This document shows, one piece after another, positions 1-64,000 of a DNA stretch of 64,000 bases. Source of the DNA: an uncultured Planctomycetia bacterium (GTDB lineage Bacteria; Omnitrophota; Gorgyraeia; 2-02-FULL-51-18); NCBI GenBank assembly GCA_964373505.1, contig CAYJVC010000004.1, positions 5,916 to 69,915 on the forward strand, in the 5' to 3' direction. The position numbers were made by a program, and so were the translations under genes. The notes under the pieces were generated by a model. The model was given only the letters and a program-made list of their open reading frames with translations. It searched no databases and was not told the DNA's origin. Positions within the stretch are counted from its first letter, which is position 1, and each line of letters opens with the position of its first letter.

Positions 1-57
1 AGACACAGCGCGGCCCACTTTTTAAGGTTTTTTCTGACACAGGCAGGGAAGGCGATG

Positions 58-1140
58 TTATTCGATCTCGACGACGGAGTCGAGCCCGCCGTAAGGATTG
101 GGTTCCAAGTGATCGTTGAAAGGGTCGGTGGTCCACTGGCCATCCACAACAAATTTATAGCGGTATTTTCCGGGGTCCAGGAAAACTCTCTTTTGCCACA
201 ACCCTTCCTCCGTTCTCCAGAGGAGGGATTCTTGGGATACCCGCCAGTGGTTGAAGTCGCCTACCAGGTGCACTTCCTTGGCGTCCACCGCTTTCACGAC
301 AAAGTCTTTGATGCGGTTCGAAGCCAGATCGAACCGCGCGCCATCGACCTTAATGTCCAAAGATGCTTCACCCGCGATGCGTTCCAAAAGTTCTTGCGTA
401 AGCGCAAGGTAATCCTGAGCGCCTTTGGAACGGAGGTTGTATTTTAATACCGACCGGCCCTTGGCCTGGGACTCCCGGACGGAAACGGTCTGACGGATCG
501 GGCGGGACAGGATGTGTTCGCCGAAGGAATCGCCGATCTCGCTGAGCATATGCTTCGCGAATTTCGTGCGCATGTCCACCAGGGTCGGCAACGCCCAAAC
601 GCGCGGCGTGTGCTGGAGTTTTACGCGGATAAGCTCGACCATGCTGAGGAGCTTGCTCACTCCCATCAAAGAGAATGAGCCCAGCTCAATGGGCACGACG
701 AGGGTCTGCGAGGCTCTGAGCGCATTGAACGTCAGAAAACCCAAACTGGGCGGGCAATCGATCACCACGTACTCGTAGGGAAATGAAAGCGTCCGGAGGA
801 GGCTGTAAAGCTTGGAGACCGACTCGTCCTTGTTCGTGAATTCCTGCTCGATCGTGCTTAGCAGGAGGTGCGACGGGGCCAGATCCAGCTGAGCATCGAT
901 CGGGAGTATGACGTCTTCCAAAAAATGCTTCCGCCGTTCGGGCTGCTCGGTCAGGACGTTGTAGATGGAGTTTTCCAGTTTATCGCTGCGAACGCCGAGC
1001 CCGAACGTCGCGTGCGCCTGGGGATCGAGGTCGATCAAAAGGCTCTTTTTGCCGAGGTGCGCCAGACTCGCCGCGATGTTGATCGCGGACGTTGTCTTGC
1101 CGCACCCCCCTTTTTGATTGGATAGGGCGATGACGTGCAT
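58..1140 (-). CDS. ParA/MinD-family P-loop ATPase fused to a C-terminal CBM48/AMPK-beta-type glycogen-binding domain
   Basis: 360-aa ORF with deviant Walker A KGGCGKTT at the N-terminus. The C-terminal ~75 aa (VHLVGDFNHWR...YRYKFVVDGQWTTDP...) matches the AMPK-beta GBD / CBM48 fold. Confidence 0.8.
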   Translation of the reverse strand: MHVIALSNQKGGCGKTTSAINIAASLAHLGKKSLLIDLDPQAHATFGLGVRSDKLENSIYNVLTEQPERRKHFLEDVILPIDAQLDLAPSHLLLSTIEQEFTNKDESVSKLYSLLRTLSFPYEYVVIDCPPSLGFLTFNALRASQTLVVPIELGSFSLMGVSKLLSMVELIRVKLQHTPRVWALPTLVDMRTKFAKHMLSEIGDSFGEHILSRPIRQTVSVRESQAKGRSVLKYNLRSKGAQDYLALTQELLERIAGEASLDIKVDGARFDLASNRIKDFVVKAVDAKEVHLVGDFNHWRVSQESLLWRTEEGLWQKRVFLDPGKYRYKFVVDGQWTTDPFNDHLEPNPYGGLDSVVEIE

Positions 1141-1965
1141 TTAGATAGGGGTTATTTGCAGGTCCCGGATAAAGACCATATCCCCGGGTTTATTTTCGGT
1201 GTCTTTCGAGCCGATGTCAAAACGCAGCGCCGCGACATTTTGCTCGTCGAATCTCCCCTCCGTGTTGAAGATAGGAATTTCCGCGCGCTGCCAGTCCGTA
1301 GAAAGCCCGTTGGGGAACGGCAAAAAGCGGCCCTTCTTGAACGCGGTCAGATTGTCCCTGTCCTTGATCGAAAATGTGACATGCTCTCCGCCCCGCGCGC
1401 CTTTGGCGTGGAACACGATCTTGGAGCTGCGGAGATTCATCGGCGATCTGAGGTAAAGGCTCGCCCTCGCAAACGGCGCCACAGAGCTGTTGACGAGCGT
1501 CAGGCCGGATTTGTCTTTTGAGCTTTGAAGTTTTGCGGCACCCTCAAACACGAACTCTTGGATCGGCAGCTTGTCCCCATACCGTATGTCGTCCTTGTTC
1601 GCTTGGGAGCCGGAAGGCGTTGAGTGCGAGGCCGCGGCGGGATCAGCCGGCAGCGTCGAGTTAAGCGCCGGATACTTATCGTCGACCACCTTGATATCGA
1701 CGAAGACCCGTTTTGTGGAAAAAAGACTCAGAGCCAGCAGCAAAAATGCGATGGAGGTGATGACCCAAGGTGTGACGGCTGCGGCCCGGGGTTTTTCGAT
1801 GACCTTGATCACCAGAGGCTGGTCGGATTTCCTCAGCTTTTCCGAGCCTGAGAAGTAGATGTCCGCCAGCTCCTGCTGCGTCATTTCCTGGTCGCTCTTC
1901 CGGACTGAGGAGGCGGAGACGCCCGCCTTCAGGGACTCGATCAGCTTACTCATTAAGAAGGCCAT
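1141..1965 (-). CDS. hypothetical membrane-anchored protein with an extracytoplasmic C-terminal domain, immediately upstream of the ParA-CBM48 gene
   Basis: 274-aa ORF with one hydrophobic helix (WVITSIAFLLLALSLF). Its stop abuts the parA start. I do not recognise a family. Confidence 0.5.
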   Translation of the reverse strand: MAFLMSKLIESLKAGVSASSVRKSDQEMTQQELADIYFSGSEKLRKSDQPLVIKVIEKPRAAAVTPWVITSIAFLLLALSLFSTKRVFVDIKVVDDKYPALNSTLPADPAAASHSTPSGSQANKDDIRYGDKLPIQEFVFEGAAKLQSSKDKSGLTLVNSSVAPFARASLYLRSPMNLRSSKIVFHAKGARGGEHVTFSIKDRDNLTAFKKGRFLPFPNGLSTDWQRAEIPIFNTEGRFDEQNVAALRFDIGSKDTENKPGDMVFIRDLQITPI

Positions 1966-2185
1966 TTTCCCTTAGCACGGCCTCGGTTTTTAAGATCGCG
2001 TTCTTCAGTTCCAGGAAATGGGTCACATTGATCGAAAGGCCTTTGCCGGTCGGAATTTTTTCTTCCCCTTCTTTCAGGGTCGTGTACACGCGAAGGTCCA
2101 CGAGATCATACCCCTTGAATTCGTTGATCTGCACTCTCACTTCTTCAAATTTGTTCTTTTGAAAACTGGTGACGAGAAGATTCAT
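1946..2185 (-). CDS. small PC4/YdbC-like (transcriptional coactivator p15 fold) putative ssDNA-binding protein
   Basis: 79-aa ORF whose composition and length resemble bacterial PC4-like proteins. Assignment is by pattern memory only. Confidence 0.4.
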   Translation of the reverse strand: MNLLVTSFQKNKFEEVRVQINEFKGYDLVDLRVYTTLKEGEEKIPTGKGLSINVTHFLELKNAILKTEAVLRENGLLNE

Positions 2186-2231
2186 GGCGCGGGAGCCTCC
2201 ACCTGAAATTCACTATAACAATTTTACGCGG

Positions 2232-3383
2232 TCACTGCAAAATAAATTCTTCTCCGCGGCTCAGTTCAACCGTCGGGGCGCTTTCCCGCCCCTTCCGGAA
2301 ATCCTCAAGCTTTCGGATCCGCAGGTCCAGTTTCTTAAAGCTCTTGTCGCTGACCTCGGCATATTTATCTCTGGTTTTATCGAGGGACTCGCCGAGGTCC
2401 GCGAAGCGTTTTTTGAAATTTTCGTAGTCGGCCAGGAACTGCGTGACAAGCTTCAGAATCTCATTGGCCGATTTTTCGAACGAAAAATTGTCATAAGCCT
2501 GCCGGATGATGGATAGAATACCGTAAAGCGAGTAAGGCGAGGCCAAGAGAACCTTCTGCTCGAGCGCTTCGTCCATGAGCTCAGGGGCGTGCCGGTGGAT
2601 GAAACCGAATATTTGCTCGTTCGGGATGAAAAGGATCACGTAGTCCAGCGTCTGCTCTTCCGGGTTGATATACTCTCTTTTTTTGAGTTCTCGCATCCTG
2701 TTTTTGACGTCTTTTATAAAATCATTGAGGCAGCGTTCCTTTTCGTTCCGGTCCTCCGCGTTCATGAACGCTAGGTAATTGTTCAGCGGGAATTTCACGT
2801 CCATATGGACTTTGTGGTGATCGGGGAGCGGAAAAGTGAAATCCGGGCGGGTTGAGAGGGTGTCCTGGGATTTTTCCTTGAAATAGTGAATGCCTTCGCT
2901 GAGATTGGCCGCCGTGAGAATATCCTCGGCCAACTTCGTCCCGAGGGCGCCGCGCAGCTGATTGTTGCCCATGACGGAGCTGAGCTTTTGGGTCGTCTCC
3001 GAAAGGTTGCGGGTCGCGAGCGCTGATTGCGCGAGTTTTTCATCGAGAGTGGCAAATTTATTGATCCGGTCATTTTCGAAATCGTGGATGAGCTTTGTGA
3101 TGCGCTCCAGCTCCTTGGAGAGGCTGTCCACGTGGTGCTCGATCGCATTCCTATTCTGCTCGAGCACGGCCTTGGATTTGAACTGCTCGTGGGTGAAGCG
3201 CTCATTGGCGGTCTGGATGAATCTTTCCGATTCCTGCCTGAGGCGGTTCTCGATCTCGGCGAATTGGCTGCGGATCCCCGATTCGACGGCTCGCGTCTGT
3301 GATCTCAGAAAAAAGCGCAGCGTCAAGAAAAGCGCAAGGCCCCCCAGCGAAACGGCCAACACGAGGAGGAAGGGGCTATCCAT
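2232..3383 (-). CDS. rmuC: DNA recombination protein RmuC
   Basis: 383 aa with an N-terminal TM segment, a long coiled-coil and a C-terminal RmuC nuclease-like region (YVILFIPNEQIF...LASPYSLYGIL). Confidence 0.8.
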   Translation of the reverse strand: MDSPFLLVLAVSLGGLALFLTLRFFLRSQTRAVESGIRSQFAEIENRLRQESERFIQTANERFTHEQFKSKAVLEQNRNAIEHHVDSLSKELERITKLIHDFENDRINKFATLDEKLAQSALATRNLSETTQKLSSVMGNNQLRGALGTKLAEDILTAANLSEGIHYFKEKSQDTLSTRPDFTFPLPDHHKVHMDVKFPLNNYLAFMNAEDRNEKERCLNDFIKDVKNRMRELKKREYINPEEQTLDYVILFIPNEQIFGFIHRHAPELMDEALEQKVLLASPYSLYGILSIIRQAYDNFSFEKSANEILKLVTQFLADYENFKKRFADLGESLDKTRDKYAEVSDKSFKKLDLRIRKLEDFRKGRESAPTVELSRGEEFILQ

Positions 3384-3395
3384 TTTTTCTGGAAC

Positions 3396-3572
3396 CTAAA
3401 ATTTTTTGCGGTTGCGGCTGCTGCGGGCCTTGCGACGCTTTATTTCGCTGGGTTTTTCGTAGTGTTTACGCGCCTTCAATGTTTTGAGAATGCCTTCGCG
3501 CTCTATTTTTTTCTTAAAGCGACGAAGCGCTTTCTCCAGCGGTTCGTTGGGACCCACCTCAACTCTGGACAT
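3396..3572 (-). CDS. rpsU: 30S ribosomal protein S21
   Basis: 58-aa ORF absent from the track because it is under 60 aa. It translates to MSRVEVGPNEPLEKALRRFKKKIEREGILKTLKARKHYEKPSEIKRRKARSSRNRKKF, typical of S21. Confidence 0.85.
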   Translation of the reverse strand: MSRVEVGPNEPLEKALRRFKKKIEREGILKTLKARKHYEKPSEIKRRKARSSRNRKKF

Positions 3573-3635
3573 TAATAAAAAATCCTTTCTACTTTGCCAT
3601 CAATGAGTTACGTAAATTATGGAAGAATTATAATC

Positions 3636-4658
3636 TTATTTGAAGCGGCTGTCAATGATGAGGCGGTTGTTTCTTAGCCGGATGCAGACAAAGCCGGGAA
3701 GATGCGTCTCAAGCAAGGGCTTATGCCCTGGCCGCAACATGTCAGCGACGGCCGCAAGGTGGGAAAACCCCACGCGCCGAGTGTCCCCTTTCACTTGGGT
3801 GAGCGCGCGGAGGATCACCTCTCTTTGAATAGCCGGGTGATAGCGTTGGAGCTTTTTTACGTGAAGGGTAGCCCGGCGTTTTGATCTTGTGCGGATCCGG
3901 CAAGCTTGAAGGGCGATACTTGAAATTCCGTCCAAACAATCCTGGATTTCCTGGCTGACCCGTTGGAGACTTGCCAAAGCGCTTTTGATGTTGGGGTTGA
4001 ATTCATGTTCAAGAACATGGAGCAAGCGGCGCCGAACGCGATTTCTTAAAAATGTCGTGTCGCGATTCGTTCTGTCGATGCAGAAGCGCAGTCCGTTTTT
4101 TCTTAAAAAACGGACCAGGGCACTTTTTTCAACATCCAGAAGAGGCCTCACCACCGCGAACCGGCCCTGGGCGCGTTTGTAGGGAATTCCCGACAGCCCT
4201 TTGATGCCCGAGCCTCGGATGATGCGCAAGAGCACGGTTTCGGCCTGGTCGTCGCGCGTGTGGGCGGTCGCGATGCTTTGGCAGCCGAAACGGCCGGCGA
4301 TTTTCTCAAAAAAACGGTAGCGTTCGATGCGGCCCGCTTCTTCGAGAGAGCGCCCGAGGCGCTTGGCGATCTCCTTAAGCTTAATTCTTTTGATCCGGAA
4401 CGGCAAACCGAGCTTTTCACAGCTCTGCCGGACAAGCGCTTCATGGCGTTTCGCCTGTTGAGGCCAAAGGCCGTGATTCACATGGGCCACGACGAGTTTC
4501 AGTGAGTATTTTTTCTGAAGCGCCAGGAGGATCCTCAAAAGCGCGATCGAATCAGGCCCGCCGGAAACGGCCAATACGATCGCGTCGTTTTTGTGGAACA
4601 GCGCGTGACGCTTACGGGTGAGCTCGACGGTTTCGAGTATTTTCTTGATGGACTTCAA
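3636..4658 (-). CDS. tilS: tRNA(Ile)-lysidine synthetase
   Basis: PP-loop SGGPDS (LAVSGGPDSIALL) and a TilS-like length of 340 aa. Confidence 0.85.
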   Translation of the reverse strand: MKSIKKILETVELTRKRHALFHKNDAIVLAVSGGPDSIALLRILLALQKKYSLKLVVAHVNHGLWPQQAKRHEALVRQSCEKLGLPFRIKRIKLKEIAKRLGRSLEEAGRIERYRFFEKIAGRFGCQSIATAHTRDDQAETVLLRIIRGSGIKGLSGIPYKRAQGRFAVVRPLLDVEKSALVRFLRKNGLRFCIDRTNRDTTFLRNRVRRRLLHVLEHEFNPNIKSALASLQRVSQEIQDCLDGISSIALQACRIRTRSKRRATLHVKKLQRYHPAIQREVILRALTQVKGDTRRVGFSHLAAVADMLRPGHKPLLETHLPGFVCIRLRNNRLIIDSRFK

Positions 4659-4675
4659 GGCCGGAAACCGGCGCT

Positions 4676-5143
4676 TCAGTATACGAAAATATACGTCGCC
4701 TTGTTCGAGGCGGGGTCGTATTCCACGTCCACCTCTGTTCCCGTCGCCAGCGACTTCACATCCCTGTCTTTTTCGCCGTCCGTGATGTCCGTGGTCTCAT
4801 CGACGTGGACGACGAGGCTTTTCGGGTTCGTGTCGGCCTCTGTTTCTCCGTAGAGTTTAACCGTGAGAGCCCCGGCGACTTCATCCAGCCCCGTGACCTC
4901 TCCGGAAATGAATTCCAGATTTTCCGCGTTCGCGATCTCGGCGTTTGGGGGCGTCGTTTCCGCCGGGGCCTGAGGCTCGGCCGGCTCCGTCACCTCCGTG
5001 GTCTCCGCGGTGGCTGCGGGAAGCGCTTGCGCGACCGGTGAGGCGGTTGTTTCGGTCGCGGCGCCGGCGCCTTCTTCAGCATGAGCGTTGTAACCGGCAA
5101 AACTGAAAGAACATAGAACGGCAACCAACAATAACTTTTTCAT
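4676..5143 (-). CDS. hypothetical secreted protein (signal peptide, acidic T/E/P/A-rich linker, small C-terminal domain)
   Basis: N-terminal MKKLLLVAVLCSFSFAGYNAHA signal peptide followed by a low-complexity region. Confidence 0.5.
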   Translation of the reverse strand: MKKLLLVAVLCSFSFAGYNAHAEEGAGAATETTASPVAQALPAATAETTEVTEPAEPQAPAETTPPNAEIANAENLEFISGEVTGLDEVAGALTVKLYGETEADTNPKSLVVHVDETTDITDGEKDRDVKSLATGTEVDVEYDPASNKATYIFVY

Positions 5144-5223
5144 GGGGTGCTCCGAGTGGTGATTGAGTTAGAGGGGGATTATACCATGAACCTGCGTCAT
5201 GTCAAAATAAAGGAGTTTACTCC

Positions 5224-6927
5224 CTAGGCGCTTTTTTTGAGAAGTTTTATGAACTCATTTGCGGCAACGGGTTTGCTGATGAGATACCCCTGGGCCTTGT
5301 CGCATCGGTATTTTTTCAGGATCTCCAGTTGTTCCTGCGTCTCAACGCCCTCCGCGATCACCTCCAGGTTCAGGCTGTGGGCCATCGCGATGATCGCGGT
5401 GACGATCGCGGCGTCACCCGGTTTTTTCGTGAGCTTTCTTACGAAGAGGCGATCGATCTTAAGGATGTCGAGCGGAAAGCGCTTCAAGTGGCTCAGCGAG
5501 GAATAACCGGTGCCGAAGTCGTCGATGGCGATGCGCGCGCCCATTCGTTTTAATTCGCGCAGCGTTTTTGAGATCAGCCGCGTTTTTTTCATCAGCACGT
5601 GCTCACTGAGCTCAAGCTGGATGTTTTCAGCATGCCCGCCCATTTTTTTAAGCAGGTCCTTGAGTTGCTGGATCAAGGGTCCTTCCTCCAGCTGGGGACT
5701 TGAGATATTCACCGAGAGCCTTAAGCCTTGGAACCCCTCCCGGTTCCACAACCTCAGCTCCGAAACGGCGGTTTCGAGCACCCATTCGTTGATGGGGACC
5801 ACGAGACCCGTTTCTTCCGCCAGGGGAATGAACTCCGTCGGCGAGATGAGTCCCAGTTCGGGGTGGTTCCAGCGCACCAGCGCTTCCGCGCCCGTGATGC
5901 GGCCCGTCGCCAGGTCCGCCTGTGGCTGGTAATGGATGCTCAATTCGTTTTTTTCCAGCGCGTGCCGGAGATTGTTCTCCAATCCCAGACGCTCAAGCGC
6001 GTGGGAATTCATGGAGGAGGAATAAAGCTGGCAGCTGTTCCGAGGCAAGTCTTTGGAGCGGTGCATCGCAATATCGGCGTTCTTAACGAGGCTTTCGGCG
6101 TCTTCCCCGTCATCCGGGTAGAGGCTGATACCCGTGCTGATCCCCACGACTATTTCCCTTTGATTGATATAAAAGGGGTCCCTGAAGGAATCGGCAATCT
6201 TATCCGCGATCCCCATGGCTTCGCGGGTGTGCTCGACCAAGTTAAGCAAGATCGTAAATCCGGCCCCCCCGATCCGCGCGACACTGTCGGTTTCCGGAAT
6301 GTCTTTGGTGATGCGCCGTGAGGCCATTTTCAAGAGCTCATTCCCGGCCTCGTGGCCCAGCGTGTCGTTGACCCTTTTGAAATTGTCGAGATCGAGCGAA
6401 AGCACGGCGACGAGGTGATTGCTTCCCCGCGCCTGCGCGATGGCCTGATTCAAACGGTCGATAAATAAGACGCGGCTCGGCATTCCCGTGAGCGGGTCAT
6501 AATATTCGAGGTAGTTGATCTGTTGCCGCAGATTTTCCTGGAACTTCTTTCTTTCCACCGCATGGATGAGACAAATGGCCAGCCTTTCATAGCCTTCGTT
6601 CTTCTTCACCAGGTAATCCTGGGCGCCTTTTCGCATCGCCTCCAGCGCGAGCGCTTCGTCGTCGAGGCTCGAAAGAATGACCATAGGGGCATGGGGTGAG
6701 AGGTCCTGAAGCGCCAGGAATGTGTCGAGGCCGTGGCTGTCGGGCAGGTTGAGGTCCACGATCACCGCATCCGCGCCGCCCTTTTTCAGCGCTTCTTCCG
6801 CGGATTTTAAATGTGACGCCACCTCGATGTTGAAAAGAGCCACAGCGCTCTTCTTCAACGCTTGTTTCACTCGCTGGACATCGTAGCTGTTGTCCTCTAT
6901 GAGAAGTACGGTCAAGGACAGTCCCAT
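5224..6927 (-). CDS. response-regulator receiver domain + degenerate GGDEF (GGAGF) + EAL c-di-GMP phosphodiesterase
   Basis: N-terminal REC domain (LLIEDNSYD...DLNLPD). The GGDEF-like A-site reads RIGGAGF. The EAL domain has EALVRW, DDFGTGYSSL and KIDRLFV motifs. Confidence 0.8.
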   Translation of the reverse strand: MGLSLTVLLIEDNSYDVQRVKQALKKSAVALFNIEVASHLKSAEEALKKGGADAVIVDLNLPDSHGLDTFLALQDLSPHAPMVILSSLDDEALALEAMRKGAQDYLVKKNEGYERLAICLIHAVERKKFQENLRQQINYLEYYDPLTGMPSRVLFIDRLNQAIAQARGSNHLVAVLSLDLDNFKRVNDTLGHEAGNELLKMASRRITKDIPETDSVARIGGAGFTILLNLVEHTREAMGIADKIADSFRDPFYINQREIVVGISTGISLYPDDGEDAESLVKNADIAMHRSKDLPRNSCQLYSSSMNSHALERLGLENNLRHALEKNELSIHYQPQADLATGRITGAEALVRWNHPELGLISPTEFIPLAEETGLVVPINEWVLETAVSELRLWNREGFQGLRLSVNISSPQLEEGPLIQQLKDLLKKMGGHAENIQLELSEHVLMKKTRLISKTLRELKRMGARIAIDDFGTGYSSLSHLKRFPLDILKIDRLFVRKLTKKPGDAAIVTAIIAMAHSLNLEVIAEGVETQEQLEILKKYRCDKAQGYLISKPVAANEFIKLLKKSA

Positions 6928-7019
6928 AGAGCAAGTCTACATTACTGGTTAACCCTTATCAAGATTCAGCTGTTCTAACGTGCTGGAGCGGATTCGCCTC
7001 CGGCGAAGAACCAATACAA

Positions 7020-7094
7020 TGGCGGTGAGTGGATTCGAACCACTGACATGCGATTTATGATACCGCTGCTCTAACCAGGCTGAGCTACACCGCC
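7020..7094 (-). tRNA. tRNA with CAU anticodon (elongator Met or lysidine-modified Ile2; not initiator)
   Basis: 75-nt cloverleaf GGCGGTGTAGCTCAGCCTGGTTAGAGCAGCGGTATCATAAATCGCATGTCAGTGGTTCGAATCCACTCACCGCCA. It has a G1:C72 pair, anticodon loop ATCATAA and an encoded 3' CCA. Confidence 0.8.
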
Positions 7095-7116
7095 GCAAAT
7101 TCTAAGCTAATTTTTG

Positions 7117-8202
7117 TTATTCATTTTTCACTGTTTCATGAATCCATCCGCCGCCGAGGACGCGCCGGGCTTCATAGAACACGGCCGCCTGGCCGGGCGT
7201 CACGGCCTTTTGAGGCGAATGGAACGTGACCTCAACCTCTGAATCGGAAATGATCTTGGAAATAGCCGCCGGGGTTTTTTCATGCCGGGACCTGATCTTG
7301 ACGGAGACCTCCCCCAGTCTCGGTCGGAGCTGCCAGTTGACGCGGCGCACGATCATGCGCTCCGCATAAAGGTCCTTTTCCCTTCCGATCACTACTTCGT
7401 TTTTATCGGCGCGGATCTGGGTCACAAAATAAGGGCTCGGATCGGTGATCCGGATACGTTTGCGCTGGCCCACCGTGAATTCGTGGCTTCCCGTATGCTC
7501 TCCCATTATTTTTCCGTCCGTCCCCACAAAAACACCCTTGCCGGGAAGGCGCTCGGGCGCGGCTTGTTTTACGAATTCCGTGTACTTATTTTTTACAAAA
7601 CAAATCTCCTGGCTGTCGGGTTTGTCGTGCACGCGGAGGCCCAGTTTTTCGGCGATCGATCGCACTTGGCTTTTTTGGAGGTCGCCGATCGGCAAAAGCG
7701 TTTTAGAAAGCTGATCTTGGTCCAGGCCGAACAATACGTATGACTGGTCTTTGGAAAGGTCGGCCCCTTCCATGATGAAAAAGCGCTTTTGATCCCCGTC
7801 AAAGCCGATCCTGGCATAGTGGCCCGTCGCCACGGACTGGGCCTCGAGCTCGCGCGCCTTGTCCAAAAGGATCCCGAACTTGACCGTGCGGTTGCATTCG
7901 ATGCAGGGGTTGGGCGTGCGGCCCGCGAGGTACTCCTCCACAAAATAATCCATCACGGACTGCTTGAAGTCAGAGGCAAGGTCCATCACGTAATACGGGA
8001 TGTTGATCTTTCGCGCGACCGAGCGGGCATCGTCGATGTCCCGGAGCGAGCAGCAACCTTTGGATTTTTCGTCGCGGCATTCGTCATTCGCCCAAGTTTT
8101 GATCGTGACGCCGATGACATCCAGGCCCTTCTCTTTAAGCAGGTAGGCGCACACCGAGCTGTCGACGCCTCCGGACATGGCGACAATGACGCGTGGGTTC
8201 AA
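7117..8202 (-). CDS. mnmA: tRNA-specific 2-thiouridylase
   Basis: N-terminal [15 protein letters not shown]-loop and a 361-aa length typical of MnmA. Confidence 0.9.
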
Positions 8203-8384
8203 GGGTTGGGTTTTTTGTCTTCTTTGGGGCCGGAGGAGTCACCGGAGGACTCCTTGAAGGCTTTTTTGAATTCGCGGATCCCCTCGCCGAGGCTCTTCCC
8301 GATCTCGGGCAGGCGGTTGGCCCCGAAAAGGAGCAGGCACACAAGCAATATGACTAAAAGTTCAGGAAAACCGACGCCAAACAT
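8199..8384 (-). CDS. tatA: twin-arginine translocase subunit TatA/E
   Basis: 61 aa reading [42 protein letters not shown], the canonical TatA TM plus amphipathic helix. Confidence 0.9.
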
Positions 8385-8416
8385 GGCCTATAGACTACTC
8401 CGTTTCCCAATGGGTG

Positions 8417-9403
8417 TCAACGGGCTCTCTCCAGGCAATGAAAGGCAAGGTTCCGGAGGCTTTCCCTGTAAGGCGATTCCTTGAAACCCTCCAAGCCGGA
8501 CAGCGCTTCGTCGATAAAGGCCTTCGCCTTTGACATTGCCCGATCCACGGATTTAGTATCAATGGCTAGGTTTTTGATCTCTTCAAAAGTAACGAGAGAA
8601 GTGCCGTCCATTTTTTTCAAAAGCGCGCGGCGGTCCGCTTCCTCGAGCGCCTGGAACAAATACAACGCCGGGAGTGTGACGTCGTTTTTTAAGATATCCA
8701 GACCCGTTGTCTTCCCGAGGTCTTCGGTGTTCCCGACGATGTCCAGGCAATCATCGACGATCTGGAACGCCATGCCGAGAGCGTGGCCGTAACGCCCCAT
8801 TTTTTCAATGGAGCTTCTCGCGACCCCCGAAAAATAGGCGCCGCCCATGCAAGCCGCTTGAAAAAGCGCGGCCGTCTTTTGACGGATGATCCGAAGGTAG
8901 GTGTCTTCGCTCATCCGGAAATCATTTCTTTTCTCGATCTGTTTCATCTCGCCTTCGCACATTAAGCGCGCGCAATCGGCGAATGCCTCATTGAGCCAGA
9001 CGTCTTTGAAACCGGCGAGGACCACGAATGACTTGGCGTAAAGGTAATCGCCCGAAACGATCGATATCTCCCTCCCCCACTTCGAGAAAACAGAAGGTTG
9101 GTTCCGGCGGAGGTCGGAATTGTCGATCACGTCGTCGTGGATCAGCGTGGCCGTGTGCAACAGCTCACTCAGGACCGCGAGCTTGATCACGTCGTCATTG
9201 GCTTTTCCCTCAAGCTTTGAGGAAAGGATCACGAGCGCCGGTCTCAAGTGCTTGCCCGTCATCTGTAGCAGGTGCCCATGGATCTCCTGTATCAGCGGGT
9301 CGCCGGAAGCCAGCTCTTTTTTTAAGGCCTCAGCGAAGATTGAAAGTTCTTTTTCCACCGGCGCGTAGATTTCCTGGAGGCTCGTTTTTTTTAAAAGGGT
9401 CAC
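8417..9403 (-). CDS. polyprenyl diphosphate synthase (IspB/heptaprenyl-type, trans-IPPS)
   Basis: First DDxxD motif (LIHDDVIDNSDLRRNQPS) and a second aspartate-rich region (IVDDCLD). Confidence 0.8.
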   Translation of the reverse strand: MTLLKKTSLQEIYAPVEKELSIFAEALKKELASGDPLIQEIHGHLLQMTGKHLRPALVILSSKLEGKANDDVIKLAVLSELLHTATLIHDDVIDNSDLRRNQPSVFSKWGREISIVSGDYLYAKSFVVLAGFKDVWLNEAFADCARLMCEGEMKQIEKRNDFRMSEDTYLRIIRQKTAALFQAACMGGAYFSGVARSSIEKMGRYGHALGMAFQIVDDCLDIVGNTEDLGKTTGLDILKNDVTLPALYLFQALEEADRRALLKKMDGTSLVTFEEIKNLAIDTKSVDRAMSKAKAFIDEALSGLEGFKESPYRESLRNLAFHCLERAR

Positions 9404-10440
9404 AGATGGATATCCTTCAGGCTGTTGCGGAGGCCCTCGGAACTGGTCAAAAGTAACCGGCCGTTTTTGTTCTCCTCAATAAAGAGCGCTTCGATCCCTT
9501 CCTCTTTATGGCGATCAATGAATTCATAGCTTTTCTCGGGCCCCAGAATGAAGAAAAGGCGGCTTAAAAGGTTTGCGAACGCGATGTTCTCGGCCGTAAC
9601 CGTGACACCTACCACCCCATTCATCGGGGGCTCTCCGGTTTTAGGGTTGATCATAAGTGGAGTTCGCTTTCCCTTGTAGATAAAAAAATCCTCGTAGTCG
9701 CCGGTGCTGGAAGTAGCCTTCTCGACTTGAAGCTCGAGGATCGCCGCGTATTCGTCGATGTTTCGGGGGTGGTCGATGCCGAACCTCCAATGGCGGCTTT
9801 CAGGCGCCAAGCCTATCCAGCGCGTGTTTTCGCCGACTTTGATCATTGCGGAGGCGACTCCCTGGTTCTTTAAGTGCAAGAGCGCCTTATCGGCCGCGTA
9901 GCCCTGCGCCGGCGCGTCGACATTGATCTTGACGCCCGTTTTTTGACGCGTCAACGTCTTGGCGGTTGTGTCGAGATTTAGCCGCTGGTAGCCCGTCAGG
10001 GCCAGCGCTTCCTGTATGGCCTCCGCGGACGGAGGCTCGCTTTTTTCTTTGGCGTTCGCCCAGAGTGTTTTGAGCGGCACGTCCGTGATATCAAAAGCTC
10101 CGTCCGATATCCCGGCAAGTCTCAAGGATTCCCCGACGACGAAAAAAGTGTCATCGTCGAGCGTCACCGGCCGGCCGTCGGCGGAATGGTTGAACCGCCA
10201 GACGAGGCTCTCCTCGTTTTGGCTGTACATTTTGCCCTCAATGTCCTTAATGATCTCGAACGCCTTGTCGAGGAGGGTGGAATTTTTCTCGCGCGTCTGG
10301 CCGGCGCTGAAGATCGTGATCGTGAACGCCGTGCCCATGATATTCCGCGAGCGTTCAAGCTGTTTTTGCCCCAAATAGTCGGCGCCGGTCAGTGCCACGC
10401 AAAGACCGAGCGGCAAAACAAGTTGCAAAATTCTCTTCAC
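9400..10440 (-). CDS. apbE: FAD:protein FMN transferase (ApbE family), likely secreted
   Basis: ApbE-like body. The track ORF overlaps the hemL 3' end, so I place the start at GTG (VKRILQLVLPLGLCVALTGA signal-like N-terminus), 7 nt after the hemL stop. Confidence 0.65.
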   Translation of the reverse strand: MKRILQLVLPLGLCVALTGADYLGQKQLERSRNIMGTAFTITIFSAGQTREKNSTLLDKAFEIIKDIEGKMYSQNEESLVWRFNHSADGRPVTLDDDTFFVVGESLRLAGISDGAFDITDVPLKTLWANAKEKSEPPSAEAIQEALALTGYQRLNLDTTAKTLTRQKTGVKINVDAPAQGYAADKALLHLKNQGVASAMIKVGENTRWIGLAPESRHWRFGIDHPRNIDEYAAILELQVEKATSSTGDYEDFFIYKGKRTPLMINPKTGEPPMNGVVGVTVTAENIAFANLLSRLFFILGPEKSYEFIDRHKEEGIEALFIEENKNGRLLLTSSEGLRNSLKDIHL

Positions 10441-10447
10441 AGCGATC

Positions 10448-11698
10448 TCACCATTTTTCAAGAGCGCGAAGCGTTTTTTCGAATTCGCACGCCGTGTGGG
10501 AACCGGAAATGAAGCTCGTTTCAAACGCCGACGGCGGCACGTAAATCCCATATTCTAGCATCTTATGAAAAAATTTCCTGAATTCTTTTCTATCGGTTTT
10601 CATGACATCGCGAAAATGGACCGGTTGCCGAGCGCTGCAAAAGACCGTGAACATGGAGCCGAGGCTTTGGATCACCGCTTTTTTCTTTCGTCTGCGCAGC
10701 AGGACCCTCGCCTCTTTCAGGAAGGCCTTGGCGCTTTGGCCGAGAGCGGCATAGAAGGGCTTCGAGAGCCTGGAAAGCACCGACCGGCCGGCGACCATGG
10801 AAAGAGGGTTGCCCGAAAGCGTCCCCGCCTGATAAACCGGGCCTGCCGGCGAAAGCGCGTTCATGATCTCTTCCCGGCCGCCAAAGGCGCCGACCGGAAG
10901 CCCGCCGCCGATGATCTTTCCGAGTATCGTCAGATCCGGCTCGATGCCGTAGAGGTGTTGCGCGCCGCCGTAGCCGACGCGAAAGCCCGTGATCACCTCA
11001 TCGAAGATGAGAACCGCCCCCGCTTTTTTTGTTTCGCGTCTCAATCGACTCAAAAATTCTTTTTTAGCCGGGACCAGACCCATATTCGCGGCGACGGGTT
11101 CAACGATGGCACAGGCGATGTCCCGCGCGTTTTTAAAAAAGGCGGAGAGCTGGTCGGAATTATTGTATTCGAGCACCGTGGTCAGGCCGGCCAGTTCCTC
11201 CGGAACGCCGGCCGAATCGGGCGAGCCGAAAGTGGCAAGTCCGCTTCCCGCCTTCACGAGCAGGCTGTCGGCGTGGCCGTGGTAGCAGCCTTCGAATTTC
11301 ACGAGCCGCTTTCGGCCGGTGAATCCGCGCGCGAGCCTCACGGCGCTCATGACGGCCTCCGTGCCGGAACTTGTGAACCTTATTTTTTTGAGCGAGCCGA
11401 AGGCTTTTTGGATCTCTTTGGCCAGCGCCGTTTCGTATTCGGTGGCGGTGCCGAAGCTCGTGCCTCTCGAAGCCTGTTCCCGTATCGCTTTTGAAGTTTC
11501 TTCATCGGCATGGCCGAGAAGGATCGCGCCCCAGGACAGGCAATAATCAATGAGGCGTTTTCCGCCGTTGTCGAAGAGATACGGCCCCAGTCCCTGCCGC
11601 ATAAAAACAGGCTCCCCACCGACGGCCCTGAAGGCACGGACGGGGCTGTTGACGCCGCCGGCGATGCACCGCCGGGCTTGGCTCCAGGCGCGGCTCAC
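10448..11698 (-). CDS. hemL: glutamate-1-semialdehyde 2,1-aminomutase
   Basis: 416 aa with GGVNSPVRAF and LIFDEVITGFRVGYGGAQ motifs. It is class III aminotransferase-like and uses a GTG start. Confidence 0.9.
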   Translation of the reverse strand: MSRAWSQARRCIAGGVNSPVRAFRAVGGEPVFMRQGLGPYLFDNGGKRLIDYCLSWGAILLGHADEETSKAIREQASRGTSFGTATEYETALAKEIQKAFGSLKKIRFTSSGTEAVMSAVRLARGFTGRKRLVKFEGCYHGHADSLLVKAGSGLATFGSPDSAGVPEELAGLTTVLEYNNSDQLSAFFKNARDIACAIVEPVAANMGLVPAKKEFLSRLRRETKKAGAVLIFDEVITGFRVGYGGAQHLYGIEPDLTILGKIIGGGLPVGAFGGREEIMNALSPAGPVYQAGTLSGNPLSMVAGRSVLSRLSKPFYAALGQSAKAFLKEARVLLRRRKKKAVIQSLGSMFTVFCSARQPVHFRDVMKTDRKEFRKFFHKMLEYGIYVPPSAFETSFISGSHTACEFEKTLRALEKW

Positions 11699-11814
11699 CC
11701 CACCCCCTGCTTTCTTCCGCCATCCATAGTTTCAATCCCACGATTGGCGGAATGATTCGTCAAAGACGAATCAAAAAATCCGCGGGATTTTTTAGAAGCA
11801 GGGGGTGGGGTCAT
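11695..11814 (-). repeat. family-A palindromic intergenic element (copy a) with 39-aa linker micro-ORF MTPPPASKK...RKQGVG
   Basis: Arms CCCCACCCCCTGCTT / AAGCAGGGGGTGGGG. The micro-ORF ATG overlaps the hemB TGA (ATGA) and its TGA overlaps the hemL GTG (GTGA). Confidence 0.75.
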
Positions 11815-12788
11815 CGCGCCAGCTTCCACCGCACGAGCGCTTTGGCCCAATAACTGATAATGAAATCGGCGCCGGCCCTTTTCAGGGAAAGATGCGTTTC
11901 GTAAACAGTCTTCTTTTCGTCCAGCCATTTTTGCCGCGCGGCGGCTTTGATCATCGCGTATTCACCGCTGACACTGTAGGCGCCGACAGGGCAGCCGAAT
12001 TTGTCCTTGATCCGCCAGAGGATGTCGCCGAAGGCGAGTGCGGGTTTTACGAGGAGCATGTCTGCGCCCTCCTCGAGGTCGGTCTGCGCTTCCCGGAGCG
12101 CTTCGTGGCTGTTGGCAGTGTTCATTTGATAGCTCGAGCGGTCCCCGAACGCGGGCGCGTTTTCAGCCGCGTTACGGAATGGCGCGTAGAAGGAGGAGGC
12201 ATACTTCACGGCATAGGACAGGATCGGTGTGTGCTGAAAGCTGTTTTTATCCAGAGTGCCGCGGATCGCCAGGACTCGCCCGTCCATCATATCGGAGGGC
12301 GCGAGGACATCGGCCCCGGCCCGGGCGTAAGACAGCGCGATCTTAGCGAGTGTCCCCAGCGTCGCGTCGTTGGCGATCCGGCCGTTTTGCAGGTGCCCGC
12401 AGTGGCCGTGGCTTAAATATTCGCATAGGCAAACGTCCGCGAAGATCAGAAGCTTTGAGCACCTTTTTTTGAGAGCGCTTATCGCGCGCTGTACAACCCC
12501 CCTTTTGGCGAAGGCTTGGCGCCCGGCAGCGTCTTTTTTCGCCGGGATGCCGAAGAGGATGATGGAAGAAACCCCCAGCGACTCGAGCCTTGCGGCCTCT
12601 TCGGTCAGCGTCTTCGGGGAGAACTGAAACTGACCGGGCATCGACGGGATCTCCGCGGTCCCCGATAAACTTTCTTTAACAAAAAGAGGCTGGACGAGGT
12701 CCTTGGTGAGAAGCGAATGCTCTTCTATCAGCGCGCGCAGCTTCGGGTTCTCTCGGAGCCTTCTGAGTCGGACGAGCGGGTATTTCAC
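11811..12788 (-). CDS. hemB: porphobilinogen synthase (delta-aminolevulinic acid dehydratase)
   Basis: 325 aa with a typical HemB N-terminus (LRRLRENPKLRALIEEHSL) and active-site lysine region. Confidence 0.9.
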   Translation of the reverse strand: MKYPLVRLRRLRENPKLRALIEEHSLLTKDLVQPLFVKESLSGTAEIPSMPGQFQFSPKTLTEEAARLESLGVSSIILFGIPAKKDAAGRQAFAKRGVVQRAISALKKRCSKLLIFADVCLCEYLSHGHCGHLQNGRIANDATLGTLAKIALSYARAGADVLAPSDMMDGRVLAIRGTLDKNSFQHTPILSYAVKYASSFYAPFRNAAENAPAFGDRSSYQMNTANSHEALREAQTDLEEGADMLLVKPALAFGDILWRIKDKFGCPVGAYSVSGEYAMIKAAARQKWLDEKKTVYETHLSLKRAGADFIISYWAKALVRWKLAR

Positions 12789-14323
12789 CTAAAGTTTCCT
12801 TTTCCGGCCGATCGGCAAATGGCTTCCACCAGCCCGTCGATCGTGAAAACCTTTGCCTGGCAATGGGGTTTCAAGCCGTATTTTTTCAAAGTATGGGACG
12901 TGACAGGGCCGATGCTCGCGAAACGAATCCGTTTTGAGATCTTTTTCACGCTCGCGGGCGTAAGTATTTTAACAAAATGGTCCACCGTTGACGAGCTTGT
13001 AAATGTCACGGTGTCCACTTCCCCCCGAAGCAGTGCCTGCAACGTCTCGCGTGGGACCTTTTTTGGTATCCGCGTCAAGTAACCCGTGACCCGCGTGACA
13101 TTTGCACCGAGTTTTTTGAGCCCCTCTTCCAGCTCCGGAGGCGCCAGAGAGGCCCTTACGAGCAGGAATTTTTTTCCGTAAACGGGGACCCTCCCCGATT
13201 GAAGGGCCTCCACAATGGCCGAGGTTTCAAAACGCGGCGGCAGAAGGTCAACTTTAAGCCCTTTGGCCTCAAGCGCCTTCTGGGTTTCAGGGCCGACGCA
13301 GGCGATGTGAACACCTTGGAGGGCCCGGGCGTCTTTCCTGTGCCGGTTTCGAAGGCGGTTGAAGAAGGCCTCGACGCCGTAGGTGCTCGTAAACACAAGC
13401 CAGTCATAACGGGCGATCGTTTGGAGAGCATCATCCATTTCCTTGAAGTCGGAAAGCGGAGCTATCTCAAGGACGGGAAGCTCGAGCGCCTCCCCGCCCA
13501 TTTCCCTGATCCGGTCCGCCAGCGTGTTGGCTTTGTCGCGCGTGCGTGTCACCACGATTTTTTTGCCGAAAAGAGGCAGTCGCTCATACCAGCCGAGTTT
13601 TTTTCTTAGGGGCACCACTTCTCCAACAATGAGGATCGCCGGGGCGTTCATTCCCTTCTTTTTCACTTTTTGCGCGATATTGGACAGCACGCCGTCACAG
13701 GAGCGCTGCCGGGGAAGCGTGCCCCATTCGATCACGCAGATGGGAGTGGTCGCGGGCATCCCCGCGTGCATAAGCCGCTGGGCGATCTTGGCTAAATTAT
13801 AGAACCCCATGTAGATCACGATCGTGCCGTTCAGGGCCGCGATCTTGTTCCACGGGACCGAGTCCAGATTTTCGTCATGAGCGCGGTGGCCGGTTAGAAA
13901 AGTGACGGAGGCATTGTGCTTGCGGTGTGTGAGCGGAATACCTGCGTAGGCTGCGCAGGCCGTGGCGCTCGTGACACCGGGAATGACCTCAAAAGGTATT
14001 TTGTGTCGGTGAAGATAAAGCGCTTCTTCCCCCCCGCGTCCGAATAGATACGGGTCACCGCCTTTTAGCCGGACAACCTTTTGTCCTCTTCGGGCGGCCC
14101 GAAGGATCATCCGGTTGATTTTTTTTTGTGAAAAAGGGTGATAACGGAATCGCCTTCCGACGCAAAGACAGAGGCACCCATGCCTGGCGTGCTTTAAATG
14201 TTCGGGATTCGCCAAAGTGTCATAAACAATAAGATCCGCTTCCTGGATGCAATGAGCGGCCTTGAGCGTCAAAAGCCCCGGATCGCCGGGTCCGGAGCCG
14301 ACCAAAGACACCTTGCCGGTCAT
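12785..14323 (-). CDS. fused uroporphyrinogen-III C-methyltransferase (CobA/SUMT) and uroporphyrinogen-III synthase (HemD)
   Basis: N-terminal SUMT domain (VSLVGSGPGDPGLLTLKA) and C-terminal HemD-like domain. I place the start at ATG MTGKV, overlapping the hemC stop as ATGA; the track ORF extends upstream. Confidence 0.8.
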   Translation of the reverse strand: MTGKVSLVGSGPGDPGLLTLKAAHCIQEADLIVYDTLANPEHLKHARHGCLCLCVGRRFRYHPFSQKKINRMILRAARRGQKVVRLKGGDPYLFGRGGEEALYLHRHKIPFEVIPGVTSATACAAYAGIPLTHRKHNASVTFLTGHRAHDENLDSVPWNKIAALNGTIVIYMGFYNLAKIAQRLMHAGMPATTPICVIEWGTLPRQRSCDGVLSNIAQKVKKKGMNAPAILIVGEVVPLRKKLGWYERLPLFGKKIVVTRTRDKANTLADRIREMGGEALELPVLEIAPLSDFKEMDDALQTIARYDWLVFTSTYGVEAFFNRLRNRHRKDARALQGVHIACVGPETQKALEAKGLKVDLLPPRFETSAIVEALQSGRVPVYGKKFLLVRASLAPPELEEGLKKLGANVTRVTGYLTRIPKKVPRETLQALLRGEVDTVTFTSSSTVDHFVKILTPASVKKISKRIRFASIGPVTSHTLKKYGLKPHCQAKVFTIDGLVEAICRSAGKGNFR

Positions 14324-15285
14324 TCCCGGGCCTCCTTCATTAGTTTTCCGGCGCCTTTTTTCAGCATTTTTTTTGCCAGGACCCGCGCGAGCGTCTCGGA
14401 TCGTAGGATGGGTCCTTCGATCTGGCCGGTCACGGCAGCCTCCGTTCGAACGGAAAACACCGCCGCGCGGATCCGGAGCCTCTTCTTTCTCAATTCGGTA
14501 TGTACCCCGACCGGGACGCGGCATCCACCGCTCAGGCTTTTCAGGAGCGCTCTTTCCGCGCCGACCATTTTTTCTGTTTTGGGGTCGTTCAGCGATTTGA
14601 GGATCCGAAGTGCGAAGCGGTCAGCCTTTCGCACCTCAAGGCCGAGCGCCGCCTGCCCCACGGCCGGCAGAACCGTTCGGGGGTCCAAGGGAGAAGCGTA
14701 TCCCAGGTATTTTTTGAGTCGCAAAAGGCCGGCTCTGGCGACGACCACCGCGTCTAACTCTCCGCCGTGAAGCGCTTTTTTTATGCGCGTGTCGAGGTTC
14801 CCGCGGATGTCTACGAAATTTAAATCGGGCCTTGAGAGCTTCAGTTGCCTTTTTCGCCGCGGGCTTCCGGTGCCGACCGTTGCATTCCTGGGAAGTGTCT
14901 TGAGCGTGTAACGGCGCCGTGAAACCAGCACGTCTTTCGGGTCCATGCGTTTCGGGACCGCCGCCAGGCACAGCGCTTTGGGCAGATCCGTCGGAAGGTC
15001 TTTCAGGCTGTGGACCGCCAGGTCCACCTCTTTTTTCAGGAGCGCTTTTTCGATCGCTTTCGTGAATACGCCGACGTTCTTTTTTTTAAAAAGTTCCACG
15101 CTTTGAAATTCATCGCCCCGGGTTTTAATGACGATCAAGGGGAATGAGATACGGGGGAATTTCTTTTTCAGTTTTCTTTGGATCTCGCGCGACTGGGCCA
15201 GCGCCAAGGCGCTCCCGCGGGTGCCGATTCTTAAGACCGAACCGGGAGGCTCGTTTCTCAAGCGAGGCGCTCCTTGGAGAGCCAT
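14320..15285 (-). CDS. hemC: hydroxymethylbilane synthase (porphobilinogen deaminase)
   Basis: LRIGTRGSALALAQS N-terminal motif. The start is ambiguous: ATG at 15285 overlaps hemA by 28 nt, or TTG at 15261 overlaps the hemA stop. Confidence 0.8.
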   Translation of the reverse strand: MALQGAPRLRNEPPGSVLRIGTRGSALALAQSREIQRKLKKKFPRISFPLIVIKTRGDEFQSVELFKKKNVGVFTKAIEKALLKKEVDLAVHSLKDLPTDLPKALCLAAVPKRMDPKDVLVSRRRYTLKTLPRNATVGTGSPRRKRQLKLSRPDLNFVDIRGNLDTRIKKALHGGELDAVVVARAGLLRLKKYLGYASPLDPRTVLPAVGQAALGLEVRKADRFALRILKSLNDPKTEKMVGAERALLKSLSGGCRVPVGVHTELRKKRLRIRAAVFSVRTEAAVTGQIEGPILRSETLARVLAKKMLKKGAGKLMKEARE

Positions 15286-16286
15286 TTCATGAAATGCCCG
15301 GTTTGGGTCCGGATCAGGCGGAAGCATTCCGCGATCTCGCTCTTACGCGCGGCGAGATTTTGGTCGGCAATGGTTTTCAGGTCGTCCACGTTGTACAGGT
15401 AGACGTTGTCGAGTTTTTCAACGGACGGCTCCACGTTGCGGGGGACGGCGATGTCGATCACGAAAAGAGGCCTTTCATGCCGCGCGCGCATCCACGCGCG
15501 GACCTGCTTTTCTCGGACCAGCACGCACGGCGCGAGCGTCGAGGTGATCAAAATATCGATCTCCCGCACACGGTTTTCATACACGTCATGTGAAAGCGCT
15601 TCGCCGCCGAGCTCGGAAGCGAGCTCTTGAGCTCTCGCGATATGCCTGTGCGAGACGATCAGGGAGTGGGCGCCTTTTGCAACCATGGCCTTGGCGACCT
15701 GTGTTGCCATCTCGCCTGTCCCGATCACCATGACACGCGTGTTTCGCAGTTCCTCGAATATTTTTTCGGCCAGATCCACGGCGACAGATGCCACGCTCAC
15801 TTTGCCGGCGCCGATCTGGGTGTGGCTCCTTAAGTTTTTTGCGACTTTGAGCGAGCGCTGAAAAAGCGTGTTCAGCACTTTTCCGGTCTGGCGGATCTTG
15901 TGCGCTTCAAGATACGCTTCCTTCACCTGACCGGTAATTTCCGTCTCTCCCAGCACCATCGAATCGAGGCCGGCCGCCACTGAAAAAAGATGCTCGATGG
16001 AGTCCGGCTGCTTCAGCAGGTAAAGCTTGTCCTCGAAGTCCCCGAGAGCCACCTGTGAGTATTCGCTTAAGAATCTTTTCACGCGCCGCACGGATTCGCC
16101 TGTGTTTTGGCCGACACCGTAGATTTCGGTGCGGTTGCAGGTGGAAAGAAGCACGCGCTCCTCGAAAATGCGCCGTTCCTCCAGAAGCCTTAGGAGTTCC
16201 GGGGTCTTGTGTCTGGGGATATTCAGTTTCTCCCGGATCTCCAGCGGCGCCGTCTTGTGATTCAATCCCAGGACCGTGATCTCCAT
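15258..16286 (-). CDS. hemA: glutamyl-tRNA reductase
   Basis: MEITVLGLNHKTAPLEIREKL N-terminus and an NAD-binding GTGEMA motif. The track ORF carries a spurious 75-aa upstream extension. Confidence 0.9.
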   Translation of the reverse strand: MEITVLGLNHKTAPLEIREKLNIPRHKTPELLRLLEERRIFEERVLLSTCNRTEIYGVGQNTGESVRRVKRFLSEYSQVALGDFEDKLYLLKQPDSIEHLFSVAAGLDSMVLGETEITGQVKEAYLEAHKIRQTGKVLNTLFQRSLKVAKNLRSHTQIGAGKVSVASVAVDLAEKIFEELRNTRVMVIGTGEMATQVAKAMVAKGAHSLIVSHRHIARAQELASELGGEALSHDVYENRVREIDILITSTLAPCVLVREKQVRAWMRARHERPLFVIDIAVPRNVEPSVEKLDNVYLYNVDDLKTIADQNLAARKSEIAECFRLIRTQTGHFMKWLSKERLA

Positions 16287-16288
16287 GA

Positions 16289-17107
16289 TCAATAGCCCCG
16301 GTGAAAGCCGGAGGGAGCGTAGATCGAGCTCATCAGCGTGATGAAGAGAAAAATGAATATGAATACGGTCCCCAGCGCGATCTTTTGGCCGCGCCGCAGC
16401 GCGCTTAGGCGGAAACAGAGCACGGTCCAGTACATCACGCAAGTAAGGAACGAGAGCGAAACCTTCGGGTCTTTCAGGATTTCCCCGAGGCCCCGCATTT
16501 CGCTGGCCCATATAAACCCGCTCGCGATCCCGAGCGAAAAGAGAACGACGCCGGCCGAGAGCGACACAAAATGAAGCCGGTCAAGCGTGTTGAGCGGCGG
16601 CAATTTCATGAGCATCCTTCCCGGGTGTTTGGACTTGAGCTGTGCCGACTGCAGAAGGTACATGACGGCAGCGGAGACCGAAAGGATGAGGCTCGTGAAT
16701 CCGCTTAAGATAAGCCCTGTGTGGATCCAGAGCCACGTGGACCGCTGCAGCGGAACCGCCGCCTCATGGGGGCGCGACAGAAGAACGGCCAAAAGACAGA
16801 ACAAAAGTACGATCGGCAGCGAAAAAAGAAGAAGGAAACGTGTTTTTGACCGCCACTCGATAATGAAGGAGGTCGTGATCATGAGAAACGAAACGCTCTC
16901 AATGGTCTGGGCGAGCGTTGTGATCGGGAAGACAGGGTTTTTCAGGAACCAGAATAAAAGCAGCGCGAAATGAACGAGCAGGCTCGCGAGCACGATCGAC
17001 CGGGCCGGTTTGTACAAAGCTTCGTTTTGCAGCTCGAAGCTTAGAAAGTAAAACACCAGGCCCGCCAGATACCCGAAAAAAACGGCTAGGAGCGCATACG
17101 GGGTCAT
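16289..17107 (-). CDS. hemX: CcsA-family integral membrane protein (HemX-like, as in the Bacillus hemAXCDBL cluster)
   Basis: 272 aa, multi-TM, with a cytochrome c assembly CcsA-like core. It sits directly upstream of hemA. Confidence 0.6.
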   Translation of the reverse strand: MTPYALLAVFFGYLAGLVFYFLSFELQNEALYKPARSIVLASLLVHFALLLFWFLKNPVFPITTLAQTIESVSFLMITTSFIIEWRSKTRFLLLFSLPIVLLFCLLAVLLSRPHEAAVPLQRSTWLWIHTGLILSGFTSLILSVSAAVMYLLQSAQLKSKHPGRMLMKLPPLNTLDRLHFVSLSAGVVLFSLGIASGFIWASEMRGLGEILKDPKVSLSFLTCVMYWTVLCFRLSALRRGQKIALGTVFIFIFLFITLMSSIYAPSGFHRGY

Positions 17108-17934
17108 AGACGTTGCCTGAATTGGTCGAAGGCTTCGGCACTCATATCAAAACCGTGACGAGCATCGGGGAACCTCCCGCTTTTGACTTCCCGTAAAAAG
17201 GAGCGGACGGATTTCTCAAAGACCGCTCGGGCATGGGCATAGCGTTTCACGTGACGCGGCTTGAACTGCGTGAAGAGGCCCACGAGGTCCTGGAACACGA
17301 GCACCTGCCCGTCGCAGAAAGGTCCCGCCCCGATCCCGATGGTCGGAATCTTGAGCGTGTTCGTGATTATCTGGGACACGCGGCTCGGGATGCATTCCAG
17401 CACGACGGAAAACGCACCGCCTTTTTCGAAAAGAAGCGCCTGGTTGAAAATGGCCAGCGCTTCCGCCGCGTTCCGACCGCGCACCTTGAAGCCGGATTTT
17501 TGGTTCACGGTCTGAGGGGTCAGGCCCACATGCCCCATGACCGGGATGCGATGACGGACCAGGGTGTTTAAGATCGCAGGGGTCCGTTTGCCCCACTCCA
17601 GTTTAACCGCGTCAACGCCCGCTTCTTCCATGAATCGCTTAGCCGACCCCAGCGCCTGCGAAACTCCTTGTTCGACGCCGCTTAAGGGCAGGTCGGCGAT
17701 CAGTTTCGCATTTTTCACGCCGCGCCTTACGGCCTTCGCGTGGTGGATCATCTCGTCCATCGTGACGCACCTCGTCGAGGGGTAACCCAAAAGGACCATG
17801 CCCACCGAATCCCCCACCAGCACAAAGTCGACCCCTGCCTTGTCCAGAATTTCGGCTGTCGGAGTGTCGTAGGCGGTTAAGACCACCCATTTTTTATGCT
17901 TTTTTTTTGCCGCTTTGAGTTGTCGAATGATCAA
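17104..17934 (-). CDS. panB: 3-methyl-2-oxobutanoate hydroxymethyltransferase
   Basis: KKWVVLTAYDTPTAEILDKAGVDFVLVGDSVGMVLLGY, typical of PanB. Confidence 0.9.
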   Translation of the reverse strand: MIIRQLKAAKKKHKKWVVLTAYDTPTAEILDKAGVDFVLVGDSVGMVLLGYPSTRCVTMDEMIHHAKAVRRGVKNAKLIADLPLSGVEQGVSQALGSAKRFMEEAGVDAVKLEWGKRTPAILNTLVRHRIPVMGHVGLTPQTVNQKSGFKVRGRNAAEALAIFNQALLFEKGGAFSVVLECIPSRVSQIITNTLKIPTIGIGAGPFCDGQVLVFQDLVGLFTQFKPRHVKRYAHARAVFEKSVRSFLREVKSGRFPDARHGFDMSAEAFDQFRQRL

Positions 17935-18809
17935 CGTTTTTTATTTAAAGAACCGACTATCTCCGGGACGAGTTCTTCCCAGCCGATGGCCATGAGATGG
18001 ATGCCCTGCACGTGCGGTTGGATGGCTTCTATCGTTTCACAGGCGATCGCCGCGCACGCTTTCTTCGCATCCGCCGCGTCCCCAAGCCTTTTTATCATTT
18101 CCTTGGGAATAAAAATTCCCGGGATCTTTTCGTTCATGAAGATGGCCATCTTCGCGGATTTCAGAAGAATAATGCCGGCCAGGATCGGCGTGTTAAATCC
18201 CTCCGAGCGGTAGCGGTCAATGAACTTTTTGAACCGCGCCAGATCGAAGACACCCTGAGTTTGAAAAAAATCTGCGCCGTTTTCTACTTTTTTTTTGGTT
18301 TTCGCGATCTCAACCTCGAGGTTATCCACGCAAGGGTTCATCGCCGCGCCCACCGAAAAACGCGGCGCGCCGTCGAGTTTATGACCCGCCATGTCGAACC
18401 CCGCCCCCATTTTTTTAATGACTGAAATAAAATCGGCCGAGTCCACATCGAAGACGGGTTTCGCTTCCGGGTGGTCGCCGATCGTGATAGGATCGCCGCT
18501 TAAGACCAGTACGTGGGATATCCCCAGCACCGATGCCGACAGAAGATCGGATTGGAGTGCCAACCGGTTTTTGTCGCGGCAGGTCATCTGCATGATCGGC
18601 TCGATGCCGAAATCCTTCAAGAGGTGACAGGCCGCAATGGAACCCAATTTCATCAACGCGCTTTGCTGGTCGGTCACGTTGGCCGCGTGCACGTGGTTCT
18701 TCAAGTAAGCGGCCTGTTTAAAAAACGGGGCAAGGTTTGTGCCCTTGGGAGGGCCGAGCTCCGCCGTTACGACAAACTCTGATTCCTTTAAGTTTTCCAC
18801 TAGCTGCAT
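17931..18809 (-). CDS. metF: 5,10-methylenetetrahydrofolate reductase (MetF family)
   Basis: 292 aa with an MTHFR-like N-terminus (VTAELGPPKGT...) and a TIM-barrel signature. Confidence 0.7.
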   Translation of the reverse strand: MQLVENLKESEFVVTAELGPPKGTNLAPFFKQAAYLKNHVHAANVTDQQSALMKLGSIAACHLLKDFGIEPIMQMTCRDKNRLALQSDLLSASVLGISHVLVLSGDPITIGDHPEAKPVFDVDSADFISVIKKMGAGFDMAGHKLDGAPRFSVGAAMNPCVDNLEVEIAKTKKKVENGADFFQTQGVFDLARFKKFIDRYRSEGFNTPILAGIILLKSAKMAIFMNEKIPGIFIPKEMIKRLGDAADAKKACAAIACETIEAIQPHVQGIHLMAIGWEELVPEIVGSLNKKR

Positions 18810-19661
18810 TTATTTTTCGCTCGCTTTCGCAAGCCGGATCATGTTTCTGACCAGCATGACGTTCGTGACGGGCCCCACACCCCCCGGCACGGGGCTCAAA
18901 TAGGCCGCCCTTTTCCTCGCCGACTCGAACTCCACGTCCCCCACGATCTTTCCGTTCACGACGTTTTCGCCCACGTCGATCACGATCGAACCCGGTTTCA
19001 ACCATTGTCCTTTGATGAGGCCCGGTCTTCCGGCGGCCGCCACGACGATCTCGGCATTTTGTAGATGGCGCTTCAGGTTCTTTGTTTTTGAGTGACAAAC
19101 AGTCACGGTCGCATGTTTGTCCACGAGAAGCACCGCAATGGCTTTGCCGATCAAGTCACTTCGCCCGACCACCACCGCATTTTTTCCGGCGATATTGGGT
19201 TTGACCGATTCGATGAGCATGAGCGCCGCATTGGCGGTGGGCGAAAGAACCCCAAAACGGCCGAGCGTTCCCGTCAGGCGCTTTAAATAGGTCCTTCCCT
19301 CGACGTCCTTTGAAGGGCTCACATGGTCCAAGATGCGGGCGGGATCCAGGTGCGCGGGCAGCGGTGAAAACACGAGGATCCCCGTGATCTGGGGATTGCG
19401 GTTCAGCGCTTCGATCTTGTCCAGGACCATTTTTTCCGATTCGTTCTCCGAAAAGACGCACGGATTCCAACCGATCCCCGTGCGTTTGAGAAGCCGTCCC
19501 AGGTGTTTGGAATAGAGCGCGGCATCTTTGGCTTGGCCGACCTGCACGGTGGCGAGCGTCAGGTCGCAGCCTTTGGCGAGAAGCGTCTTTATTTCGCGAG
19601 CCGCACTCGACAAGTAGTCTTCAGCGATCTTTTTGCCGTTGATCAAGCGGGCCGTCGCCAT
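18810..19661 (-). CDS. folD: bifunctional methylenetetrahydrofolate dehydrogenase/methenyl-THF cyclohydrolase
   Basis: 283 aa with LINGKKIAEDY... and VVGRSDLIGKAIA, typical of FolD. Confidence 0.9.
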   Translation of the reverse strand: MATARLINGKKIAEDYLSSAAREIKTLLAKGCDLTLATVQVGQAKDAALYSKHLGRLLKRTGIGWNPCVFSENESEKMVLDKIEALNRNPQITGILVFSPLPAHLDPARILDHVSPSKDVEGRTYLKRLTGTLGRFGVLSPTANAALMLIESVKPNIAGKNAVVVGRSDLIGKAIAVLLVDKHATVTVCHSKTKNLKRHLQNAEIVVAAAGRPGLIKGQWLKPGSIVIDVGENVVNGKIVGDVEFESARKRAAYLSPVPGGVGPVTNVMLVRNMIRLAKASEK

Positions 19662-20356
19662 TGCCGAGCCTTCCTGATCTTATTCGCTTGTTTGAGCGAG
19701 CTTCTTTCGAGCGACTCGAGGCGAAGCCCCACCTTCGTGGCGTGTTTTTTGTCAAGCAGGCTTTTTAAATTTACTTCCACGTTCCATCGCGCGGCGCGGA
19801 ACGCGGCTTCCAGAAGAAGCGCGGCTTCCGCCAGGTCGCTCGCCAGCCAGCGACTTGTGCGGGAAACCTCCCCCACGGCCATCCGGAGACTTTCATGGCA
19901 AAGCGAGCAGACCTCCAAGGGGATTGCGGCGCACGTTTCGAGCGCCCTTTGATAAAAGGGGCCGGACCTCTTCTTTTTGCCGATCCTCGAAAGCCTTAAG
20001 AATGCCTGCGCGTCTTTTGTGGCAAGCGTCAAGAGGCCCCGTCTTATTTTTCGCAACTTTTTTAAATGCGCGGCCGATTTTTTGCTGAATTTTCTCTTCT
20101 GGTTGATCCCGGCCGTCATTTCAAGCAGTGCGACGCCCAGCGCCGCCGTGACCGAAGCCGCGCTTCCTCCGCCCGGGGTCACGGAGGAGGAAGCCAGCCT
20201 ATTTAGGAATTCATGAAGCGGCTGTTTTGAGAAATGGAGCCCCGCGGGTATGCCCGCAGCACCTTCTACTTTTGCCCGCGGGGCGGAATCCTGAGCAAAG
20301 ACCCCGCTCCTGGGCGGGGTCTGCGTCGAAGGATCAAAGGGGTTGGCGACATTCAA
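19643..20356 (-). CDS. formiminotransferase-cyclodeaminase C-domain-like / methenyl-THF cyclohydrolase (FchA-like)
   Basis: TPGGGSAASVTAALGVALLEMTAG motif characteristic of the FTCD_C cyclodeaminase family. Confidence 0.6.
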   Translation of the reverse strand: MNVANPFDPSTQTPPRSGVFAQDSAPRAKVEGAAGIPAGLHFSKQPLHEFLNRLASSSVTPGGGSAASVTAALGVALLEMTAGINQKRKFSKKSAAHLKKLRKIRRGLLTLATKDAQAFLRLSRIGKKKRSGPFYQRALETCAAIPLEVCSLCHESLRMAVGEVSRTSRWLASDLAEAALLLEAAFRAARWNVEVNLKSLLDKKHATKVGLRLESLERSSLKQANKIRKARQWRRPA

Positions 20357-20357
20357 A

Positions 20358-21518
20358 CTATTTACCCATTCCGACGCGTTGCGCTTGTTGGAATACCTTT
20401 CCCTCGGTGCGAATGGACGGTGCGATGATGAGTTCGGTCAGTTGAAGCTCGCGGATATTGCTCGCGCCGACGTTTCCCATGCAGGTTTGAAGCGCGCCCA
20501 TGAGGTTTTGGCTTCCGTCATCGAGCCTCGCCGGGCCGTAAAGAATTTCTTCCAAGGTTCCCGTGGTGCCCACGTGAATGCGGGTGCCGCGCGGAAGGTT
20601 CGCGTGAGGCGTGGCCATGCCCCAATGAGTGCCGCCGCCCGGCGCTTCCTTGGCCCTCGCGAACGCCGAACCCACCATGACGGCGTCCGAGCCGCAGGCA
20701 AACGCTTTGCAGATATCGCCGCCCGTGCTCATTCCGCCGTCGGCGATGATCGGGACGTATTTTCCGTGTTTTTTATAATAGAAATCGCGCGCGGCCGCCG
20801 CATCGCAAATCGCAGTGACCTGCGGCACGCCCAGTCCTAAGACGCCGCGTGTGGTGCAAGCGGCGCCGGGCCCGATGCCGATGAGAAGGCCCGCGGCTTG
20901 GGTGTCCATAAGTTCGAGTGTGGTCTGGTAGGTCACACAGTTGCCGATGATGACGGGGATCTTTAAGGATCTGCAGAATTTGGCCAGATCAAGAGTCTTG
21001 TATTCCGTTGAAATATGCCGGACCGTCGAGACGGTGGACTGGACGATGAAAATATCGCAGCCGGCGTGCTGCGCAATTTTTCCGAATTCCTGGGCGCGTT
21101 GCGGAATGCTCGATACGCAGGCGACACCGCCCCGTTTTTTGATCTCTTGGATACGTTTTGCGACGAGTTTTTCCCGGACCGGCTGTCGGTAGAGGGACTG
21201 GATGAGGTGGGTAGATTCCTCGAAGTTTGCTCGGGCGATCTTCTTCAAGACTTCGGAAGGATTTTCATACCGCGTTTGCACACCCTCCAGGTTCAGGCAC
21301 GCGACGCCGCCCAGTTTGGACATGCGGACGGCAAAGTTCACATCCACGACGCCGTCCATCGCCGAAGCGATGATCGGCACGCGGAACTTCCTCTTGCCGA
21401 CCTGCCAGGCGGTGTCCACCTCATTGGGGTTGATCGTCACCGAACCGGGCACAAGTGCTATTTCATCAAATCCGTAGCAGCGCCTGGCTTTTCTCCCCCG
21501 TCCCAACCACATCCCCAT
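20358..21518 (-). CDS. IMP dehydrogenase / GMP reductase family protein lacking a CBS pair
   Basis: GFDEIALVPG start and a catalytic loop GIGPGAACTTR; at 386 aa it is too short to contain CBS domains. Confidence 0.7.
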   Translation of the reverse strand: MGMWLGRGRKARRCYGFDEIALVPGSVTINPNEVDTAWQVGKRKFRVPIIASAMDGVVDVNFAVRMSKLGGVACLNLEGVQTRYENPSEVLKKIARANFEESTHLIQSLYRQPVREKLVAKRIQEIKKRGGVACVSSIPQRAQEFGKIAQHAGCDIFIVQSTVSTVRHISTEYKTLDLAKFCRSLKIPVIIGNCVTYQTTLELMDTQAAGLLIGIGPGAACTTRGVLGLGVPQVTAICDAAAARDFYYKKHGKYVPIIADGGMSTGGDICKAFACGSDAVMVGSAFARAKEAPGGGTHWGMATPHANLPRGTRIHVGTTGTLEEILYGPARLDDGSQNLMGALQTCMGNVGASNIRELQLTELIIAPSIRTEGKVFQQAQRVGMGK

Positions 21519-21536
21519 AAATTTTTTCTCCTTATT

Positions 21537-22037
21537 TTAGAATCTCGTTTTGACCTCAGGTTTAGCCTGTTCAAGGATCGGTTCTGTTGTATCCGTCGTA
21601 GCGCCCGCGGCTCCGCTCACCACCTGGCCGACGCCGGGAATGGGTGCGGTGACCGTGCTCGCGGCTTGCCCGGTTTTAACCAATACGTCCTGAACGGCCT
21701 CTCCCAACGGCAGCGAATCACGCTTGGGGGTCGCGACGCCGGTTTTCGTGATTTTCGTGATCCGCACATCGCCTTTTTTGTCTTCGATGGTGAATTCGAC
21801 GAGGTCATGGCGGTTGATCTCTTTCAGGAGCTTTGGCGAGGCGACGACAAACTCGGTCTCATCACCGCCCACGAAGCCTTCGATCGGCTTGTGTTTGAGC
21901 GTTACACGGGAATAAACCGGGTCCGAGCTTACCACTTCTCCGCTGCCTTCAAACTGTTTTGGGGCCGAATCGCCTGAAAATGCGTAAGAGGTTAGGAATA
22001 AAGCGGTAAGAGTAAAAAAGAAAGCTTCTTTTCTCAT
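21537..22037 (-). CDS. hypothetical secreted protein
   Basis: Signal peptide MRKEAFFFTLTALFLTSYAFSG. This is the first gene after the groEL terminator. Confidence 0.5.
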   Translation of the reverse strand: MRKEAFFFTLTALFLTSYAFSGDSAPKQFEGSGEVVSSDPVYSRVTLKHKPIEGFVGGDETEFVVASPKLLKEINRHDLVEFTIEDKKGDVRITKITKTGVATPKRDSLPLGEAVQDVLVKTGQAASTVTAPIPGVGQVVSGAAGATTDTTEPILEQAKPEVKTRF

Positions 22038-22076
22038 GGAAGACTCCGTGATTAATTGGGGTTGAATAAGGGCGTT

Positions 22077-22106
22077 ATTTTATCAGAAGTGGGAGGAAAA
22101 TGACAA
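22077..22106 (-). promoter_or_regulatory. putative sigma70 promoter (TTGTCA-18-TGnTAAAAT) for the 21537-22037 gene
   Basis: Read on the minus strand there is a -35 TTGTCA and an extended -10 TGATAAAAT, followed by ACGGAG 7 nt before the ATG. Confidence 0.4.
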
Positions 22107-22110
22107 TAAA

Positions 22111-22150
22111 AAACCCGGGCTCTTCGAATGAAGAACCCGGGGTTTTTTAT
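22111..22150 (-). terminator. rho-independent terminator after groEL (hairpin flanked by A- and T-tracts, potentially bidirectional)
   Basis: aaaaaaCCCGGGCTCTTCgaatGAAGAACCCGGGgttttttat forms an 11/12-bp stem with a U-tract on the minus-strand transcript. Confidence 0.7.
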
Positions 22151-22211
22151 AAAAACTTAACGGACTTGTTCTCCGAAGCCAAAGACGCGAAAGCGCTTTG
22201 GCGAAGGAGAA

Positions 22212-23846
22212 TCAATACATCCCTCCGCCCATTCCGCCCCCCGGGGGCATGGCGGGCATGGCCGACTTGTTCTCCTCGGGAAGATCGGTGATCAGCGACT
22301 CGGTGGTCAAGAGAAGTGCCGCAATGGAGGCGGCGTTCTGCAGGGCCGTACGGGTCACCTTGGCGGGGTCAATGACACCCGCATCGATGAGGTCCTCGTA
22401 TTTGTCATTATTGACGTTATAGCCGATGTTACCGGACTCGTTCTTTACCCGGTCGACGACCACGTCGCCGACGGCGCCCGCGTTGAACGCGAGCTGGCGC
22501 AAAGGCTCGTCGATGGCGCGCTTGATGATCTGCGCGCCCACCAGTTCGTCGCCTTTAAGGTCCATCCTCTCGAGCGCTTTGCTTGAGCGGATCAGCGCTA
22601 CGCCGCCGCCGGGGACAATTCCCTCTTCCACCGCGGCGCGAGTCGCATGAAGCGCATCCTCGACTCTTGCCTTTTTTTCTTTCATTTCCGTTTCGGTCGC
22701 GGCGCCGACATTGATGACCGCTACACCCCCGGCGAGCTTGGCCAGGCGCTCCTGGAGCTTTTCCTTGTCGTAATCGGAGTCGGAGTCCTCGATCTGCTTT
22801 TTGATCGTCGCGATGCGGCCGTTGATGTCCGCTGTTTTTCCGCCGCCTTGGATGATCGTCGTATCTTCTTTGTCGATCGTGACGCGCTTGGCGCGGCCGA
22901 GATCTTCAACGCGCACATTCTCAAGCTTGATCCCAAGGTCCTCGGTGATGGCCTTGCCGCCGGTCACGACCGCGATATCCCCCAACATTTCCTTGCGGCG
23001 GTCGCCGTACCCGGGCGCCTTGACCGCGCAGACTTGCAGAGTGCCGCGTAATTTGTTGACAACGAGTGTCGCCAGCGCCTCGCCCTCGGTCTCTTCGGAG
23101 ATGATGAGAAGCGGCTTGCCGCCTTTGGCGACCTTTTCGAGGATGGGCAGAAGATCCTTCATTGAAGAAACCTTCTTTTCGTGGATCAGAATGTAGGCAT
23201 CCTCCAGCGTCGCTTCCATGCGATCGGGGTCCGTCACAAAGTACGGTGAGAGGTAGCCCTGGTCAAACTGCATGCCCTCTACGACGTCAAGCGTCGTCGC
23301 CGTCGATTTGGCTTCCTCCACGGTGATCACGCCGTCCTTGCCGACTTTTTCCATCGCTTGGGCGATCAGATCACCGATCTCGCTGTCATTGTTCGCGGCG
23401 ATCGTGGCGACCTGCGCTATTTCTTTCTTGCCTTTGATGGGTTTGGAAAGCTTTTTCAGGTTTTCCACGACCTGCTCGACGGCCTGTTCGATCCCGCGCT
23501 TAAGGGCCATGGGATTTGCGCCGGCCGTGACATTCTTCAAGCCTTCGCGGAATATCGCTTCGGCGAGGACCGTCGCGGTGGTCGTACCGTCGCCGGCGTT
23601 GTCACTGGTTTTTGAAGCGACTTCCTTGACCATTTCAGCGCCCATATTCTCGTACGGGTCCTTCAGCTCGATCTCCTTAGCCACGGTCACGCCGTCCTTG
23701 GTGATCGTAGGTGAGCCGAATTTCTTGTCGATGCAGACGTTGCGACCCTTGGGCCCCAGCGTCACTTTGACCGCGCGGGCCAGTTGCTCAACACCGCGGA
23801 GAACCGAGCGTCTGGCTTCGTCGCTATACAGTAATTGTTTTGCCAT
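22212..23846 (-). CDS. groL: chaperonin GroEL
   Basis: 544 aa with the ATPase motif [10 protein letters not shown] and a C-terminal GGM repeat tail ([10 protein letters not shown]). Confidence 0.95.
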
Positions 23847-23874
23847 GACTTGAACTCCTCCTGTTTCCGTTTAC

Positions 23875-24171
23875 TTAATTAAGGATCGCTAAAATGTCGT
23901 CTTCCTTGATGATGAGGTAGTCACCCACGCCGATCTTGACTTCGGTGCCGGCATACTTTCCGAAAAGCACCTGATCGTTGACTTTCACTTCCAGCGGGGT
24001 CAATTTCCCTTCTTCGCTGACGCGGCCCTTGCCCACCGCGATTACTTTCCCGCGCTGTTGCTTCTCCTTGGCCGTGTCCGGGATCACGATGCCGCCGGAT
24101 GATTTTTCCTCAGCCTCAAGCGGTTCCACCAAAACCCTGTCACCTAAAGGTTGTATCTTCGAGTTTGCCAT
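23875..24171 (-). CDS. groS: co-chaperonin GroES
   Basis: 98 aa reading [32 protein letters not shown]. Confidence 0.95.
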
Positions 24172-24197
24172 TCTACCCTCCTGTTAAACTTGTGTTG

Positions 24198-24224
24198 TTA
24201 GCACTCACCTTTATTGAGTGCCAG
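24198..24224 (-). promoter_or_regulatory. CIRCE operator (HrcA binding site) upstream of groES
   Basis: TTAGCACTC-N9-GAGTGCCAG matches the CIRCE consensus TTAGCACTC-N9-GAGTGCTAA at 16 of 18 positions. Confidence 0.8.
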
Positions 24225-24230
24225 TAGTTG

Positions 24231-24258
24231 ATTCTATGGATTATCGGGATTTTGTCAA
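24231..24258 (-). promoter_or_regulatory. sigma70-type promoter for groESL (TTGACA-16-TAGAAT) immediately upstream of CIRCE
   Basis: Read on the minus strand there is a -35 TTGACA and a -10 TAGAAT separated by 16 nt. Confidence 0.6.
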
Positions 24259-25008
24259 GAACTTTTTTTGATAGCTCAAAAGGATGCCCCGGAGGGTCAA
24301 ATGGGGCTCAATTTTACGGATGGAACGGCAGTAGCGGGACATAAACGGCGCATAACCCCCCGTCGCGATAACTACGGGGTTAAACTGCCTGTATTTTTTA
24401 ATAATTTCGACGATCCGGTCACAGAGCCCCCCTATTCCGAAGCTGCAACCGGCGCGGATACTCTCCACCGTATCGGCCCCGAGGACGCTTCTGGGATGTG
24501 AAAGCCGGATACGGGGTAAGAGCGCCGTTTGCTGGAACAGCGCCTCCAGGCTTATTTCAATACCCGGGGCGATCACGCCGCCGAGGTATTCCCCTTGCCT
24601 TGAAACCACGTCAAATGTGATCGCGGTGCCGAAATCGATCACAATGGCTTCTTTTTTATACTTTTCAAACACCGCCACCGCGTTCATCAAACGGTCCATG
24701 CCGACCTGCCTCGGGTTCCTGTATCGGTTGACGATCGGCGCTTTAAGGTCCCGGCCGATCACCAAGGTCCGGAGGGCAAGTTTCCTCGACAGCTCTTTTT
24801 TTAGGAAACGATCGACGGATGGCACGACGCTTGCGATGACCGCCGAGTCTATGCGCTTAAGCGGGAAATTCCTGCGCGCCGCAGTGCAAATGCGATTTTT
24901 GTATCCGCGGGTGGGGATCCGAGCGGTTTTCACGAGCCGGTTGCCCGAGAAAAAAGCGAGCAGAATGCTCGAATTTCCGACGTCGATCGCAAGAATGTTA
25001 TTTTTCAT
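24241..25008 (-). CDS. coaX: type III pantothenate kinase
   Basis: [20 protein letters not shown] start. The track ORF has a 27-aa upstream extension overlapping the birA 3' end. Confidence 0.85.
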   Translation of the reverse strand: MKNNILAIDVGNSSILLAFFSGNRLVKTARIPTRGYKNRICTAARRNFPLKRIDSAVIASVVPSVDRFLKKELSRKLALRTLVIGRDLKAPIVNRYRNPRQVGMDRLMNAVAVFEKYKKEAIVIDFGTAITFDVVSRQGEYLGGVIAPGIEISLEALFQQTALLPRIRLSHPRSVLGADTVESIRAGCSFGIGGLCDRIVEIIKKYRQFNPVVIATGGYAPFMSRYCRSIRKIEPHLTLRGILLSYQKKFLTKSR

Positions 25009-25960
25009 GATGGACGTCGCCCGCAAGTATTTTTTCCTGAAGACCCGAATCCGTGCGGATCCATAAGGCGCCTTCCTTGTCGATGCCAAGGGCGGTCCCT
25101 TGGATCTTTCGGCCCATCACGGTTGCGGTCACCCGTTTTCCAGAAGTCGACGAAAACTCTTCCCAATTTTTGCCGAGCGTTTCGAAATCCCTCTTCTTGA
25201 GGTGCGTATAATCGGATTCAAGCGTTTCAAGGAGTCTTTGGGCGATCTCGACGCGCGAGTGCGGCATGCCTGTGATCTCTTTCAACGAGGTGGCGCCTTT
25301 CACGAGTTCCCCTGCGCCCGCATTCACATTGATCCCGATCCCCACAACGACGAAATTCACGCGATCAGGCTCCGAGCTCATCTCGGTCAAAATACCACAA
25401 AGCTTCTTTTCTTGGAATAAGACGTCATTTGGCCATTTGATATGAAATCCGCACCCTGTCAGGGTTCTTAGGGTCTTCACGACCGAGACGGCCGCCATCA
25501 GCGTCACCTTCGACACTTCCGTCGGGGACAACTCGGGCCTCAAGAGCACCGAAACCAATATATTCTTGTATTTCGGGGACACCCAGCTCCGGCCGAGACG
25601 CCCGCGGCCTCGGGTCTGGTGTTCGGCGAATACGCACACACCCTCTTTCAAGCCCTCTTCGCCCAGATGGAACACCGCATCATTGGTTGAGCGGGTCTCC
25701 TCGTAAGAAATGATCTGCCGGCCGATAAATTTGGTTCTAAGTCCTGCGGCCAATTCATCCGGAAACAGTCGATCGGGGATCCCGAGGAGCCGGTACCCGA
25801 GATGCGGCTCGGCGCCGATCTCATAACCCAAATGTCGGAGGGTCTGGATCTCCTTCCATACGGCGGAGCGCGACACCTTGAGCCTCTTGGAGATCTCCTC
25901 TCCGGAGAGGAAGCCCGCTTTCTCTTCTCGTAAGAACGCTAAAACCGCATTGTCTTTCAT
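24998..25960 (-). CDS. birA: bifunctional biotin--[acetyl-CoA-carboxylase] ligase and biotin operon repressor
   Basis: N-terminal HTH ([32 protein letters not shown]), a GRGRLGRSW motif, and the usual birA-coaX adjacency. Confidence 0.9.
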
Positions 25961-27954
25961 ACGTTGACGCTTTTTTCTTTCTCCAGCTTTTTTTGAATGG
26001 ATTTGATCTGGTCGCGCAAAAGGATCGCCCGTTCGAACTGGAGGTTGTGCGCCGCCTCCTCCATCTCGGCCTCGAGATCGCTTAAGACCTGCAGGACATC
26101 CCCGACCCCCTCCGGAAGCCCCGCCGCCTCCTTCACGATCTCCCGCGCTTTCTTAATGGCCTCGATCCCCTCCCTTATTTCTTTCCGGATGGTCGTGGGT
26201 GTGATGCGATGCTTTTTGTTGTACTCCGCTTGCAGCTTGCGGCGGCGTGTCGTTTCCTGGATCATCTTTCGCATGGACTCCGTCACCGTGTCGGCGTACA
26301 GGATGACCTGGCCGCGGACGTGCCGCGCCGCTCGGCCCGCGACCTGGATCAGGGAGGTTTGGCTTCTCAAAAAGCCTTCCTTGTCCGCATCGAGCACGAC
26401 GACCAGCGAAACTTCCGGCAGGTCAATGCCTTCCCTTAAAAGATTGATCCCCACGAGGCAATCGAATTTTCGAAGCCGCAGGTCCCGCAGGATCTCAACG
26501 CGCTCGATCGCGTCGATCTCAGAGTGGAGGTATTTTACGCGGATGTCCGCCGTTTTCAGGTAATCCGCAAGTTCCTCGGCCATGCGTTTCGTGAGCGTGG
26601 TGACGATCACACGCTCTTTGTCCCTCGCGCGTTTTTTTACCTCTTCCATGAGATCGTCGATCTGGCCCCGCGTGGGCCGCACCTCCACCGGCGGGTCGAG
26701 GAGCCCCGTCGGCCGGATGAGCTGCTCCACGATGCGGGCCGATCTCCTGAGCTCGTAATCGGACGGTGTCGCGGACATGAACACGAGCTGTTTGGCGAAC
26801 GCTTCAAATTCTTCGAATCTCAAAGGCCGGTTGTCGAGCGCCGACGGAAGCCGGAAACCGTACTCCACGAGCGTTTCTTTGCGGGCACGGTCGCCGAAAT
26901 ACATGCCGCGGATCTGCGGGATCGTGATGTGTGATTCGTCGATCACCGTCAGAAAATCCTCGGGAAAATAATCCATGAGGCAATAGGGGCGCGACCCCGG
27001 CGGGCGCCCCGTGAGGGTGCGGGAATAATTCTCTATCCCTGAGCAAAAACCGAGCTCCCGCATCATTTCCATGTCGTAACGCGTCCTCTGCTCAAGACGT
27101 TGGGCCTCCACGAGCTTATTTTGCGATCCCAGTTCCCTCAAGCGCTCCTCGAGTTCTTTTTCTATGCCCACGAGCGCTTGTTCAAGCCGCGTCTGGGTGG
27201 TCACAAAGTGCTTGGCGGGATAGATTGCGCCGGATTCGAGCGACTGAAGCGCTTTTCCTGTCAGCGGATCGATACGCGAGAGCCTTTTTATTTCCTCCCA
27301 TTCGTATTCGATCCGGATCGCGGTCTCCTCATAGGCGAGAAACACCTCCACCACGTCCCCCCGGACCCGGAAAGCGCCGCGCTTGAAATCCACATCGTTT
27401 CTCTGGTACTGGATATCCACGAGTTTTTTTAAAAGTTCCTCCCGCGGAAGGCGCCGGCCGAGCTTAAGAAAAACAAGCATTTCCGAGTACTCCGCCGGCG
27501 AGCCCAATCCGTAGATCGCGGACACGGACGCGACCACAAGGCAGTCGCGGCGTGACAGGAGCGAACTTGTCGCGCGAAGCCGGAGCCTGTCGATGTCTTC
27601 ATTGATCGAAGAATCTTTTTCAATGTAAGTGTCGGTCGTCGGAATATAAGCCTCCGGCTGATAATAGTCGTAATAACTTACGAAGTACTCCACCGCGTTT
27701 TCGGGGAAGATCTTCTTGAATTCACTGTAAAGCTGAGCGGCCAGAGTCTTGTTGTGGGACAAGACGAGCGTCGGACGGCTTAAGTTCGCGATCACGTGGG
27801 CCATCGTGAAAGTTTTGCCGCTGCCGGTGACGCCCAGAAGCGTCTGGGCACGCTCGCCGGCCAGGAGGCCCTGCGTTAGTTTTTCGATGGCCTGCGGCTG
27901 GTCCCCCTTCGGGGTCATTTTAGACTGTATTTTAAAGTTCATACTCCGCGTCAC
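25957..27954 (-). CDS. uvrB: excinuclease ABC subunit B
   Basis: 665 aa with [14 protein letters not shown] Walker A, GDQPQAI, and a C-terminal UvrB/UvrC interaction region. Confidence 0.95.
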
Positions 27955-27968
27955 CCGCGAATGTCACG

Positions 27969-28820
27969 TCAACCGACGATGTCGAGCGCCACGTCGATGG
28001 AAGGCGCGTGGTGCGTCAGAGCGCCCACGGAGATCCTCTCCACCCCTGTTTGGGCGTAGTCCAGCACATTGTCGAGCGTGATGCTGCCTGAGGCCTCAAA
28101 AAGGATCTTGCCGCCCGTTCTCCTTCTTAGGTTGACCGCTTCACGCACGCTCTCCACGCTCATATTGTCGAGGAGAATATAGTCGACCGGTGTTTTCAGG
28201 GCTTCTTTCAGTTCCATGAGATTTTTTACCTCGACCCCGACAAGGGCGCGCTTCAACACGGACTCTTTTAAACGGGAAACGACGGAGCCAATGGATTCCT
28301 TCCGGAGGATCCTCAGGTGATTGTCCTTGATGAGCGCCTGGTCGTACAGCCCCATGCGGTGGTTCAGGCCGCCGCCCCTTGCGACCGCGTATTTTTCAAA
28401 AAGCCTCAAACCGGGCGTAGTCTTGCGCGTGTCCAGGATGTTGGCCTGCGTATTTTTCACTTTCTCGACGAATTCACGGGTGCGCGTGGCGACCCCTGAA
28501 AGATGGCTTAAGAAATTGAGCGCTGCGCGTTCCGCGATCAAAATGGAGGCGGCTGAACCTTCAATATAAGCCACTTCGCGGTTTTTTTCGATCCTTTCTC
28601 CGTCCCGGGCCACCGGGAGAAAGCGTAGGTCTTCGTCGACCAGGCGGAACACGCGTTCGGCGATCTGGAGGCCGCACAGGATGCCGGCCTCTTTGAATTC
28701 AATATCCGCTTTGATGTGCCGGTCTTTGGGGATGATCGAAGAGGTCGTGATGTCTTTCGACCCCACGTCTTCCCGGATGGCCTGCTTGACGATCGGGTCT
28801 ATCTGGCTTATCTGGAGCAT
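27969..28820 (-). CDS. nadC: nicotinate-nucleotide pyrophosphorylase (carboxylating)
   Basis: QPRTase-like body. I prefer the start at ATG MLQISQ (28820); the track start (TTG at 28871) would read through the family-B hairpin. Confidence 0.75.
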   Translation of the reverse strand: MLQISQIDPIVKQAIREDVGSKDITTSSIIPKDRHIKADIEFKEAGILCGLQIAERVFRLVDEDLRFLPVARDGERIEKNREVAYIEGSAASILIAERAALNFLSHLSGVATRTREFVEKVKNTQANILDTRKTTPGLRLFEKYAVARGGGLNHRMGLYDQALIKDNHLRILRKESIGSVVSRLKESVLKRALVGVEVKNLMELKEALKTPVDYILLDNMSVESVREAVNLRRRTGGKILFEASGSITLDNVLDYAQTGVERISVGALTHHAPSIDVALDIVG

Positions 28821-28833
28821 TGAAGTTCTCTCT

Positions 28834-28871
28834 TGACTTCGACGGGTCCTGCCGCTTCGGCTCGAAGTCAA
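28834..28871 (-). repeat. short family-B hairpin (copy B1) between valS and nadC
   Basis: TTGACTTCGACGGGTCCTGCCGCTTCGGCTCGAAGTCAA shares the core TTCGACGGGTCCTGCCGCT with copies at 50377-50487 and 57685-57828. Confidence 0.6.
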
Positions 28872-28875
28872 ACAG

Positions 28876-31596
28876 TTAATCTGTAAGGACCTTTAAATTT
28901 TCCAGAAGGCGTTTTTTGCGGTTTTCAAGTTCTTCGGCCCTTTTCTGCTCCTTCTCCACGATCTCCTTGGGTGCCTTCTTCAGAAAATCCTCGTTTTGGA
29001 GCCGGCCCTCGAGGCCGCGGATCATGCGCTCGACGTCCTCAAGCGCGGATTCGATGCGCTGGCGTTCTATCTGCGTGTCGATAAGGCCCGAAAGCACCAC
29101 ATAGGTTTCCACGCGGCCGATGTTGGCGACCGCCGATTCTTTGGGTCGCGCGACGTTTTTGCCTATCTGCAGTGACGAAACCTTCGCCATTTGCACGATG
29201 TAGGTGGAGTATTCTTTCAGGATCTTCAATTCGCGGTCGCGTGAAGTCTTGATCGCCACGGCCACAAGCTCCTTCGGATCGATCTGCCAGGCCGAACGCA
29301 CGTTTCGGATGGCCTGGATCTCGCTCGTGATGAGCTCAGCCTCGGCCTCCACTTTCGGGTCGATGCGTTTCTTATCCGGCTTCGGCCAGGAGCTTATCAT
29401 GATGGACTCCCCTTTATGCGGGATCTTCTGCCACACCTCTTCGGTGATGAACGGCATGAAAGGGTGTAAAAGTTTGAGCGATTTATCAAGCACTTCATTG
29501 AGTGTCCACTGGGTGCCTTCGGATTTGAGGTTGGGTTTGGCCAATTCCACGTACCAGTCGCAGAACTGGTGCCAGAAGAAATCGTAAAGCGTGGAAGTCG
29601 CTTCGTTGAAACGCAGCTTTTCCAGGCTTTCCGTGACGCTGAAGATGGTCTGGTTCAGCCGGCTTAGGATCCAGCGGTCGAAGGGGTTGAAAGCCGCAAG
29701 CTTCGGCGCATTGCCGCCTTTCAGGAAGCCGGTGATCCGCTTTTTGTCCAGGTTCATGATCACGAACCGCGAGGCATTCCAAACCTTGTTCGTGAAATTA
29801 CGCCCCACCTCGAATTTTTCTTTGGAGGCGTGAACGTCCTGTCCTTCCGCAGTGATCGATAGGATGCCGTAGCGCAGCGCATCGGCGCCATATTCTTCGA
29901 TGATGTGGATGGGGTCGACGGCATTGCCGAGCGATTTCGACATCTTGGCGCCTGTCTCGTCCCGCACGATGCCATGGATGTAGACCTCCTGGAAAGGTTC
30001 CTTGCCCATGAATTCATGGCCGGCCATGATCATGCGCGCAACCCAGAAGAAGATGATCTCGTAGCCGGTGACAAGGCAAGAGGTCGGGTAAAAGAATTTG
30101 AGATCCTTGTTGGATTCGGGCCAGCCGAGCGTGGAAAATGGCCACAGCCAGGAAGAAAACCAGGTGTCCAGGACGTCGGGGTCCTGCGCGAGGTCCACGA
30201 GGCCGCAATGAGGGCACTGTCGGGGAGTCTCTCGCGAGACAATCATGCCGGGTTCGGTGTATACTTTTTGCTCTTTGGCAGGTTGGACAACGATGCATTT
30301 GGCGCGGCAGGGTTCGCAATACCAAACGGGGATCCGGTGCCCCCACCAGATCTGGCGCGAAATACACCAGTCCCGGACGCTGTTCATCCAGTCAAGATAA
30401 ACCTTGGTCCAGCGCTTCGGAGTGAAGGTCGTCCGGCCCTCTCGGACGGCCGCGATCGCGGGCTTTGCCAGCGGCTTCATGCGCACGAACCACTGAGGAG
30501 AAAGGGTGGGTTCGACGATCGTCTGGCAGCGGTAGCAGTGGCCGACCGCGTGCACATGTTCTTTCATTTCCAAAAGGATCCGCCGGTCCTCGAGTTCGGT
30601 GACAATTTTCTTTCGCGCTTCGAACCGGTCAAGCCCGCGGTAAGGGCCCGCGTTTTCATTGAGCGTGCCGTCGGGGTTCAGGATATTCATGAACTCAAGC
30701 CCGTGCTTTTCGGCAAGCTTAAAATCCACGGGGTCGTGGGCCGGCGTGATCTTGAGGGCACCCGTGCCGAATTGCGGGTCGATCAGGTCGTCCCGGATGA
30801 CCGTAAGGCGCCGGTTGAGAAGAGGCAGGATGACGGTTTTGCCTTCCAGGTGCCGGTAACGCTCATCTTTGGGGTTGAATCCCACGGCCGTGTCGCCCAG
30901 CATCGTCTCGGGACGTGTCGTCGCGATCGTCAAATGCTGATCGGTCCCTTCGATCGCGTATTTCAGATAATAAAGATGGCCCGTGATCTCCTTGTGCTGC
31001 ACCTCTTCGTCGGACAAGGCCGTCTGGCAGCGCGGACACCAGTTGATGATGTATTTGCCGCGATAAATGAGCCCCTTTTCATAAAGGCGCACGAACACTT
31101 CCCGCACGGCCCGCGACAACCCCTCATCCATCGTGAACCGGGTGCGCTCCCAGTCGCACGAAGCGCCCAGGCGATGGAGCTGGCGGATGATCGTGTGGCC
31201 GTATTTCTCTTGCCATTTCCAGACGCGTTTCAGGAATTCCTCGCGGCCCAGCGCTTGCCGTGAGAATCCCTCTTCCTTCAAGGATTTTTCAACGACGTTT
31301 TGCGTCGCAATGCCGGCGTGGTCGGTGCCCGGGACCCAGAGCGCCTCAAATCCTTTCATGCGCTTGTAGCGGATGAGAATGTCCTGAAGGGTGTTGTTCA
31401 GCGCGTGGCCCATGTGGAGAATGCCGGTCACGTTCGGCGGCGGGATCACGATCGTATAAGGTTTTTTTTTCGACCGGGCAGACGCGGTGAAGTAGCGCTT
31501 CGCCAGCCACTCTTGGTACCGGCTCTTCTCGACCTGCTTGGCGTTGTAGACCTTTGGGAGCTCGTGGCTCGGGCTGTGAAGTGTCTGGGGGTTCAT
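28876..31596 (-). CDS. valS: valine--tRNA ligase
   Basis: 906 aa with HMGH and KMSKS motifs and a C-terminal coiled coil. Confidence 0.95.
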   Translation of the reverse strand: MNPQTLHSPSHELPKVYNAKQVEKSRYQEWLAKRYFTASARSKKKPYTIVIPPPNVTGILHMGHALNNTLQDILIRYKRMKGFEALWVPGTDHAGIATQNVVEKSLKEEGFSRQALGREEFLKRVWKWQEKYGHTIIRQLHRLGASCDWERTRFTMDEGLSRAVREVFVRLYEKGLIYRGKYIINWCPRCQTALSDEEVQHKEITGHLYYLKYAIEGTDQHLTIATTRPETMLGDTAVGFNPKDERYRHLEGKTVILPLLNRRLTVIRDDLIDPQFGTGALKITPAHDPVDFKLAEKHGLEFMNILNPDGTLNENAGPYRGLDRFEARKKIVTELEDRRILLEMKEHVHAVGHCYRCQTIVEPTLSPQWFVRMKPLAKPAIAAVREGRTTFTPKRWTKVYLDWMNSVRDWCISRQIWWGHRIPVWYCEPCRAKCIVVQPAKEQKVYTEPGMIVSRETPRQCPHCGLVDLAQDPDVLDTWFSSWLWPFSTLGWPESNKDLKFFYPTSCLVTGYEIIFFWVARMIMAGHEFMGKEPFQEVYIHGIVRDETGAKMSKSLGNAVDPIHIIEEYGADALRYGILSITAEGQDVHASKEKFEVGRNFTNKVWNASRFVIMNLDKKRITGFLKGGNAPKLAAFNPFDRWILSRLNQTIFSVTESLEKLRFNEATSTLYDFFWHQFCDWYVELAKPNLKSEGTQWTLNEVLDKSLKLLHPFMPFITEEVWQKIPHKGESIMISSWPKPDKKRIDPKVEAEAELITSEIQAIRNVRSAWQIDPKELVAVAIKTSRDRELKILKEYSTYIVQMAKVSSLQIGKNVARPKESAVANIGRVETYVVLSGLIDTQIERQRIESALEDVERMIRGLEGRLQNEDFLKKAPKEIVEKEQKRAEELENRKKRLLENLKVLTD

Positions 31597-31618
31597 AACT
31601 TATGTAACTCAGTGACCC

Positions 31619-33181
31619 TTAATTTATGAGCTTGTATTCGATCGCGTCCACGAGCGCCTCCCAACTGGCATCGATGATGTTGCTCGAGACACCGACCGTC
31701 GTCCAGATCTTTTTGTCGTCCCTGGACTCGATGATCACGCGCACCTTGGCGGCGGTGCCGGCTTCGGAATTAACGACGCGTACTTTGTAGTCGTCCAGAT
31801 GGATCTCTTGAACTTGGGGGTAAAACGGCCGCAGCGCTTCCTTGAGCGCTTTGTCGAGCGCATTCACCGGGCCATCCCCTTGCGCCGTGGCAGTGTTTTC
31901 CTCTTTTCCCACGGTGAGCCGGATTTTGGCCGTGGAATCGGGGTTTTTATCGGCGATATTTTCAGCAAGAACCTCAACTTTCTTGAATTCAAAGAATTTT
32001 TTCCTTTTTCCGGTGACTTCCCGGAGCAATAGCTCGAAACTGGCCTCGGCCGATTCGTATTGATAGCCCTCATTTTCCTTTTCCTGCACTTTTTGGAGGA
32101 TCTTACGGGTCTCAGGCGATTCCTTCTTTAACTCGATGTCGAGTTCCTGCGCCCTCAGCATGATGTTCGTCTTTCCTCCGAGCTCCGAAATGAGAAAGCG
32201 CCGCCGGTTGCCCACAAGCGACGGATCAATGTGCTCGTAGGTCTGGGGATTTTTCATGACCGCGTTGATGTGGACGCCGCCTTTGTGCGCGAAAGCGCTC
32301 TGGCCGACATAGGGCTGGTTCTTAGGCAGCGCCATGTTGCCCACTTCGCTCACAAAACGCGCCACTTCCGTGAATTCCTTAAGTTTCTGCGGCGCCACGC
32401 AGGCATAGCCGAGCTTCAACTGAAGATTGGCGGTGATGGCCAAGAGATCGGGATTGCCGCAGCGTTCTCCGAACCCGTTGACGGTCCCCTGAACATGCGT
32501 TGCGCCCGCTTCGACGGCCGCCACCGCGTTCGCGATCCCCACCCCGCAGTCGTTGTGCGTGTGGATCCCGAGGGTTCCGCCGAGTTTCGCGCGCACCTCG
32601 GAGACGATCTGTGAGACCTTGGACGGAAGGCTGCCGCCGTTCGTGTCGCAAAGCACCAGCACCGAGGCGCCGGCCTCAAGCGCAGCCTCAAGGGTTTTCA
32701 ACGCATACGCGGGATTTTGCGTGTAACCGTCAAAAAAATGCTCGGCGTCGTAGACCACTGTTTTTTCTTTGGATCTTAAATACCGCACCGAATCCTGGAT
32801 CATGCGGATATTTTCTTCCAGCTCCGTTTTAAACACTTCTTGGACGTGCATGTCCCAGCTTTTGCCGAAGATCGTAATGACTTGGGTGCCGGCGGCCACG
32901 AGGCCCCTCAGGTTGTCGTCTTCGGCGGCCTTCGTGCGGGCCTTGCGCGTTGAACCGAATGCGACGATCTGGGAATTTTTCAGCTTCACTTTCCGGATCT
33001 GGTCAAAAAACTCAATATCTTTCGGATTGGCACCCGGCCAGCCGCCCTCGATAAAGTGAAGCCCCAGCTCGTCGATCCTTTTGGCGATCAGGATCTTGTC
33101 CTGAACGGAAAAAGAGATCCCCTCACTTTGCGAGCCGTCTCTCAAGGTGGTGTCGTAGATCTGGATCCGCTTGGAGGTCAT
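31619..33181 (-). CDS. (R)-citramalate synthase / 2-isopropylmalate synthase family (CimA-like) with C-terminal LeuA-dimer domain
   Basis: IQIYDTTLRDGSQSEGISFS...IEGGWPGANPKDIEFF. It sits at the head of the lysC-thrB-like-thrC-hom block, suggesting the citramalate route to isoleucine. Confidence 0.65.
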   Translation of the reverse strand: MTSKRIQIYDTTLRDGSQSEGISFSVQDKILIAKRIDELGLHFIEGGWPGANPKDIEFFDQIRKVKLKNSQIVAFGSTRKARTKAAEDDNLRGLVAAGTQVITIFGKSWDMHVQEVFKTELEENIRMIQDSVRYLRSKEKTVVYDAEHFFDGYTQNPAYALKTLEAALEAGASVLVLCDTNGGSLPSKVSQIVSEVRAKLGGTLGIHTHNDCGVGIANAVAAVEAGATHVQGTVNGFGERCGNPDLLAITANLQLKLGYACVAPQKLKEFTEVARFVSEVGNMALPKNQPYVGQSAFAHKGGVHINAVMKNPQTYEHIDPSLVGNRRRFLISELGGKTNIMLRAQELDIELKKESPETRKILQKVQEKENEGYQYESAEASFELLLREVTGKRKKFFEFKKVEVLAENIADKNPDSTAKIRLTVGKEENTATAQGDGPVNALDKALKEALRPFYPQVQEIHLDDYKVRVVNSEAGTAAKVRVIIESRDDKKIWTTVGVSSNIIDASWEALVDAIEYKLIN

Positions 33182-34407
33182 GCCTTGTTTGACCTTTCGA
33201 GTTTGAATTTGTTGTGCAAAAGCCGGACCGCTTTTTCAGCCTCGCTTTTTTTGACGACGCAGGAGATCTTGATCTCGCTGGTGGAGATCATCTCGATATT
33301 GATCCTGTTCTTTCCGAGCGTCTCAAACATCGCGGCCGCAACACCCGCATGGCTTCGCATGCCGATGCCGACCACGGAGACCTTTGCGATATTCGGATCG
33401 AGCAGCACTTCTTTTGCGCCGATCTTCTTCGAGGCGGCTTTGAGCGCGTGCACGGCCCGGAGAGCGTCGCCTTTGGGCACCGTGAACGAGATGTCCGTGT
33501 TGAAGGCGGACTTCCCGATATTCTGGATGATCATGTCCACATGGATCCCCTTGTTCGCAAGGGTCTTAAAAATGCCCGCCGCGATGCCGGGCCGGTTGGG
33601 GACGCCTCGCACAGAAATTTTAGCTTCGTTTTTATTTAAAGTTACGCCGCGGATCAATACGTCTTCCATTGAGCTATCCTCCTTCACGATCCATGTGCCT
33701 TCGTTTTTTGTAAAACTGCTCCTGACATGAAGCGGAATATGGTGCTTACCGGCCAACTCGATAGACCGCGACTGCATGACCTGTGCGCCGCTCGAGGCCA
33801 TTTCCAGCATCTCCTCATAACTGATCTTCCGGATTTTCCTGGCTTTTTTCACAAGGCGCGGGTCCGTGGTGAATATTCCCTCGACATCCGTGTAGATCTC
33901 GCAGGCGTCGGCCTCCAGCGCCTTTGCAAGCGCAACCGCGGTTAGGTCGCTGCCGCCGCGGCCGAGTGTGGTGATGTCATTTTGCGGGTTGACTCCTTGA
34001 AAGCCCGCCACGATCACAACCTTCTTATTCTTAAGCTCCCGTAAAATACGTTGGGTATTGATATGGCGGATGCGCGCGCAGGTGTGCGCGGGGCTTGTGC
34101 GAATGCCCACCTGCCAGCCCGTAAATGAAACAGCCGCGCTCCCGAGCTTCTCGAGCGCCATCGCCAGAAGCGCCATGGAGACCTGCTCCCCCGTGGACAT
34201 CAGAACATCGAGTTCCCGCTCGGAAGGTTTTCGTGTGATCCGGGAAGCGAGCCCCAAAAGTTCGTCCGTCGTGTCGCCCAACGCACTCACCACGACCACG
34301 AGGCGGTGCCCTTTTTTTCGGGTGTCATCGATCCGGCGGGCGACATTTTTGATCCGGTCGGGATTTGCGACGCTTGAGCCGCCGAATTTCTGCACGATCA
34401 GTTTCAT
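33178..34407 (-). CDS. lysC: aspartate kinase
   Basis: MKLIVQKFGGSSVANPDRIKNVA start and C-terminal ACT domains. The track ORF includes a 15-aa extension that is really the family-A element. Confidence 0.9.
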   Translation of the reverse strand: MKLIVQKFGGSSVANPDRIKNVARRIDDTRKKGHRLVVVVSALGDTTDELLGLASRITRKPSERELDVLMSTGEQVSMALLAMALEKLGSAAVSFTGWQVGIRTSPAHTCARIRHINTQRILRELKNKKVVIVAGFQGVNPQNDITTLGRGGSDLTAVALAKALEADACEIYTDVEGIFTTDPRLVKKARKIRKISYEEMLEMASSGAQVMQSRSIELAGKHHIPLHVRSSFTKNEGTWIVKEDSSMEDVLIRGVTLNKNEAKISVRGVPNRPGIAAGIFKTLANKGIHVDMIIQNIGKSAFNTDISFTVPKGDALRAVHALKAASKKIGAKEVLLDPNIAKVSVVGIGMRSHAGVAAAMFETLGKNRINIEMISTSEIKISCVVKKSEAEKAVRLLHNKFKLERSNKA

Positions 34408-34490
34408 CCCACCACCTCTTTTCGAGGCGGCATAGCCGCCTCCGCGTGACAAACTGAAATTGAAAATTTCAAAAGAGGGGGTGGGGTCAT
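34404..34490 (-). repeat. family-A palindromic element (copy b) with 28-aa micro-ORF MTPPPLLKFSISVCHAEAAMPPRKEVVG
   Basis: Arms CCCACCCCCTCTTTT / AAAAGAGGTGGTGGG. Its ATG overlaps the apgM TGA and its TGA overlaps the lysC ATG (ATGA at both ends). Confidence 0.75.
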
Positions 34491-35632
34491 TTCAAAAAAT
34501 GCTCCATGAGCGGGTGTCCTTCAGGGAATTGAAGTTTGCTTTGAGCCGCCGTTTTTTCGTTGAAGCCCGGGTGCTTTTCCGCGGCGAATCCGTGCCCCGC
34601 GATGAGGAACGGCACCGGCCCGTGAGCAGCCGAACGGCTCGCGGAGGATGTCGCCGTGTCCGTGCAAACGAGCAAACGGTGATCCCCCAGGTTTTCCAGG
34701 CACTTCGTGGCAATTCCCACAACCTGCGCATCAAAGCGTTCGATCAGACGAATTTTTGTTTTCCAGGGATCGGTTTCGGGTTGTACCTGGTCTGCGGCCA
34801 TGTACACGAACGTGAGTTCATGGTTTCGGAGCGCCTTTTCAAGGTCGTCGACGACCTTGAAACCCAGGGACAGTCCGAGCCCCTTGGCAAAATCAGCCTG
34901 AGAAAATACGGCGCCGTCCACGCCAAAGCGATCCTTGAAACGGGGAAGCCGGGGCCGGCGGCCCTGCCCCCAGGGCCAGATCATGTTCGCCGGATTTTCC
35001 CCGAGGTCTATCCTGACCCGGTTGATCTCATGGTGCTCCAGAACGGTCTTGGATTTTTCCATGAGACTTGTGATGACCTCGGCGTCTTCCCCCTTCGGGA
35101 GCACCTTGGCCATTTTCTGACCGATCGCCCGTGAAGGCGGAACGCACTCCAGCTCATCGAGACTTTCGGCCTTTTCAGGGTCACGGATCATCAGGATATT
35201 TTTGTAGCCTTCTCTCGGATAGAACTTGATCTGCGGGCTTGAGAGTTTTTTATTGAGTTCCTCGATCAAGAGTGAGGACTCCTCGGGCGGAATGAAGCCT
35301 GCGCTTACATCTGCCAGAAGCCCGTCCGAAACCGTGACAAGGTCGCAGCGGAACGCGATCTCATTGTCGTCCTGGGAGATACCGGCTGCGGCGGCCTCAA
35401 GCGGCGCAACCCCCGTGTAAAATTCTTCCGGAGGGTAACCCAGAATGGCCATCGCCGCGACGTCGCGTGTTAGGGCCAATTTAGGCGACGTGAAGATCGC
35501 CGAACCCACACGGCCTTTTTTTGCCAATTGATGCAAAAATGGGGCTTTTGCCAGTTCCATCGGCGTGCGGCCGCCCAGAGCCTCGACCGGATCGTCCGTG
35601 GCCGCTTCGCAAACCAACACCGCGTATTTCAC
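34487..35632 (-). CDS. cofactor-independent phosphoglycerate mutase (archaeal ApgM type); by context a candidate non-orthologous homoserine kinase
   Basis: 381-aa ApgM-family protein that starts with GTG. It is embedded between lysC and thrC with hom upstream, and no classical thrB is present in the block. Confidence 0.6.
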   Translation of the reverse strand: MKYAVLVCEAATDDPVEALGGRTPMELAKAPFLHQLAKKGRVGSAIFTSPKLALTRDVAAMAILGYPPEEFYTGVAPLEAAAAGISQDDNEIAFRCDLVTVSDGLLADVSAGFIPPEESSLLIEELNKKLSSPQIKFYPREGYKNILMIRDPEKAESLDELECVPPSRAIGQKMAKVLPKGEDAEVITSLMEKSKTVLEHHEINRVRIDLGENPANMIWPWGQGRRPRLPRFKDRFGVDGAVFSQADFAKGLGLSLGFKVVDDLEKALRNHELTFVYMAADQVQPETDPWKTKIRLIERFDAQVVGIATKCLENLGDHRLLVCTDTATSSASRSAAHGPVPFLIAGHGFAAEKHPGFNEKTAAQSKLQFPEGHPLMEHFLK

Positions 35633-35715
35633 CCCATCCCCTCTTTCTGAGGCGCCAACGGCGCCTCGGCGTTGTACGCTGAAATTGAAAAATTCAAAAG
35701 AGGGGATGGGGTCAT
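35629..35715 (-). repeat. family-A palindromic element (copy c) with micro-ORF MTPSPLLNFSISAYNAEAPLAPQKEGMG
   Basis: Arms CCCCATCCCCTCTTTT / AAAGAGGGGATGGGG. It makes an ATGA overlap with the thrC stop and a GTGA overlap with the apgM-like start. Confidence 0.75.
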
Positions 35716-36770
35716 AGTTTTATCGTTTCCAGGATCGCCTCAAGTTTGGCGGGCACCGTTTGCGGTTCTCGGACGGCTTTGACCGCGTAGTCGGGGTCCT
35801 TGAGGCCATGTCCCGTCAACACGCAGACGATCGTAGCCTTTTTTTTCCCCGTAAAATAATTCCGCTTCGCCAATTTCAACACACCGGCGACGCTGGCCGC
35901 GCTCGCGGGCTCCACGAATACGCCGTCATTTTTAGCCAAGAATTCATAGGCGTTCAGGATTTCCTCGTCCGTGACCGAATCGATCACGCCGCCGGATTCG
36001 TCGCGCGCGGCCTCGGCCGGTTTCCAACTCGCCGGGTTCCCGATCCGGATCGCGGTCGCGAGGGTCCTGGGCTCGGGCACCACTTTTTTATTCACGATCG
36101 GCGCGGCACCCTCCGCCTGAAACCCGAGCATCACGGGCTTCGCAGGTACGACTTTTTTGTCGAAGTATTCCTTGTAACCCTTCCAGTAGGCCGTGATATT
36201 TCCCGCGTTCCCGACCGGGATCGCGTGGAAGTCCGGCGCTTGATGGTCCAACTGATCGCAAATCTCGAAGGCCCCCGTCTTTTGCCCTTCGATCCGGTGC
36301 GGGTTCAGGGAATTCACGAGTTTTGCCGGATACTTCGAGGAAATTTCTTTGACCATCTGAAACGCGGCGTCAAAATTTCCGTCGAGCGCCAAGACTTGCG
36401 CACCGTGGATCAACGCCTGGCCGAGCTTTCCCAGCGCCACGGCGCCCTTCGGGATCAACACCACGCATTTAAGCCCCGCCTTTGCCGCGTAGGCGGCCGC
36501 CGAGGCGGACGTGTTGCCGGTGGAAGCGCAGATCACGACCTTAGCCCCCTCCTCGCATGCCTTGGAAATGGCCACCGTCATTCCCCGGTCCTTGAAGGAA
36601 CCGGTGGGATTCAGGCCCTCATATTTCAAATAGACCGAGGCTTTCAGGTTTTTCGAGAGCGCTTCGGAAAAGATCAGAGGCGTATTTCCCTCGTTCAGAG
36701 TGACGACAGGGGTCGCGGCGCTCACGGGCAGATACGCCCTGTATTTTTCGATGACCCCGCCCCACCTCAT
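35712..36770 (-). CDS. thrC: threonine synthase
   Basis: 352 aa with a PLP-lysine region GSFKDRG. Confidence 0.9.
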   Translation of the reverse strand: MRWGGVIEKYRAYLPVSAATPVVTLNEGNTPLIFSEALSKNLKASVYLKYEGLNPTGSFKDRGMTVAISKACEEGAKVVICASTGNTSASAAAYAAKAGLKCVVLIPKGAVALGKLGQALIHGAQVLALDGNFDAAFQMVKEISSKYPAKLVNSLNPHRIEGQKTGAFEICDQLDHQAPDFHAIPVGNAGNITAYWKGYKEYFDKKVVPAKPVMLGFQAEGAAPIVNKKVVPEPRTLATAIRIGNPASWKPAEAARDESGGVIDSVTDEEILNAYEFLAKNDGVFVEPASAASVAGVLKLAKRNYFTGKKKATIVCVLTGHGLKDPDYAVKAVREPQTVPAKLEAILETIKL

Positions 36771-38074
36771 GGCTCGACCCGTATCACGACCGTTTTTTCG
36801 CGAACGTCCTTGGCCCGGTCGATCTCGGAAAGCGCCCCTCTCAAGTCCCTTTCCTCCGCCTCATACGTAAGGATGATGACGGGAACCGAGCGGCTTGAGT
36901 GAGATTCCTTCTGGTGCACGCTCAAGATGGAGATCCCGTGTTTCCCTAGGCTTTGGGCGATCCGGCCGAGAACCCCCGGCCGGTCCGCCACCTGAAAACG
37001 CAGATAATATTTTGAGACGAGTTTCCCGATCGGCAGCACTTTCTGCGGCGTCGCGGACCATGACGCGCAGGCTTCTACATCGGCCTCCTGAGAAATTTTT
37101 TTGGCAATGTCGATCACGTCGCTCACGACGGCGGAAGCGGTTGGGAACATTCCCGCGCCGCGGCCGTAAAAAAGAAGATCGCCGGCCTGATTGGCATGAA
37201 CGAACACGGCGTTGTAAACGCCGCGCACATGGGAAAGCGGGTGGTCCATCGGCAGCATCGTCGGATGCACGCGAAGCTCAAGCCCCTCTTTCAGCTTTTT
37301 GCCGATCGCCAGGAGTTTGATCGCGTAGCCAAGCTCCTTCGCATAGGTCACATCCGCGGCGTTGAGCGAACGAATGCCTTCCACGTGGATCGACCGGAAC
37401 GGAAGCTCGGCTCCAAAGGCGAGGCGCGCGAGCAGGGCCAATTTATGCGCGGAGTCGGTCCCGTCGATGTCGAGCGCGGGGTTCTTTTCGGCGTAGCCTT
37501 TCCGCTGAGCCTCTTTTAGAGCTTCGTGGAAGGGGCTTGCGTTCTCGGACATGGCCGACAGAATGCTGTTGCAGGTCCCATTCACGATGCCCAGAAAATG
37601 TGAAATTTTATTGGACGCCAGGCCCTCCGTTAGTGATTTGACGATTGGGATCCCGCCACAGACACTCGCCTCGATCCCCAACTTCCTATGGTGGAGAAAG
37701 GCCTCATTAAAAAGGCTCTTGCCCTGCTCCGCCAACAGCGCCTTGTTGGCCGTCACGACGTGCTTGCCATGGCGAAACGCTCCAAGAATGATGCCTTTTG
37801 CAGGATGGACCCCTCCTATCAACTCGACCACGATGTCGATCGTCGGGTCTTTCCAAAGATCGGAAGGACGACCCGTCAGAAGCGCGCGCGGCACCACGAG
37901 CGGCCTTTTTTTGGAAACGTGCCTTACGCAGACTTTTTTGATCACAAGCCGCAATCCGGTTTTGGCCTCGATTTCTTTGGCGCCGGACCGGAGGATCCGG
38001 TACACACCCCTTCCCACGGTTCCAAGCCCCAGAATTCCTATAGCGATCGTTTTAGCCGGCAGGGATCCGGTCAT
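36767..38074 (-). CDS. hom: homoserine dehydrogenase (with C-terminal ACT domain)
   Basis: IAIGILGLGTVGRGV Rossmann N-terminus, 435 aa. Confidence 0.9.
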   Translation of the reverse strand: MTGSLPAKTIAIGILGLGTVGRGVYRILRSGAKEIEAKTGLRLVIKKVCVRHVSKKRPLVVPRALLTGRPSDLWKDPTIDIVVELIGGVHPAKGIILGAFRHGKHVVTANKALLAEQGKSLFNEAFLHHRKLGIEASVCGGIPIVKSLTEGLASNKISHFLGIVNGTCNSILSAMSENASPFHEALKEAQRKGYAEKNPALDIDGTDSAHKLALLARLAFGAELPFRSIHVEGIRSLNAADVTYAKELGYAIKLLAIGKKLKEGLELRVHPTMLPMDHPLSHVRGVYNAVFVHANQAGDLLFYGRGAGMFPTASAVVSDVIDIAKKISQEADVEACASWSATPQKVLPIGKLVSKYYLRFQVADRPGVLGRIAQSLGKHGISILSVHQKESHSSRSVPVIILTYEAEERDLRGALSEIDRAKDVREKTVVIRVEP

Positions 38075-38093
38075 TTTTCTCTTTCATAAATTG

Positions 38094-38169
38094 TCGGGGT
38101 GGTGAGATTTGAACTCACGATCTCGCGCACCCCAAGCGCGCGCTCTGGACCAAGCTGAGCCACACCCCG
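38094..38169 (-). tRNA. tRNA-Pro (GGG anticodon)
   Basis: Cloverleaf CGGGGTGTGGCTCAGCTTGGTCCAGAGCGCGCGCTTGGGGTGCGCGAGATCGTGAGTTCAAATCTCACCACCCCGA with anticodon loop TTGGGGT. CCA is not encoded. Confidence 0.8.
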
Positions 38170-38177
38170 TATAATTT

Positions 38178-39188
38178 TCATAGGTTTTCCTTGTAAGGCT
38201 CGCGGTGCATCAGCGCTTTCACCACCTGACGCGGCTCCGCGCCTTTGAATAAAATATGATAAACCGCTTCCGAAATAGGCATGGCAATTTTGTGCTTTCT
38301 GGCCAATCGGGTGGCCGCCTCGGCGGTCGCGACACCTTCTACGACCATCTCAGTGCCTTTCAGGACATATTTAAGGCCGACGCCTTTCGCGATCTCTTTG
38401 CCAAGCCAACGGTTGCGGCTTTGGGGACTGAGGCAGGTCGTCGTCAAATCACCCAGGCCGCTTAAACCCATGAATGTCTCGCGCCGGGCGCCCATGGCTG
38501 TCCCGAGTCTGGCCATTTCCGCCAGGCCGCGCGCAAAAAGCACGGCGCGCGTGTTCGCGCCGAACCCGAGGCCCTCCACGATCCCGGAGCAGATCGCGAT
38601 CACATTTTTGATCGACCCCCCGAGCTCGACACCCACCAGGTCGTCGTTTTCAAAAAGGCTAAATGCGGCTGTCTCAAAGATCTTTCTTATTTTTTTCGGG
38701 TCTCCGCGGCGGTTGGAAGCAACGGAAGCGGCCGAGGGCATTTTCAGCGCGACCTCGCGGGCGATGCAGGGGCCTGAGATCACACTGAGCGGAACGCGTC
38801 CGAGCTCATCCGCCACCACTTGGGACATGGTTTTGAGGCTTTTTGTCTCAATGCCTTTTGCGACCGACACAAAGCTCAGATGCCGAAGTCCTGTCTTGCC
38901 GATTTTTTTCAGCACGCCGCGCATGAATTGCGACGGCGCCGCCAACACCGCGATGTCCGCTTGACGGCAGGCCTCATGAATGTCCGGGGTCAGCCGCACC
39001 TTTTCCGGTATCCGAAAGCCGGGTAGAAATTTTACATTCTCCCTTTTTCGCCGGATTTCTTCCACGTATTCGGGAAACGCGCCCCACAGACGGACTTCAT
39101 ATCCTTTTTCCGCCAAAAGCAGCGCCAGCGTCGTGCCCCAGCCGCCGTCGCCTAAAATGCTTATTTTTGTATCTTTATATACCGTCAT
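38178..39188 (-). CDS. gpsA: NAD(P)H-dependent glycerol-3-phosphate dehydrogenase
   Basis: KISILGDGGWGTTLALLLAEKGYEV Rossmann N-terminus, 336 aa. Confidence 0.9.
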   Translation of the reverse strand: MTVYKDTKISILGDGGWGTTLALLLAEKGYEVRLWGAFPEYVEEIRRKRENVKFLPGFRIPEKVRLTPDIHEACRQADIAVLAAPSQFMRGVLKKIGKTGLRHLSFVSVAKGIETKSLKTMSQVVADELGRVPLSVISGPCIAREVALKMPSAASVASNRRGDPKKIRKIFETAAFSLFENDDLVGVELGGSIKNVIAICSGIVEGLGFGANTRAVLFARGLAEMARLGTAMGARRETFMGLSGLGDLTTTCLSPQSRNRWLGKEIAKGVGLKYVLKGTEMVVEGVATAEAATRLARKHKIAMPISEAVYHILFKGAEPRQVVKALMHREPYKENL

Positions 39189-39226
39189 GAGTTAAGAAAA
39201 TTTTTTGACCGTGCAACGAAAGCAGT

Positions 39227-39256
39227 AAGTATAACAAAGCCGTGGAGAACGGTCAA
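39227..39256 (-). promoter_or_regulatory. putative sigma70 promoter (TTGACC-18-TATACT) upstream of gpsA
   Basis: Read on the minus strand in the 89-nt gap between the 39278 gene and gpsA. Confidence 0.45.
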
Positions 39257-39277
39257 TTAAAATGGAATCGAGTGGGC

Positions 39278-39661
39278 TTAACGCGTTTCGGTGGAAAGGT
39301 GCTGGTCGGAAACCATATCGTATTTGATGCTGTGCATGAACACGACGGCAAAGATATGGAGGTCCTGTACGACGTAGAAGCTGCCTATCACACGGTAGAG
39401 CATCTGGCCGATGCCTGTTTTTTGATCGTAGATTTTGCGGATCGTGACGTGGCGGTCTTTTTTCGGGTGGTTTTGAGAATGGTGATTCATCCAATATTTC
39501 AGCTCCTCGGGATCCCGGATCTCATTCTGTTCCGAAACATAGTAAGTGTATTTCTTCTCGGCCTTCGCCACAAAGCCCTCCATATCAATGATCTCTACGA
39601 TAGAGAGATTCTTGCGGTGGTGATTACCCGAGGTTGAAGATTTGATCATTACTTCTCTCAT
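39278..39661 (-). CDS. hypothetical protein (127 aa, Lys/His-rich, no recognised family)
   Basis: ORF immediately downstream of a 128-nt strongly AT-rich island. It is the only gene in the window with its own obviously foreign-looking upstream region. Confidence 0.4.
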   Translation of the reverse strand: MREVMIKSSTSGNHHRKNLSIVEIIDMEGFVAKAEKKYTYYVSEQNEIRDPEELKYWMNHHSQNHPKKDRHVTIRKIYDQKTGIGQMLYRVIGSFYVVQDLHIFAVVFMHSIKYDMVSDQHLSTETR

Positions 39662-39789
39662 TTTTTACATCCAATACTAGATATTAAATATATTAAATAA
39701 GCGATCTAAAAAAAACCACCGATTAAAGTATACATGTAAGCGCTTGGAATTACAAATTATGGATAAGTTATATCTATATATTTATTCTA
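39662..39789 (-). promoter_or_regulatory. AT-rich (~25% GC) intergenic island, probable promoter/regulatory or curved-DNA region
   Basis: The composition is in sharp contrast to the ~57% GC surroundings. It contains a T8 run and several TATA-like hexamers. Confidence 0.4.
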
Positions 39790-40392
39790 TTAATTATCAT
39801 GTTCATCACTCTTATCTTTGAGTCGTGAAATATTAGACCGATGCGTCCATACAGCCAAAATAAAGAGAAAAACAGCATAACTGATGGTAAACCCCGAACA
39901 GTTGAATAAGACGGCAAAGATAACAAAGGAGCCCACGGCCCCCAAAGAACTGATGGATACAGTTTTCCGGGTCACCCGCATGAGGAGGAGCCAGACAGTC
40001 ATCATGAAAGCCAATATCAGAGGGAACCCCGCGCCAATGGCGCCGGCGCCCGTCGCGATCCCTTTACCTCCCCTCCCGCCAAGAAAAGGCGTGAAAATAT
40101 GCCCGAAGACGGCACCGAGGCCAATGAGGAGGGAAAGTTCCGGCAAAGAGAGGTTGAATGAAGGTGCCGTGAATCTGGACAGAATAAGCGCCGGCAGAAA
40201 TCCCTTTAAGAAATCGATCGTAAAAATGAGGGCGCCCATTTTTTTTCCCAAAAGGCGCGCGGCGTTGGTGGCGCCCACATTGCCGCTCCCGTATTTACGG
40301 ATATCGGCGCCCTTGAAGAGCCTCACAAATAGATACGCGGTCGGGATGGCGCCCGTGAAAAAAGCCGCCAAAAATGCGGCGACAAATGGCAT
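39790..40392 (-). CDS. plsY: glycerol-3-phosphate acyltransferase PlsY
   Basis: GSGNVGATNAARLLGKK motif. I place the start at ATG MPFVAAF, making a TAATG overlap with the pgsA stop; the track ORF has a 140-aa spurious extension. Confidence 0.85.
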   Translation of the reverse strand: MPFVAAFLAAFFTGAIPTAYLFVRLFKGADIRKYGSGNVGATNAARLLGKKMGALIFTIDFLKGFLPALILSRFTAPSFNLSLPELSLLIGLGAVFGHIFTPFLGGRGGKGIATGAGAIGAGFPLILAFMMTVWLLLMRVTRKTVSISSLGAVGSFVIFAVLFNCSGFTISYAVFLFILAVWTHRSNISRLKDKSDEHDN

Positions 40393-40940
40393 TAGCGAAG
40401 CAACCTCTCGCCCATCCGGATGTACAGCGCGCCCGACCAGAGGGTCACAATGACCGTTCCCATGAACAAGAGAAACCTCGCGGGCGCGGGCGCAGCCGCA
40501 AGCGAGAGAAAAAGCGTCAACATTTGGAACACGGTCGTGATCTTTCCGATAAAAAGAGGCTCGGCCTTGAGCTCCCCGGTCAAGAGGAAGACGATCGCTG
40601 AGCCGATCAGGATGATCATGTCCCGCGCGATGACGGGGATCGCCACCCAAGCCGGTATCCGCATCGAATCCGGGAGGTTGGGCATGAGCGTCAATGACAG
40701 AAATCCGCTCAAAAGAAGTAATTTGTCCGCGATCGGGTCGAGATAACTTCCCAGAACCGTTTTTTCGTTGAGCCTTCTCGCCAGGTACCCGTCTATGCCG
40801 TCGGTGGTGCACGCGACGAGGAACACGCCGATACTTGCCAGATGAAAAAAGCTCCTCTGGGGTGAATAGTAAGAAAGAAGGGTCACAAATAGCGGCACGA
40901 GGATGATCCTGAAAAGGCTGAGATTATTCGGAAGGTTCAT
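40392..40940 (-). CDS. pgsA: CDP-diacylglycerol--glycerol-3-phosphate 3-phosphatidyltransferase
   Basis: CDP-alcohol phosphatidyltransferase motif DGIDGYLARRLN...GSYLDPIADK. Confidence 0.85.
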   Translation of the reverse strand: MNLPNNLSLFRIILVPLFVTLLSYYSPQRSFFHLASIGVFLVACTTDGIDGYLARRLNEKTVLGSYLDPIADKLLLLSGFLSLTLMPNLPDSMRIPAWVAIPVIARDMIILIGSAIVFLLTGELKAEPLFIGKITTVFQMLTLFLSLAAAPAPARFLLFMGTVIVTLWSGALYIRMGERLLR

Positions 40941-40953
40941 CGGTGTTTTAAGT

Positions 40954-41505
40954 TTATTTTAAGGTCCCGAGTTTGTGGAGCGGCCACCAGCGGAAAAGCG
41001 CTTTGCCGACCATGTTTTTTTTCGGGACAAAGCCCCAAAAGCGGCTGTCCTGCGAATTGGCGCTGTTGTCTCCGAGCACGAAGTAAGAGTCTTTGGGCAC
41101 CCGGATTTTTTCATTCGGGTTCGCATAAGGGTCGTGATTGTAATAATAAAATTTTCCAAAGCTCTCGGGATCATCCAATACCCTGCCGTCGACAGTGATT
41201 TTGCCGTCCTTGATCTCCACGGTCTCGCCTTCGAACGCAACGAGTCTTTTAATGAAATCTTTTTTCTTATCCTGGGGGAATTTGAACACAATGATGTCCC
41301 CCCGCTTCGGGGGTTCGAAGCGGTAAATGTACTTGTTGACGAAGAGCTTGTCCCCCTCCGCGAGCGTCGGTCGCATGGAACCGGAAGGGATCTTGAAGGC
41401 CTGGATCACATAGCTGCGGATGATGAGAGTGAGAACCAGCGCTACGGCGATCGATTGCGCCCACTCCTTCAGTTCCCGCAGAACGACTTCCTTGGAGATC
41501 CGCAC
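40954..41505 (-). CDS. lepB: signal peptidase I
   Basis: IPSGSMRPTL and GDNSANSQDSRFWGFV boxes. Confidence 0.9.
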   Translation of the reverse strand: MRISKEVVLRELKEWAQSIAVALVLTLIIRSYVIQAFKIPSGSMRPTLAEGDKLFVNKYIYRFEPPKRGDIIVFKFPQDKKKDFIKRLVAFEGETVEIKDGKITVDGRVLDDPESFGKFYYYNHDPYANPNEKIRVPKDSYFVLGDNSANSQDSRFWGFVPKKNMVGKALFRWWPLHKLGTLK

Positions 41506-41506
41506 G

Positions 41507-43309
41507 TTAGGACTCGATCTTTAAAGCGGCCAGGAATGCCTCTTGTGGGATCTCCACTTTGCCGAACTGTTTCATGCGCTTCTTGCCCTCTTTCTGCTTT
41601 TCCCACAGCTTGCGTTTTCTCGTGATGTCGCCGCCGTAGCATTTGCTCGTGACGTTTTTTCCCATGGGCCTTACGGATTCGCGCGCGATGATCTTTCCCC
41701 CGATCGCGGCCTGGATGACCACCTCGAACATCTGCCTGGGGATGAGCTCCTTTAGTTTTTCGCAGAGCGCGCGGCCCTTTGTTTGGGCCTTATCGTGATG
41801 CACCATGGAACTGAACGAATCGCAGATCTCCGAGTTGATGAGGATGTCGAGTTTCACGACGTCACTATCCCGGTGCCCCTTCACCTCGTAGTCCAGCGAG
41901 CCGTAACCCTTCGAAATGGATTTGACGCGGTCATAGAAATCAACGATGATCTCGGCCAGCGGAAAGTCATAGATCACTTTGACCCTCTCCTCGTCGATAT
42001 GCTCGGTGGAAATGTACCGACCGCGGCGTTGCTCGCAGAGCTCAAAGATCGCGCCGATGCAATTTTGGGGAATGAGGATGGCGGCATGTACGAACGGCTC
42101 AAGGATTTCCCGGACCTGGCTCGGATCCGGCATCTTGGAAGGATTGTCCACTTCAACGAGGTTTCCGTCTAACTTCCGCACCTTGTAGACGACGCTGGGC
42201 GTGGTGATGACGAGACTCATGCCATATTCGCGCTCCAGTCTTTCCTGCACGATCTCCATATGGAGAAGTCCGAGGAATCCGCACCGGAAGCCAAACCCGA
42301 CGGAAGCCGAGTTTTCTATTTCATAAACGAACGAGGAGTCGCTCAAGGACAGTTTTTCTATCGAGTCCTTCAGCGCCTGGAAATCCGCAGAGTTGACCGG
42401 ATAAATGCCGGCAAACACGAGCGGGCGGATCTTCTTGTAACCCGGGAGCGCTTCCTCCGTCGGACTCAGCGCGTCCGTGACGGTGTCCCCGTTTTCCACC
42501 TCTTTTGCGTTTCGGATGTTGCAAGAGACATAGCCGACTTCGCCGGGCCCGAGGGATTCACAAGCTGTAGGTTTGGGCGTCAGGTTGCCGATGCCCAACA
42601 CATCGTAGGTTTTCCCCGCGGCCAGCATCTTTATTTTCATGCCCTTTTTCAGGACCCCGTTGAACACACGAACGTACACGATCACGCCCTGGTATGCGTC
42701 GTACTGGGAGTCAAAAATAAGCGCCTGAAGCTTTTTAGCCGGGTCCCCTTCCGGCGGCGGGATCACCTCCACCACCCGATCCAGGATTTGGGTGATGCCG
42801 GTCCCCATCTTGGCGCTGGCGAGCAGGATCTCATGCTCGTCGATTCCGAGATATTTGTGGATCTGTTTTTTTACCTTTTCCGGTTCGGCCGTGCCGAGGT
42901 CTATCTTATTGATGACGGGAATGATCTCGAGGTCATTCTCCATCGCCAGGTACAGATTGGCCACGGTTTGCGCCTCGACGCCCTGACCGGCGTCCACAAG
43001 AAGCAGCGCCCCCTCGCAGGCGCGCAGGGACTTGGCGACCTCGAACGTGAAGTCCACGTGGCCCGGCGTGTCGATCAGGTTGAGCGTGTAGTTCTTGCCG
43101 TCTTTTTTGGAATGATAATTGATCTTGACCGCGCTCGCCTTGATCGTGATGCCGCGCTCCTGCTCCAGCGCCATATCGTCCAGGAGCTGGTTGTGGAATG
43201 TGCGGCTGTCAATGGCGCCGGTGTGCTCGAGGATACGGTCGGCTAGCGTGGACTTGCCGTGATCGATATGCGCGATGATCGAAAAATTACGGATATGCGC
43301 CTGCCTCAT
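41507..43309 (-). CDS. lepA: elongation factor 4
   Basis: 600 aa with a GTPase start IRNFSIIAHIDHGKSTLADR and a LepA C-terminal domain. Confidence 0.95.
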   Translation of the reverse strand: MRQAHIRNFSIIAHIDHGKSTLADRILEHTGAIDSRTFHNQLLDDMALEQERGITIKASAVKINYHSKKDGKNYTLNLIDTPGHVDFTFEVAKSLRACEGALLLVDAGQGVEAQTVANLYLAMENDLEIIPVINKIDLGTAEPEKVKKQIHKYLGIDEHEILLASAKMGTGITQILDRVVEVIPPPEGDPAKKLQALIFDSQYDAYQGVIVYVRVFNGVLKKGMKIKMLAAGKTYDVLGIGNLTPKPTACESLGPGEVGYVSCNIRNAKEVENGDTVTDALSPTEEALPGYKKIRPLVFAGIYPVNSADFQALKDSIEKLSLSDSSFVYEIENSASVGFGFRCGFLGLLHMEIVQERLEREYGMSLVITTPSVVYKVRKLDGNLVEVDNPSKMPDPSQVREILEPFVHAAILIPQNCIGAIFELCEQRRGRYISTEHIDEERVKVIYDFPLAEIIVDFYDRVKSISKGYGSLDYEVKGHRDSDVVKLDILINSEICDSFSSMVHHDKAQTKGRALCEKLKELIPRQMFEVVIQAAIGGKIIARESVRPMGKNVTSKCYGGDITRKRKLWEKQKEGKKRMKQFGKVEIPQEAFLAALKIES

Positions 43310-43392
43310 GCGGGTTTCACCCCACCCTCTGATCGGCTCATCTTTGATGAACCGATCGCTCTAAGATCGTTGCGATCAGGCGGTGGGGTCAT
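43306..43392 (-). repeat. family-A palindromic element (divergent copy d) with micro-ORF MTPPPDRNDLRAIGSSKMSRSEGGVKPA
   Basis: Arms CCCCACCGCCTGATCG / CGATCAGAGGGTGGGG. It makes ATGA overlaps with the phosphohexomutase stop and with the lepA ATG. Confidence 0.7.
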
Positions 43393-44819
43393 TTCAGGCT
43401 GAACGCGAGCTCTTTCCCGTCCTTCACGAGCGCTTCCGCCAGTTCCCGGGAAGTTGCCTCGGAATAAATCCTCAAAAGGGGCTCGGTGCCGGAGAGGCGG
43501 AAAAGAAGCCAGCTGTCGTCCTGGAGTATGAACTTCATCCCGTCCCGGCTCTTGATCTCCTTGATGCGTTGATCTTTGAGCTCCTTGGGGGGATGGGTTC
43601 TCAGGTGTTGAAAAAGCTTGGGTTTAAGCTCATTCGGATACGCCAGATCATTGCGGACATAATAGAGTTTTCCATATTCCTTCTCGACGCCGCTCAATAT
43701 TTCCTCGAAACTCTGCTTCCTCATAGCCATCATTTCAATCAGCAAAAGCGCCGACAGCATGCCGTCGCGCTCATACAGATAATCCTGGAAGCCGATCCCG
43801 CCCGATTCCTCCCCGCCGATCAAAACATTCTCGCGGCGCATGATCTCGCAGATGTATTTGAAGCCGATGGGCGTTTCGTGGATCGTGAGGTTCAGTTTCC
43901 TGGCCACTTTATAGATGAGCGCCGTGTTGGAGATGGTCGTGACGACGCTTCCTCTCCTTTTCAGGTCTTCCACAAAATGGATCATGATGAGTGACAGGAG
44001 CGTGCCGGGTGTGACAAACTCCCCGCCGGGACGGACCGCGCCGATGCGGTCCGCATCGCCGTCCGTTACGACCGCCAGATCAAATTCCCTGTTTCTCATG
44101 CGTTCGATCGTCTCCGGAATGTTCCGGGGGATGGGCTCGGGATTAAGGCCGCCGAACGTGATGTCCCGCTCGCCGCGCGTGGTCGTGACCCTGATCTTGC
44201 CGCCGCTCAGGATATTTTCAATATGACCGTCGCCTGCGCCGTGCATGGAGTCGACCAGAATCTTGAACGGCGCTTGCTTTAGCATGTCCATCCGCACATA
44301 TTTTTTGACGAACGCGAGGTACTTTTCGTTGAGATTTTCCACTCTCGGATTTTCGCCGGAAAAAGGCGTTTTTTTGACGGTGTTCTTCCCTAACAGCTTT
44401 TCCACGGCATCCGTGAGGGCCTTGTCGGCAGAGCCGCCGAAGTCCGTTTTGATCTTGATGCCGTTGTAGTCCGGCGGGTTATGGCTGGCCGTCACGGCGA
44501 TCCCCGCATCGCACTTACGGTCGACGATCGTGAAGCTGATGGCCGGCGTCGGGCAAGCTTGATCGGAAAGAAGGACATCAATGTTGTTCGCGATCAACAC
44601 TTCGGTGAAGGTTTTCGCGAAATTTTCTGAATTTTTGCGCGTGTCATAGCCGACCGCGACCTTCGGCCGCAGCGCAACCGACGGGTGCTTCAAGTTTTCG
44701 TTCAAGAAATCGCCGAACGCCTGAGCGACGAGCTCCACATTTTCGAACGTAAATTCTTTGTCCATGAGCGCGCGCCAGCCGTCAGTGCCGAATTTTATAA
44801 CTGAGGCGCCCGCGCTCAT
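43389..44819 (-). CDS. phosphoglucomutase/phosphomannomutase family protein
   Basis: Active-site loop TASHNPPDYNGIK and a metal-binding DGDADR motif. Confidence 0.85.
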   Translation of the reverse strand: MSAGASVIKFGTDGWRALMDKEFTFENVELVAQAFGDFLNENLKHPSVALRPKVAVGYDTRKNSENFAKTFTEVLIANNIDVLLSDQACPTPAISFTIVDRKCDAGIAVTASHNPPDYNGIKIKTDFGGSADKALTDAVEKLLGKNTVKKTPFSGENPRVENLNEKYLAFVKKYVRMDMLKQAPFKILVDSMHGAGDGHIENILSGGKIRVTTTRGERDITFGGLNPEPIPRNIPETIERMRNREFDLAVVTDGDADRIGAVRPGGEFVTPGTLLSLIMIHFVEDLKRRGSVVTTISNTALIYKVARKLNLTIHETPIGFKYICEIMRRENVLIGGEESGGIGFQDYLYERDGMLSALLLIEMMAMRKQSFEEILSGVEKEYGKLYYVRNDLAYPNELKPKLFQHLRTHPPKELKDQRIKEIKSRDGMKFILQDDSWLLFRLSGTEPLLRIYSEATSRELAEALVKDGKELAFSLK

Positions 44820-45463
44820 TTTCTTGGCCTAAGATCCGAGATGGCTTGCGCGGTGTCCGTCCTGCCGAATATGGCGGTGCCGGCCACGAGAATATTGGCT
44901 CCCGCGTCGAGGGCCTGGGGTGCGGTCTCGCGGTTGATGCCCCCATCCACCTGAATGTCCCCGTCAAACACCGTGCGCAGGCGCCTCACCTTCTCCATGA
45001 CTTCCGGCATGAATTTCTGCCCGCCGAACCCCGGATTCACCGTCATGAGGAGAACAAGATTTATGTCCTTCAGGTGCTCTTCGATCCGGTTGAGCGGCGT
45101 CTCGGGTTTTAAGGATACTCCGCAGCCGACGTGGAAGGAATGCACGATCTCGATGCACTCGTGCAGATTTCCAAAACACGCCTCCGCATGAAAAGTAATG
45201 TGGTCCGCGCCCGCCTCGACGAAGCTTTGGATATACCGATCGGGCCGCTCGATCATGAGGTGCACGTCGAGCGGCAGCTTCGTGACCGAACGAACGGCTT
45301 TTACGATCAGGGGGCCCACCGAGAGGTTCGGCACGAAATGACCGTCCATGACGTCGATGTGCAGAAGGTCGCAGCCCGCCTTTTCCACCCGGGTGACCTC
45401 ATCGGCCAGGTGCGCAAAATCCGCCGCCAGGAGCGACGGGGCGATTTTCACAGCCCGTTTCAT
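44816..45463 (-). CDS. rpe: ribulose-phosphate 3-epimerase
   Basis: KIAPSLLAADFAHL...HIDVMDGHFVPNLS. I place the start at ATG MKRAV, overlapping the upstream stop as ATGA. Confidence 0.85.
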   Translation of the reverse strand: MKRAVKIAPSLLAADFAHLADEVTRVEKAGCDLLHIDVMDGHFVPNLSVGPLIVKAVRSVTKLPLDVHLMIERPDRYIQSFVEAGADHITFHAEACFGNLHECIEIVHSFHVGCGVSLKPETPLNRIEEHLKDINLVLLMTVNPGFGGQKFMPEVMEKVRRLRTVFDGDIQVDGGINRETAPQALDAGANILVAGTAIFGRTDTAQAISDLRPRK

Positions 45464-46746
45464 GAACCTTGCCCTAAGCCCGAGAGGAGCTTGGAAAAAT
45501 TCTTCCGCATTTTGTGGACCCCGGGGCCCACCGCCGCTAAATTGCATCGATCGGACCTGAAGATCTCCCGAGCGACACGTCGGACGTCGCCCGGCTTGAC
45601 CTTATTTACGCGCCCCATGACTTCTTTCGGGGTTTTGCAACGGCCCAGGCAAACGAGGCTTTCGCCCACCCACAGCATGTGGTTCATCGTGCTTTCTAGC
45701 CCAAGTTCCATCTGCCCTATCTGAAATTCCTTGGCGCGCGCCAGTTCGTCCTCGGCGGGAGCCTCATCGGCTATTTTCTTAAGCTCCGCCAGAATGGTCC
45801 GAAGCGCTTCCTCGGACTTTTGGTTGTCGACGCCGGCGCTCACCATAAAAGCGCCGGTGTCATGATAACGCCTTATGTGGGAGCCGATGTCATAAGCCAG
45901 GCCTTTTTCTTCCCTTACTTCATTGAAGAGGCGTGAGGACATATTGCCGCCAAGGATCACGCTCAAAAGATCAAGCGCATACTGATCGGAGTGTTCCTTC
46001 GCGGGAGCATGAACACCGAGCACGAGGTGTGTTTGCTCGGTTTTCTTGGGCAGTACTCGGAGGCGGCATCCGCTCTGGCTCGGTTTGAACTTATTCAGGT
46101 GTTTTTTTTGCGATGGACGTGTTCTTGAAAATACGCCGTTCACCAGCTGAACGAGTTTTTGAATCGTGACGGCGCCCGAGGCGGCGACTGTAATGTTCTG
46201 TGGGCCGTAATATTTTTCCCTAAAATCCTGCAGATCCTGCCGGGAGAGTTTTGCCACGGATCGGAGCGTTCCGGCCAGCGGCCGCCCGAGCGCGTGGTCG
46301 GGCCAGATAAGAGCCGAAAATACCTCTTCCACAAGCTCGGAAGGGTGATCCAGGGTCATTTTGACCTCTTCCATAATGACCGTGCGCTCTTTTTTAATGT
46401 CTTGGGGGTCCAGGGATGCGTTTAAGACCATGTCTGACAGGATCTGGAACGCTTCTGCCAGGTATTTCCCCGATGTCTTGGAGAGGTAACACGTGTATTC
46501 CTCGGAGGTGAACGCGTTGAGGCTTCCGCCGACGCCTTCGATCGCTTCTTTGATCTCTTTGGCGGTGCGGTGGGTGGTGCCTTTGAAGACCATGTGCTCC
46601 AGAAAGTGCGCGACACCGTTCAGCTTTTCGGATTCATCACGGCCTCCGGCGTGAACCCAGATCCCCAGGGACACCGATTTTCGTCCGGAAAGCGGCGCGG
46701 CCACTACGCGCACGCCATTGGGCAGTTTCACGGTTTCATAGTTCAT
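45460..46746 (-). CDS. M16-family zinc peptidase (insulinase-like)
   Basis: HFLEHM (HxxEH) motif. I place the start at MNYETVKLPNG; the track ORF has a 93-aa extension overlapping ruvX. Confidence 0.8.
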   Translation of the reverse strand: MNYETVKLPNGVRVVAAPLSGRKSVSLGIWVHAGGRDESEKLNGVAHFLEHMVFKGTTHRTAKEIKEAIEGVGGSLNAFTSEEYTCYLSKTSGKYLAEAFQILSDMVLNASLDPQDIKKERTVIMEEVKMTLDHPSELVEEVFSALIWPDHALGRPLAGTLRSVAKLSRQDLQDFREKYYGPQNITVAASGAVTIQKLVQLVNGVFSRTRPSQKKHLNKFKPSQSGCRLRVLPKKTEQTHLVLGVHAPAKEHSDQYALDLLSVILGGNMSSRLFNEVREEKGLAYDIGSHIRRYHDTGAFMVSAGVDNQKSEEALRTILAELKKIADEAPAEDELARAKEFQIGQMELGLESTMNHMLWVGESLVCLGRCKTPKEVMGRVNKVKPGDVRRVAREIFRSDRCNLAAVGPGVHKMRKNFSKLLSGLGQGS

Positions 46747-47162
46747 GGTTTGGCTCTTTGGGATTCGAGATAACCCTGGAGGATGAGCGTCGCGGCGAGT
46801 CGGTCGCTTTGTGTTTTCTGTTTGGCCCTCGACAGGCCTTCCTCGATCATGAGACGCCCCGCCTGTCGGCTTGAGAGGCGCTCGTCCCAGGTTTTGACGG
46901 GAACCCCGAGCGCCATCTGGAGCTTGGGGACAAGATCCAGGACCTGTTTGGCTCGGGGCCCGAGTGTCCCATTCATGTTCACCGGCAGGCCGATCACGAT
47001 CTGGCGGGCATGGGTTTGTCCGCAAACCTTTTGCAGTGCTTGAAGCACGTTCTCACTCCCTTTGTTTTCGATCGTCTCAAGCCCCTGGGCCGTCAAGCCC
47101 AAGGGGTCCGACACGGCCACTCCGATCCTTTTTTCTCCGAAATCCAACGCCAAGATCCTCAT
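46743..47162 (-). CDS. ruvX: Holliday-junction resolvase-like RNase H-fold nuclease YqgF/RuvX
   Basis: MRILALDFGEKRIGVAVSD start, 139 aa. Confidence 0.85.
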   Translation of the reverse strand: MRILALDFGEKRIGVAVSDPLGLTAQGLETIENKGSENVLQALQKVCGQTHARQIVIGLPVNMNGTLGPRAKQVLDLVPKLQMALGVPVKTWDERLSSRQAGRLMIEEGLSRAKQKTQSDRLAATLILQGYLESQRAKP

Positions 47163-48151
47163 CGCCGCGAAAGAAGCGCCGCCTCCTCGGAAAGACCTTT
47201 TTTACAGATCAGCGTACCCTGTTTTGTCTGTATCACGATCAGGTCCTTGACTCCCAGCGTGATGACAGGCGTTGGGTGGTGATTCAAGATCAAAGAGCCG
47301 TGCGTGTCATCCGTGTGGCAGACCCCTCGGACAAGATTATCGTGTCTGTCACGTTCACCCTTCCGGTGAAACATGTCCCAGCTTCCCATGTCGCACCAGT
47401 CCATTTTGGTTTTGATTACGACGAGGTTCTTCGCTTTTTCGAGAAGCGCGTGATCGATGGAAATTTTGGGTAAGCCGGTGTAACGAAGCCGTCCAAATTC
47501 CGGCGCCTTTTTTTTCATGGCCTCGAGAAATGTGCCGATCCGCCACGTGAAGATCCCCGCATTCCACAGAAAACGCCCTGATCTCAGGTACTGCGCAGCC
47601 TTCGCGTGGCCGGGTTTTTCGGCAAAATGTTTTACCCTATAAGCCGACGGGCAGGCGGACATCGCCGCGCCCGCCTCGATATAGCCGTAACCGACGGCGG
47701 CGAACGTGGGTTTGATCCCCACGGTCACGAGCGATCCTTCTTTTTGGGCGAGGGCGATGGCGTCGCTTAGGGTTTTTTGAAAAAGCTTTTCGTTCCGGAT
47801 GAGATGGTCTGCCGGAAAAAAGGAAACCACGGTTTCGACGCCAAAACGTTCCCCGATCGCGCGGCAGGAGAGATAAATGGCGGCCGCCGTGTTTCTCCTT
47901 GACGGCTCAAGGATGAGGTTTTGTTTTTTTAATCCCGGAAGTTCGGCCTGAATGAGCCCCGCCTGCTTCCGGGTCGTCACCACATAAACGTTATTCTTCG
48001 CATAGACCCGCAGGAGTCTTTGATAAGTTTTCTGCAGGAGAGATTCCTTATTGTCGAGGCGGATGCTGTATTTGGGAAATTTCTTGTGGGTCAGCGGCCA
48101 GAACCGCTCCCCGGGCCCACCCGCTAGGATGACCGCCTTGGCGCTAGTCAT
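47159..48151 (-). CDS. mannose-1-phosphate guanylyltransferase-like nucleotidyltransferase
   Basis: AVILAGGPGERFWPLT sugar-nucleotidyltransferase N-terminus. The start is uncertain between M1 and M10. Confidence 0.65.
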   Translation of the reverse strand: MTSAKAVILAGGPGERFWPLTHKKFPKYSIRLDNKESLLQKTYQRLLRVYAKNNVYVVTTRKQAGLIQAELPGLKKQNLILEPSRRNTAAAIYLSCRAIGERFGVETVVSFFPADHLIRNEKLFQKTLSDAIALAQKEGSLVTVGIKPTFAAVGYGYIEAGAAMSACPSAYRVKHFAEKPGHAKAAQYLRSGRFLWNAGIFTWRIGTFLEAMKKKAPEFGRLRYTGLPKISIDHALLEKAKNLVVIKTKMDWCDMGSWDMFHRKGERDRHDNLVRGVCHTDDTHGSLILNHHPTPVITLGVKDLIVIQTKQGTLICKKGLSEEAALLSRR

Positions 48152-48938
48152 GGATGGCCTTTGCGAACGGGCGCACAAATTTTTTTGCGAACGCCTCGGC
48201 GTTCAAATGAAGATGCGCGGCCAGCGTGTTTACCAGGGCGCTGCCTACGATGACGCCGTCGGCGATCTTTGACACCTGCTTCGCACGGGCAGGATCTGAG
48301 ACGCCGAAACCCACGCACACCGGGAGTGCCGTCATTTTCTTGATAGCGGAAATATTTTTACGGACGCTCTCCGTCACAAGGTGATGGGCGCCGGTTACGC
48401 CGGTCAGGGAAACGTAGTAAATAAAACCCCTCGAGGCTCCTACGATAAGCCGGCGCCGTGCCCCGGTGCTTGTGGGCGCCAAAAGATACACCAGGTCCAC
48501 GCCGTTCCTGCGCATGAGCGCGCGGATGTCTTTTTCCTCGTCCGGCGGTAGGTCCGGCACTATCAAACCGTCCACGCCGGAGTCGCGCGCGGCCTTCGCG
48601 AAATGAGCCGGGCCCATCGCGAGGATCGGATTGAGATAGCTCATGAGGAGGATCGGGGTGCTTGATTTCCTGCGGGCTTTTTTCACAAGCGCTAAAATTT
48701 TACGCAGCGTCGTGTGTCGCTTGAGCGACCGGTTGGAAGCCTCCTGGATGACGGGCCCGTCCGCCAAGGGGTCTGAAAAAGGCACCCCCAGCTCAATGAG
48801 GTCCACCCCCGCCTTCTCCAATGTGCCGATCAACTCCCCGGTCATTTTGAGGCTTGGGTCGCCGGCCGTGATAAAAACGACAAGCGCCTTTTTCCCTTCC
48901 TTTTTCAGCGCTTTGAATTTTTTTTCTATACGATTCAC
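48144..48938 (-). CDS. trpA: tryptophan synthase alpha chain
   Basis: 264 aa that starts with GTG and is typical of TrpA (LVVFITAGDPSL...). Confidence 0.9.
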   Translation of the reverse strand: MNRIEKKFKALKKEGKKALVVFITAGDPSLKMTGELIGTLEKAGVDLIELGVPFSDPLADGPVIQEASNRSLKRHTTLRKILALVKKARRKSSTPILLMSYLNPILAMGPAHFAKAARDSGVDGLIVPDLPPDEEKDIRALMRRNGVDLVYLLAPTSTGARRRLIVGASRGFIYYVSLTGVTGAHHLVTESVRKNISAIKKMTALPVCVGFGVSDPARAKQVSKIADGVIVGSALVNTLAAHLHLNAEAFAKKFVRPFAKAIHD

Positions 48939-49021
48939 CCCACCCCCTCCTTTTGAGACAACGATGTTGTCTCAATGCTATGCATCAAAATTGAAAATTT
49001 TAAAGGAGGGGGTGGGGTCAT
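48935..49021 (-). repeat. family-A palindromic element (copy e) with micro-[31 protein letters not shown]
   Basis: Arms CCCCACCCCCTCCTTT / AAAGGAGGGGGTGGGG. It makes an ATGA overlap with the trpB stop and a GTGA overlap with the trpA start. The AAGGAGG Shine-Dalgarno site lies in the 3' arm. Confidence 0.8.
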
Positions 49022-50223
49022 AGATGCAAAACCTTTGAAACGCTTTCCATGTCTTTGTCGCCCCGTCCCGAGAGGCAAACCACGATCACTTCTTTCTTTT
49101 TAAAGCGTGATTTGTGTTTGGCCAGATACCCGAACACGTGCGCGGTTTCAAGCGCCGGAATGATGCCCTCGGTTTGGCTTAAAATTTTCATCCCCAAGAG
49201 CGCTTCCTTGTCGGTCGCCGATACGTATTCCGCGCGGCGGATCTTTTTCAGGTACGCATGTTCAGGGCCTACGCCGGGATAGTCGAGACCCGCCGAGATC
49301 GAGTGCGCGAGTTTCACCTGTCCGTCCCGGTCCTGCAACACCTCGCTTTTTGACCCGTGCAGGACGCCGATCTTGCCCAAAGACAGTGTCGCCGAATGGC
49401 GGTCCGTGCCCAGGCCATGGCCTGCCGCCTCCACACCGATAAGTTTCGTTCTGCTTTTAAGGAAAGGATAAAAAAGGCCGATGCTGTTCGACCCGCCGCC
49501 CACGCAGGCGATGCAGGTGTCGGGCGAACGAACCCCCAGAGGCCTTAACTGCGCAATCGTCTCTTTTCCGATCACCGATTGAAAATCCCTCACCATCACG
49601 GGGTACGGATGAGGCCCGATCACCGAGCCAATAATGTAATGCGTGTCCTTCACATGAGTGACCCAGTCGCGGATCGCCTCGTTCACGGCGTCTTTCAAGG
49701 TCCGCGAGCCGGATCTTACAGGGATCACGCGCGCGCCGAGGAGTTTCATGCGGAATACGTTGAGCGCCTGCCGCTCGATGTCCACCTGCCCCATGTAAAC
49801 ATCGCAGGGAATACCGAAAAGAGCGCACACGGTCGCGGTCGCAACGCCATGCTGCCCGGCTCCCGTTTCGGCGATCACGCGCTTTTTGCCCATGCGAAGC
49901 GTCAAAAGCGCCTGCCCAATCGTGTTGTTGATCTTGTGGGCGCCGGTGTGGAGAAGGTCCTCCCGCTTAAGATAGACTTTTTTCACGCCGAGATATTCGG
50001 CCAGGTGCCGGGCTTCGGTGAGCGCAGTCGGGCGACCGGCAAAATTCCTCAGGTAATGGCTGACTTCCTTTTTGAATTTCGGATCGAGCCGAGTGCTCCG
50101 GTAAGCTTTCTCAAGCTCTTCCAGCGCGGCCATCAAGGTTTCGGGCACGTACTTCCCTCCGTACGGCCCGAAGTGGCCGCGCGAGTCCGGAACTTTGGTT
50201 CGGCGGTTACGCTGATCTGGCAT
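49018..50223 (-). CDS. trpB: tryptophan synthase beta chain
   Basis: 401 aa with a PLP-binding region HTGAHKINN. Confidence 0.95.
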
Positions 50224-50920
50224 TTTGGATGAATTCTTTCAAAAGTTCATGGTCCTTGATCCCCGGGCGCTTTTCCACGCCGCTCGAGACGTCCACGCCG
50301 TAGGGTGAAAGTGTCTGAATGGCTTTCCGGACGTTGCTGGGACGAAGCCCCCCTGAAATAATCACTGGTTTTAGTCGATCTCGAAGGTCACGGGTCCTGC
50401 CGCTCCGAGAGCCCATTTTTTGCAAGTGTTTCCCTTGCAAAAAATGGGCGCCCCTCTCCGCGTCACCCGTGACCTTCGAGATCTCGGCTGACAACATTTT
50501 CCAATTGAAATTTTGCCCGCTTCCTCCGTATCGGCCTGTTACTTGTGTGTCAAATAAATAGGCGTCCGCGGGAAAGCCGAGAAGATTTTCCAAATGAAAC
50601 CCTTCATCGACGCGAAAAGCCTTTATGACTTTACAACAACGGAGCTTTTTTGTATAGGCCCGGGTTTCGTCCCCGTGAAGCTGCACCGCGCTTAAGCCGC
50701 AGAGCCGGGCTATCATCTCCACTTTCCTGGGGTTTTCGTTCACGAAAACCCCCACCGTCGTGACAAAGGGTCCGAGTTTTCCTATGATCTCTTGTGCCCT
50801 TTTTGGGGTCAGCCGCCGCGGGCTTTTGGCGAATACGAACCCGAGCGCGTCGGCCCCACACCCAAGTGCGGCGCGCGCGTCGGGCAAATTCGTGATCCCG
50901 CAGATCTTAACCCTGACCAT
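50207..50920 (-). CDS. trpF: phosphoribosylanthranilate isomerase carrying an in-frame ~37-aa insertion derived from a family-B palindromic element
   Basis: VKICGIT...[16 protein letters not shown] then an extra [36 protein letters not shown] before the conserved PVIISGGL. Confidence 0.8.
50377..50487 (-). repeat. family-B palindromic element (copy B2) inserted in-frame within trpF
   Basis: CGATCTCGAAGGTCACGGGTCCTGCCGCTCCGAG...CGCGTCACCCGTGACCTTCGAGATCTCG with ~20-bp perfect inverted arms. Length is a multiple of 3. Confidence 0.75.
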
Positions 50921-51698
50921 AGCCTGTTCCGCGAAGTTCCGAAAGCGCCTTTTTGACGTTCTTCTTCGTGAGAAGGCTCTCTCCCACCAGCACGGCCCGG
51001 ACCCCGAGTTTTTTTAAAAACAAGATCTCCCCATGGTTTTGTATCCCGCTTTCCGACACCACGCAGAGAGCTCGAGGAATATTTTTAACTAATTTTTCGG
51101 TCGTGCGAATGTCCACCGTGAAAGTTTTCAGGTTCCGGTTGTTGATGCCGATGAGCTTTGCGTGGATCGCCAGGGTTTTTTTAAGTTCCGCTTGCGTGTG
51201 CACTTCCACGAGCGCGTCGAGCCCGAGCCGTCGGGCCAAATTCCGGAAGCGCCTCAGCTTTTCACGGGTCAAGAGGGCCGCGATGAGTAAGACCGCGTCG
51301 GCGCCGAGGAGCCTTGATTCGTAGATCTGGTACTCATCGATGAGGAAGTCCTTCCTTAGAATGGGGAGCGTGACGGCTCTCCGTACTTTTTTGAGATCGA
51401 CGGCACCCCCGCCGAAAAATTTTTTGTCCGTCAGAACGGAAAGTGCCCGCGCCCCCGCTTCCTTGTAGCTCTGGGCGATCTTTACGGGATCAAAAGCGGT
51501 CCGTAATACCCCTTGGGAGGGCGATCTTCTCTTGATCTCGGCGATCACCGAGATCCCGTTCCCTTTCCGCAGCGCCTGGAGGAAACGAGGTCTCTTTCTT
51601 TTAAGACGTAAGACCTCCTTTTTTAGGACGGCGAGCGGCTTGATCCTTTTAAGCGAGGCAACTTCCTTTTTTTTATTAGCTATGATCTTGCCGAGCAT
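50907..51698 (-). CDS. trpC: indole-3-glycerol phosphate synthase
   Basis: VIAEIKRRSPSQG motif, 263 aa. Confidence 0.9.
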   Translation of the reverse strand: MLGKIIANKKKEVASLKRIKPLAVLKKEVLRLKRKRPRFLQALRKGNGISVIAEIKRRSPSQGVLRTAFDPVKIAQSYKEAGARALSVLTDKKFFGGGAVDLKKVRRAVTLPILRKDFLIDEYQIYESRLLGADAVLLIAALLTREKLRRFRNLARRLGLDALVEVHTQAELKKTLAIHAKLIGINNRNLKTFTVDIRTTEKLVKNIPRALCVVSESGIQNHGEILFLKKLGVRAVLVGESLLTKKNVKKALSELRGTGYGQG

Positions 51699-52717
51699 TA
51701 GGCAACGTCCCGCGTGAACGAAGCGATCCTTTCAAGTGCCCCGTAAGCCGCACCCGACGCTAAGTGTTTTCGAACGGCCTCTACTCCTTCCTTCAGCGAG
51801 GCCGCCTTTCCGGCCACGTAGAGTGCGGCGCCCGTATTCAAAAAAACGATATCGCCGTGCGCGCCGCGCTCGCCTTTTAGGACGCCCATGGCCGCGGCCT
51901 TGCAGTCGTCCAGGGTTAGACACTGAATGTTCTCTAGCCGAGCTTTTTTGATCCCAAGATCGCCGGGTGAAACCGTATAACTTTTGACCCTGCCTTTATC
52001 CAGTTCAGCGACCCGTGTTTCATCGCAGGTGGTTATTTCGTCGAGCCCGTCCTTTCCATGGACTACGAGCGCGCGTTTTGAGCCAAGCTCCAGGAGCGTC
52101 TTAGCGAGCGTTCCCACAAGCCGCTCGTCATACACGCCGATCAACTGGTAAAGCGCGCCGGCCGGATTTGAAAGCGGTCCGAGCAGGTTGAATAGGGTCT
52201 TGCCCCCGATCTTTTTCCGGGCGGGCATCGCGTATTTCGTGGCTTCGTGAAATTTGGGCGCGAAGAAGAAACCAAAATTATTTTGGTCGATGCAGGCCTC
52301 GATGGCCGGAACGGGCAGGTCTATCCTTACCCCCAGCGCTTCGAGAAGGTCCGCGCTGCCGCATTGGCTCGAAACCGAGCGGTTGCCGTGTTTGCCGACC
52401 TTGACGCCCATCGAGGCGGCGGTCAGCGCCGAGAGCGTTGAGATATTGAGCGTATGCTTGGCGTCCCCGCCCGTGCCGCAGGTATCCAGAAGTTCGGCGT
52501 AACGTCGGGTGAGCTTCAGCGCATGTTGGCGCATGACCTTGGCTGCGGCCGCGATCTCTTCGGCCGTTTCACCCTTGTCTCTCAAGAGGAGGAGAAATTC
52601 TTCGATCTCCGGGTCCCTCAAGACGCCTGTCATGATAGCCTCCATCATGTGTGTCATGTCGGCCGGGCTTAAGGGCTCTTTTTTACCTAATTTGAAAAAG
52701 ACGTCGTTGACTATCAT
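51698..52717 (-). CDS. trpD: anthranilate phosphoribosyltransferase
   Basis: CGTGGDAKHTLNISTL...KHGNRSVSS motifs. Confidence 0.9.
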   Translation of the reverse strand: MIVNDVFFKLGKKEPLSPADMTHMMEAIMTGVLRDPEIEEFLLLLRDKGETAEEIAAAAKVMRQHALKLTRRYAELLDTCGTGGDAKHTLNISTLSALTAASMGVKVGKHGNRSVSSQCGSADLLEALGVRIDLPVPAIEACIDQNNFGFFFAPKFHEATKYAMPARKKIGGKTLFNLLGPLSNPAGALYQLIGVYDERLVGTLAKTLLELGSKRALVVHGKDGLDEITTCDETRVAELDKGRVKSYTVSPGDLGIKKARLENIQCLTLDDCKAAAMGVLKGERGAHGDIVFLNTGAALYVAGKAASLKEGVEAVRKHLASGAAYGALERIASFTRDVA

Positions 52718-53286
52718 TATTGGGTCAGACGGAGGAAATTTTTCAGGATCTCTTTGCCGGACTGCGTCAGGATGGATTCAGGATGGAACTGGACTCCGTA
52801 AACCGGGTATCGTTTGTGTTGAAGGCCCATGATCTCCTTTTCCCGGGTCTCGGCCGTGATCTCCAGCTCTTTCGGCAGGCTTTTTCTTTCGACCAAAAGC
52901 GAGTGGTACCTTGTACCGATGAACGGATTATCGATATTTTTGAAGATCCCCTTCCCGGTGTGGTGAATCCGCGAGGTTTTTCCGTGCATGAGCCTGGCCG
53001 CACCCACCACTTTTCCGCCGTAGGCTTCGCCTATGCACTGATGCCCCAGGCAGACGCCGAGGATCGGGACCTTGTCGCCGAGCTTTTGGATGATCTGGAG
53101 GGAAATGCCGGCCTGCTTCGGGTTGCCGGGGCCCGGCGAGATCACGATGCGGCTTGGTTTCATTTTTTTGATCCGGGGTATCGTGATTTCGTCATTCCTG
53201 AAAATTTTAAGTTCCTGCCCCATTTCGCCCAGGTACTGCACGAGGTTATAAGTGAACGAGTCATAATTGTCGATCATCAGGATCAC
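52717..53286 (-). CDS. trpG: anthranilate synthase component II (glutamine amidotransferase)
   Basis: [18 protein letters not shown]...GVCLGHQ. I place the start at GTG, overlapping the micro-ORF TGA; the track ORF reads on into the repeat. Confidence 0.85.
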
Positions 53287-53438
53287 CCCATCCCCTCCTT
53301 TTGAGACGACATTGCCCCATCCCCCGTTTGAATGATTGCTTCGCAATCAGTTCGCGGAGCGAACCAAACAGGGGATGGGGTTGTCGTCCCAATGCTTTGC
53401 ATAAGAATTGAAAATTCTAAAGGAGGGGATGGGGTCAT
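53283..53438 (-). repeat. family-A element (copy f) with nested internal duplicate; 51-aa micro-ORF MTPSPPLEFSILMQSIGTTTPSPVWF...SSQKEGMG
   Basis: Outer arms CCCCATCCCCTCCTTT / AAAGGAGGGGATGGGG plus an inner CCCCATCCCCTGTTTG / CAAACGGGGGATGGGG pair. ATGA overlap with the trpE stop and GTGA overlap with the trpG start. Confidence 0.75.
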
Positions 53439-54931
53439 GGCGCACCTCCGCCTTCGGCGGATTCGATCGCTTTGAGAAGCGCTCGGGCTTTATTGACGGT
53501 CTCCTGATATTCATGCTTGGGGACGGAGTCCGTCACAATGCCCGCCCCCGCCTGCACGGTGGCGACGCCGTTCTTCACCAATAGGGTGCGGATCGCAATG
53601 CAGGAGTCGAGGTTCCCCGAGTAGCTGAAATAACCCACGATGCCGGAATAAAGACCGCGCTTCTGGTTCTCCAGTTCGTCGATGATCTCCATGGCCCTCA
53701 CCTTGGGAGCTCCTGAGACCGTGCCCGCCGGGAATGTCGCGCGCAAAAGGTCGAAAGGCGTCCCGCCTTTTTTCATAAGTCCCTCCACGGTGCTCACGAT
53801 GTGCATGACATGTGAATAACGCTCGATCGTCATAAATTCGGGCACTTTCACGGATTTAAATTCGCAAACACGGCCCAGGTCATTGCGACCGAGGTCCACA
53901 AGCATCAGGTGCTCGGCGCGTTCCTTCGGGTCGTTCAGAAGTTCCTTTTCAAGTTTCAAGTCCTCTCGGGGGCTTTTGCCGCGGCGCCGCGTGCCTGCGA
54001 TCGGCCGGAGAGTCGCCTTTCGGTCCTCACAACGCACATGCATTTCAGGCGACGAGCCGACGATTTGGAAATCTTCGCAATTCAAATAAAACATGTAGGG
54101 CGAGGGGTTGATGGAACGAAGCGCGCGGTAAATATCGAACGCGTCCGAGTGAACGGCCGTGCGGAACGACTGAGACAGCACGACCTGAAAAATATCGCCC
54201 GCCTTGATGTAGCGCTTGGCGGTGAGAACGGCTTTCTCAAAGGCCGCTTTCGTGAAATTAGAATCAACTTTAGGCCCATTAGAGGAAGCGGCTTCCGGGT
54301 GTGAACCCGCGCCTGCCGCGGCGGCCCTCAACTTTCGGATCTGGTGATCTATTTTCTCGCACGCGTGCGCGTAAGCCTCCTCGGCGCTCGTGAATTCGTC
54401 CAAAAAAACATTGGAGACGACTTTGATCTTTTGATTCAACCGGTCAAAAATGAACAGCGTATCGGTAAAAATAAAGATCGAGTCGGGAAGTTGAAGCGTG
54501 TCTTTGTTTTTATCGGGGATCCGCTCGATGAATCGCACCGTGTCGTAACCCAAGTAACCGACCGCGCCTCCGGCGAACGGGGGGAGTCCTTTCACCGGCA
54601 CGGTGCGGTAGCGTTTGAGAAGTTTCTCAAGCTCACCGAGCGGATCGCGCCGTGTCTCGAAGGATTCTTCGACGCCGTTCTTCAGCAACGTGATGCGCCG
54701 TCCCTTGCTCTTAAAGACGAGCGAAGGCTCCCCGCCGAGGAACGAATAGCGCGCGACGCGCTCACCGCCTTCCACGGATTCGAGAAGGTAGGCATAGGGC
54801 CGGTCCCCCATTTTAAGGAACGCGGAAACCGGCGTGTCCAGGTCCGCCAGGATCTCGCGGTAAACGGGGATCAGGTTCCCTTTTCTTGCGAGTTTCAGGA
54901 AGTCGCTTTTACCCGGAAAAAAAGAAGCCAC
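53435..54931 (-). CDS. trpE: anthranilate synthase component I
   Basis: 498 aa with a chorismate-binding C-terminal domain (GAGIVTDS...). Confidence 0.9.
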   Translation of the reverse strand: MASFFPGKSDFLKLARKGNLIPVYREILADLDTPVSAFLKMGDRPYAYLLESVEGGERVARYSFLGGEPSLVFKSKGRRITLLKNGVEESFETRRDPLGELEKLLKRYRTVPVKGLPPFAGGAVGYLGYDTVRFIERIPDKNKDTLQLPDSIFIFTDTLFIFDRLNQKIKVVSNVFLDEFTSAEEAYAHACEKIDHQIRKLRAAAAGAGSHPEAASSNGPKVDSNFTKAAFEKAVLTAKRYIKAGDIFQVVLSQSFRTAVHSDAFDIYRALRSINPSPYMFYLNCEDFQIVGSSPEMHVRCEDRKATLRPIAGTRRRGKSPREDLKLEKELLNDPKERAEHLMLVDLGRNDLGRVCEFKSVKVPEFMTIERYSHVMHIVSTVEGLMKKGGTPFDLLRATFPAGTVSGAPKVRAMEIIDELENQKRGLYSGIVGYFSYSGNLDSCIAIRTLLVKNGVATVQAGAGIVTDSVPKHEYQETVNKARALLKAIESAEGGGAP

Positions 54932-55330
54932 TCAATACACCTTCGCGGGATCGAATACGCGCTCATCCGTGATCTGACGCGAGCCGTCTTTTTCCACCTT
55001 TTCGAAATAACAGCTCAAATACCCCTTGTGGCAGCCGGCGACCTTTTGATCGATGATGAAAAGGAGCGATTTTCCCTCGCAGTCGGCGCGGAATTCCCTA
55101 ACAGCCTGCGTGTGGCCGGAGCTTTCGCCCTTCATCATGAGTTTGTTCTGCGAGCGCCGGAATAGATAAATGAACCCCTTCTCAAGCGTGGCCCTGAGTG
55201 CTGTGTCATTCATGTAACACAGCGTCAAAACTTTTTTGCTGGCCGCGTCCTGGATGATCGCCGGGATCAAGCCGGTTTGCGCGTCAAATTTAAGCATGCT
55301 CTTTATTTTCTGAAAATCCGTTTCAGTCAT
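54932..55330 (-). CDS. hisI: phosphoribosyl-AMP cyclohydrolase
   Basis: HisI-like 132 aa. I prefer the start at the second ATG (MTETDFQ), which has AGGAG 8 nt upstream. Confidence 0.8.
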   Translation of the reverse strand: MTETDFQKIKSMLKFDAQTGLIPAIIQDAASKKVLTLCYMNDTALRATLEKGFIYLFRRSQNKLMMKGESSGHTQAVREFRADCEGKSLLFIIDQKVAGCHKGYLSCYFEKVEKDGSRQITDERVFDPAKVY

Positions 55331-55341
55331 AACCACTCCTA

Positions 55342-55506
55342 TTAACATGTGTCATTTCGAGCGCCCGCCAAAGGCGGGTCCGCCTCAGGCGGAAAGCGAG
55401 ACCAGCCTGTCCCTGCCCGTCCGGCAGGCGGGCGGCAGGCAGGAATCTCATCAAGTCGTGTGATGAGATCTCTCGTCGCTTCGCTCCTCGAGATGACATG
55501 GTTCAT
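55342..55506 (-). repeat. family-C multi-hairpin GC-rich intergenic element between hisF and hisI, spanned by a 54-aa linker ORF
   Basis: Outer inverted repeat GTCATTTCGAGCG / CGCTCCTCGAGATGAC enclosing three further hairpins. The linker ORF MNHVISRSEATRDL... starts 3 nt after the hisF stop. Confidence 0.5.
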
Positions 55507-55509
55507 GTC

Positions 55510-56271
55510 CTACAATCTAACGTGGACTCCTTTTCTACTTAGGTATTGTTTCGCCTGTTTCACCGTGAATTCCCTAGTGTGAAAAATACTCGCCGCCAAG
55601 ACTGCGTCCGCCCGCCCCTTCGTAAGTCCATCGGCCAGGTGCTTCAGATTTCCGGCCCCGCCCGAGGCGATCACGGGAATTCCGACCGCATCCGAAACGG
55701 CGCGCGTAAGCCCAAGGTCATAGCCGCTTTTCGTGCCGTCCCGGTCCATGCTCGTGAGAAGGATCTCACCCGCGCCCAGCGCTTCCGCTTTCCGGGCCCA
55801 CTGAACCGCATCCAGCCCTGTCCTATTGCGGCCGCCGTGCGTGTAGACCTCCCACCCATGGCCGCGGGGCCTGCGTTTCGCGTCAATCGCCGCGACGATG
55901 CACTGCGAACCGAATCGTGAAGCGCTTTTCTTCAAGAACTTCGGATCTTTTACGGCCGCCGTGTTGATGGATACCTTGTCTGCGCCGGCGTTCAGGAGGC
56001 TGCGGATGTCTTGCAGAGTGCTGACGCCGCCTCCAACCGTGAGCGGCATGAACGCTTTCTCGGCCGTCCGCCGCACGAGTTCAAGCAGGATGCCTCTTTT
56101 TTCGTGCGAGGCCGTGATGTCGAGGAACACGAGCTCATCCGCGCGCTGCTTGTCGTAATAGACCGCGCAGGCGACAGGGTCGCCGGCATCACGAAGGTCC
56201 ACAAACCGCGTGCCCTTGACCACGCGGCCGGCCTTCACGTCCAGACAAGGAATTATACGTTTTGCGAGCAT
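55510..56271 (-). CDS. hisF: imidazole glycerol phosphate synthase cyclase subunit
   Basis: 253 aa reading [17 protein letters not shown]... Confidence 0.95.
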
Positions 56272-56984
56272 ACTTGAATAGCTTCTTTTAGCGTGAATTT
56301 GTTCTCATAAAGCGCTTTGCCTATCACGACCCCCCGGATGTTCTTTTTCTTGAGTTTCATCAGCGCTTCGAGGTCCTTCAGCGAACTCACGCCCCCGGAG
56401 GCGATAAGGTCGAGGTTCACGGCTTCACTGGCGTTTTTTATCTCTTTGATGTTCAACCCGGAAAGAGCCCCGTCCTTTGAAATATCCGTGTAGATCACGG
56501 TTTGCCCGCCGAGCTTTTCAAATTCTTTGATGAATTGGACGGCATTTATTTTTGTGACCTTTGTCCAGCCGTCCGTCGCGATGAGCCCGTCCCGTGCATC
56601 GACGCCGATGATCGCCTTCTCCTTAAGCTCGGACACGAGCTCTTTTATGAATCCTCTGTCGAGACACGCCTGGGTGCCGAAAATGACCCACCCGGCGCCC
56701 ATCGCCAGATACCTAGCCGCGGTTTGGAGGCTGCGGATGCCGCCTCCCACCTCGACCGGGGTCCGCACGGCGTTTAAGATCCGCTCGATCGTCTTTATGT
56801 TTTTCGGCTCGCCTTTCAGCGCCCCGTCCAGGTCCACCACGTGGATCCTGGACGCCCCCTCCTCTTCAAAGCGCCTGGCGATATCTTCCGCCTTTTCCGA
56901 ATAGATCTTTTCGGCCTTGAAGTCTCCTTGGAAAAGACGGACAACCTTACCGTCCTTGAGGTCGATCGCGGGGATAGGGATCAC
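56253..56984 (-). CDS. hisA: 1-(5-phosphoribosyl)-5-[(5-phosphoribosylamino)methylideneamino]imidazole-4-carboxamide isomerase
   Basis: Starts with GTG: (M)[16 protein letters not shown]... Confidence 0.9.
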
Positions 56985-57067
56985 CCCGCCCCCTCTTTCC
57001 GAGGCGCCAGCGGCGCCTCGACGTTGCAGGTTGAAATTAAAAATTTTGAAAGAGGGGGTGGGGTCAT
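56981..57067 (-). repeat. family-A palindromic element (copy g) with micro-[31 protein letters not shown]
   Basis: Arms CCCCACCCCCTCTTTC / GAAAGAGGGGGCGGGG. Its ATG lies 6 nt after the hisH TAG stop and its TGA overlaps the hisA GTG. Confidence 0.75.
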
Positions 57068-57073
57068 GCGAGG

Positions 57074-57688
57074 CTACTTAAGACGGACGAAGTTCTTGAC
57101 GATCCGAAGGCCCGCGTTCTGGCTTTTCTCGGGATGGAACTGGGTCGCAAAGATATTATCGCGCCAGACGCTGGAGCAGAATCCAAACCCGTAATCGGTG
57201 GTGGAGGAGACCCAGCTTGTGTCCTGGGGGGCGCCGTAGAACGAATGCACAAAATAGAAAAAATCGCCCGGACGGATCCCCTGGAAAAGCGGACAGTCTT
57301 TTTTTTTGAGGTTCAACGTGTTCCAGCCCATGTGCGGGATCTTGAGTCTTACTCGGAATTTTTTCACCTTTCCGCGGATGATCCCAAACCCGGCGGACTT
57401 GCGCTTGCCTTCATTTTCCTCGCTCTCCTCGAATAAAAGCTGCAGCCCCAAGCACAAGCCAAGATAGGGCGTGCCCCCAAGCACTTTTTTACGGATTACG
57501 TCCACCAGCCTCCGCTTCTCAAGCTCGCGGACAGCCGCCGTAAAGGCACCGACACCGGGCAGCACGATCATTTCGGCGTTGGCGATGTCGGATCGGGACG
57601 ACGTGATCCTGGGTTTGGCCCCGCCCTTCTCGAACGCCTTCTCGACGCTGCGGAGATTGCCCATCCCATAATCCACAATAGCAATCAT
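57074..57688 (-). CDS. hisH: imidazole glycerol phosphate synthase glutamine amidotransferase subunit
   Basis: MIAIVDYGMGNLRSV...GVCLGLQ. Confidence 0.95.
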   Translation of the reverse strand: MIAIVDYGMGNLRSVEKAFEKGGAKPRITSSRSDIANAEMIVLPGVGAFTAAVRELEKRRLVDVIRKKVLGGTPYLGLCLGLQLLFEESEENEGKRKSAGFGIIRGKVKKFRVRLKIPHMGWNTLNLKKKDCPLFQGIRPGDFFYFVHSFYGAPQDTSWVSSTTDYGFGFCSSVWRDNIFATQFHPEKSQNAGLRIVKNFVRLK

Positions 57689-57828
57689 TCGACAAACCAG
57701 TCTGGATTCGACGGGTCCTGCCGCTGCGGCAGCCCCAATGGTTCCCGCGTCACTGCGGAGCGCTGCGAGCGAATGGGGCGCCCCGCCTCCGCGTCACCCG
57801 TCGAATCCAAAATCTCTGCGAAAATCAT
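57685..57828 (-). repeat. family-B palindromic element (copy B3) filling the hisB-hisH gap, spanned by a 47-aa linker ORF MIFAEILDSTGDAEAG...NPDWFVE
   Basis: Arms GATTCGACGGGTCCTGCCGC / CGCGTCACCCGTCGAATC. The linker ATG overlaps the hisB TGA (ATGA) and the linker TGA overlaps the hisH ATG (ATGA). Confidence 0.7.
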
Positions 57829-58451
57829 AATTTCCCTTTTGTTGAAGGGATAAACTTAATGCGTTCGTCGAGCGCCGTGGCCCAATCGAGCGCCTTGGCA
57901 AGCGCTTTAAAGGTCGCTTCGATGATGTGGTGAGACTGCTCGCCCGCGATGAAATCCACGTGCAGCGTAAGCCCTAGGTGTCCGGCGAACGACTCCCAAA
58001 AGTGTTTGGCGTCCGCGAGCGTGTAGTCCCGATCGCCTTTTTTTTCACGAAGCGCCGGGTGATCGATCCATTTTGTTTTCGGGTGAGTGTGCATATGAAA
58101 CGAACCGCGTCCGCTCAAGTCAATGGACACGCGTGTTTGGGTCAGCGCCTCGTCGAGCGGTGCGCGGAAATCCGCGAATCGCCGTATCCCTTTTTTGTCG
58201 CCCAGCGCTTTTTTGAACGCCTCCCCGAGCGCTATGCCGACGTCTTCGTTCGTGTGGTGCTTGTCAATGTGAAGGTCCCCTTTGGCCTTGAGCACAAGAT
58301 CAAACAGCCCGTGCTTGGCCAAAGTTTCGAGCATATGGTCCAAAAAACCGATGCCGGTGCTGACTTTTGCACGGCCCTTGCCGTCGATGTTGAGCTCGAC
58401 GACAACGCTTGTTTCCTTCGTTTTTCTGCTATACTTAACCGCTCGTTTCAT
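57825..58451 (-). CDS. hisB: imidazoleglycerol-phosphate dehydratase
   Basis: 208 aa with IGFLDHML, HHTNEDVGIALG and HIIEATFKALA motifs. Confidence 0.9.
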   Translation of the reverse strand: MKRAVKYSRKTKETSVVVELNIDGKGRAKVSTGIGFLDHMLETLAKHGLFDLVLKAKGDLHIDKHHTNEDVGIALGEAFKKALGDKKGIRRFADFRAPLDEALTQTRVSIDLSGRGSFHMHTHPKTKWIDHPALREKKGDRDYTLADAKHFWESFAGHLGLTLHVDFIAGEQSHHIIEATFKALAKALDWATALDERIKFIPSTKGKL

Positions 58452-58546
58452 GTCAGCCCCGTTTTTTCACCCCATCCCCTATTTCGTGACGCAAAGCGTC
58501 ACCTTTTGATTTGCTTTGCAAATCAAGAAATAGGGGATGGGGTCAT
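58452..58546 (-). repeat. family-A palindromic element (degenerate copy h); micro-ORF truncated to MTPSPIS
   Basis: Arms CCCCATCCCCTATTTC / GAAATAGGGGATGGGG with a different internal loop. ATGA overlap with the hisD stop. hisB uses its own ATG 20 nt downstream. Confidence 0.65.
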
Positions 58547-59772
58547 TTGTTTTTATAAAACCTTATTTTCACGGATTCCACGTGCTTGGTCAACCCTTCC
58601 AGCCCTCCGATGTGTTCGATGGCGGACTTCACTTTTTCCAGCGCCTTGCGGTTATAGGAAATGACATGCGAGCTTTTGAGAAAGTCGCTCACCCCCAGGC
58701 CCGAAAAAAAGCGCGTGGTGCCATTGGTCGGCAGCACATGGCTCGGCCCCGCCAGGTAGTCCCCGACCGCCGTGGGCGTGTAGGGGCCGATAAAAATAGC
58801 GCCCGCGTGCTTCACGTCCTTCAGGATCCTTTGCGGGCTCTTCACGAGGATCTGCAAGTGTTCGGGCGCGATCTGGTTGATGACGTCCACACCCTGTTTC
58901 AGGTTTTTCACAAGAATGATATAGCCTCGGGCCGGAACTTTCCGGATGAGCTTCGCCAGGCGCTTCGAAGGCGTCACTAAGATCGCAGTGCCCATGTGGT
59001 GTTCGCTTTGTGCCAGGAGGTCCGCGGCCACAAAATCCGGGTCGGAATGGTCATTGGCCAGGATCACGACTTCCGAGGGGCCCGCGATCATGTCGATGTC
59101 GCAATAGCCGAATACCTGGCGCTTGGCCTCCGCCACATACGCATTGCCGGGGCCGATAATCTTGTCCACGCGCGGGATCGACTTGGTGCCGAGTGCCATC
59201 GCCGCAATGGCCTGCGCCCCCCCGACCTTAAAAATACCGTCGACTTTGAGGAGGTTCGCGACCGCCAGGATATGCGGATCCACGGACTTGTGTTCATCGG
59301 GAGGCGTCGCCAGATACACCTTTTCCACGCCCGCGATCTTCGCCGGAAGCACCGTCATGTACACGGTCGACGGCAGCGGCACGGTGCCGGCTGGGATGTA
59401 GATCCCGACGGATTCCAAGGGCCTCACCCTCTCGCCGAGGATCGCACCGTCTTCGGTCACCATTTTCCAGGAGCGCTTGGTCTGCTTGCGGTAGAAACGG
59501 TTGACATTCTCGACCGCCAGCTTAAGCGATGACACGAAATCGGGATGGAGGTTCTGGTAGGCGCCGTTTATTTCGCTTTCGGTGACACGGAGCTCCTTCG
59601 CGGAAAGCTTCACTTTATCGAATTTGCGCGTGTAGCGGAGCACGGCCTCATCGCCGTCGTTTTTCACGTCGTCGATGATGCGGCGCACCTTTTCCTCGAT
59701 TCGCCGGTCCCGCCGCACGGACCGTCGGAAAAGCTTCTCGAATTTCTTGCTCCAGGGTTTTATGATCTTCAC
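58543..59772 (-). CDS. hisD: histidinol dehydrogenase
   Basis: 409 aa with a HisD-like C-terminal catalytic region. Confidence 0.85.
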   Translation of the reverse strand: MKIIKPWSKKFEKLFRRSVRRDRRIEEKVRRIIDDVKNDGDEAVLRYTRKFDKVKLSAKELRVTESEINGAYQNLHPDFVSSLKLAVENVNRFYRKQTKRSWKMVTEDGAILGERVRPLESVGIYIPAGTVPLPSTVYMTVLPAKIAGVEKVYLATPPDEHKSVDPHILAVANLLKVDGIFKVGGAQAIAAMALGTKSIPRVDKIIGPGNAYVAEAKRQVFGYCDIDMIAGPSEVVILANDHSDPDFVAADLLAQSEHHMGTAILVTPSKRLAKLIRKVPARGYIILVKNLKQGVDVINQIAPEHLQILVKSPQRILKDVKHAGAIFIGPYTPTAVGDYLAGPSHVLPTNGTTRFFSGLGVSDFLKSSHVISYNRKALEKVKSAIEHIGGLEGLTKHVESVKIRFYKNK

Positions 59773-62351
59773 AGGTTCTGCCTTATGATCTTTTCACCCA
59801 GCGCCAGCGCTTCGCCGATCTTGGCGACATTCTTGCCGCCGCCCACCGCAAACTCGGGCCGGCCGCCGCCGCTTCCTTCCACGAGGGACGATATCTCTTT
59901 GACGATCTTGCCCGCATGGAAGCCTTTTTGCGCGATCCCCCGGCTGCAGCCTACCACGAGGGAAACCTTGCCGCCTGTTTCGCACTCCCAGAGCGCGGCG
60001 AACGGCACTCCGAGCCCTTTGAGATGGTCGAAAGTTTTCTGAAAAAGCTCGGGGTTTGCGTGCCTTTCTTTCCAGACAAAAAACTTCACTCCGTTCACTT
60101 CCGGTGATTTCGACAATGATCTTTCGGCGGAGGCCCTCAGTTTCTTGAGCGCGGCGCCGAGCAGCACGGATCTTGATCTTTCCACATTCTGCGCCAGTTC
60201 CCTAAGGCGCGATAAGAGCGATTCCTTGGCCGCGCCGAAACTCGCGCTTAAATCCTCCAGCTCTTTTTGCGCGGCTTCGAGAAGCTTCGAGGCGCCCCGG
60301 CCCGTCACGGCCTCGAGGCGCCGCACGCCTGCCTGGATCGAGCTTTCCGAAATAATCTTGAAAAAACCGATCTCGCCCGTGAACTCCAGATGTGTGCCGC
60401 CGCAGAGCTCCTTGGAAAAATCGCCGGCGGACACGACGCGCACCCGGTCGCCGTACTTTTCTCCAAAAAACGCTATGGCGCCCGCTTTCAGGGCTTCCTC
60501 TTTTGACATCACTTTTTTATCCAACCGGATATTTTTTTTGATCTCGTAGTTCACGAGATCCTCCACTTCCCTGAGTTTGTCGGCGCTCACGGCGCCAAAA
60601 TAGGTGAAATCAAAACGCAGGCGGTCGGGCGCCACGAGCGAGCCGCTTTGTTTTACCTGGTCACCCAGGACTTTCCGCAGCGCGCTGTGCAAAAGGTGCG
60701 TGGCCGTGTGATTTTTCATGATGTCCGTGCGGCGTTCGGTATCGACTTTGAGCTCGTAAGTTTTTCCGACTTCCGGTCTTCCCTTTTTAACAGCGACTTT
60801 ATGCAGCACAATCTTTTCATGCGCCTGCGTGTCCAACACCTCGACTTCGAGACCGGGTCCGAAGATACGGCCGGTATCGCCGATCTGTCCGCCCGCCTCG
60901 GCATAGAACGGCGTGCGGTCGAATGCCCATAGGTTCTCGCCGATCACACGAAGCAATTTTCCGCTGCCTTCACAGCCGGCATAACCGAAAAACTCCGTCG
61001 GCGGCAGGCCCTCGGTAAGCTCATAAAGATCGTTTTTCTTGAAAATTTCGCTGGATATCTTACTACGCTCGCGAGATCTATTTTTTTGCTGTTGAATTAA
61101 TTTGTCGAATTCCTCAAGTCCTTTATTGAACATAATTCCTTCCGGAACTCTCCTCCTTAATAAATCAATTACAAGATCTTTGGGAACGCCGTGAGTGTCA
61201 TAATATTTAAACATGATCTCTGCCATGCTCCGCAGCCGTTGCTTGCCGCTAGGTACGACGCCCCTGCTAAGATACCGATCCATCTCTTTTTCGCAGTTAG
61301 GAACTTGCGACCTAATGATCTCCATTAAAGAATTCTCTTCGCGTTCAATGGTCCTTGAAATTTCTTCCTGTTTTTTAACAATTTCAGGATAAGCATCACC
61401 CATCATGCGGGCAACCATCCCAACCGTATTTTTGAATTGTCCAGGGTTAGCGCCGGCACTGGTCAAATGATCGCAGCCCAAGCGGATTAATTTACGCACC
61501 ACGTACCCGCGCCCTTCATTCGAGGGCCCTACACCATCCGCGATGCAGAACACAACGGCACGCGCATGATCCATGGCAGCATTTTCATGTTCAGGGGTCT
61601 TTTTGTCGTTCTTCAAAAGCTTCTTGAGCTCCCTGCGAAATTCACGGAACGTGTCGATTTCGAAGTTACTTTCCACGCCCTGCAGCACGGCCGCCGTGCG
61701 TTCGAGTCCCATGCCGGTGTCGATGTTCTTTTGCGGCAGAGGCTTCAGGGAGCCGTCCGACTGCCGGTCGAACTGCGTGAAAACGAGGTTCCATATCTCG
61801 ACGCCTTTGCCGGGCGTCTCGCCGATGTAGATCTCGGAGCAGGGTCCGCAGGGGCCGTTGGGTCCGTCGGCCTTCGCATTGAAGGGCCAGAAATTATCGA
61901 CCGCGCCCATGCGGATGATTTTGGGGTCCGGAAGCCCGATCTTTGTTTTCCAGATATTGAAAGCTTCGTTGTCCTCCTCGAACACGGAAACCCAAAGTTT
62001 GTCTTGAGAAAGTCCAAGCTCCTTCGTGACAAATTCCCAGCCCCAGGCGATCGCTTCTTCCTTAAAATAATCGCCAAACGAGAAATTACCGAGCATTTCA
62101 AAAAAAGTGTGGTGGGTGGTGGTCTTGCCGACGCGCTCAAGGTCTGCGGTGCGCAGGCACTTCTGACAGCTGACAGCGCGTTTCACGTCTTTCTTCAATC
62201 CCAGAAAATAAGGTTTGAACTGGTTCATGCCGGCGCCCGTGAACAAAAGCGAAGCATCGTCCGTCGGCACCAGTGAGTCGCTCGGAAACACCTGGTGCGC
62301 CTTGGATCTAAAAAAATCGAGATACCGTTGTCTCAGTGCGTCTGTTTTCAT
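59769..62351 (-). CDS. alaS: alanine--tRNA ligase
   Basis: 860 aa with an N-terminal class II core (RQRYLDFFRSKAHQVFPSDSLVP) and a C-terminal DHHA1-like region. Confidence 0.95.
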   Translation of the reverse strand: MKTDALRQRYLDFFRSKAHQVFPSDSLVPTDDASLLFTGAGMNQFKPYFLGLKKDVKRAVSCQKCLRTADLERVGKTTTHHTFFEMLGNFSFGDYFKEEAIAWGWEFVTKELGLSQDKLWVSVFEEDNEAFNIWKTKIGLPDPKIIRMGAVDNFWPFNAKADGPNGPCGPCSEIYIGETPGKGVEIWNLVFTQFDRQSDGSLKPLPQKNIDTGMGLERTAAVLQGVESNFEIDTFREFRRELKKLLKNDKKTPEHENAAMDHARAVVFCIADGVGPSNEGRGYVVRKLIRLGCDHLTSAGANPGQFKNTVGMVARMMGDAYPEIVKKQEEISRTIEREENSLMEIIRSQVPNCEKEMDRYLSRGVVPSGKQRLRSMAEIMFKYYDTHGVPKDLVIDLLRRRVPEGIMFNKGLEEFDKLIQQQKNRSRERSKISSEIFKKNDLYELTEGLPPTEFFGYAGCEGSGKLLRVIGENLWAFDRTPFYAEAGGQIGDTGRIFGPGLEVEVLDTQAHEKIVLHKVAVKKGRPEVGKTYELKVDTERRTDIMKNHTATHLLHSALRKVLGDQVKQSGSLVAPDRLRFDFTYFGAVSADKLREVEDLVNYEIKKNIRLDKKVMSKEEALKAGAIAFFGEKYGDRVRVVSAGDFSKELCGGTHLEFTGEIGFFKIISESSIQAGVRRLEAVTGRGASKLLEAAQKELEDLSASFGAAKESLLSRLRELAQNVERSRSVLLGAALKKLRASAERSLSKSPEVNGVKFFVWKERHANPELFQKTFDHLKGLGVPFAALWECETGGKVSLVVGCSRGIAQKGFHAGKIVKEISSLVEGSGGGRPEFAVGGGKNVAKIGEALALGEKIIRQNL

Positions 62352-62845
62352 TCTTCCTTGAATAATTCATCAAACACGCCGAATATGACATCGTCACCGA
62401 AGCCCCGGCGCTTGAGAAGACCGTAAAGTCGCGCCTTCTTTTTCTCGCGCGGAAGACCGGTCATTTTCTGGAAGCGGCCGCGCACGAGATCTTTCGCTAT
62501 CTTCCTCTCGTCGTAATCTTCCAGATTCTTAAGCGTTTCCCCAATGAGCGGACCCGGGACGCCCTTTCGCTTCAGGTCTATTTCCAGCTGCCTCCGGCCC
62601 GAAGGACGCGAGTAAATGCGCGAGGATGCGTACAGCTTTGCGAACTTCACGTCGTCCAAAAGCCCCTGCTTCTTAAACGACTCAATCACCTCATCGACAA
62701 GCGGAACAAGATATTTTTTCTTCATGAGAAGCCGTTTCTTAAGTTCCTCGACGCTCCTCGGGCTGAACGACAAAAGTCTCAAAGCATCGCTTTTAGCTTT
62801 GAGAAGCAAAGCCTCTCTGGTCGCTGCGCCTTCTTTTTCAGGCAT
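62348..62845 (-). CDS. recX: recombination regulator RecX
   Basis: 165 aa, immediately downstream of recA, with a three-helix-repeat composition. Confidence 0.8.
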   Translation of the reverse strand: MPEKEGAATREALLLKAKSDALRLLSFSPRSVEELKKRLLMKKKYLVPLVDEVIESFKKQGLLDDVKFAKLYASSRIYSRPSGRRQLEIDLKRKGVPGPLIGETLKNLEDYDERKIAKDLVRGRFQKMTGLPREKKKARLYGLLKRRGFGDDVIFGVFDELFKEE

Positions 62846-62863
62846 AGGAGTGAACGAATTGAA

Positions 62864-63949
62864 CTATGAAGAATGTGCCGTCGCTAGGGACTTTTCCGCG
62901 ATCTTTTTCTCTATGGCGTGTAAAAGCTTCGGGTTCTCTTTGAGGAATGATTTCGCGTTTTCGCGGCCCTGGCCGAGCTTCTCGCCTTCATAAAGGATCC
63001 AGCTGCCGCTGGGTTTTACGATCTCAAGGGTTTCCGCGACGTCCAGGATGCTTCCCACCGCCGACACCCCCTCGTCGTACATGAGATCGAACTCGGCTTG
63101 CTTGAAGGGTGCGGCGACCTTGTTCTTTACGACCTTCACGCGCACCCGGCCGCCGACGATCTCCTCGCCACGCTTGATCTGCGCGATGCGGCGGATATCG
63201 AGGCGCACGGAGGAGTAAAACTTAAGTGCGCGGCCTCCGGGCGTTGTCTCAGGATTACCGAACATAACCCCCAGCTTTTCACGCAGCTGGTTAATGAAAA
63301 TAACACAGCATTTGGACTTGGAAATGGCTGAGGTGAGTTTTCTCAAAGCCTGGCTCATCAAGCGGGCCTGAAGCCCCATATGAGACTGGCCCATTTCACC
63401 TTCGATCTCAGCTTTTGGCACGAGCGCCGCCACGGAGTCCACGACGACGAGGTCGATCGCGTTGGATCGCACAAGCATCTCGACGATCTCGAGCGCCTGC
63501 TCTCCGGTGTCCGGCTGGGAGATCAAAAGATCGTCCAGGTTTACGCCCAACTTTTTGGCATAAGCCGAATCAAACGCGTGCTCTGCGTCGATAAACGCCG
63601 CCGCGCCCTTTTTCTTCTGAGTTTGAGCAATAATGCTTAACGTAAGCGTGGTTTTACCGCTGGATTCAGGTCCAAAAATTTCAACCACGCGGGCTCTGGG
63701 GACACCTCCGACACCGAGGGCGAGATCAAGCGCAATGGCTCCGGTGGGAATGACCGGTATATCTAATCTTACGTTCTCGCCAAGCGTCATGATGGAGCCC
63801 TTGCCGAACTGCTTCTCAATTTGGCTTACGGCCAGCGTGATGGCTTTCTGCTTGTCGGCGAATTCCTTGTCACGCACCCCTTCTGTCTCTTTGACTCCGG
63901 CCTTTACTTCTGCTTTCTTTTCTTTGACTTCTCTGGCTTGGCGACTCAT
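62864..63949 (-). CDS. recA: recombinase RecA
   Basis: Walker [24 protein letters not shown], and a long Lys/Glu-rich N-terminal extension. Confidence 0.95.
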
Positions 63950-64000
63950 GCGATTCTCTCCATGTTAAGCTGTTGATAGGGCTTAAGAGGCTACCCCGAA

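Follow-up and report, generated by a model that had tools for sequence, protein, structure and literature searches.

Small palindromic MITE-like elements at stop/start codon overlaps in the operons of an uncultured Omnitrophota bacterium

The mycobacterial MIRUs (Supply et al. 1997) are outlined in two accounts as repeats of 40-100 bp that lie between the genes of polycistronic operons (PMC3184786, PMC12548453). As far as these outlines go, both empty and filled sites are known, short direct repeats are found at the flanks, and MIRUs contain small ORFs that overlap the stop codon of one neighbouring gene at one end and the start codon of the next gene at the other (PMC3184786, PMC12548453). 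A 2025 review adds that MIRUs seem to be inserted at start codons and that their ORF is coupled with a spacing of -4 nt, with minimal impact on expression (PMC12548453). Rickettsia palindromic elements (RPEs; Ogata et al. 2000) are summarized as mobile palindromes whose tolerance is explained by in-frame reading, which turns them into additional peptide segments (PMC3184786). The known families of MITEs with terminal inverted repeats (TIRs) mostly duplicate TA or a longer target and lie in untranslated spacers, and their descriptions mention no case in which an overlapping stop/start is regenerated along with a Shine-Dalgarno (SD) tract (PMC3184786, PMC2229807). In engineered short-ORF coupling, a short leader ORF delivers the ribosome to the downstream gene (PMC12548453).

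We analysed a stretch of 64,000 nt (hereafter the window) of contig CAYJVC010000004.1 from a MAG of an uncultured Omnitrophota bacterium (GCA_964373505.1); the survey covers this one 64-kb window and scattered loci. The window has a landscape of gene-dense, single-strand operons and holds small palindromic elements at eight minus-strand sites. All eight copies (a to h) reported in a first-pass annotation are present, but the number of elements is nine because copy f is a nested pair. The termini CCCCAYCCCCT and AGGGGRTGGGG are common to all nine. The TIRs are arms of 16-23 nt with 90-100% complementarity, the core sizes are 66-149 nt, and the sole ORFs inside the elements are micro-ORFs of 7-51 aa; no transposase gene is present inside them. 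With up to one mismatch allowed, the CCCCAYCCCCT arm occurs 18 times, compared with 2.2 ± 1.4 times in shuffles (0 of 100 shuffles reach 18), and 17 of these 18 matches fall within elements. A looser paired-arm search of the window yielded no further copies. The copies had been regarded as a single family, but this applies only to copies b, c, e, and g and the outer part of f (family A, 80 nt), which align without gaps with a mean column identity of 84%. Copies a (113 nt), d (69 nt), h (73 nt), and f-inner (66 nt) have only the termini in common, and the interiors are unrelated between subfamilies. Because the family-A copies are not near-identical, their amplification was either not recent or proceeded from several master copies.

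Element a (11698..11810; core of 113 nt, 2 mod 3) lies between hemB and hemL and is flanked by TGA at 11811-11813 and 11695-11697. It has perfect arms of 16 bp, and the stop TGA of its micro-ORF (11695-11814, 39 aa) overlaps the GTG of hemL. Four family-A cores of 80 nt, each with a micro-ORF of 28 aa, are located between apgM and lysC (b, 34407..34486; micro-ORF 34404-34490), thrC and apgM (c, 35632..35711; 35629-35715), trpB and trpA (e, 48938..49017; 48935-49021), and hisH and hisA (g, 56984..57063; 56981-57067). Arms are decayed in b and g. In element b, the decayed 3' arm reads GAGGTGGTGGGA and the last base has changed from G to A; as a result, the start of lysC is ATG. The micro-ORF of c begins with MTPSP. 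Element e has perfect arms of 17 bp, with AGGAGG 7 nt 5' of the trpA GTG, and g is inserted at the ATGA where hisA originally started, 6 nt past the TAG of hisH. The outer element f (53286..53434), also of family A, lies between trpE and trpG. Its third hairpin loop is interrupted by f-inner (53315..53380), a 66-nt element of a subfamily other than family A that is flanked by CAA at 53381-53383 and 53312-53314. The nested insert amounts to 69 nt, and the outer micro-ORF (53283-53438, 51 aa) stays in frame.

Elements d and h occupy the TGA stops of a pgm-like gene and of hisD, respectively. The sites reported for them hold, but the elements proper extend only over 43320..43388 (d; core of 69 nt, 0 mod 3) and 58470..58542 (h; core of 73 nt, 1 mod 3). 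Element d shares its subfamily with copies from Planctomycetia (L001) and Omnitrophica (L020). Its micro-ORF (43306-43392, 28 aa) runs through the element and three further codons to a TGA that overlaps the ATG of lepA. Element h is the sole copy with in-frame stops, which leave an ORF of 7 aa, and the own ATG of hisB at 58451 is intact, 15 nt 3' of the 3' TGA of the element. In these two copies, the element ATG does not coincide with the gene start, and the own ATG of the downstream gene lies 7-15 nt further on. The MTP(P/S)P micro-ORFs had been described correctly as full-length in a to g and as short in h, and we reached the same assignments for the flanking genes, where trpG, hisD, hisB, hisH, and hisA were identified by synteny and Pfam.

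The elements are mobile, MITE-like insertions. For five junctions, syntenic relatives provide an exact empty site: the relatives have a bare (A/G)TGA followed by the same downstream bases as in the window, whereas the window has NTGA, the element, and TGA. The insert at all five equals the core plus TGA, i.e., an exact 3-bp duplication. In thrC/apgM (element c), the empty site is ATGA followed by AATAC in both L160 and L159. In apgM/lysC (element b), it is found in L160, and the same site in L159 is filled by a different element. The trpB/trpA (element e) and trpE/trpG (element f) sites of L033 have ATGA followed by ATCGTAT and TCCT, respectively, and the hisH/hisA site (element g) of L028 has ATGA followed by TTGCTATCCCC. 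These junctions bear out the earlier proposal of an entry into an ATGA overlap with duplication of TGA, in which the terminal G of the element supplies a new GTG start, as well as the expectation stated there for element-free orthologs. The element-free relatives have either a simple overlap of 4 nt or a short gap (of 6 nt in hisH/hisA of L028), and the arms are absent across the syntenic his-trp-pgm region of six relatives. Excision of f-inner with one CAA from f restores a gapless 87-nt family-A alignment. Metagenome members of one family carry TGA, CAA, or TGG on both flanks; because the triplets covary with the site (TGA/TGA, CAA/CAA, TGG/TGG), they represent a true target duplication rather than an invariant end of the element. 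Among arm pairs 0.4-4 kb apart (1.1 Mb examined), neither an autonomous element nor a transposase with the same termini was present.

Seven of the eight sites are at the TGA stop of a gene, although stop codons account for only 32 of the 2156 TGA trinucleotides (P about 1e-12). The 5' side is ATGA in all eight, whereas ATGA, GTGA, and TTGA all occur among the 4-nt overlaps that are unoccupied. In the window, no copy resides inside a gene, and the micro-ORFs of family A are separate, never in frame with a host gene. The last G of the element and the duplicated TGA produce a GTG start that overlaps a stop. When started at the element-derived GTG, trpA, hemL, apgM, and lysC match their family profiles from position 1-8, and the same holds for murG, pstB, metG, dxr, pgsA, and ybeY in other genomes. 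Other Omnitrophota and Planctomycetia MAGs carry related elements at the junctions of housekeeping genes, and these copies are phased with translation in the same way. A related 78-nt element in L077 splits sucD in frame with a 27-aa insert, and elements of 0 mod 3 in L022 and L006 are read as N-terminal extensions. Among 23 distinct elements (about 14 families), the reverse orientation would also be open in 18. The common orientation is strict (11 of 11 comparisons), which a simple cut-and-paste model does not predict.

The predicted RNA folds of the whole elements are very stable, with MFE values from -40 to -87 kcal/mol and z-scores from -4.2 to -10.3 (-86.6 and -10.3 for element a). As the first-pass annotation had anticipated, the SD-like tract and the GTG are sequestered in the outer stem of the predicted fold. 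In all, 93.9% of cells are paired (46-56% in slid controls), and compensatory double changes occur at 11 pairs that span all four helices, a level reached by 0 of 500 shuffles. The 3' arm is a G-rich, SD-like tract. Its description as a strong AGGAGG/GGAGG site needs qualification because canonical AGGAGG is confined to e and f; the tract reads GAGG(G/T) in b, c, and g and is no more than a run of G in a. Pairing of the arms with an anti-SD tail of canonical sequence is possible at -8 to -12.5 kcal/mol, where the tail is assumed because the window is without a 16S rRNA gene. In an Rfam scan, no element reached the gathering threshold and only two tRNAs passed; permissive scans gave matches to miRNA-precursor hairpins of 16-27 bits, compared with thresholds of at least 73. 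The window also contains a tRNA-Pro(GGG) gene at 38093-38169, which had been mentioned in connection with the elements, but nothing ties this gene to them.

We consider it likely that these are non-autonomous MITE-like elements phased with translation, forming a superfamily in Omnitrophota and Planctomycetota that inserts at the TGA of stop/start junctions and rebuilds the translation signals. An element consists of TIRs around two or three small hairpins and inserts with a 3-bp target duplication, usually of TGA; it would be moved by a DDE-type transposase. Copies would survive only at the TGA of stop/start overlaps (NTGA), stop codons, or ATGA start codons. The old ATG would then become the start of a micro-ORF that meets no stop within the element. 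In the 2 mod 3 class (family A, copy a, and the L159 copy), the duplicated TGA would terminate the micro-ORF, and the last G of the element would form with the following TG a new GTG start overlapping that stop (GTGA). In the 0 mod 3 class, the old start would remain in frame, and the element would be read as an N-terminal or internal peptide of 22-28 aa. The 3' arm provides the G-rich, SD-like tract, which in the predicted fold pairs with the 5' arm to give a highly stable stem. With the tract buried in this stem, initiation on the downstream gene would depend on ribosomes that arrive from upstream. These ribosomes would finish the upstream gene, start again on the micro-ORF, open the stem, terminate a second time, and re-initiate at GTGA, which together would make a two-step termination-reinitiation relay. 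Judged from the sequence, the operon probably remains translatable through the rebuilt stop, start, and ribosome-binding site; we infer that the micro-ORF is translated and that downstream expression depends on its translation.

The first-pass annotation treated a translational-coupling cassette and a tolerated MITE as equivalent readings. The MITE-like insertion stands, but the two readings differ, and a selfish element is the one favoured by the lack of the element in relatives, by the nesting of one copy, and by the decay of some arms. In a domesticated regulatory cassette, the RBS-occluding stem and a leader peptide with PPP near its start would tune the synthesis of the downstream enzyme, and the tuning could hinge on the upstream translation rate, EF-P, or proline-tRNA supply. 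Such a role would agree with the maintenance of all four helices by compensatory changes and the fixed orientation. About one third of the NTGA-type junctions in the window are occupied, and many of the affected genes belong to amino-acid biosynthesis. The apgM/lysC junction is filled in two species with ApgM only about 70% identical, and the 3' arm variant of copy b is shared by the L159 element. We nevertheless regard it as improbable. At the five junctions with exact empty sites, a plain overlap or short gap suffices in the relatives, and the interiors of the subfamilies are unrelated. Copies in other genomes are situated at unrelated housekeeping genes and even within sucD. The proposed EF-P dependence is not a family property because three of the eight copies (c, f, and h) encode PSP instead of PPP, a replacement that arises because Y in one arm covaries with R in the other.

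Alternatively, the elements could be ordinary TGA-preferring MITEs that are found at gene ends because purifying selection removes insertions within genes. The G/C-rich termini would then have produced the open frame, GTG, and SD-like tract by accident, and the downstream genes would initiate independently or the copies would be mildly deleterious. TGA duplication with a terminal G does yield GTGA automatically, CCCC/GGGG arms are unable to hold stops, and the sample is small, with families related by descent. However, 22 of the 23 distinct elements have no stop in the frame set by the upstream start codon, whereas the two remaining frames are interrupted by stops in 11 and 10 elements, and a length of 1 mod 3 occurs in only one of about 13 families. 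The stem would block independent initiation, and the 25 longer spacers of the window hold no copy elsewhere. Phasing as a mere by-product is quite unlikely.

Less probable still are REP/REPIN-type repeats moved by RAYT or IS200/IS605-derived (PATE-like) hairpins, which would move as ssDNA and insert next to a fixed short target with no duplication. Palindromic hairpin repeats within operons, a strict orientation relative to the flanking TGA, and hairpins kept by compensatory change are all in line with them. The termini here are CCCC/GGGG and not the defining GTAG/CGTC tag (PMC3733652), the triplets at the flanks are duplicates that differ from site to site within one family, and no RAYT or TnpA gene was seen in the window. 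A role confined to RNA or transcription, as intrinsic terminators, attenuators, or 3' mRNA stabilisers like E. coli REP/BIME, is hardly credible despite the very stable stems directly after stop codons, since no U-tract follows the stems, no sense-strand terminator-like site is on any element, and the frame phasing, length classes, and in-frame intragenic copy would be left unexplained.

The literature yielded no published description of this element family, in keeping with the first-pass annotation, but the concept has a precedent in the mycobacterial MIRUs, which are its closest analogue. The two have in common a co-directional small ORF that begins in overlap with the stop of the preceding gene and ends in overlap with the start of the following one, and the occurrence of empty and filled sites. 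They differ in the host phylum and, judged by the descriptions of MIRUs, in sequence. In the accounts cited above, MIRUs consist of tandem direct-repeat units (VNTR loci) with tetranucleotide direct-repeat flanks and without long perfect TIRs. The present elements are single TIR hairpins with a 3-bp (mostly TGA) duplication and an RBS-occluding stem of 16-17 bp; their length classes lead to a relay micro-ORF or an in-frame peptide, and their frames are open in both orientations. The 0 mod 3 subfamilies resemble RPEs in being read in frame (the sucD insert and the N-terminal extensions). According to the summary of RPEs, these are 100-150 bp, confined to Rickettsia, and without TGA-phased stop/start regeneration, whereas family A forms a separate micro-ORF. 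Like Correia/NEMIS, ERIC/IRU, RUP, and Nezha, the elements are small and multicopy, with TIRs, target duplication, a long hairpin, and no transposase gene, and they share co-transcription with neighbouring genes (PMC3184786, PMC2229807). Dispersed copies with presence/absence differences and the filled/empty-site duplication place them among MITEs. They also resemble engineered coupling designs in the short leader ORF, its stop overlapping the next start, and the SD embedded in the leader, but those designs are synthetic, non-mobile, and without inverted-repeat termini. In bicistronic designs and translation-coupling cassettes, a second SD lies within the leader ORF, and ribosomes strip inhibitory structure at the downstream RBS.

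The stop/start overlap offers a selfish element a way to spread where a genome is nearly devoid of non-coding DNA, with termini that carry all that is needed to re-create the stop, start, and ribosome-binding site. As a second, structurally independent case of the strategy proposed for MIRUs, the elements make this strategy look convergent, and they provide an example from the little-studied uncultured phyla Omnitrophota and Planctomycetota. A broader reading, which we consider unlikely, is that a PVC transposon superfamily evolved to be transparent to translation, with termini jointly encoding the TGA target, the regenerated stop/start, the SD/anti-SD stem, and the frames open in both orientations. 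It would colonise the sole niches left free in streamlined genomes, gene junctions and even coding sequences, and would incidentally place dozens of housekeeping and biosynthetic genes under new control by leader peptides (polyproline, EF-P) and RNA structure, which the host may have begun to exploit. The natural module of stem, micro-ORF, and GTGA is a candidate translational-coupling part for reporters. At element junctions, gene callers will misplace starts or add extensions of 22-28 aa. The short-read Logan contig L027 (ERR4904390, a run holding this organism) begins at element e, which suggests that assemblies may break at these elements.

The eight palindromic elements assigned to the minus strand by the first-pass annotation are all present as described, at the junctions hemB/hemL (copy a), apgM/lysC (b), thrC/apgM (c), pgm-like/lepA (d), trpB/trpA (e), trpE/trpG (f), hisH/hisA (g), and hisD/hisB (h). 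With at most one mismatch, the terminus CCCCAYCCCCT has 18 matches in the window against 2.2 expected, and 17 of them are element arms. A looser arm search revealed no extra copies in the window, and the low-end extension of the contig (~3 kb beyond the window) contains no additional copy; for the terminal gene at the high end, no record was found. In an inverted-repeat scan of the window, the element arms are 16–23 nt long with 90–100% complementarity. The eight copies had been regarded as a single family; the termini are indeed common to all of them, but one 80-nt family (family A) holds only b, c, e, g, and the outer element of f. Elements a (113 nt), d (69 nt), and h (73 nt), all on the minus strand, have only the termini in common with the others. 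In copy f, a second element of 66 nt is nested in the third hairpin loop of the outer element, so that the window contains nine elements, not eight. When the nested element and one CAA are removed, the remaining 87 nt align without gaps with the other four family-A copies.

The proposed flanking genes hemB/hemL, thrC/apgM/lysC, phosphomutase/lepA, trpB/trpA, and trpE are supported by NCBIfam. The window's 58 predicted genes are all encoded on the minus strand, with spacer nearly absent, and fifteen 4-nt and two 1-nt overlaps are left unoccupied. By its TrpA and ApgM homologues, the window belongs to Candidatus Omnitrophota, the nearest named relative being Omnitrophica RIFCSPHIGHO2_02_FULL_51_18 (74% and 70% identity, respectively). 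The tRNA-Pro(GGG) gene mentioned together with the elements is located at 38093–38169, but evidence tying it to them was not found. A tRNA-Met(CAT) gene is located at 7020–7094, and no connection to the elements was seen.

The gene orders hisDBHAFI-trpEGDCFBA ... pgm-lepA and hom-thrC-apgM-lysC are kept in relatives, which provide element-free ortholog junctions. Five exact comparisons bear out the proposed insertion into ATGA with duplication of TGA. At trpB/trpA, the empty junction in L033 (comparison DNAs are designated by L-numbers) reads ...CTCT ATGA ATCGTAT..., and the window reads ...ATCT ATGA (CCCC...GGGG TGA) ATCGTAT.... The empty sites at trpE/trpG (ATGA TCCTCATGATCGAC in L033), hisH/hisA (ATGA TTGCTATCCCC in L028), thrC/apgM (ATGA AATAC in L160 and L159), and apgM/lysC (ATGA GTTTGATCG in L160) have identical flanks in the window, with the element and a TGA added. 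The insert at all five junctions thus consists of the CCCC...GGGG core and one additional TGA, which amounts to a target-site duplication of 3 bp. The hisH/hisA junction has no stop/start overlap, its ATG being the original start codon of hisA. In d and h, the insertion is at the stop codon (TGA, in the context AAATGA) of the preceding gene, and the gene that follows retains its own ATG. That the flanking triplet is truly duplicated, and does not belong to the element as a constant end, is further supported by the nested copy in f, which has CAA on both sides, and by one subfamily in metagenomes with TGA/TGA, CAA/CAA, or TGG/TGG flanks.

The arm motif is absent throughout the syntenic his-trp-pgm region of six relatives, where the window has five copies. 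In a second sample, the same strain (99.98% identity over 4.2 kb) has b and c in place, and a contig of this organism from short reads (L027, run ERR4904390) begins at element e and contains element d. Seven of the eight insertions are on a stop-codon TGA, although stop codons account for only 32 of the 2156 TGA trinucleotides (P about 1e-12). The 5′ flank is ATGA in all eight, whereas ATGA, GTGA, and TTGA all occur among the ~15 4-nt overlaps left unoccupied. Without its element, junction d reads ATGAAACCCGCATGA (43306–43319), a mini-ORF of 4 codons that overlaps the stop of pgm with its start and the start of lepA with its stop; pgm/lepA in relatives is a plain ATGA. This mini-ORF could have been left behind when an earlier insertion was excised.

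An ORF running through the elements had also been claimed. This frame, which opens ATG ACC CCA..., is free of stops in a, b, c, d, e, f, and g, but in h it closes after 7 codons, as the annotation itself had recorded; the interval length is a multiple of three in all copies except h. The proposed downstream start codons hold up as well, since proteins started there align from position 1–8 of their NCBIfam profiles. We surveyed the phasing in 23 distinct TGA-flanked elements, representing about 14 families. Read in the frame of the upstream NTG, 22 of the interiors are free of stops (all but h), whereas the +1 and +2 frames of the same interiors contain stops in 11/23 and 10/23, respectively. 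When the elements are flipped, the equivalent frame is open in 18/23. In about seven families the core length is 0 mod 3, which keeps the old start in frame and makes the element an N-terminal or internal peptide. In about five others (family A, copy a, L159, L015, and L056) it is 2 mod 3; a separate micro-ORF, opened by the old upstream ATG, then ends at the duplicated TGA, which the new GTG overlaps. A core of 1 mod 3 occurs in h alone (chance of one or fewer in 13, about 0.04). Pairs of related elements agree in their orientation to the NTGA flank in 11/11 independent comparisons (about 5e-4), and this strict common orientation is not predicted by a symmetric cut-and-paste model. Sequence comparison establishes both the phasing and the insertion model.

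RNA folding of each copy gave an outer stem made of the two arms and two or three inner hairpins, with whole-element minimum free energies of −40 to −87 kcal/mol and z scores of −4.2 to −10.3. As had been suggested, the Shine-Dalgarno-like tract lies in the outer stem, together with the A of ATGA and the T of the GTG start codon. Across the family-A alignment, pairing extends to 93.9% of the cells, and 11 pairs exhibit compensatory double changes, distributed over all four helices; none of 500 shuffles reached these values, and slid partners gave 46–56% pairing. An AGGAGG/GGAGG Shine-Dalgarno site had been attributed to the 3′ arms in general. A textbook AGGAGG does occur in e and f, but only there; pairing of the 3′ arms with the canonical anti-Shine-Dalgarno tail is predicted at −8 to −12.5 kcal/mol. 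AGGAGG-type sites do serve other genes of the window, as seen in the junction list. Because the Y/R polymorphism of the arms covaries, codons 2–4 encode PPP in a, b, d, e, and g and PSP in c, f, and h. The constraint acts on the stem and not on the peptide, and on the basis of this polymorphism we rejected EF-P dependence as a property of the family.

An arm scan with unconstrained flanks detected related elements in Planctomycetia and Omnitrophica MAGs. The genome scan covered species-representative genomes and did not match the window's own genome. The arm-only scan of metagenomes gave 120 matches, of which only about 10 are true relatives; most come from unrelated G-rich palindromes that contain CCCCACCCCC inside a longer repeat. 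When copies elsewhere are oriented by their TGA flanks, a long ORF stops at the 5′ TGA and another begins at the last G of the element plus TG. The downstream genes (ybeY, murG, pstB, metG, dxr, pgsA, and pgpA by NCBIfam) each align from the first profile residues. In L077, a 78-nt element within sucD is read in frame as 27 additional residues, and the profile match is split there. A different element, 110 nt long, occupies the apgM/lysC junction of Omnitrophica RIFCSPHIGHO2_02_FULL_51_18 (L159, 4161–4277; ApgM ~70% identical to that of the window); its arms are of the variant CCCCACCACC/GGTGGTGGGG, and the stop of its 38-aa ORF overlaps the GTG of lysC. The 3′ arm of copy b is this variant, and its 5′ arm is canonical. 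The comparison suggests either that the site has long been occupied, with replacement of the element (b being a hybrid), or that it is a recurrent hotspot. Two copies in L001 (1301–1369 and 1930–1998) lie one on each side of pgsA. In L026 (Planctomycetales, 4226–4320), the 3′ TGA is directly followed by another CCCCACCCCCTG arm; therefore, tandem arrays sharing one TGA are possible. Viral contigs gave zero matches to the elements, and no autonomous partner with these termini was found in the 1.1 Mb of DNA searched. The micro-ORF peptides had no match in a protein-collection search. In Rfam, at gathering and permissive thresholds, only tRNAs passed, the other matches being weak and of a generic hairpin kind.

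A terminator or promoter role was rejected, since none of the terminator-like or promoter-like sites on the sense strand falls on an element. Duplicated flanks that vary between sites, and the missing GTAG or CGTC tag, rule out REP/RAYT and IS200/IS605 derivatives (criterion of PMC3733652). Between a selfish element and a host cassette for translational coupling, as which the architecture had also been read, the evidence favours the former, given the absence from relatives, the nested copy, the decayed arms in b and g, and the heterogeneous interiors. The elements are most likely MITE-like, with a 3-bp duplication that is mostly TGA. Such elements would be retained where the duplicated TGA and the element termini rebuild what the insertion destroyed. 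A ribosome ending the upstream gene at ATGA would re-initiate at the old ATG, read the element and melt its stem, terminate at the duplicated TGA, and re-initiate at the overlapping GTG with the aid of the G-rich tract. Elements of the 0-mod-3 subfamilies would merely be read as an additional peptide. We infer both the translation of the micro-ORFs and the coupling. The literature search gave nothing decisive to link a 3-bp TNA-type duplication to one particular IS family. Duplications of 3 bp are made by IS5/PIF-Harbinger-like families, and a transposase of this kind is only a lead for the present elements.

The closest analogues are the mycobacterial MIRUs, intercistronic repeats whose ORFs likewise overlap the neighbouring stop and start codons (PMC3184786, PMC12548453) and for which a recent review describes insertion at start codons with coupling at −4 spacing (PMC12548453). 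The present elements come from another phylum and have a different sequence and architecture: they are single hairpins with terminal inverted repeats, whereas MIRUs are tandem direct units; in addition, they have the stop-codon duplication and a stem occluding the ribosome-binding site. The in-frame (0-mod-3) subfamilies are paralleled by the Rickettsia palindromic elements. No prior description of such elements in Omnitrophota or Planctomycetes was found in the literature searched, and a large MITE census paper mentions neither group. This is a new element family using a strategy so far known from MIRUs, and the elements apparently form a superfamily in PVC bacteria.

Other palindromic inserts occur in the same region, and with all families counted, eight junctions or genes of the his-trp-pgm stretch contain one. 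Family B, a separate palindrome with 50-nt arms (GAGATCTCGAAGGTCACGGGT...), is located at 50377–50483 inside the trpF ORF (50207–50920, minus strand) and is in frame. TrpF of the window has an additional block of ~26–34 aa; L028 has just 8 aa there, and three relatives lack it. The trpF palindrome is an RPE-like intragenic insertion. A second family-B copy (TGGATTCGACGGGT...ACCCGTCGAATCCA, 57703–57809) fills the 136-nt hisB/hisH spacer; this junction is a 4-nt overlap in L031 and L033 and contains a different 218-nt palindrome in L028. A third structured palindromic insert of ~160 nt (ATGTCATCTCGAG...CTCGAAATGACACAT) occupies the hisF/hisI spacer (55349–55509), which is a 4-nt overlap in relatives; the 181-nt stretch 55340–55520 has a minimum free energy of −84.7 (z −6.1). 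In this clade, several unrelated hairpin families seem to be drawn to the position right behind a TGA stop. Directly after the hisD TGA, other palindromic repeats are observed in L033 (GTCATTGCGAGCGAAGCGAAGCAATC..., hisD/hisB spacer, ~1122–1211) and in L028 (TGACCCGCC...GGCGGGTCA, 930–978). The 64–66-nt Anaerolineae repeat CTCACCCCACCCCC...GGGGGTGGGGTGAG was set aside as a separate family, a perfect palindrome to which its TCA/TGA flanks belong. This repeat of Anaerolineae bacterium H33_435 is multi-copy (L002, L008, L011–L013, L016, L021, and L025) and has a decamer in common with the elements.

Follow-up and report, generated by a model that had tools for sequence, protein, structure and literature searches.

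The 64-kb window (the whole stretch of DNA analysed here, 64,000 nucleotides) carries, in a threonine biosynthesis operon, a gene for a homoserine kinase (HomK)-like protein whose active site has decayed, and which on sequence comparison appears to represent a new, monophyletic lineage of active-site-degenerate HomK proteins. Production of O-phosphohomoserine by this protein through HomK chemistry is very unlikely judging from the residues present. On balance we regard it as probably a HomK derivative without catalytic function, retained to bind a ligand, to regulate or to act as a scaffold; the kinase step would then fall to another gene elsewhere.

The gene, here termed X (34487..35632, minus strand), encodes a protein of 381 amino acids which was assigned to the HomK/ApgM family from the open reading frame list and Pfam and NCBIfam models. 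The start codon is a GTG with GAGGGGA upstream, and the resulting N-terminus, (V)KYAVLV, aligns to the MKY... start of homologs. Matches to the Pfam families PF10143 PhosphMutase (134.8 bits, cut-off 21.5) and PF01676 Metalloenzyme were obtained, and the best NCBIfam model was TIGR02535, 'proposed homoserine kinase'; placement of the gene in the ApgM (COG3635) family by the initial annotation was thus confirmed, with HomK as the closest curated model. The scores are below the cut-offs for each of the relevant models, being 320.0 bits for TIGR02535 (trusted cut-off 446.3), 315 bits for NF003242 (cut-off 426) and 302.9 bits for TIGR00306 (cut-off 320). With TIGR02535, canonical Omnitrophota homologs score 515–569 bits and other members of the clade to which X belongs 234–367 bits. 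The nearest named relatives are metagenome-assembled genomes of Candidatus Omnitrophota.

The genetic context of X is that of a HomK. It lies in a tight block, hom-thrC-X-ask-cimA-valS, with 4-nt overlaps or 79-nt spacers in the hom-thrC-X-ask part. The hom gene (38074..36767, minus strand) encodes a homoserine dehydrogenase of 435 amino acids with a C-terminal ACT domain (NF004976, 518 bits) and overlaps thrC by 4 nt. The thrC gene (36770..35712, minus strand) encodes a threonine synthase of 352 amino acids (TIGR00260, 327 bits, cut-off 167), the substrate of which is O-phosphohomoserine. Downstream of X are the monofunctional aspartate kinase gene ask, or lysC (34407..33178, minus strand; NF005155, 603 bits), and cimA (33181..31619, minus strand), which overlaps ask by 4 nt and encodes a predicted citramalate synthase of 520 amino acids matching TIGR00977 over its full length (756.8 bits against 450). 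The neighbours named in the initial annotation (hom, thrC, lysC and cimA) were therefore all borne out by Pfam and NCBIfam, cimA at the level of annotation. Its placing of cimA at the head of the block was wrong: with every one of these genes on the minus strand, the order of transcription is hom, thrC, X, ask, cimA, valS, which puts cimA at the tail (3' end) of the biosynthetic genes. The valS gene (31596..28876, minus strand), a member of the conserved syntenic block, follows cimA after 22 nt and is itself followed by nadC (28871..27969, minus strand). Upstream, a tRNA-Pro(GGG) gene (38169..38093, minus strand) ends 18 nt before hom and is preceded by gpsA (39188..38178, minus strand) and plsY (40812..39790, minus strand).

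Both spacers flanking X are highly structured. The thrC-X spacer (35711..35633, minus strand; dG -51.7 kcal/mol, z -8.9) and the X-ask spacer (34486..34408, minus strand; dG -40.1 kcal/mol, z -4.9) are two copies of the same element, which is present at these two places only in the window, where chance would give none. In each copy the 5' arm, CCCCAyCCCCTCTTTT, starts directly after the upstream TGA, and the 3' arm, AAAGAGGrGrTGGGG, takes in the ribosome-binding site of the next gene and runs up to its start codon (GTG of X, ATG of ask). The inner GC hairpins of the two copies differ in sequence with pairing kept. This architecture points to ATG 34407 as the true start of ask, and the start was revised to this position because alignments to the curated models begin only at residue 16 of the open reading frame that starts at TTG 34452. 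In the closest relative (L001) the X-ask spacer is built in the same way (-68.3 kcal/mol, z -9.5), but not in more distant relatives. Most relatives have no structured spacers, their genes overlapping or adjoining. No Rfam family matches the two intercistronic hairpins. From their sequence the spacers look like devices for translational coupling through sequestration of the ribosome-binding site.

That an ApgM-like protein can serve as a homoserine kinase is already published. Proteins of the TIGR02535 family, also termed ThrB2 or HomK, have been proposed to replace ThrB; mutants of the Bacteroides thetaiotaomicron gene BT2402 require threonine (PMC7311316), and the sets of gut genomes with ThrB2 and with ThrB complement each other (PMC9026213). 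An Escherichia coli thrB::kan strain is rescued both by BT2402 and by the divergent DET_RS08350 of D. mccartyi (bioRxiv 10.1101/2024.10.14.618325). The functional residues of HomK are a catalytic serine (S56), the Asp and His residues that coordinate the metals, and a glutamate that determines specificity (E299), which is a lysine in true phosphoglycerate mutases; diverged homologs were accepted by those authors only after these residues had been checked to be kept, and HomKs with experimental support all retain the serine and metal ligands (bioRxiv 10.1101/2024.10.14.618325). The statement in the initial annotation that HomK-family proteins substitute for ThrB is thus backed by papers (10.1101/2024.10.14.618325; PMC9026213). 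In GapMind, 8% of prototrophs are without any recognised thrB, so kinases of unknown type exist. Searches of the literature on Omnitrophota and homoserine kinase, and on TIGR02535, ThrB2, HomK and COG3635, brought up no account of a degenerate HomK.

Phosphotransfer in the alkaline phosphatase superfamily requires a Ser or Thr nucleophile and a bimetal centre. To locate the corresponding columns in X three alignments were used: HMMER against PDB 2ZKT and 3KD8, MAFFT with 120 homologs, and BLASTP against P0080, the canonical protein most closely related to X. These agree with one another and together with a confident AlphaFold2 model led us to reject an alignment artefact. Only one of the seven nucleophile and metal-ligand residues is present in X. 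The canonical DGMAD is replaced by CEAATD (D9 to E), GSDVAN by LTRDVAA (nucleophile S56 to R), HVEAxDEAGH by YMAADQVQPE (specificity Glu to A279, D282 to Q and H286 to E), PDHxTP by TDTATS (D325 retained, H326 to T) and THT by SAA (H335 to A). X therefore has arginine at the position of the catalytic serine, alanine at that of the specificity glutamate, and E9, Q282, E286, T326 and A335 where HomK has its two-metal ligand set, with D325 alone kept. The E299 column was tentatively equated with the glutamate of HVEAxDEAGH from the alignment and the D346/H347 spacing. X has lost a 16-residue loop, VPGATGyyDTnY.gKA, that the 150 canonical sequences in the alignment conserve. Also gone are R75, H113, S142, H167 and D168, with N97 changed to D; none of these six positions varies among the 24 canonical homologs obtained in the first search. 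The acidic residues D13, D57 and D325 are retained.

The initial annotation had put X forward as the likely missing homoserine kinase. Family membership and operon context support that proposal, as does the presence of a canonical HomK in the same slot in other Omnitrophota, but the catalytic serine, metal ligands and specificity glutamate are lost and the scores fall below the trusted cut-offs of TIGR02535 and TIGR00306. As the call was drawn from family and context and the residues that define a HomK are missing, it is unsafe as a functional assignment.

The same residues bear on the idea that X is a glycolytic cofactor-independent phosphoglycerate mutase (ApgM) sitting in the threonine operon by chance. 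X is a member of the PhosphMutase family with a TIGR00306 score of 303 bits, near the cut-off of 320, and no other phosphoglycerate mutase is found in the window; it shares with the archaeal ApgM proteins (PDB 2ZKT of P. horikoshii; 3KD8 and 3IDD of T. acidophilum) the two-domain fold of the alkaline phosphatase superfamily, with approximately 23% identity to 2zkt_B. However, an ApgM needs a phosphoserine, metal ligands and a lysine at the specificity position. The solved mutases have this lysine, in HFKPTDAAGH (2ZKT, K302) and NIKATDVAGH (3KD8), whereas X has alanine in its place and is without the nucleophile and metal sites. X furthermore nests phylogenetically inside HomK-type proteins bearing the specificity glutamate. 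A glycolytic mutase was rejected on residues and phylogeny, and we consider it highly improbable.

The fold of X is predicted to be intact. An AlphaFold2 model built with the family alignment has a pLDDT of 97 and a pTM of 0.93, and Foldseek aligns it to 2zkt_B with a TM-score of 0.81 (E 3e-30). Eighteen columns are invariant across degenerate and canonical types, including F94, E118, N204, R207, D209, L210, E212, P214, A215, W219, W221, G224, E298 and E359; R95 and D108 are, like E118, also retained in X. The stretch EINRVRIDLGENPAN..W.WGQG (residues 200–224) is of HomK type, the motif RIDLGENPAN..W.WGQG being common to HomK and X. At the D209 and E212 columns the mutase 2ZKT carries lysine, which follows the same charge logic as the switch between E299 and lysine, and D209 and E212 may on this ground help to bind an amino-acid substrate. 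X thus resembles HomK/ThrB2 in family, fold, best-scoring model, hom-thrC-ask neighbourhood and this motif. It differs in being below the trusted cut-off, in the absence of the catalytic serine, of five of the six other metal ligands, of the specificity glutamate and of the VPGATGyyDTnY loop, and in length, being some 19 residues shorter than the canonical median of 399.

The decay is shared by a large group of relatives. A homolog was extracted from 147 of 150 loci from GTDB genomes and JGI metagenomes, and approximately 125 of these have the eight-position signature D-S/T-E-D-H-D-H-H intact, down to 29% identity; they come from Actinomycetota, Armatimonadota, other Omnitrophota, Bathyarchaeia, Halobacteriota and Nitrososphaerota. 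Overall the signature is kept in some 140–150 other family members, both bacterial and archaeal, and the group of X is the only one in which it is scrambled. Scans of genome and metagenome contigs with peptide patterns (e.g. NMIWPWGQ) added approximately 12 loci of the X clade, the genomes of which may also hold a second, canonical copy. When 250 family members were placed in a neighbor-joining tree, 107 of the 109 degenerate sequences grouped in a single clade, mostly of Omnitrophota, with no canonical member inside it and with canonical proteins (P0064, P0069, P0070, P0073 and P0080) as its sister group. Among 96 degenerate proteins from the protein search, seven retain none of the seven catalytic residues, 63 retain one, 22 two, three three and one four, such that 92 of the 96 keep 0–2. 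The VPGATGyyDTnY.gKA loop is absent from the whole clade, and the median length is 380 amino acids against 399 in canonical proteins.

Replacements at the catalytic positions are diverse, with no new consensus. Position 56 is most often occupied by P (23), G (19), S (19), A (11), D (8) or R (6), position 286 most often by R (19), K (17) or T (12), position 326 by V (23), T (16) or Y (15), and the specificity column by P (22), A (19), E (17) or G (15). With the catalytic positions free to vary and a conserved loop next to them deleted, it is very unlikely that HomK chemistry persists. The main rival of the non-catalytic reading is that X is still a homoserine phosphotransferase or kinase acting through a rewired site, for example with a single Mg2+ held by E9, D13, D57 and D325 or with direct in-line transfer from a donor without a phosphoserine. 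Retention of D13, D57 and D325 fits this proposal, a residual one-metal site being possible, as do the occurrence of S or T at position 55 in 66 of the 96 members and the retention of R95, D108, E118 and the motif at residues 200–224. E9 is common and fits a residual metal site, but its presence in only 64% of clade members also counts against a rewired one. The rewired site would have no new conserved catalytic set, positions 56, 286 and 326 varying freely in the clade; it would have to work with the conserved loop deleted, and it would differ from the experimentally supported HomKs, all of which keep the serine and metal ligands. We therefore regard continued catalysis through such a site as unlikely.

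The position of X is conserved together with the intact genes around it. In the degenerate loci L001, L003, L006–L011, L072, L075 and L076, X lies within hom-thrC-X-ask, and where the contig reaches these loci mostly continue cimA-valS-nadC-uvrB-birA, matching the window. Two other loci, L002 and L004, have the order X-cstA-ask-cimA. Canonical Omnitrophota (L012–L015 and L078) have HomK in the same thrC-X-ask slot. The two sister-group members looked up, P0080 (L151) and P0073 (L152), also have it there, followed in P0080 by cimA-valS-nadC. The degenerate clade is an in-place descendant, or positional ortholog, of canonical HomK. Descent of X as a paralog of a canonical copy was rejected, as the canonical sister proteins are encoded at that very position in the operon. 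In another Omnitrophota (L019), an independent partial decay has occurred in the same slot (signature D-T-R-H-H-L-L-H), which hints that HomK may have a non-catalytic role outliving its chemistry.

X is a protein under purifying selection. Between the window and L001, dN/dS is approximately 0.14 (0.13–0.14) for X and 0.05–0.07 for hom, thrC, ask, cimA and valS, these values being obtained at a dS of 1.5–2.2, near saturation. Mean pairwise identity within the degenerate lineage is 68% for hom, 75% for thrC, 56% for X and 77% for ask, and within the canonical lineage 47%, 66%, 50% and 63%, respectively, giving X/thrC ratios of 0.76 and 0.75. Selection of this kind, with retention in the threonine operon across a large clade, would be expected of an active enzyme too and so also speaks for the rewired site described above. 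It bears as well on the proposal that X is a slowly decaying relic without function, kept by gene-to-gene translational coupling in the operon. Within the block only plsY evolves faster than X, the dN/dS of X is about twice that of its neighbours, and stems sequestering ribosome-binding sites would tie translation of ask to ribosomes finishing X, all as expected of a relic. Such a relic should not, however, show full-length, frameshift-free open reading frames in over 100 sequence clusters with identities down to approximately 42–45%, a dN/dS far below 1, or 18 invariant columns with a confidently predicted fold, and most relatives are without the structured spacers, their genes overlapping or being adjacent. 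A functionless relic is therefore improbable.

No classical thrB had been noted near X in the initial annotation and this held up: Pfam and motif searches found none in the window. A Pfam scan of approximately 50 open reading frames, nearly all those of at least 138 amino acids in the 64-kb window, detected no GHMP kinase (thrB), His_Phos_1 (gpmA), iPGM_N (gpmI) or second PhosphMutase domain; the remaining open reading frames include his, trp, heme, folate and panB genes. The GHMP motif PxGSGLGSS was absent from six-frame translations of the window and of 152 loci. X itself has no GHMP domain or motif, and classical ThrB, a GHMP kinase, is like X only in filling the pathway step implied by the operon context of X, the two having no homology. 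No alternative homoserine kinase was found in approximately 20 kb around each of some 12 clade members, and open reading frames in the gaps of relatives' operons, inspected for a gene of thrB size, included none and resemble secreted or HD-domain proteins. Absence of another homoserine kinase from the window and these flanks counts against a non-catalytic X and in favour of the rewired site. So does the fact that X, in its conserved position between thrC and ask, is the only positional candidate for synthesis of the O-phosphohomoserine needed by the pathway, in which hom and thrC are well conserved, and kinases of unrecognised type, as indicated by the GapMind prototrophs, are compatible with it.

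The reading which we nevertheless prefer, of X as a non-catalytic protein, starts from a canonical HomK that decayed in place, in which the serine nucleophile, both metal sites, the specificity glutamate and the adjoining loop were lost and the fold and the HomK-type motif at residues 200–224 were kept. X would then have stayed in the threonine pathway without a catalytic task, perhaps with ligand binding preserved. It may, for instance, regulate ThrC or Ask or serve them as a scaffold, and X would be made in step with these proteins through the stems sequestering ribosome-binding sites. Intact hom and thrC genes mean that O-phosphohomoserine is still needed and has to come from somewhere, and we infer that homoserine kinase activity is supplied by another gene, which would lie outside the window. 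HisZ, an inactive paralog of HisRS, regulates HisG. By analogy X may be a comparable case, as a dead descendant of an amino-acid-binding enzyme kept beside biosynthetic genes of the same pathway; it differs in that X is an ortholog decayed in place, whereas HisZ is a duplicated paralog, and in that a regulatory role of X is putative. More tentatively, this Omnitrophota lineage could have turned HomK either into a metal-free, serine-free phosphotransferase, a new mechanism on the alkaline phosphatase scaffold, or into a HisZ-like, amino-acid-sensing pseudoenzyme subunit controlling ThrC or aspartate kinase.

For annotation these data mean that pathway gap-filling tools would be inclined to call X a homoserine kinase from family and context. 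For over 100 sequence clusters the residues make such a call unsafe, which leaves threonine synthesis in this lineage with a step without an assigned gene. The clade is a natural case of enzyme decay in place of a protein that stays under selection. For HomK itself, the kept residues (R207, D209, E212, W219 and W221) and the lost ones would separate the parts for ligand binding from those for chemistry, and study of the clade could bring to light either a further HomK function independent of catalysis or a mechanism not seen before.

The gene encoding X, the HomK/ApgM-family protein with a degenerate active site, is bordered exactly on both sides in the window by an approximately 80-nt structured element, one copy lying between thrC and X (35633-35711, minus strand) and the other between X and ask (34408-34486, minus strand). 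The 5' arm of the element begins at the stop codon of the upstream gene and the 3' arm carries the ribosome-binding site and start codon of the downstream gene. Compensatory changes distinguish the two copies, and an analogous stem is present in the 70%-identical relative L001 (11165-11275). An Rfam search with these intercistronic elements produced no match. Their role is likely translational coupling from thrC to X and on to ask. The ask ORF as mechanically called (33178-34452, minus strand) starts at a TTG at 34452; its first 45 nt form part of the structured spacer, and alignment of curated aspartate-kinase models to it begins only at residue 16. The ATG at 34407 is therefore the most likely true start of ask.

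Altered catalytic residues were also observed in other HomK homologs. A protein encoded in Candidatus Omnitrophota (L019, JACQQT010000035.1, 1834-3024) occupies the same hom-thrC-X-ask-cimA slot as X and is phylogenetically separate from the X clade, and its signature has partly decayed to D-T-R-H-H-L-L-H (motifs PATHVAF, HARACHEASH and PLLNTP). This homolog suggests that HomK catalysis has been lost repeatedly within Omnitrophota. In the HomK encoded next to hom and thrC on an ENA sediment metagenome contig (L132, ORXB01004551) the catalytic Ser is replaced by Arg (GREVAN), the remaining residues being canonical; this could be a sequencing error or one more early loss.

Gene order also varied among relatives. 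In two canonical-HomK Omnitrophota, L002 and L004, cstA (11182-12771 and 11191-12765, respectively), a gene of the carbon starvation/peptide or pyruvate transporter family, is inserted between homK and ask, and hom-thrC is absent upstream of homK. The MAG records of L006-L009 and L011 (CAZBAY01, CAZDBQ01, CAYJXB01, CAYUTV01 and CAYSKO01) are labelled 'uncultured Planctomycetia bacterium' and that of L010 'Candidatus Eisenbacteria'. All six share full Omnitrophota-type synteny and membership of the degenerate X clade, and these taxonomy labels look unreliable.

Elsewhere in the window, an ORF at 58-1140 (minus strand) encodes a ParA/MinD-type P-loop ATPase (AAA_31/CbiA) with a C-terminal AMPK1_CBM, a glycogen-binding module. 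This unusual fusion was found in at least two Omnitrophota contigs, the second being L004 (1074-2093). The plsY ORF (39790-40812, minus strand) encodes 340 aa with the PlsY domain confined to residues 150-331, the plsY products of relatives L001 and L003 being approximately 200 aa, and reflects either an over-called start or an N-terminal extension.

Across the window (1-64000) the minus strand carries 53 of the 56 substantial ORFs and cumulative GC skew falls steadily. Biosynthetic operons are densely packed, including his (54932-59772), trp (48144-54931) and hem (10448-16511), together with folate/C1 genes (17931-20356) and panB, which speaks for an organism self-sufficient in biosynthesis and against a reduced symbiont.

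Follow-up and report, generated by a model that had tools for sequence, protein, structure and literature searches.

The window, the whole 64-kb stretch of DNA that was analysed, carries between a phosphohexomutase gene and lepA an 87-base stretch (43306-43392), a minus-strand feature which reads on that strand ATGA-CCCCACCGCC...GAGGGTGGGG-TGA-AACCCGC-ATGA (Table 1). The 476 AA phosphohexomutase has PGM_PMM Pfam domains, and its matches to TIGR03990 and TIGR01455 fall short of the cut-offs. The left ATG (43392-43390) shares bases with the phosphohexomutase TGA stop (43391-43389), being made up of the last A of a Lys codon and the TG of that stop; the right ATGA consists of the lepA ATG (43309-43307) and the first base of a lepA Arg codon. 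Read through from one to the other, the micro-ORF encodes MTPPPDRNDLRAIGSSKMSRSEGGVKPA*, its stop being the TGA inside lepA's ATGA, so that the ATGA-to-ATGA layout and the MTPPP start reported in the first-pass annotation are present as described, on the minus strand.

Table 1. Features at the phosphohexomutase-lepA junction and further elements in the window (positions are those of the window).
Feature	Position	Strand	Remarks
Phosphohexomutase gene (PGM/PMM family)	43389..44819	-	upstream of element
28-codon micro-ORF (MTPPPDRND...KPA*)	43306..43392	-	AUGA at phosphohexomutase stop to AUGA at lepA start
Left TGA, phosphohexomutase stop and left repeat of 3-bp target-site duplication	43389..43391	-	single stop here in relatives' empty sites
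Subfamily-B hairpin element core, 69 nt (CCCC...GGGG)	43320..43388	-	covariance-model match
P1 outer stem, 5' arm (CCCCACCGCCTGATCG)	43373..43388	-	pairs with 43320-43335
P2 inner hairpin (CGATC..GATCG)	43353..43369	-	apex degraded in this copy
P3 inner hairpin (GGTTCATC-AAA-GATGAGCC)	43336..43352	-	compensatory changes among copies
P1 outer stem, 3' arm (CGATCAGAGGGTGGGG)	43320..43335	-	G-rich, Shine-Dalgarno-like
Right TGA of duplicated pair	43317..43319	-	
AACCCGC, putative original 7-nt spacer from phosphohexomutase stop to lepA	43310..43316	-	comparison with relatives' junctions
lepA (elongation factor 4)	41507..43309	-	downstream of element; TIGR01393, 932 bits
Second subfamily-B copy in the window	53315..53380	+	77.0 bits on plus strand (covariance model); flanks CAA/CAA
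Family-A element, trpE-trpG, 149-nt composite core	53282..53438	-	
Family-A element, trpB-trpA	48934..49021	-	
Family-A element, thrC-apgM-like gene	35628..35715	-	
Family-A element, apgM-like gene-aspartate kinase	34404..34490	-	
Family-A element, hisH-hisA	56980..57067	-	inserted in ATGA of hisA start, 6 nt past hisH TAG stop
73-nt element, B-like architecture, hisD-hisB	58466..58546	-	
113-nt element, same arms, hemB-hemL	11694..11814	-	

The core opens with CCCCACCGCC.. at its 5' end and closes with ..GAGGGTGGGG at its 3' end, and its 16-nt P1 arms form 14 of 16 possible pairs, the two mismatches lying side by side; in other copies 15 or 16 of the 16 are paired. Folded as RNA, the target reaches -40.6 kcal/mol (z = -5.05, with none of 200 shuffles as stable), and the three-way junction formed by P1, P2 and P3 lies within 0.8 kcal/mol of the optimal fold. 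A covariance model scores the core at 77.3 bits on the minus strand (E = 1.2e-16) and at 27.4 bits on the plus strand. With up to three mismatches allowed, ATGACCCCACCGCC occurs 18 times in the window, as against 6.5 +/- 2.5 times in shuffles.

The first-pass annotation took this element for a divergent copy of the family-A hairpins found elsewhere in the window, with mutated arms and a different loop. That reading did not survive comparison with further copies: the target is a member of a second subfamily, B (66-69 nt), which has only the terminal arms CCCCAYCCCC/GGGGRTGGGG in common with family A, and what had looked like an altered family-A loop is the conserved three-way junction proper to B. 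Ten distinct B copies were found, five standing alone (the target, two at L001, and one each at L020 and L039) and five nested in larger elements; those outside the window come from five other loci in four other Omnitrophota assemblies. The two L001 copies show 80-81% identity with the target core. The second copy in the window (53315-53380) sits in the GC-hairpin loop of the trpE-trpG family-A copy, in the orientation opposite to the genes. The same three-way junction is adopted by seven of the eight B copies folded, and a seven-sequence alignment has 94% of its cells paired, with compensatory change in 12 of 30 pairs; none of 500 shuffles of that alignment matched the observed paired fraction or covariation score, and slid controls gave 32-48% paired.

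B is nevertheless not an RNA-specific motif, to judge from its distribution and substitutions, since its copies face either way with respect to the genes, G.U mismatches are about as frequent across them as A.C mismatches (six of each in a hand count), and Rfam covariance models, at gathering and E-value thresholds, matched none of the elements. The only Rfam matches seen were two tRNAs and a weak AsrC match inside the lepA coding sequence. A fixed orientation relative to the genes was considered and rejected for B: the stand-alone L039 copy is reversed, and nested copies point both ways. One A-like copy in L037 also appears flipped.

Outside this set, a scan of a metagenome collection with a B-specific pattern returned only the L020 contig, the same scan of a viral collection returned nothing, and plasmids and phages contained no blastn match to the target. 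Sharing of B across phyla had been considered as well, L001 being labelled Planctomycetia and its PgsA being only 33% identical to a PgsA-like protein of the window; it was rejected because the proteins nearest to the L001 RimO are those of Omnitrophota and those encoded on contigs that carry phosphohexomutase matches, and the 33% figure is probably a comparison of paralogues. Palindromes in Anaerolineae and Bacteroidota match the arm pattern, but their interiors and flanks differ.

The phosphohexomutase-lepA junction is empty in five relatives, L031 (81% protein identity), L032 (75%), L033 (73%), L034 (71%) and L036 (74%), where the two genes are separated by a spacer of 3, 6, 8 or 12 nt or, in L033, joined by a 4-nt ATGA overlap. 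In a sixth relative, L035 (78%), a family-A element occupies lepA's ATGA. An identical phosphohexomutase is found in three independent assemblies from other sequencing runs, L028, L029 and L030; past the stop, L028 and L030 share one 79-nt insertion region, with a covariance-model score in L028 equal to that of the target, and L029 ends 7 nt past the stop. Apart from its small size, nothing speaks for a chance palindrome or an assembly artefact at this locus, and with the recurrence of the identical insertion in those independent assemblies, the z of -5.05 and the E-value of 1e-16, such an origin can hardly be entertained.

The trpB-trpA, thrC-apgM, apgM-aspartate kinase and trpE-trpG junctions are all filled in the window, and each of them lacks the element in L031 or L034; in all four comparisons a CCCC...GGGG core lies between duplicated TGAs; at these junctions filling also turns the downstream ATG start into GTG. 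Two L001 element sites are likewise empty in L038. As far as aligned junctions can tell, these comparisons show that the element at the target entered the phosphohexomutase TGA stop and duplicated the TGA, the left TGA still ending the phosphohexomutase, and the right one standing before the 7-nt spacer of the old junction and lepA's ATG. The architecture that the first-pass annotation regarded as the same ATGA-to-ATGA type as in family A thus holds as a layout but not in its origin: the element entered a plain TGA stop that stood 7 nt before lepA, where the two genes had not overlapped. The target is most probably a 69-bp non-autonomous hairpin transposon (MITE) of subfamily B whose insertion is recent and lineage-specific, and B, by its shared termini, is one of a group of Omnitrophota MITEs with CCCCAYCCCC/GGGGRTGGGG terminal inverted repeats.

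Strict hairpins with identical 3-nt flanks number 20 in 12 loci, and in 13 of the 20 the flank is TGA in gene orientation; TGA/TGA flanks are found at the target and at all intercistronic copies examined. The possibility that the element itself carries the TGA was rejected on account of nested copies without it: of the three nested B copies that were examined, one is flanked by CAA/CAA and another by TTG/TTG, which makes the TGA a duplicated site and not part of the element; the third (L032, 4996-5062) has no direct repeat. What is targeted, on present comparisons, is the TGA sequence and not its stop function, because the TGA used at hisH-hisA belongs to the ATGA of the hisA start. The uniformity of TGA flanks at intercistronic copies could reflect selection as much as target choice. 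In ~370 kb of sequence, neither a transposase nor an autonomous partner carrying matching inverted repeats came to light. Transposases of the IS5/IS1031 type make a 3-bp TNA duplication, and were considered as the mobilising enzyme, but the TTG/CAA flanks do not fit.

Nine elements with core lengths of 66-149 nt are present in the window, and 8 of its 18 xTGA-type junctions are occupied. Of the eight sites in the window, six belong to trp, his or thr operons, which is the one point in favour of an amino-acid-responsive attenuator or leader-peptide element. The other two are hemB-hemL and phosphohexomutase-lepA, and relatives have elements at rimO-pgsA, pgsA-pgpA, pstA-pstB and dut-ftsK, bearing out the earlier statement that the family is not restricted to amino-acid operons; the census of flanking genes that had been proposed, extended here over the 64 kb of the source genome and ~150 kb from relatives, gave many functional classes and no exclusive association with such operons. 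The elements lie between cistrons and not in leaders, their micro-ORFs contain no runs of Trp, His or Thr codons (in agreement with the earlier remark that these codons are not enriched), and no terminator-like site (a hairpin with a U-run) or promoter-like site was found. A mobile hairpin that targets TGA stops and brings its own ribosome-binding signals is no amino-acid sensor, and attenuation has a negligible probability. The alternative favoured in the first-pass annotation, a mobile element or coupling cassette, follows from the lack of any tie to amino-acid operons and agrees with the varied flanking genes, the relatives' empty junctions and the absence of a terminator-like site.

Other repeats were seen along the way. 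A second hairpin family lies in frame inside trpF in the window. In L037 an unrelated family, D, has different inverted repeats with the same TGA...TGA flanks; its 3' arm contains TAAGGAG and a start codon and, on our reading, its frame 1 is open. One tandem in L026 shares a TGA, and no tandem arrays were seen in the window. Contigs break at copies of the elements.

The G-rich 3' arm supplies a Shine-Dalgarno-like sequence, together with a GTG start in most copies; at the target, that arm and the following TGA read GGGGTGA, ending 7 nt before the lepA ATG. In 19 of 20 tabulated elements the frame from the left xTG is free of stops, which points, at the level of open frames, to the elements surviving only where translational coupling is kept. 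Over the 20 elements there are two stops in frame 1, both from a single exceptional copy, 15 in frame 2 and 23 in frame 3, and the core length is 0 or 2 mod 3 in 19 of them. Among the eight micro-ORFs in the window, six extend from an ATGA to a (G/A)TGA, that of the target ending on lepA's ATGA; the chance of an in-frame stop there from spacer length alone is about 1 in 3. The computed cost of opening the lepA ribosome-binding site is 18.5 kcal/mol, dropping to 11.0 once a ribosome occupies the upstream stop, as against 30-38 falling to 7-12 kcal/mol in family-A copies; at the target a terminating ribosome would thus lift only part of the computed occlusion, 11 kcal/mol being left.

These features suggest the following mechanism. 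The element would be transcribed together with the rpe-phosphohexomutase-lepA-lepB string and would fold into the stable three-way junction, in which the GGGGUGA of the 3' arm, ending 7 nt before the lepA AUG, may serve as a Shine-Dalgarno sequence that the C-rich 5' arm hides. With that site hidden, lepA translation would stay dependent on ribosomes arriving from the upstream gene, by either of two routes: a ribosome halted at the left UGA could unwind the 5' arm, or re-initiation at the overlapping AUG could carry a ribosome through the hairpin along the 28-codon stop-free frame as far as the UGA overlapping the lepA AUG. These coupling properties look like the outcome of a selective filter, a host-evolved function being less likely; inside operons, only insertions that keep a stop, a ribosome-binding site, a start and an open frame would survive.

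The open frame 1 in nearly all elements and the overlapping AUGA start could also be read as signs of a functional small peptide (MTPPP...) encoded by the 28-codon micro-ORF. This is very improbable: differences between copies track the nucleic-acid stems and are radical in the peptide (IGSSKMSRS versus DRFASANQS), nested and flipped copies yield unrelated peptides, and searches of 1.8 and 5.8 billion proteins gave no family. The sole match, P0121, from the search of representatives, is a repeat protein with a chance YTPPPYRNDLEA match, and a doubled-peptide profile search gave nothing at E <= 10.

A more serious alternative is a host-selected cis-regulatory RNA, not a selfish insertion, which would set the phosphohexomutase:lepA ratio, stabilise the upstream mRNA or act as an RNase processing site. 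The stable fold, the compensatory changes in the stems and the computed occlusion of the ribosome-binding site would all be expected of it, and control of re-initiation by stable structures directly past stop codons is among the matters reported in PMC7518266. Against these stand the junction empty in five relatives and holding a different element in the sixth, the occurrence of B in both orientations relative to transcription, the equal frequency of G.U and A.C mismatches, and the same type of element between unrelated gene pairs; on balance we regard a regulatory RNA as distinctly unlikely.

As a MITE, the element resembles several known systems. Bacterial MITEs such as Nezha and Correia are small, lack a transposase gene, are predicted to fold into a stable hairpin and occur in many copies; they have terminal inverted repeats and target-site duplications, and are polymorphic between empty and filled sites (PMC3184786). 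The Omnitrophota elements show all of these traits; the target itself has terminal inverted repeats, a target-site duplication and empty and filled sites, and is small, multi-copy and devoid of a transposase gene. They differ in being consistently flanked by TGA at stop or start codons, in bringing a Shine-Dalgarno sequence and GTG start while keeping one frame open, and in that no insertion sequence with matching inverted repeats was found for them. A literature search did not find the combination of TGA flanks, Shine-Dalgarno/GTG and open frame described.

A further likeness is to the mycobacterial interspersed repetitive units (MIRUs), 40-100-bp repeats inside operons that are transcribed in polycistronic mRNA, contain small ORFs whose ends overlap the flanking genes' stop and start, and have empty and filled sites between species, short direct repeats, and imperfect GC-rich terminal and internal inverted repeats (Delihas 2011, PMC3184786). 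All of this is shared by the Omnitrophota elements, for which co-transcription is predicted, including the intercistronic small ORF overlapping stop and start. The differences, compared by description, are a direct repeat of 3 bp (TGA) in place of a tetranucleotide, a long perfect outer stem around a three-way junction, a host in the phylum Omnitrophota, and the lack of tandem variable-number arrays save the single L026 tandem.

REPs and REPINs, which RAYT transposases mobilise, are likewise short GC-rich palindromes outside genes; they lie in intergenic DNA that is transcribed, and inverted units pair up into a long hairpin. Among the REP features given in PMC3733652 is a palindrome headed by GTAG or CGTC, whereas the Omnitrophota elements begin with CCCCAYCCCC; REPINs also lack a target-site duplication, and no RAYT gene was seen. 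Intergenic structures that hide a downstream ribosome-binding site and are opened by the upstream ribosome, and termination-reinitiation at AUGA, are among the cases treated in PMC4538824, PMC6728339 and PMC7518266. The target would share with these a hidden downstream ribosome-binding site and an overlapping stop/start, but here structure and signals would arrive ready-made on a mobile element. Rickettsia palindromic elements (RPEs) are palindromic repeats that are translatable once inserted. The in-frame hairpin family inside trpF is like them in this respect; the target lies between genes and not inside one, and has no sequence relation to them.

One possibility for the origin of the hairpin elements is that they arose by deletion from a tiny autonomous cassette. 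Such a cassette would insert at NTGA stop/start junctions and be expressed via the translational coupling of the host operon; its gene may be a GIY-YIG nuclease. In L037, one A-like element (20706-20872, at hisH-hisA) retains the N-terminal half of a GIY-YIG domain, whose reading frame is that of both the left start codon and the terminal GTGA. This proposal is speculative and on the whole unlikely, though not far-fetched; if true, the stop-free frame 1 and the cores of 0 or 2 mod 3 would be adaptations of a selfish intercistronic gene.

In practical terms, Omnitrophota genome assemblies break at these elements, gene callers are misled on start codons into N-terminal extensions such as MTPPPDRND..., and the elements could pass for attenuators or riboswitches; if the proposed behaviour is confirmed, they may provide ready-made coupling modules. 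Repeats between tightly coupled genes would usually be expected to be harmful, because stop/start overlaps get broken. These elements restore a stop codon, a Shine-Dalgarno sequence, a start codon and an open frame, and offer a natural example of mobile DNA densely colonising the interior of operons (in the window, 8 of 18 xTGA-type junctions).

The window holds eight intercistronic hairpin elements with the common ends ATGA-CCCCAYCCCC...GGGGRTGGGG-TGA, and a ninth nested within one of them; ten more xTGA overlaps carry no element, and all of the long ORFs lie on the minus strand. The positions of these elements, and of related features in comparison loci from other assemblies, are listed in the table. 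The minus-strand reading of the element between the phosphohexomutase gene and lepA is ...CTG AAA TGA, then CCCCACCGCCTGATCGCAACGATCTTAGAGCGATCGGTTCATCAAAGATGAGCCGATCAGAGGGTGGGG, then TGA AACCCGC ATG AGG..., with a 28-codon ORF (MTPPPDRNDLRAIGSSKMSRSEGGVKPA, then a stop) extending from the AUGA of the upstream stop to the AUGA of the lepA start. Its predicted fold has a free energy of -40.6 kcal/mol (z = -5.05 against dinucleotide shuffles, none of 200 being equally stable), and matches to the arm motif are over-represented in the window (18 vs 6.5 +/- 2.5); the observation is confirmed. The proposal in the first-pass annotation that the family is not restricted to amino-acid operons is borne out already within the window, by the hemB>hemL and phosphohexomutase>lepA sites. 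A weak, sub-threshold Rfam match to AsrC lies antisense to the 5' coding region of lepA; its most likely cause is the conserved lepA coding sequence rather than an RNA gene.

Hairpin elements and associated features (window coordinates unless a comparison locus is named; A>B, junction between genes A and B)
Feature	Position	Strand	Remarks
hemB>hemL	11694-11814		113-nt core
apgM-like>aspartate kinase	34404-34490		family A
thrC>apgM-like	35628-35715		family A
lepA	41507-43309	-	TIGR01393, 932 bits; downstream of target
AsrC match	43233-43296	+	23.6 bits, gathering score 111
phosphohexomutase>lepA	43306-43392	-	target element
phosphohexomutase	43389-44819	-	PGM/PMM family; upstream of target
trpB>trpA	48934-49021		family A
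trpF ORF	50207-50920		contains the next feature in frame
hairpin in trpF	50377-50483	-	107 nt, other repeat family, 50-nt arms
trpE>trpG	53282-53438		family A, nested element at 53315-53380
hisH>hisA	56980-57067		family A
hisB>hisH gap	57703-57809		hairpin, same repeat family as in trpF
hisD>hisB	58466-58546		73-nt core, B-like
L001, end of rimO	1296-1313
L026, adjoining arms	4227-4320
L032, trpE>trpG	1287-1442		family A with nested B
L037, dut>ftsK	6920-7030		family D
L037, pgsA>pgpA	11968-12078		family D
L037, end of hisH	20680-20705		solo 3'-arm-like sequence
L037, hisH>hisA	20706-20872		A-like; GCA_964374005.1

The gene order (trp genes ... rpe-phosphohexomutase-lepA-lepB) is kept in relatives, and the phosphohexomutase>lepA junction is empty in L031 (81% protein identity; TAA gtc ATG), L032 (75%; TGA + 8 nt + ATG), L033 (73%; a 4-nt ATGA overlap), L034 (71%; TAG + 12 nt + ATG) and L036 (74%; TAA + 6 nt + ATG). 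L035 (78%) reads TAG gcc ATGA-CCCCACCATCTCTTTTAAAATTTCCAATTTT..., a family-A element at lepA's own ATGA, inside which the contig ends. Since the window carries a subfamily-B element (see below) and L035 one of family A, this one junction has been struck independently by two subfamilies. The same insertion as in the window is present in L028 and L030, which come from other sequencing runs and have an identical phosphohexomutase; in L029, likewise identical and from another run, the contig breaks 7 nt past the stop. Clean empty/filled pairs were found at four other junctions, as at thrC, where L034 has ...TTA TGA AATAT (the thrC stop overlapping the next gene's ATG) vs ...CTA TGA [core] TGA AATAC in the window. 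These pairs define the core as CCCC...GGGG, with TGA duplicated; in the filled state the final G of the element turns the downstream ATG start into GTG. The reconstructed ancestor of the target site is AAA TGA AACCCGC ATG, in which an ordinary stop is separated from the lepA start by 7 nt.

At hisH>hisA the TGA that was struck is part of the hisA ATGA start, 6 nt past the TAG stop of hisH, so the recurring target is the (N)TGA sequence and not its role. For B copies nested in other elements the flanks are CAA/CAA and TTG/TTG, one copy excepted, and these non-TGA flanks argue that TGA is a true 3-bp duplication rather than element sequence. When hairpins were sought without bias in 12 loci, 20 had identical 3-nt flanks, and in 13 of these the flank is TGA in gene orientation. 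In L001 the left TGA is out of frame for rimO, which reads on to a TGA within the element's CCTGATCG; its last four codons and stop are therefore supplied by the element. In L026 another 5' arm (CCCCACCCCC) begins immediately after the right TGA, which suggests tandem elements with one TGA in common; the solo sequence in L037, which adjoins the next element, provides the last codons of hisH.

The target had been taken for a mutated family-A copy. It belongs instead to a separate subfamily, B, as indicated by homologues of its interior, a shared three-way junction and a covariance-model match. When one genome per species was scanned with the arm pattern, clear homologues of the target's interior came up in two loci, L001 and L020; further B copies are a second in L001, nested ones in the window, L032 (two) and L037, and a stand-alone one in L039, for a total of 10 distinct copies of 66-69 nt. 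The same three-way junction, in which an outer stem of 16 bp leads through 2-3 junction nucleotides to two hairpins, is the optimum fold in seven of eight copies folded, counting the 73-nt B-like hisD>hisB element; in the target it lies at -36.6 vs an optimum of -37.4 kcal/mol, the GATCG repeats making an alternative fold possible. In a seven-sequence alignment 94.1% of cells are paired and 12 of 30 pairs show changes on both sides; none of 500 shuffles matched the paired fraction or the covariation score, and sliding the partners lowered pairing to 32-48%. With a covariance model derived from the alignment, the target reaches 77.3 bits on the minus strand, compared with 27.4 bits on the plus strand. 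The target shows some decay: two neighbouring pairs of the outer stem are mismatched, and the apex of the first hairpin is degraded. Its identity is 80-81% with the L001 copies and only 59% with the B copy of its own genome. At trpE>trpG both the window and L032 have B nested in the same family-A hairpin loop, inverted between them (CAA/CAA vs TTG/TTG flanks), by either inversion of a palindromic stem or two independent insertions; the outer arms show compensating differences (CCCCATCCCC vs CCCCACCACC).

Such paired changes might also mark a sequence-specific RNA motif. That reading is disfavoured by the fact that B copies lie with as well as against the direction of transcription (stand-alone, 4 sense and 1 reversed, that in L039; nested, 1 sense and 4 reversed), by G.U and A.C stem mismatches in about equal numbers (6 each by hand count), by the lack of any match of the elements to Rfam families, and by there being no promoter-like or terminator-like site. 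These observations fit a DNA transposon that is palindromic and gives a generic RNA hairpin when transcribed.

The G-rich 3' arm of family A reads AAAGGAGGGGGTGGGGTGA, with respect to the 16S rRNA 3' tail a canonical Shine-Dalgarno sequence and then GTG; its complement, CCTCCTTT, lies in the 5' arm. The computed cost of opening the downstream ribosome-binding site in family-A copies is 30-38 kcal/mol on free mRNA and 7-12 with a ribosome on the upstream stop, against 18.5 and 11.0 for the target (lepA) and 9-12.5 and 0 for unoccupied overlaps. Of 20 elements, drawn from several families, 19 have no stop in the frame of the left xTG (stops in frames 1, 2 and 3: 2, 15 and 23); both frame-1 stops are in the 73-nt hisD>hisB copy, whose downstream gene has a separate start of its own. 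Core length is 2 mod 3 in nine of the 20, so that the micro-ORF ends on the terminal TGA overlapping the GTG start, and 0 mod 3 in ten, which puts the left xTG and the GTG in one frame; the target belongs to these ten, its frame running through the GTG and stopping three codons on at lepA's AUGA. In family D, whose inverted repeats (CCCGTTAGACTCCT / AGGAGTCTAACGGG) are unrelated, the TGA...TGA flanks recur, the 3' arm has TAAGGAG and an ATG/GTG start, and frame 1 is open when read by eye. From sequence, these regularities point to a survival filter, whereby insertions inside operons would persist only if they kept a stop, ribosome-binding site, start and open relay frame. Ribosomes may re-initiate on the micro-ORF, or a terminating ribosome may melt the stem; both processes are supported in general terms by PMC6728339, PMC4538824 and PMC7518266.

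The named relatives of the phosphohexomutase are Candidatus Omnitrophica. L001 (CAYJSE010000053.1) is titled "uncultured Planctomycetia bacterium", yet its RimO is closest to Omnitrophota proteins, some of the nearest sharing contigs with phosphohexomutase matches; the label looks unreliable, and all confirmed B copies are therefore treated as Omnitrophota, with no cross-phylum claim. Perfect palindromes that share the CCCCACCCCC/GGGGGTGGGG outer arms but have other interiors and flanks occur in Anaerolineae (L002, L008, L011-L013, L016, L018, L021, L025) and Bacteroidota (L004, L007, L014, L023).

The closest analogues in mode of working are the mycobacterial interspersed repetitive units (MIRUs), which are intercistronic and co-transcribed, with small ORFs overlapping adjacent stops and starts, empty/filled sites and short direct repeats (PMC3184786). 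The elements agree with MITEs in the respects examined, save for a known autonomous partner, and do not have the GTAG/CGTC head assigned to REPs in PMC3733652. The trpF hairpin (GGGTGACGCGGAG...GCGGCAGGACCCG), adding about 33 residues relative to the L034 orthologue, resembles an RPE-like coding insertion; the second GGGTGACGCGGAG / GCGGCAGGACCCG hairpin, between hisB and hisH, has no TGA...TGA flanks. A literature search of limited coverage, and so weak evidence, brought up neither TGA-flanked hairpin elements described from Omnitrophota or Planctomycetes nor MITEs that rebuild stop, Shine-Dalgarno and start. In L037 the GC-hairpin loop of the A-like element holds an N-terminal portion of a GIY-YIG domain (PF01541; E = 3e-6; positions 2-36 of the 78-position profile); this portion shares its frame with the left GTG and the terminal TGA and is possibly a trace of an autonomous parent.

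The empty and filled junctions, the TGA duplication, the sites outside amino-acid operons and the coupling features together support the original suggestion of a mobile element or coupling cassette rather than attenuation. Both L001 B copies are missing from its closest relative, L038. Short-read contigs break at the elements in L029 and L035, consistent with a high copy number, and the elements thereby fragment Omnitrophota assemblies.
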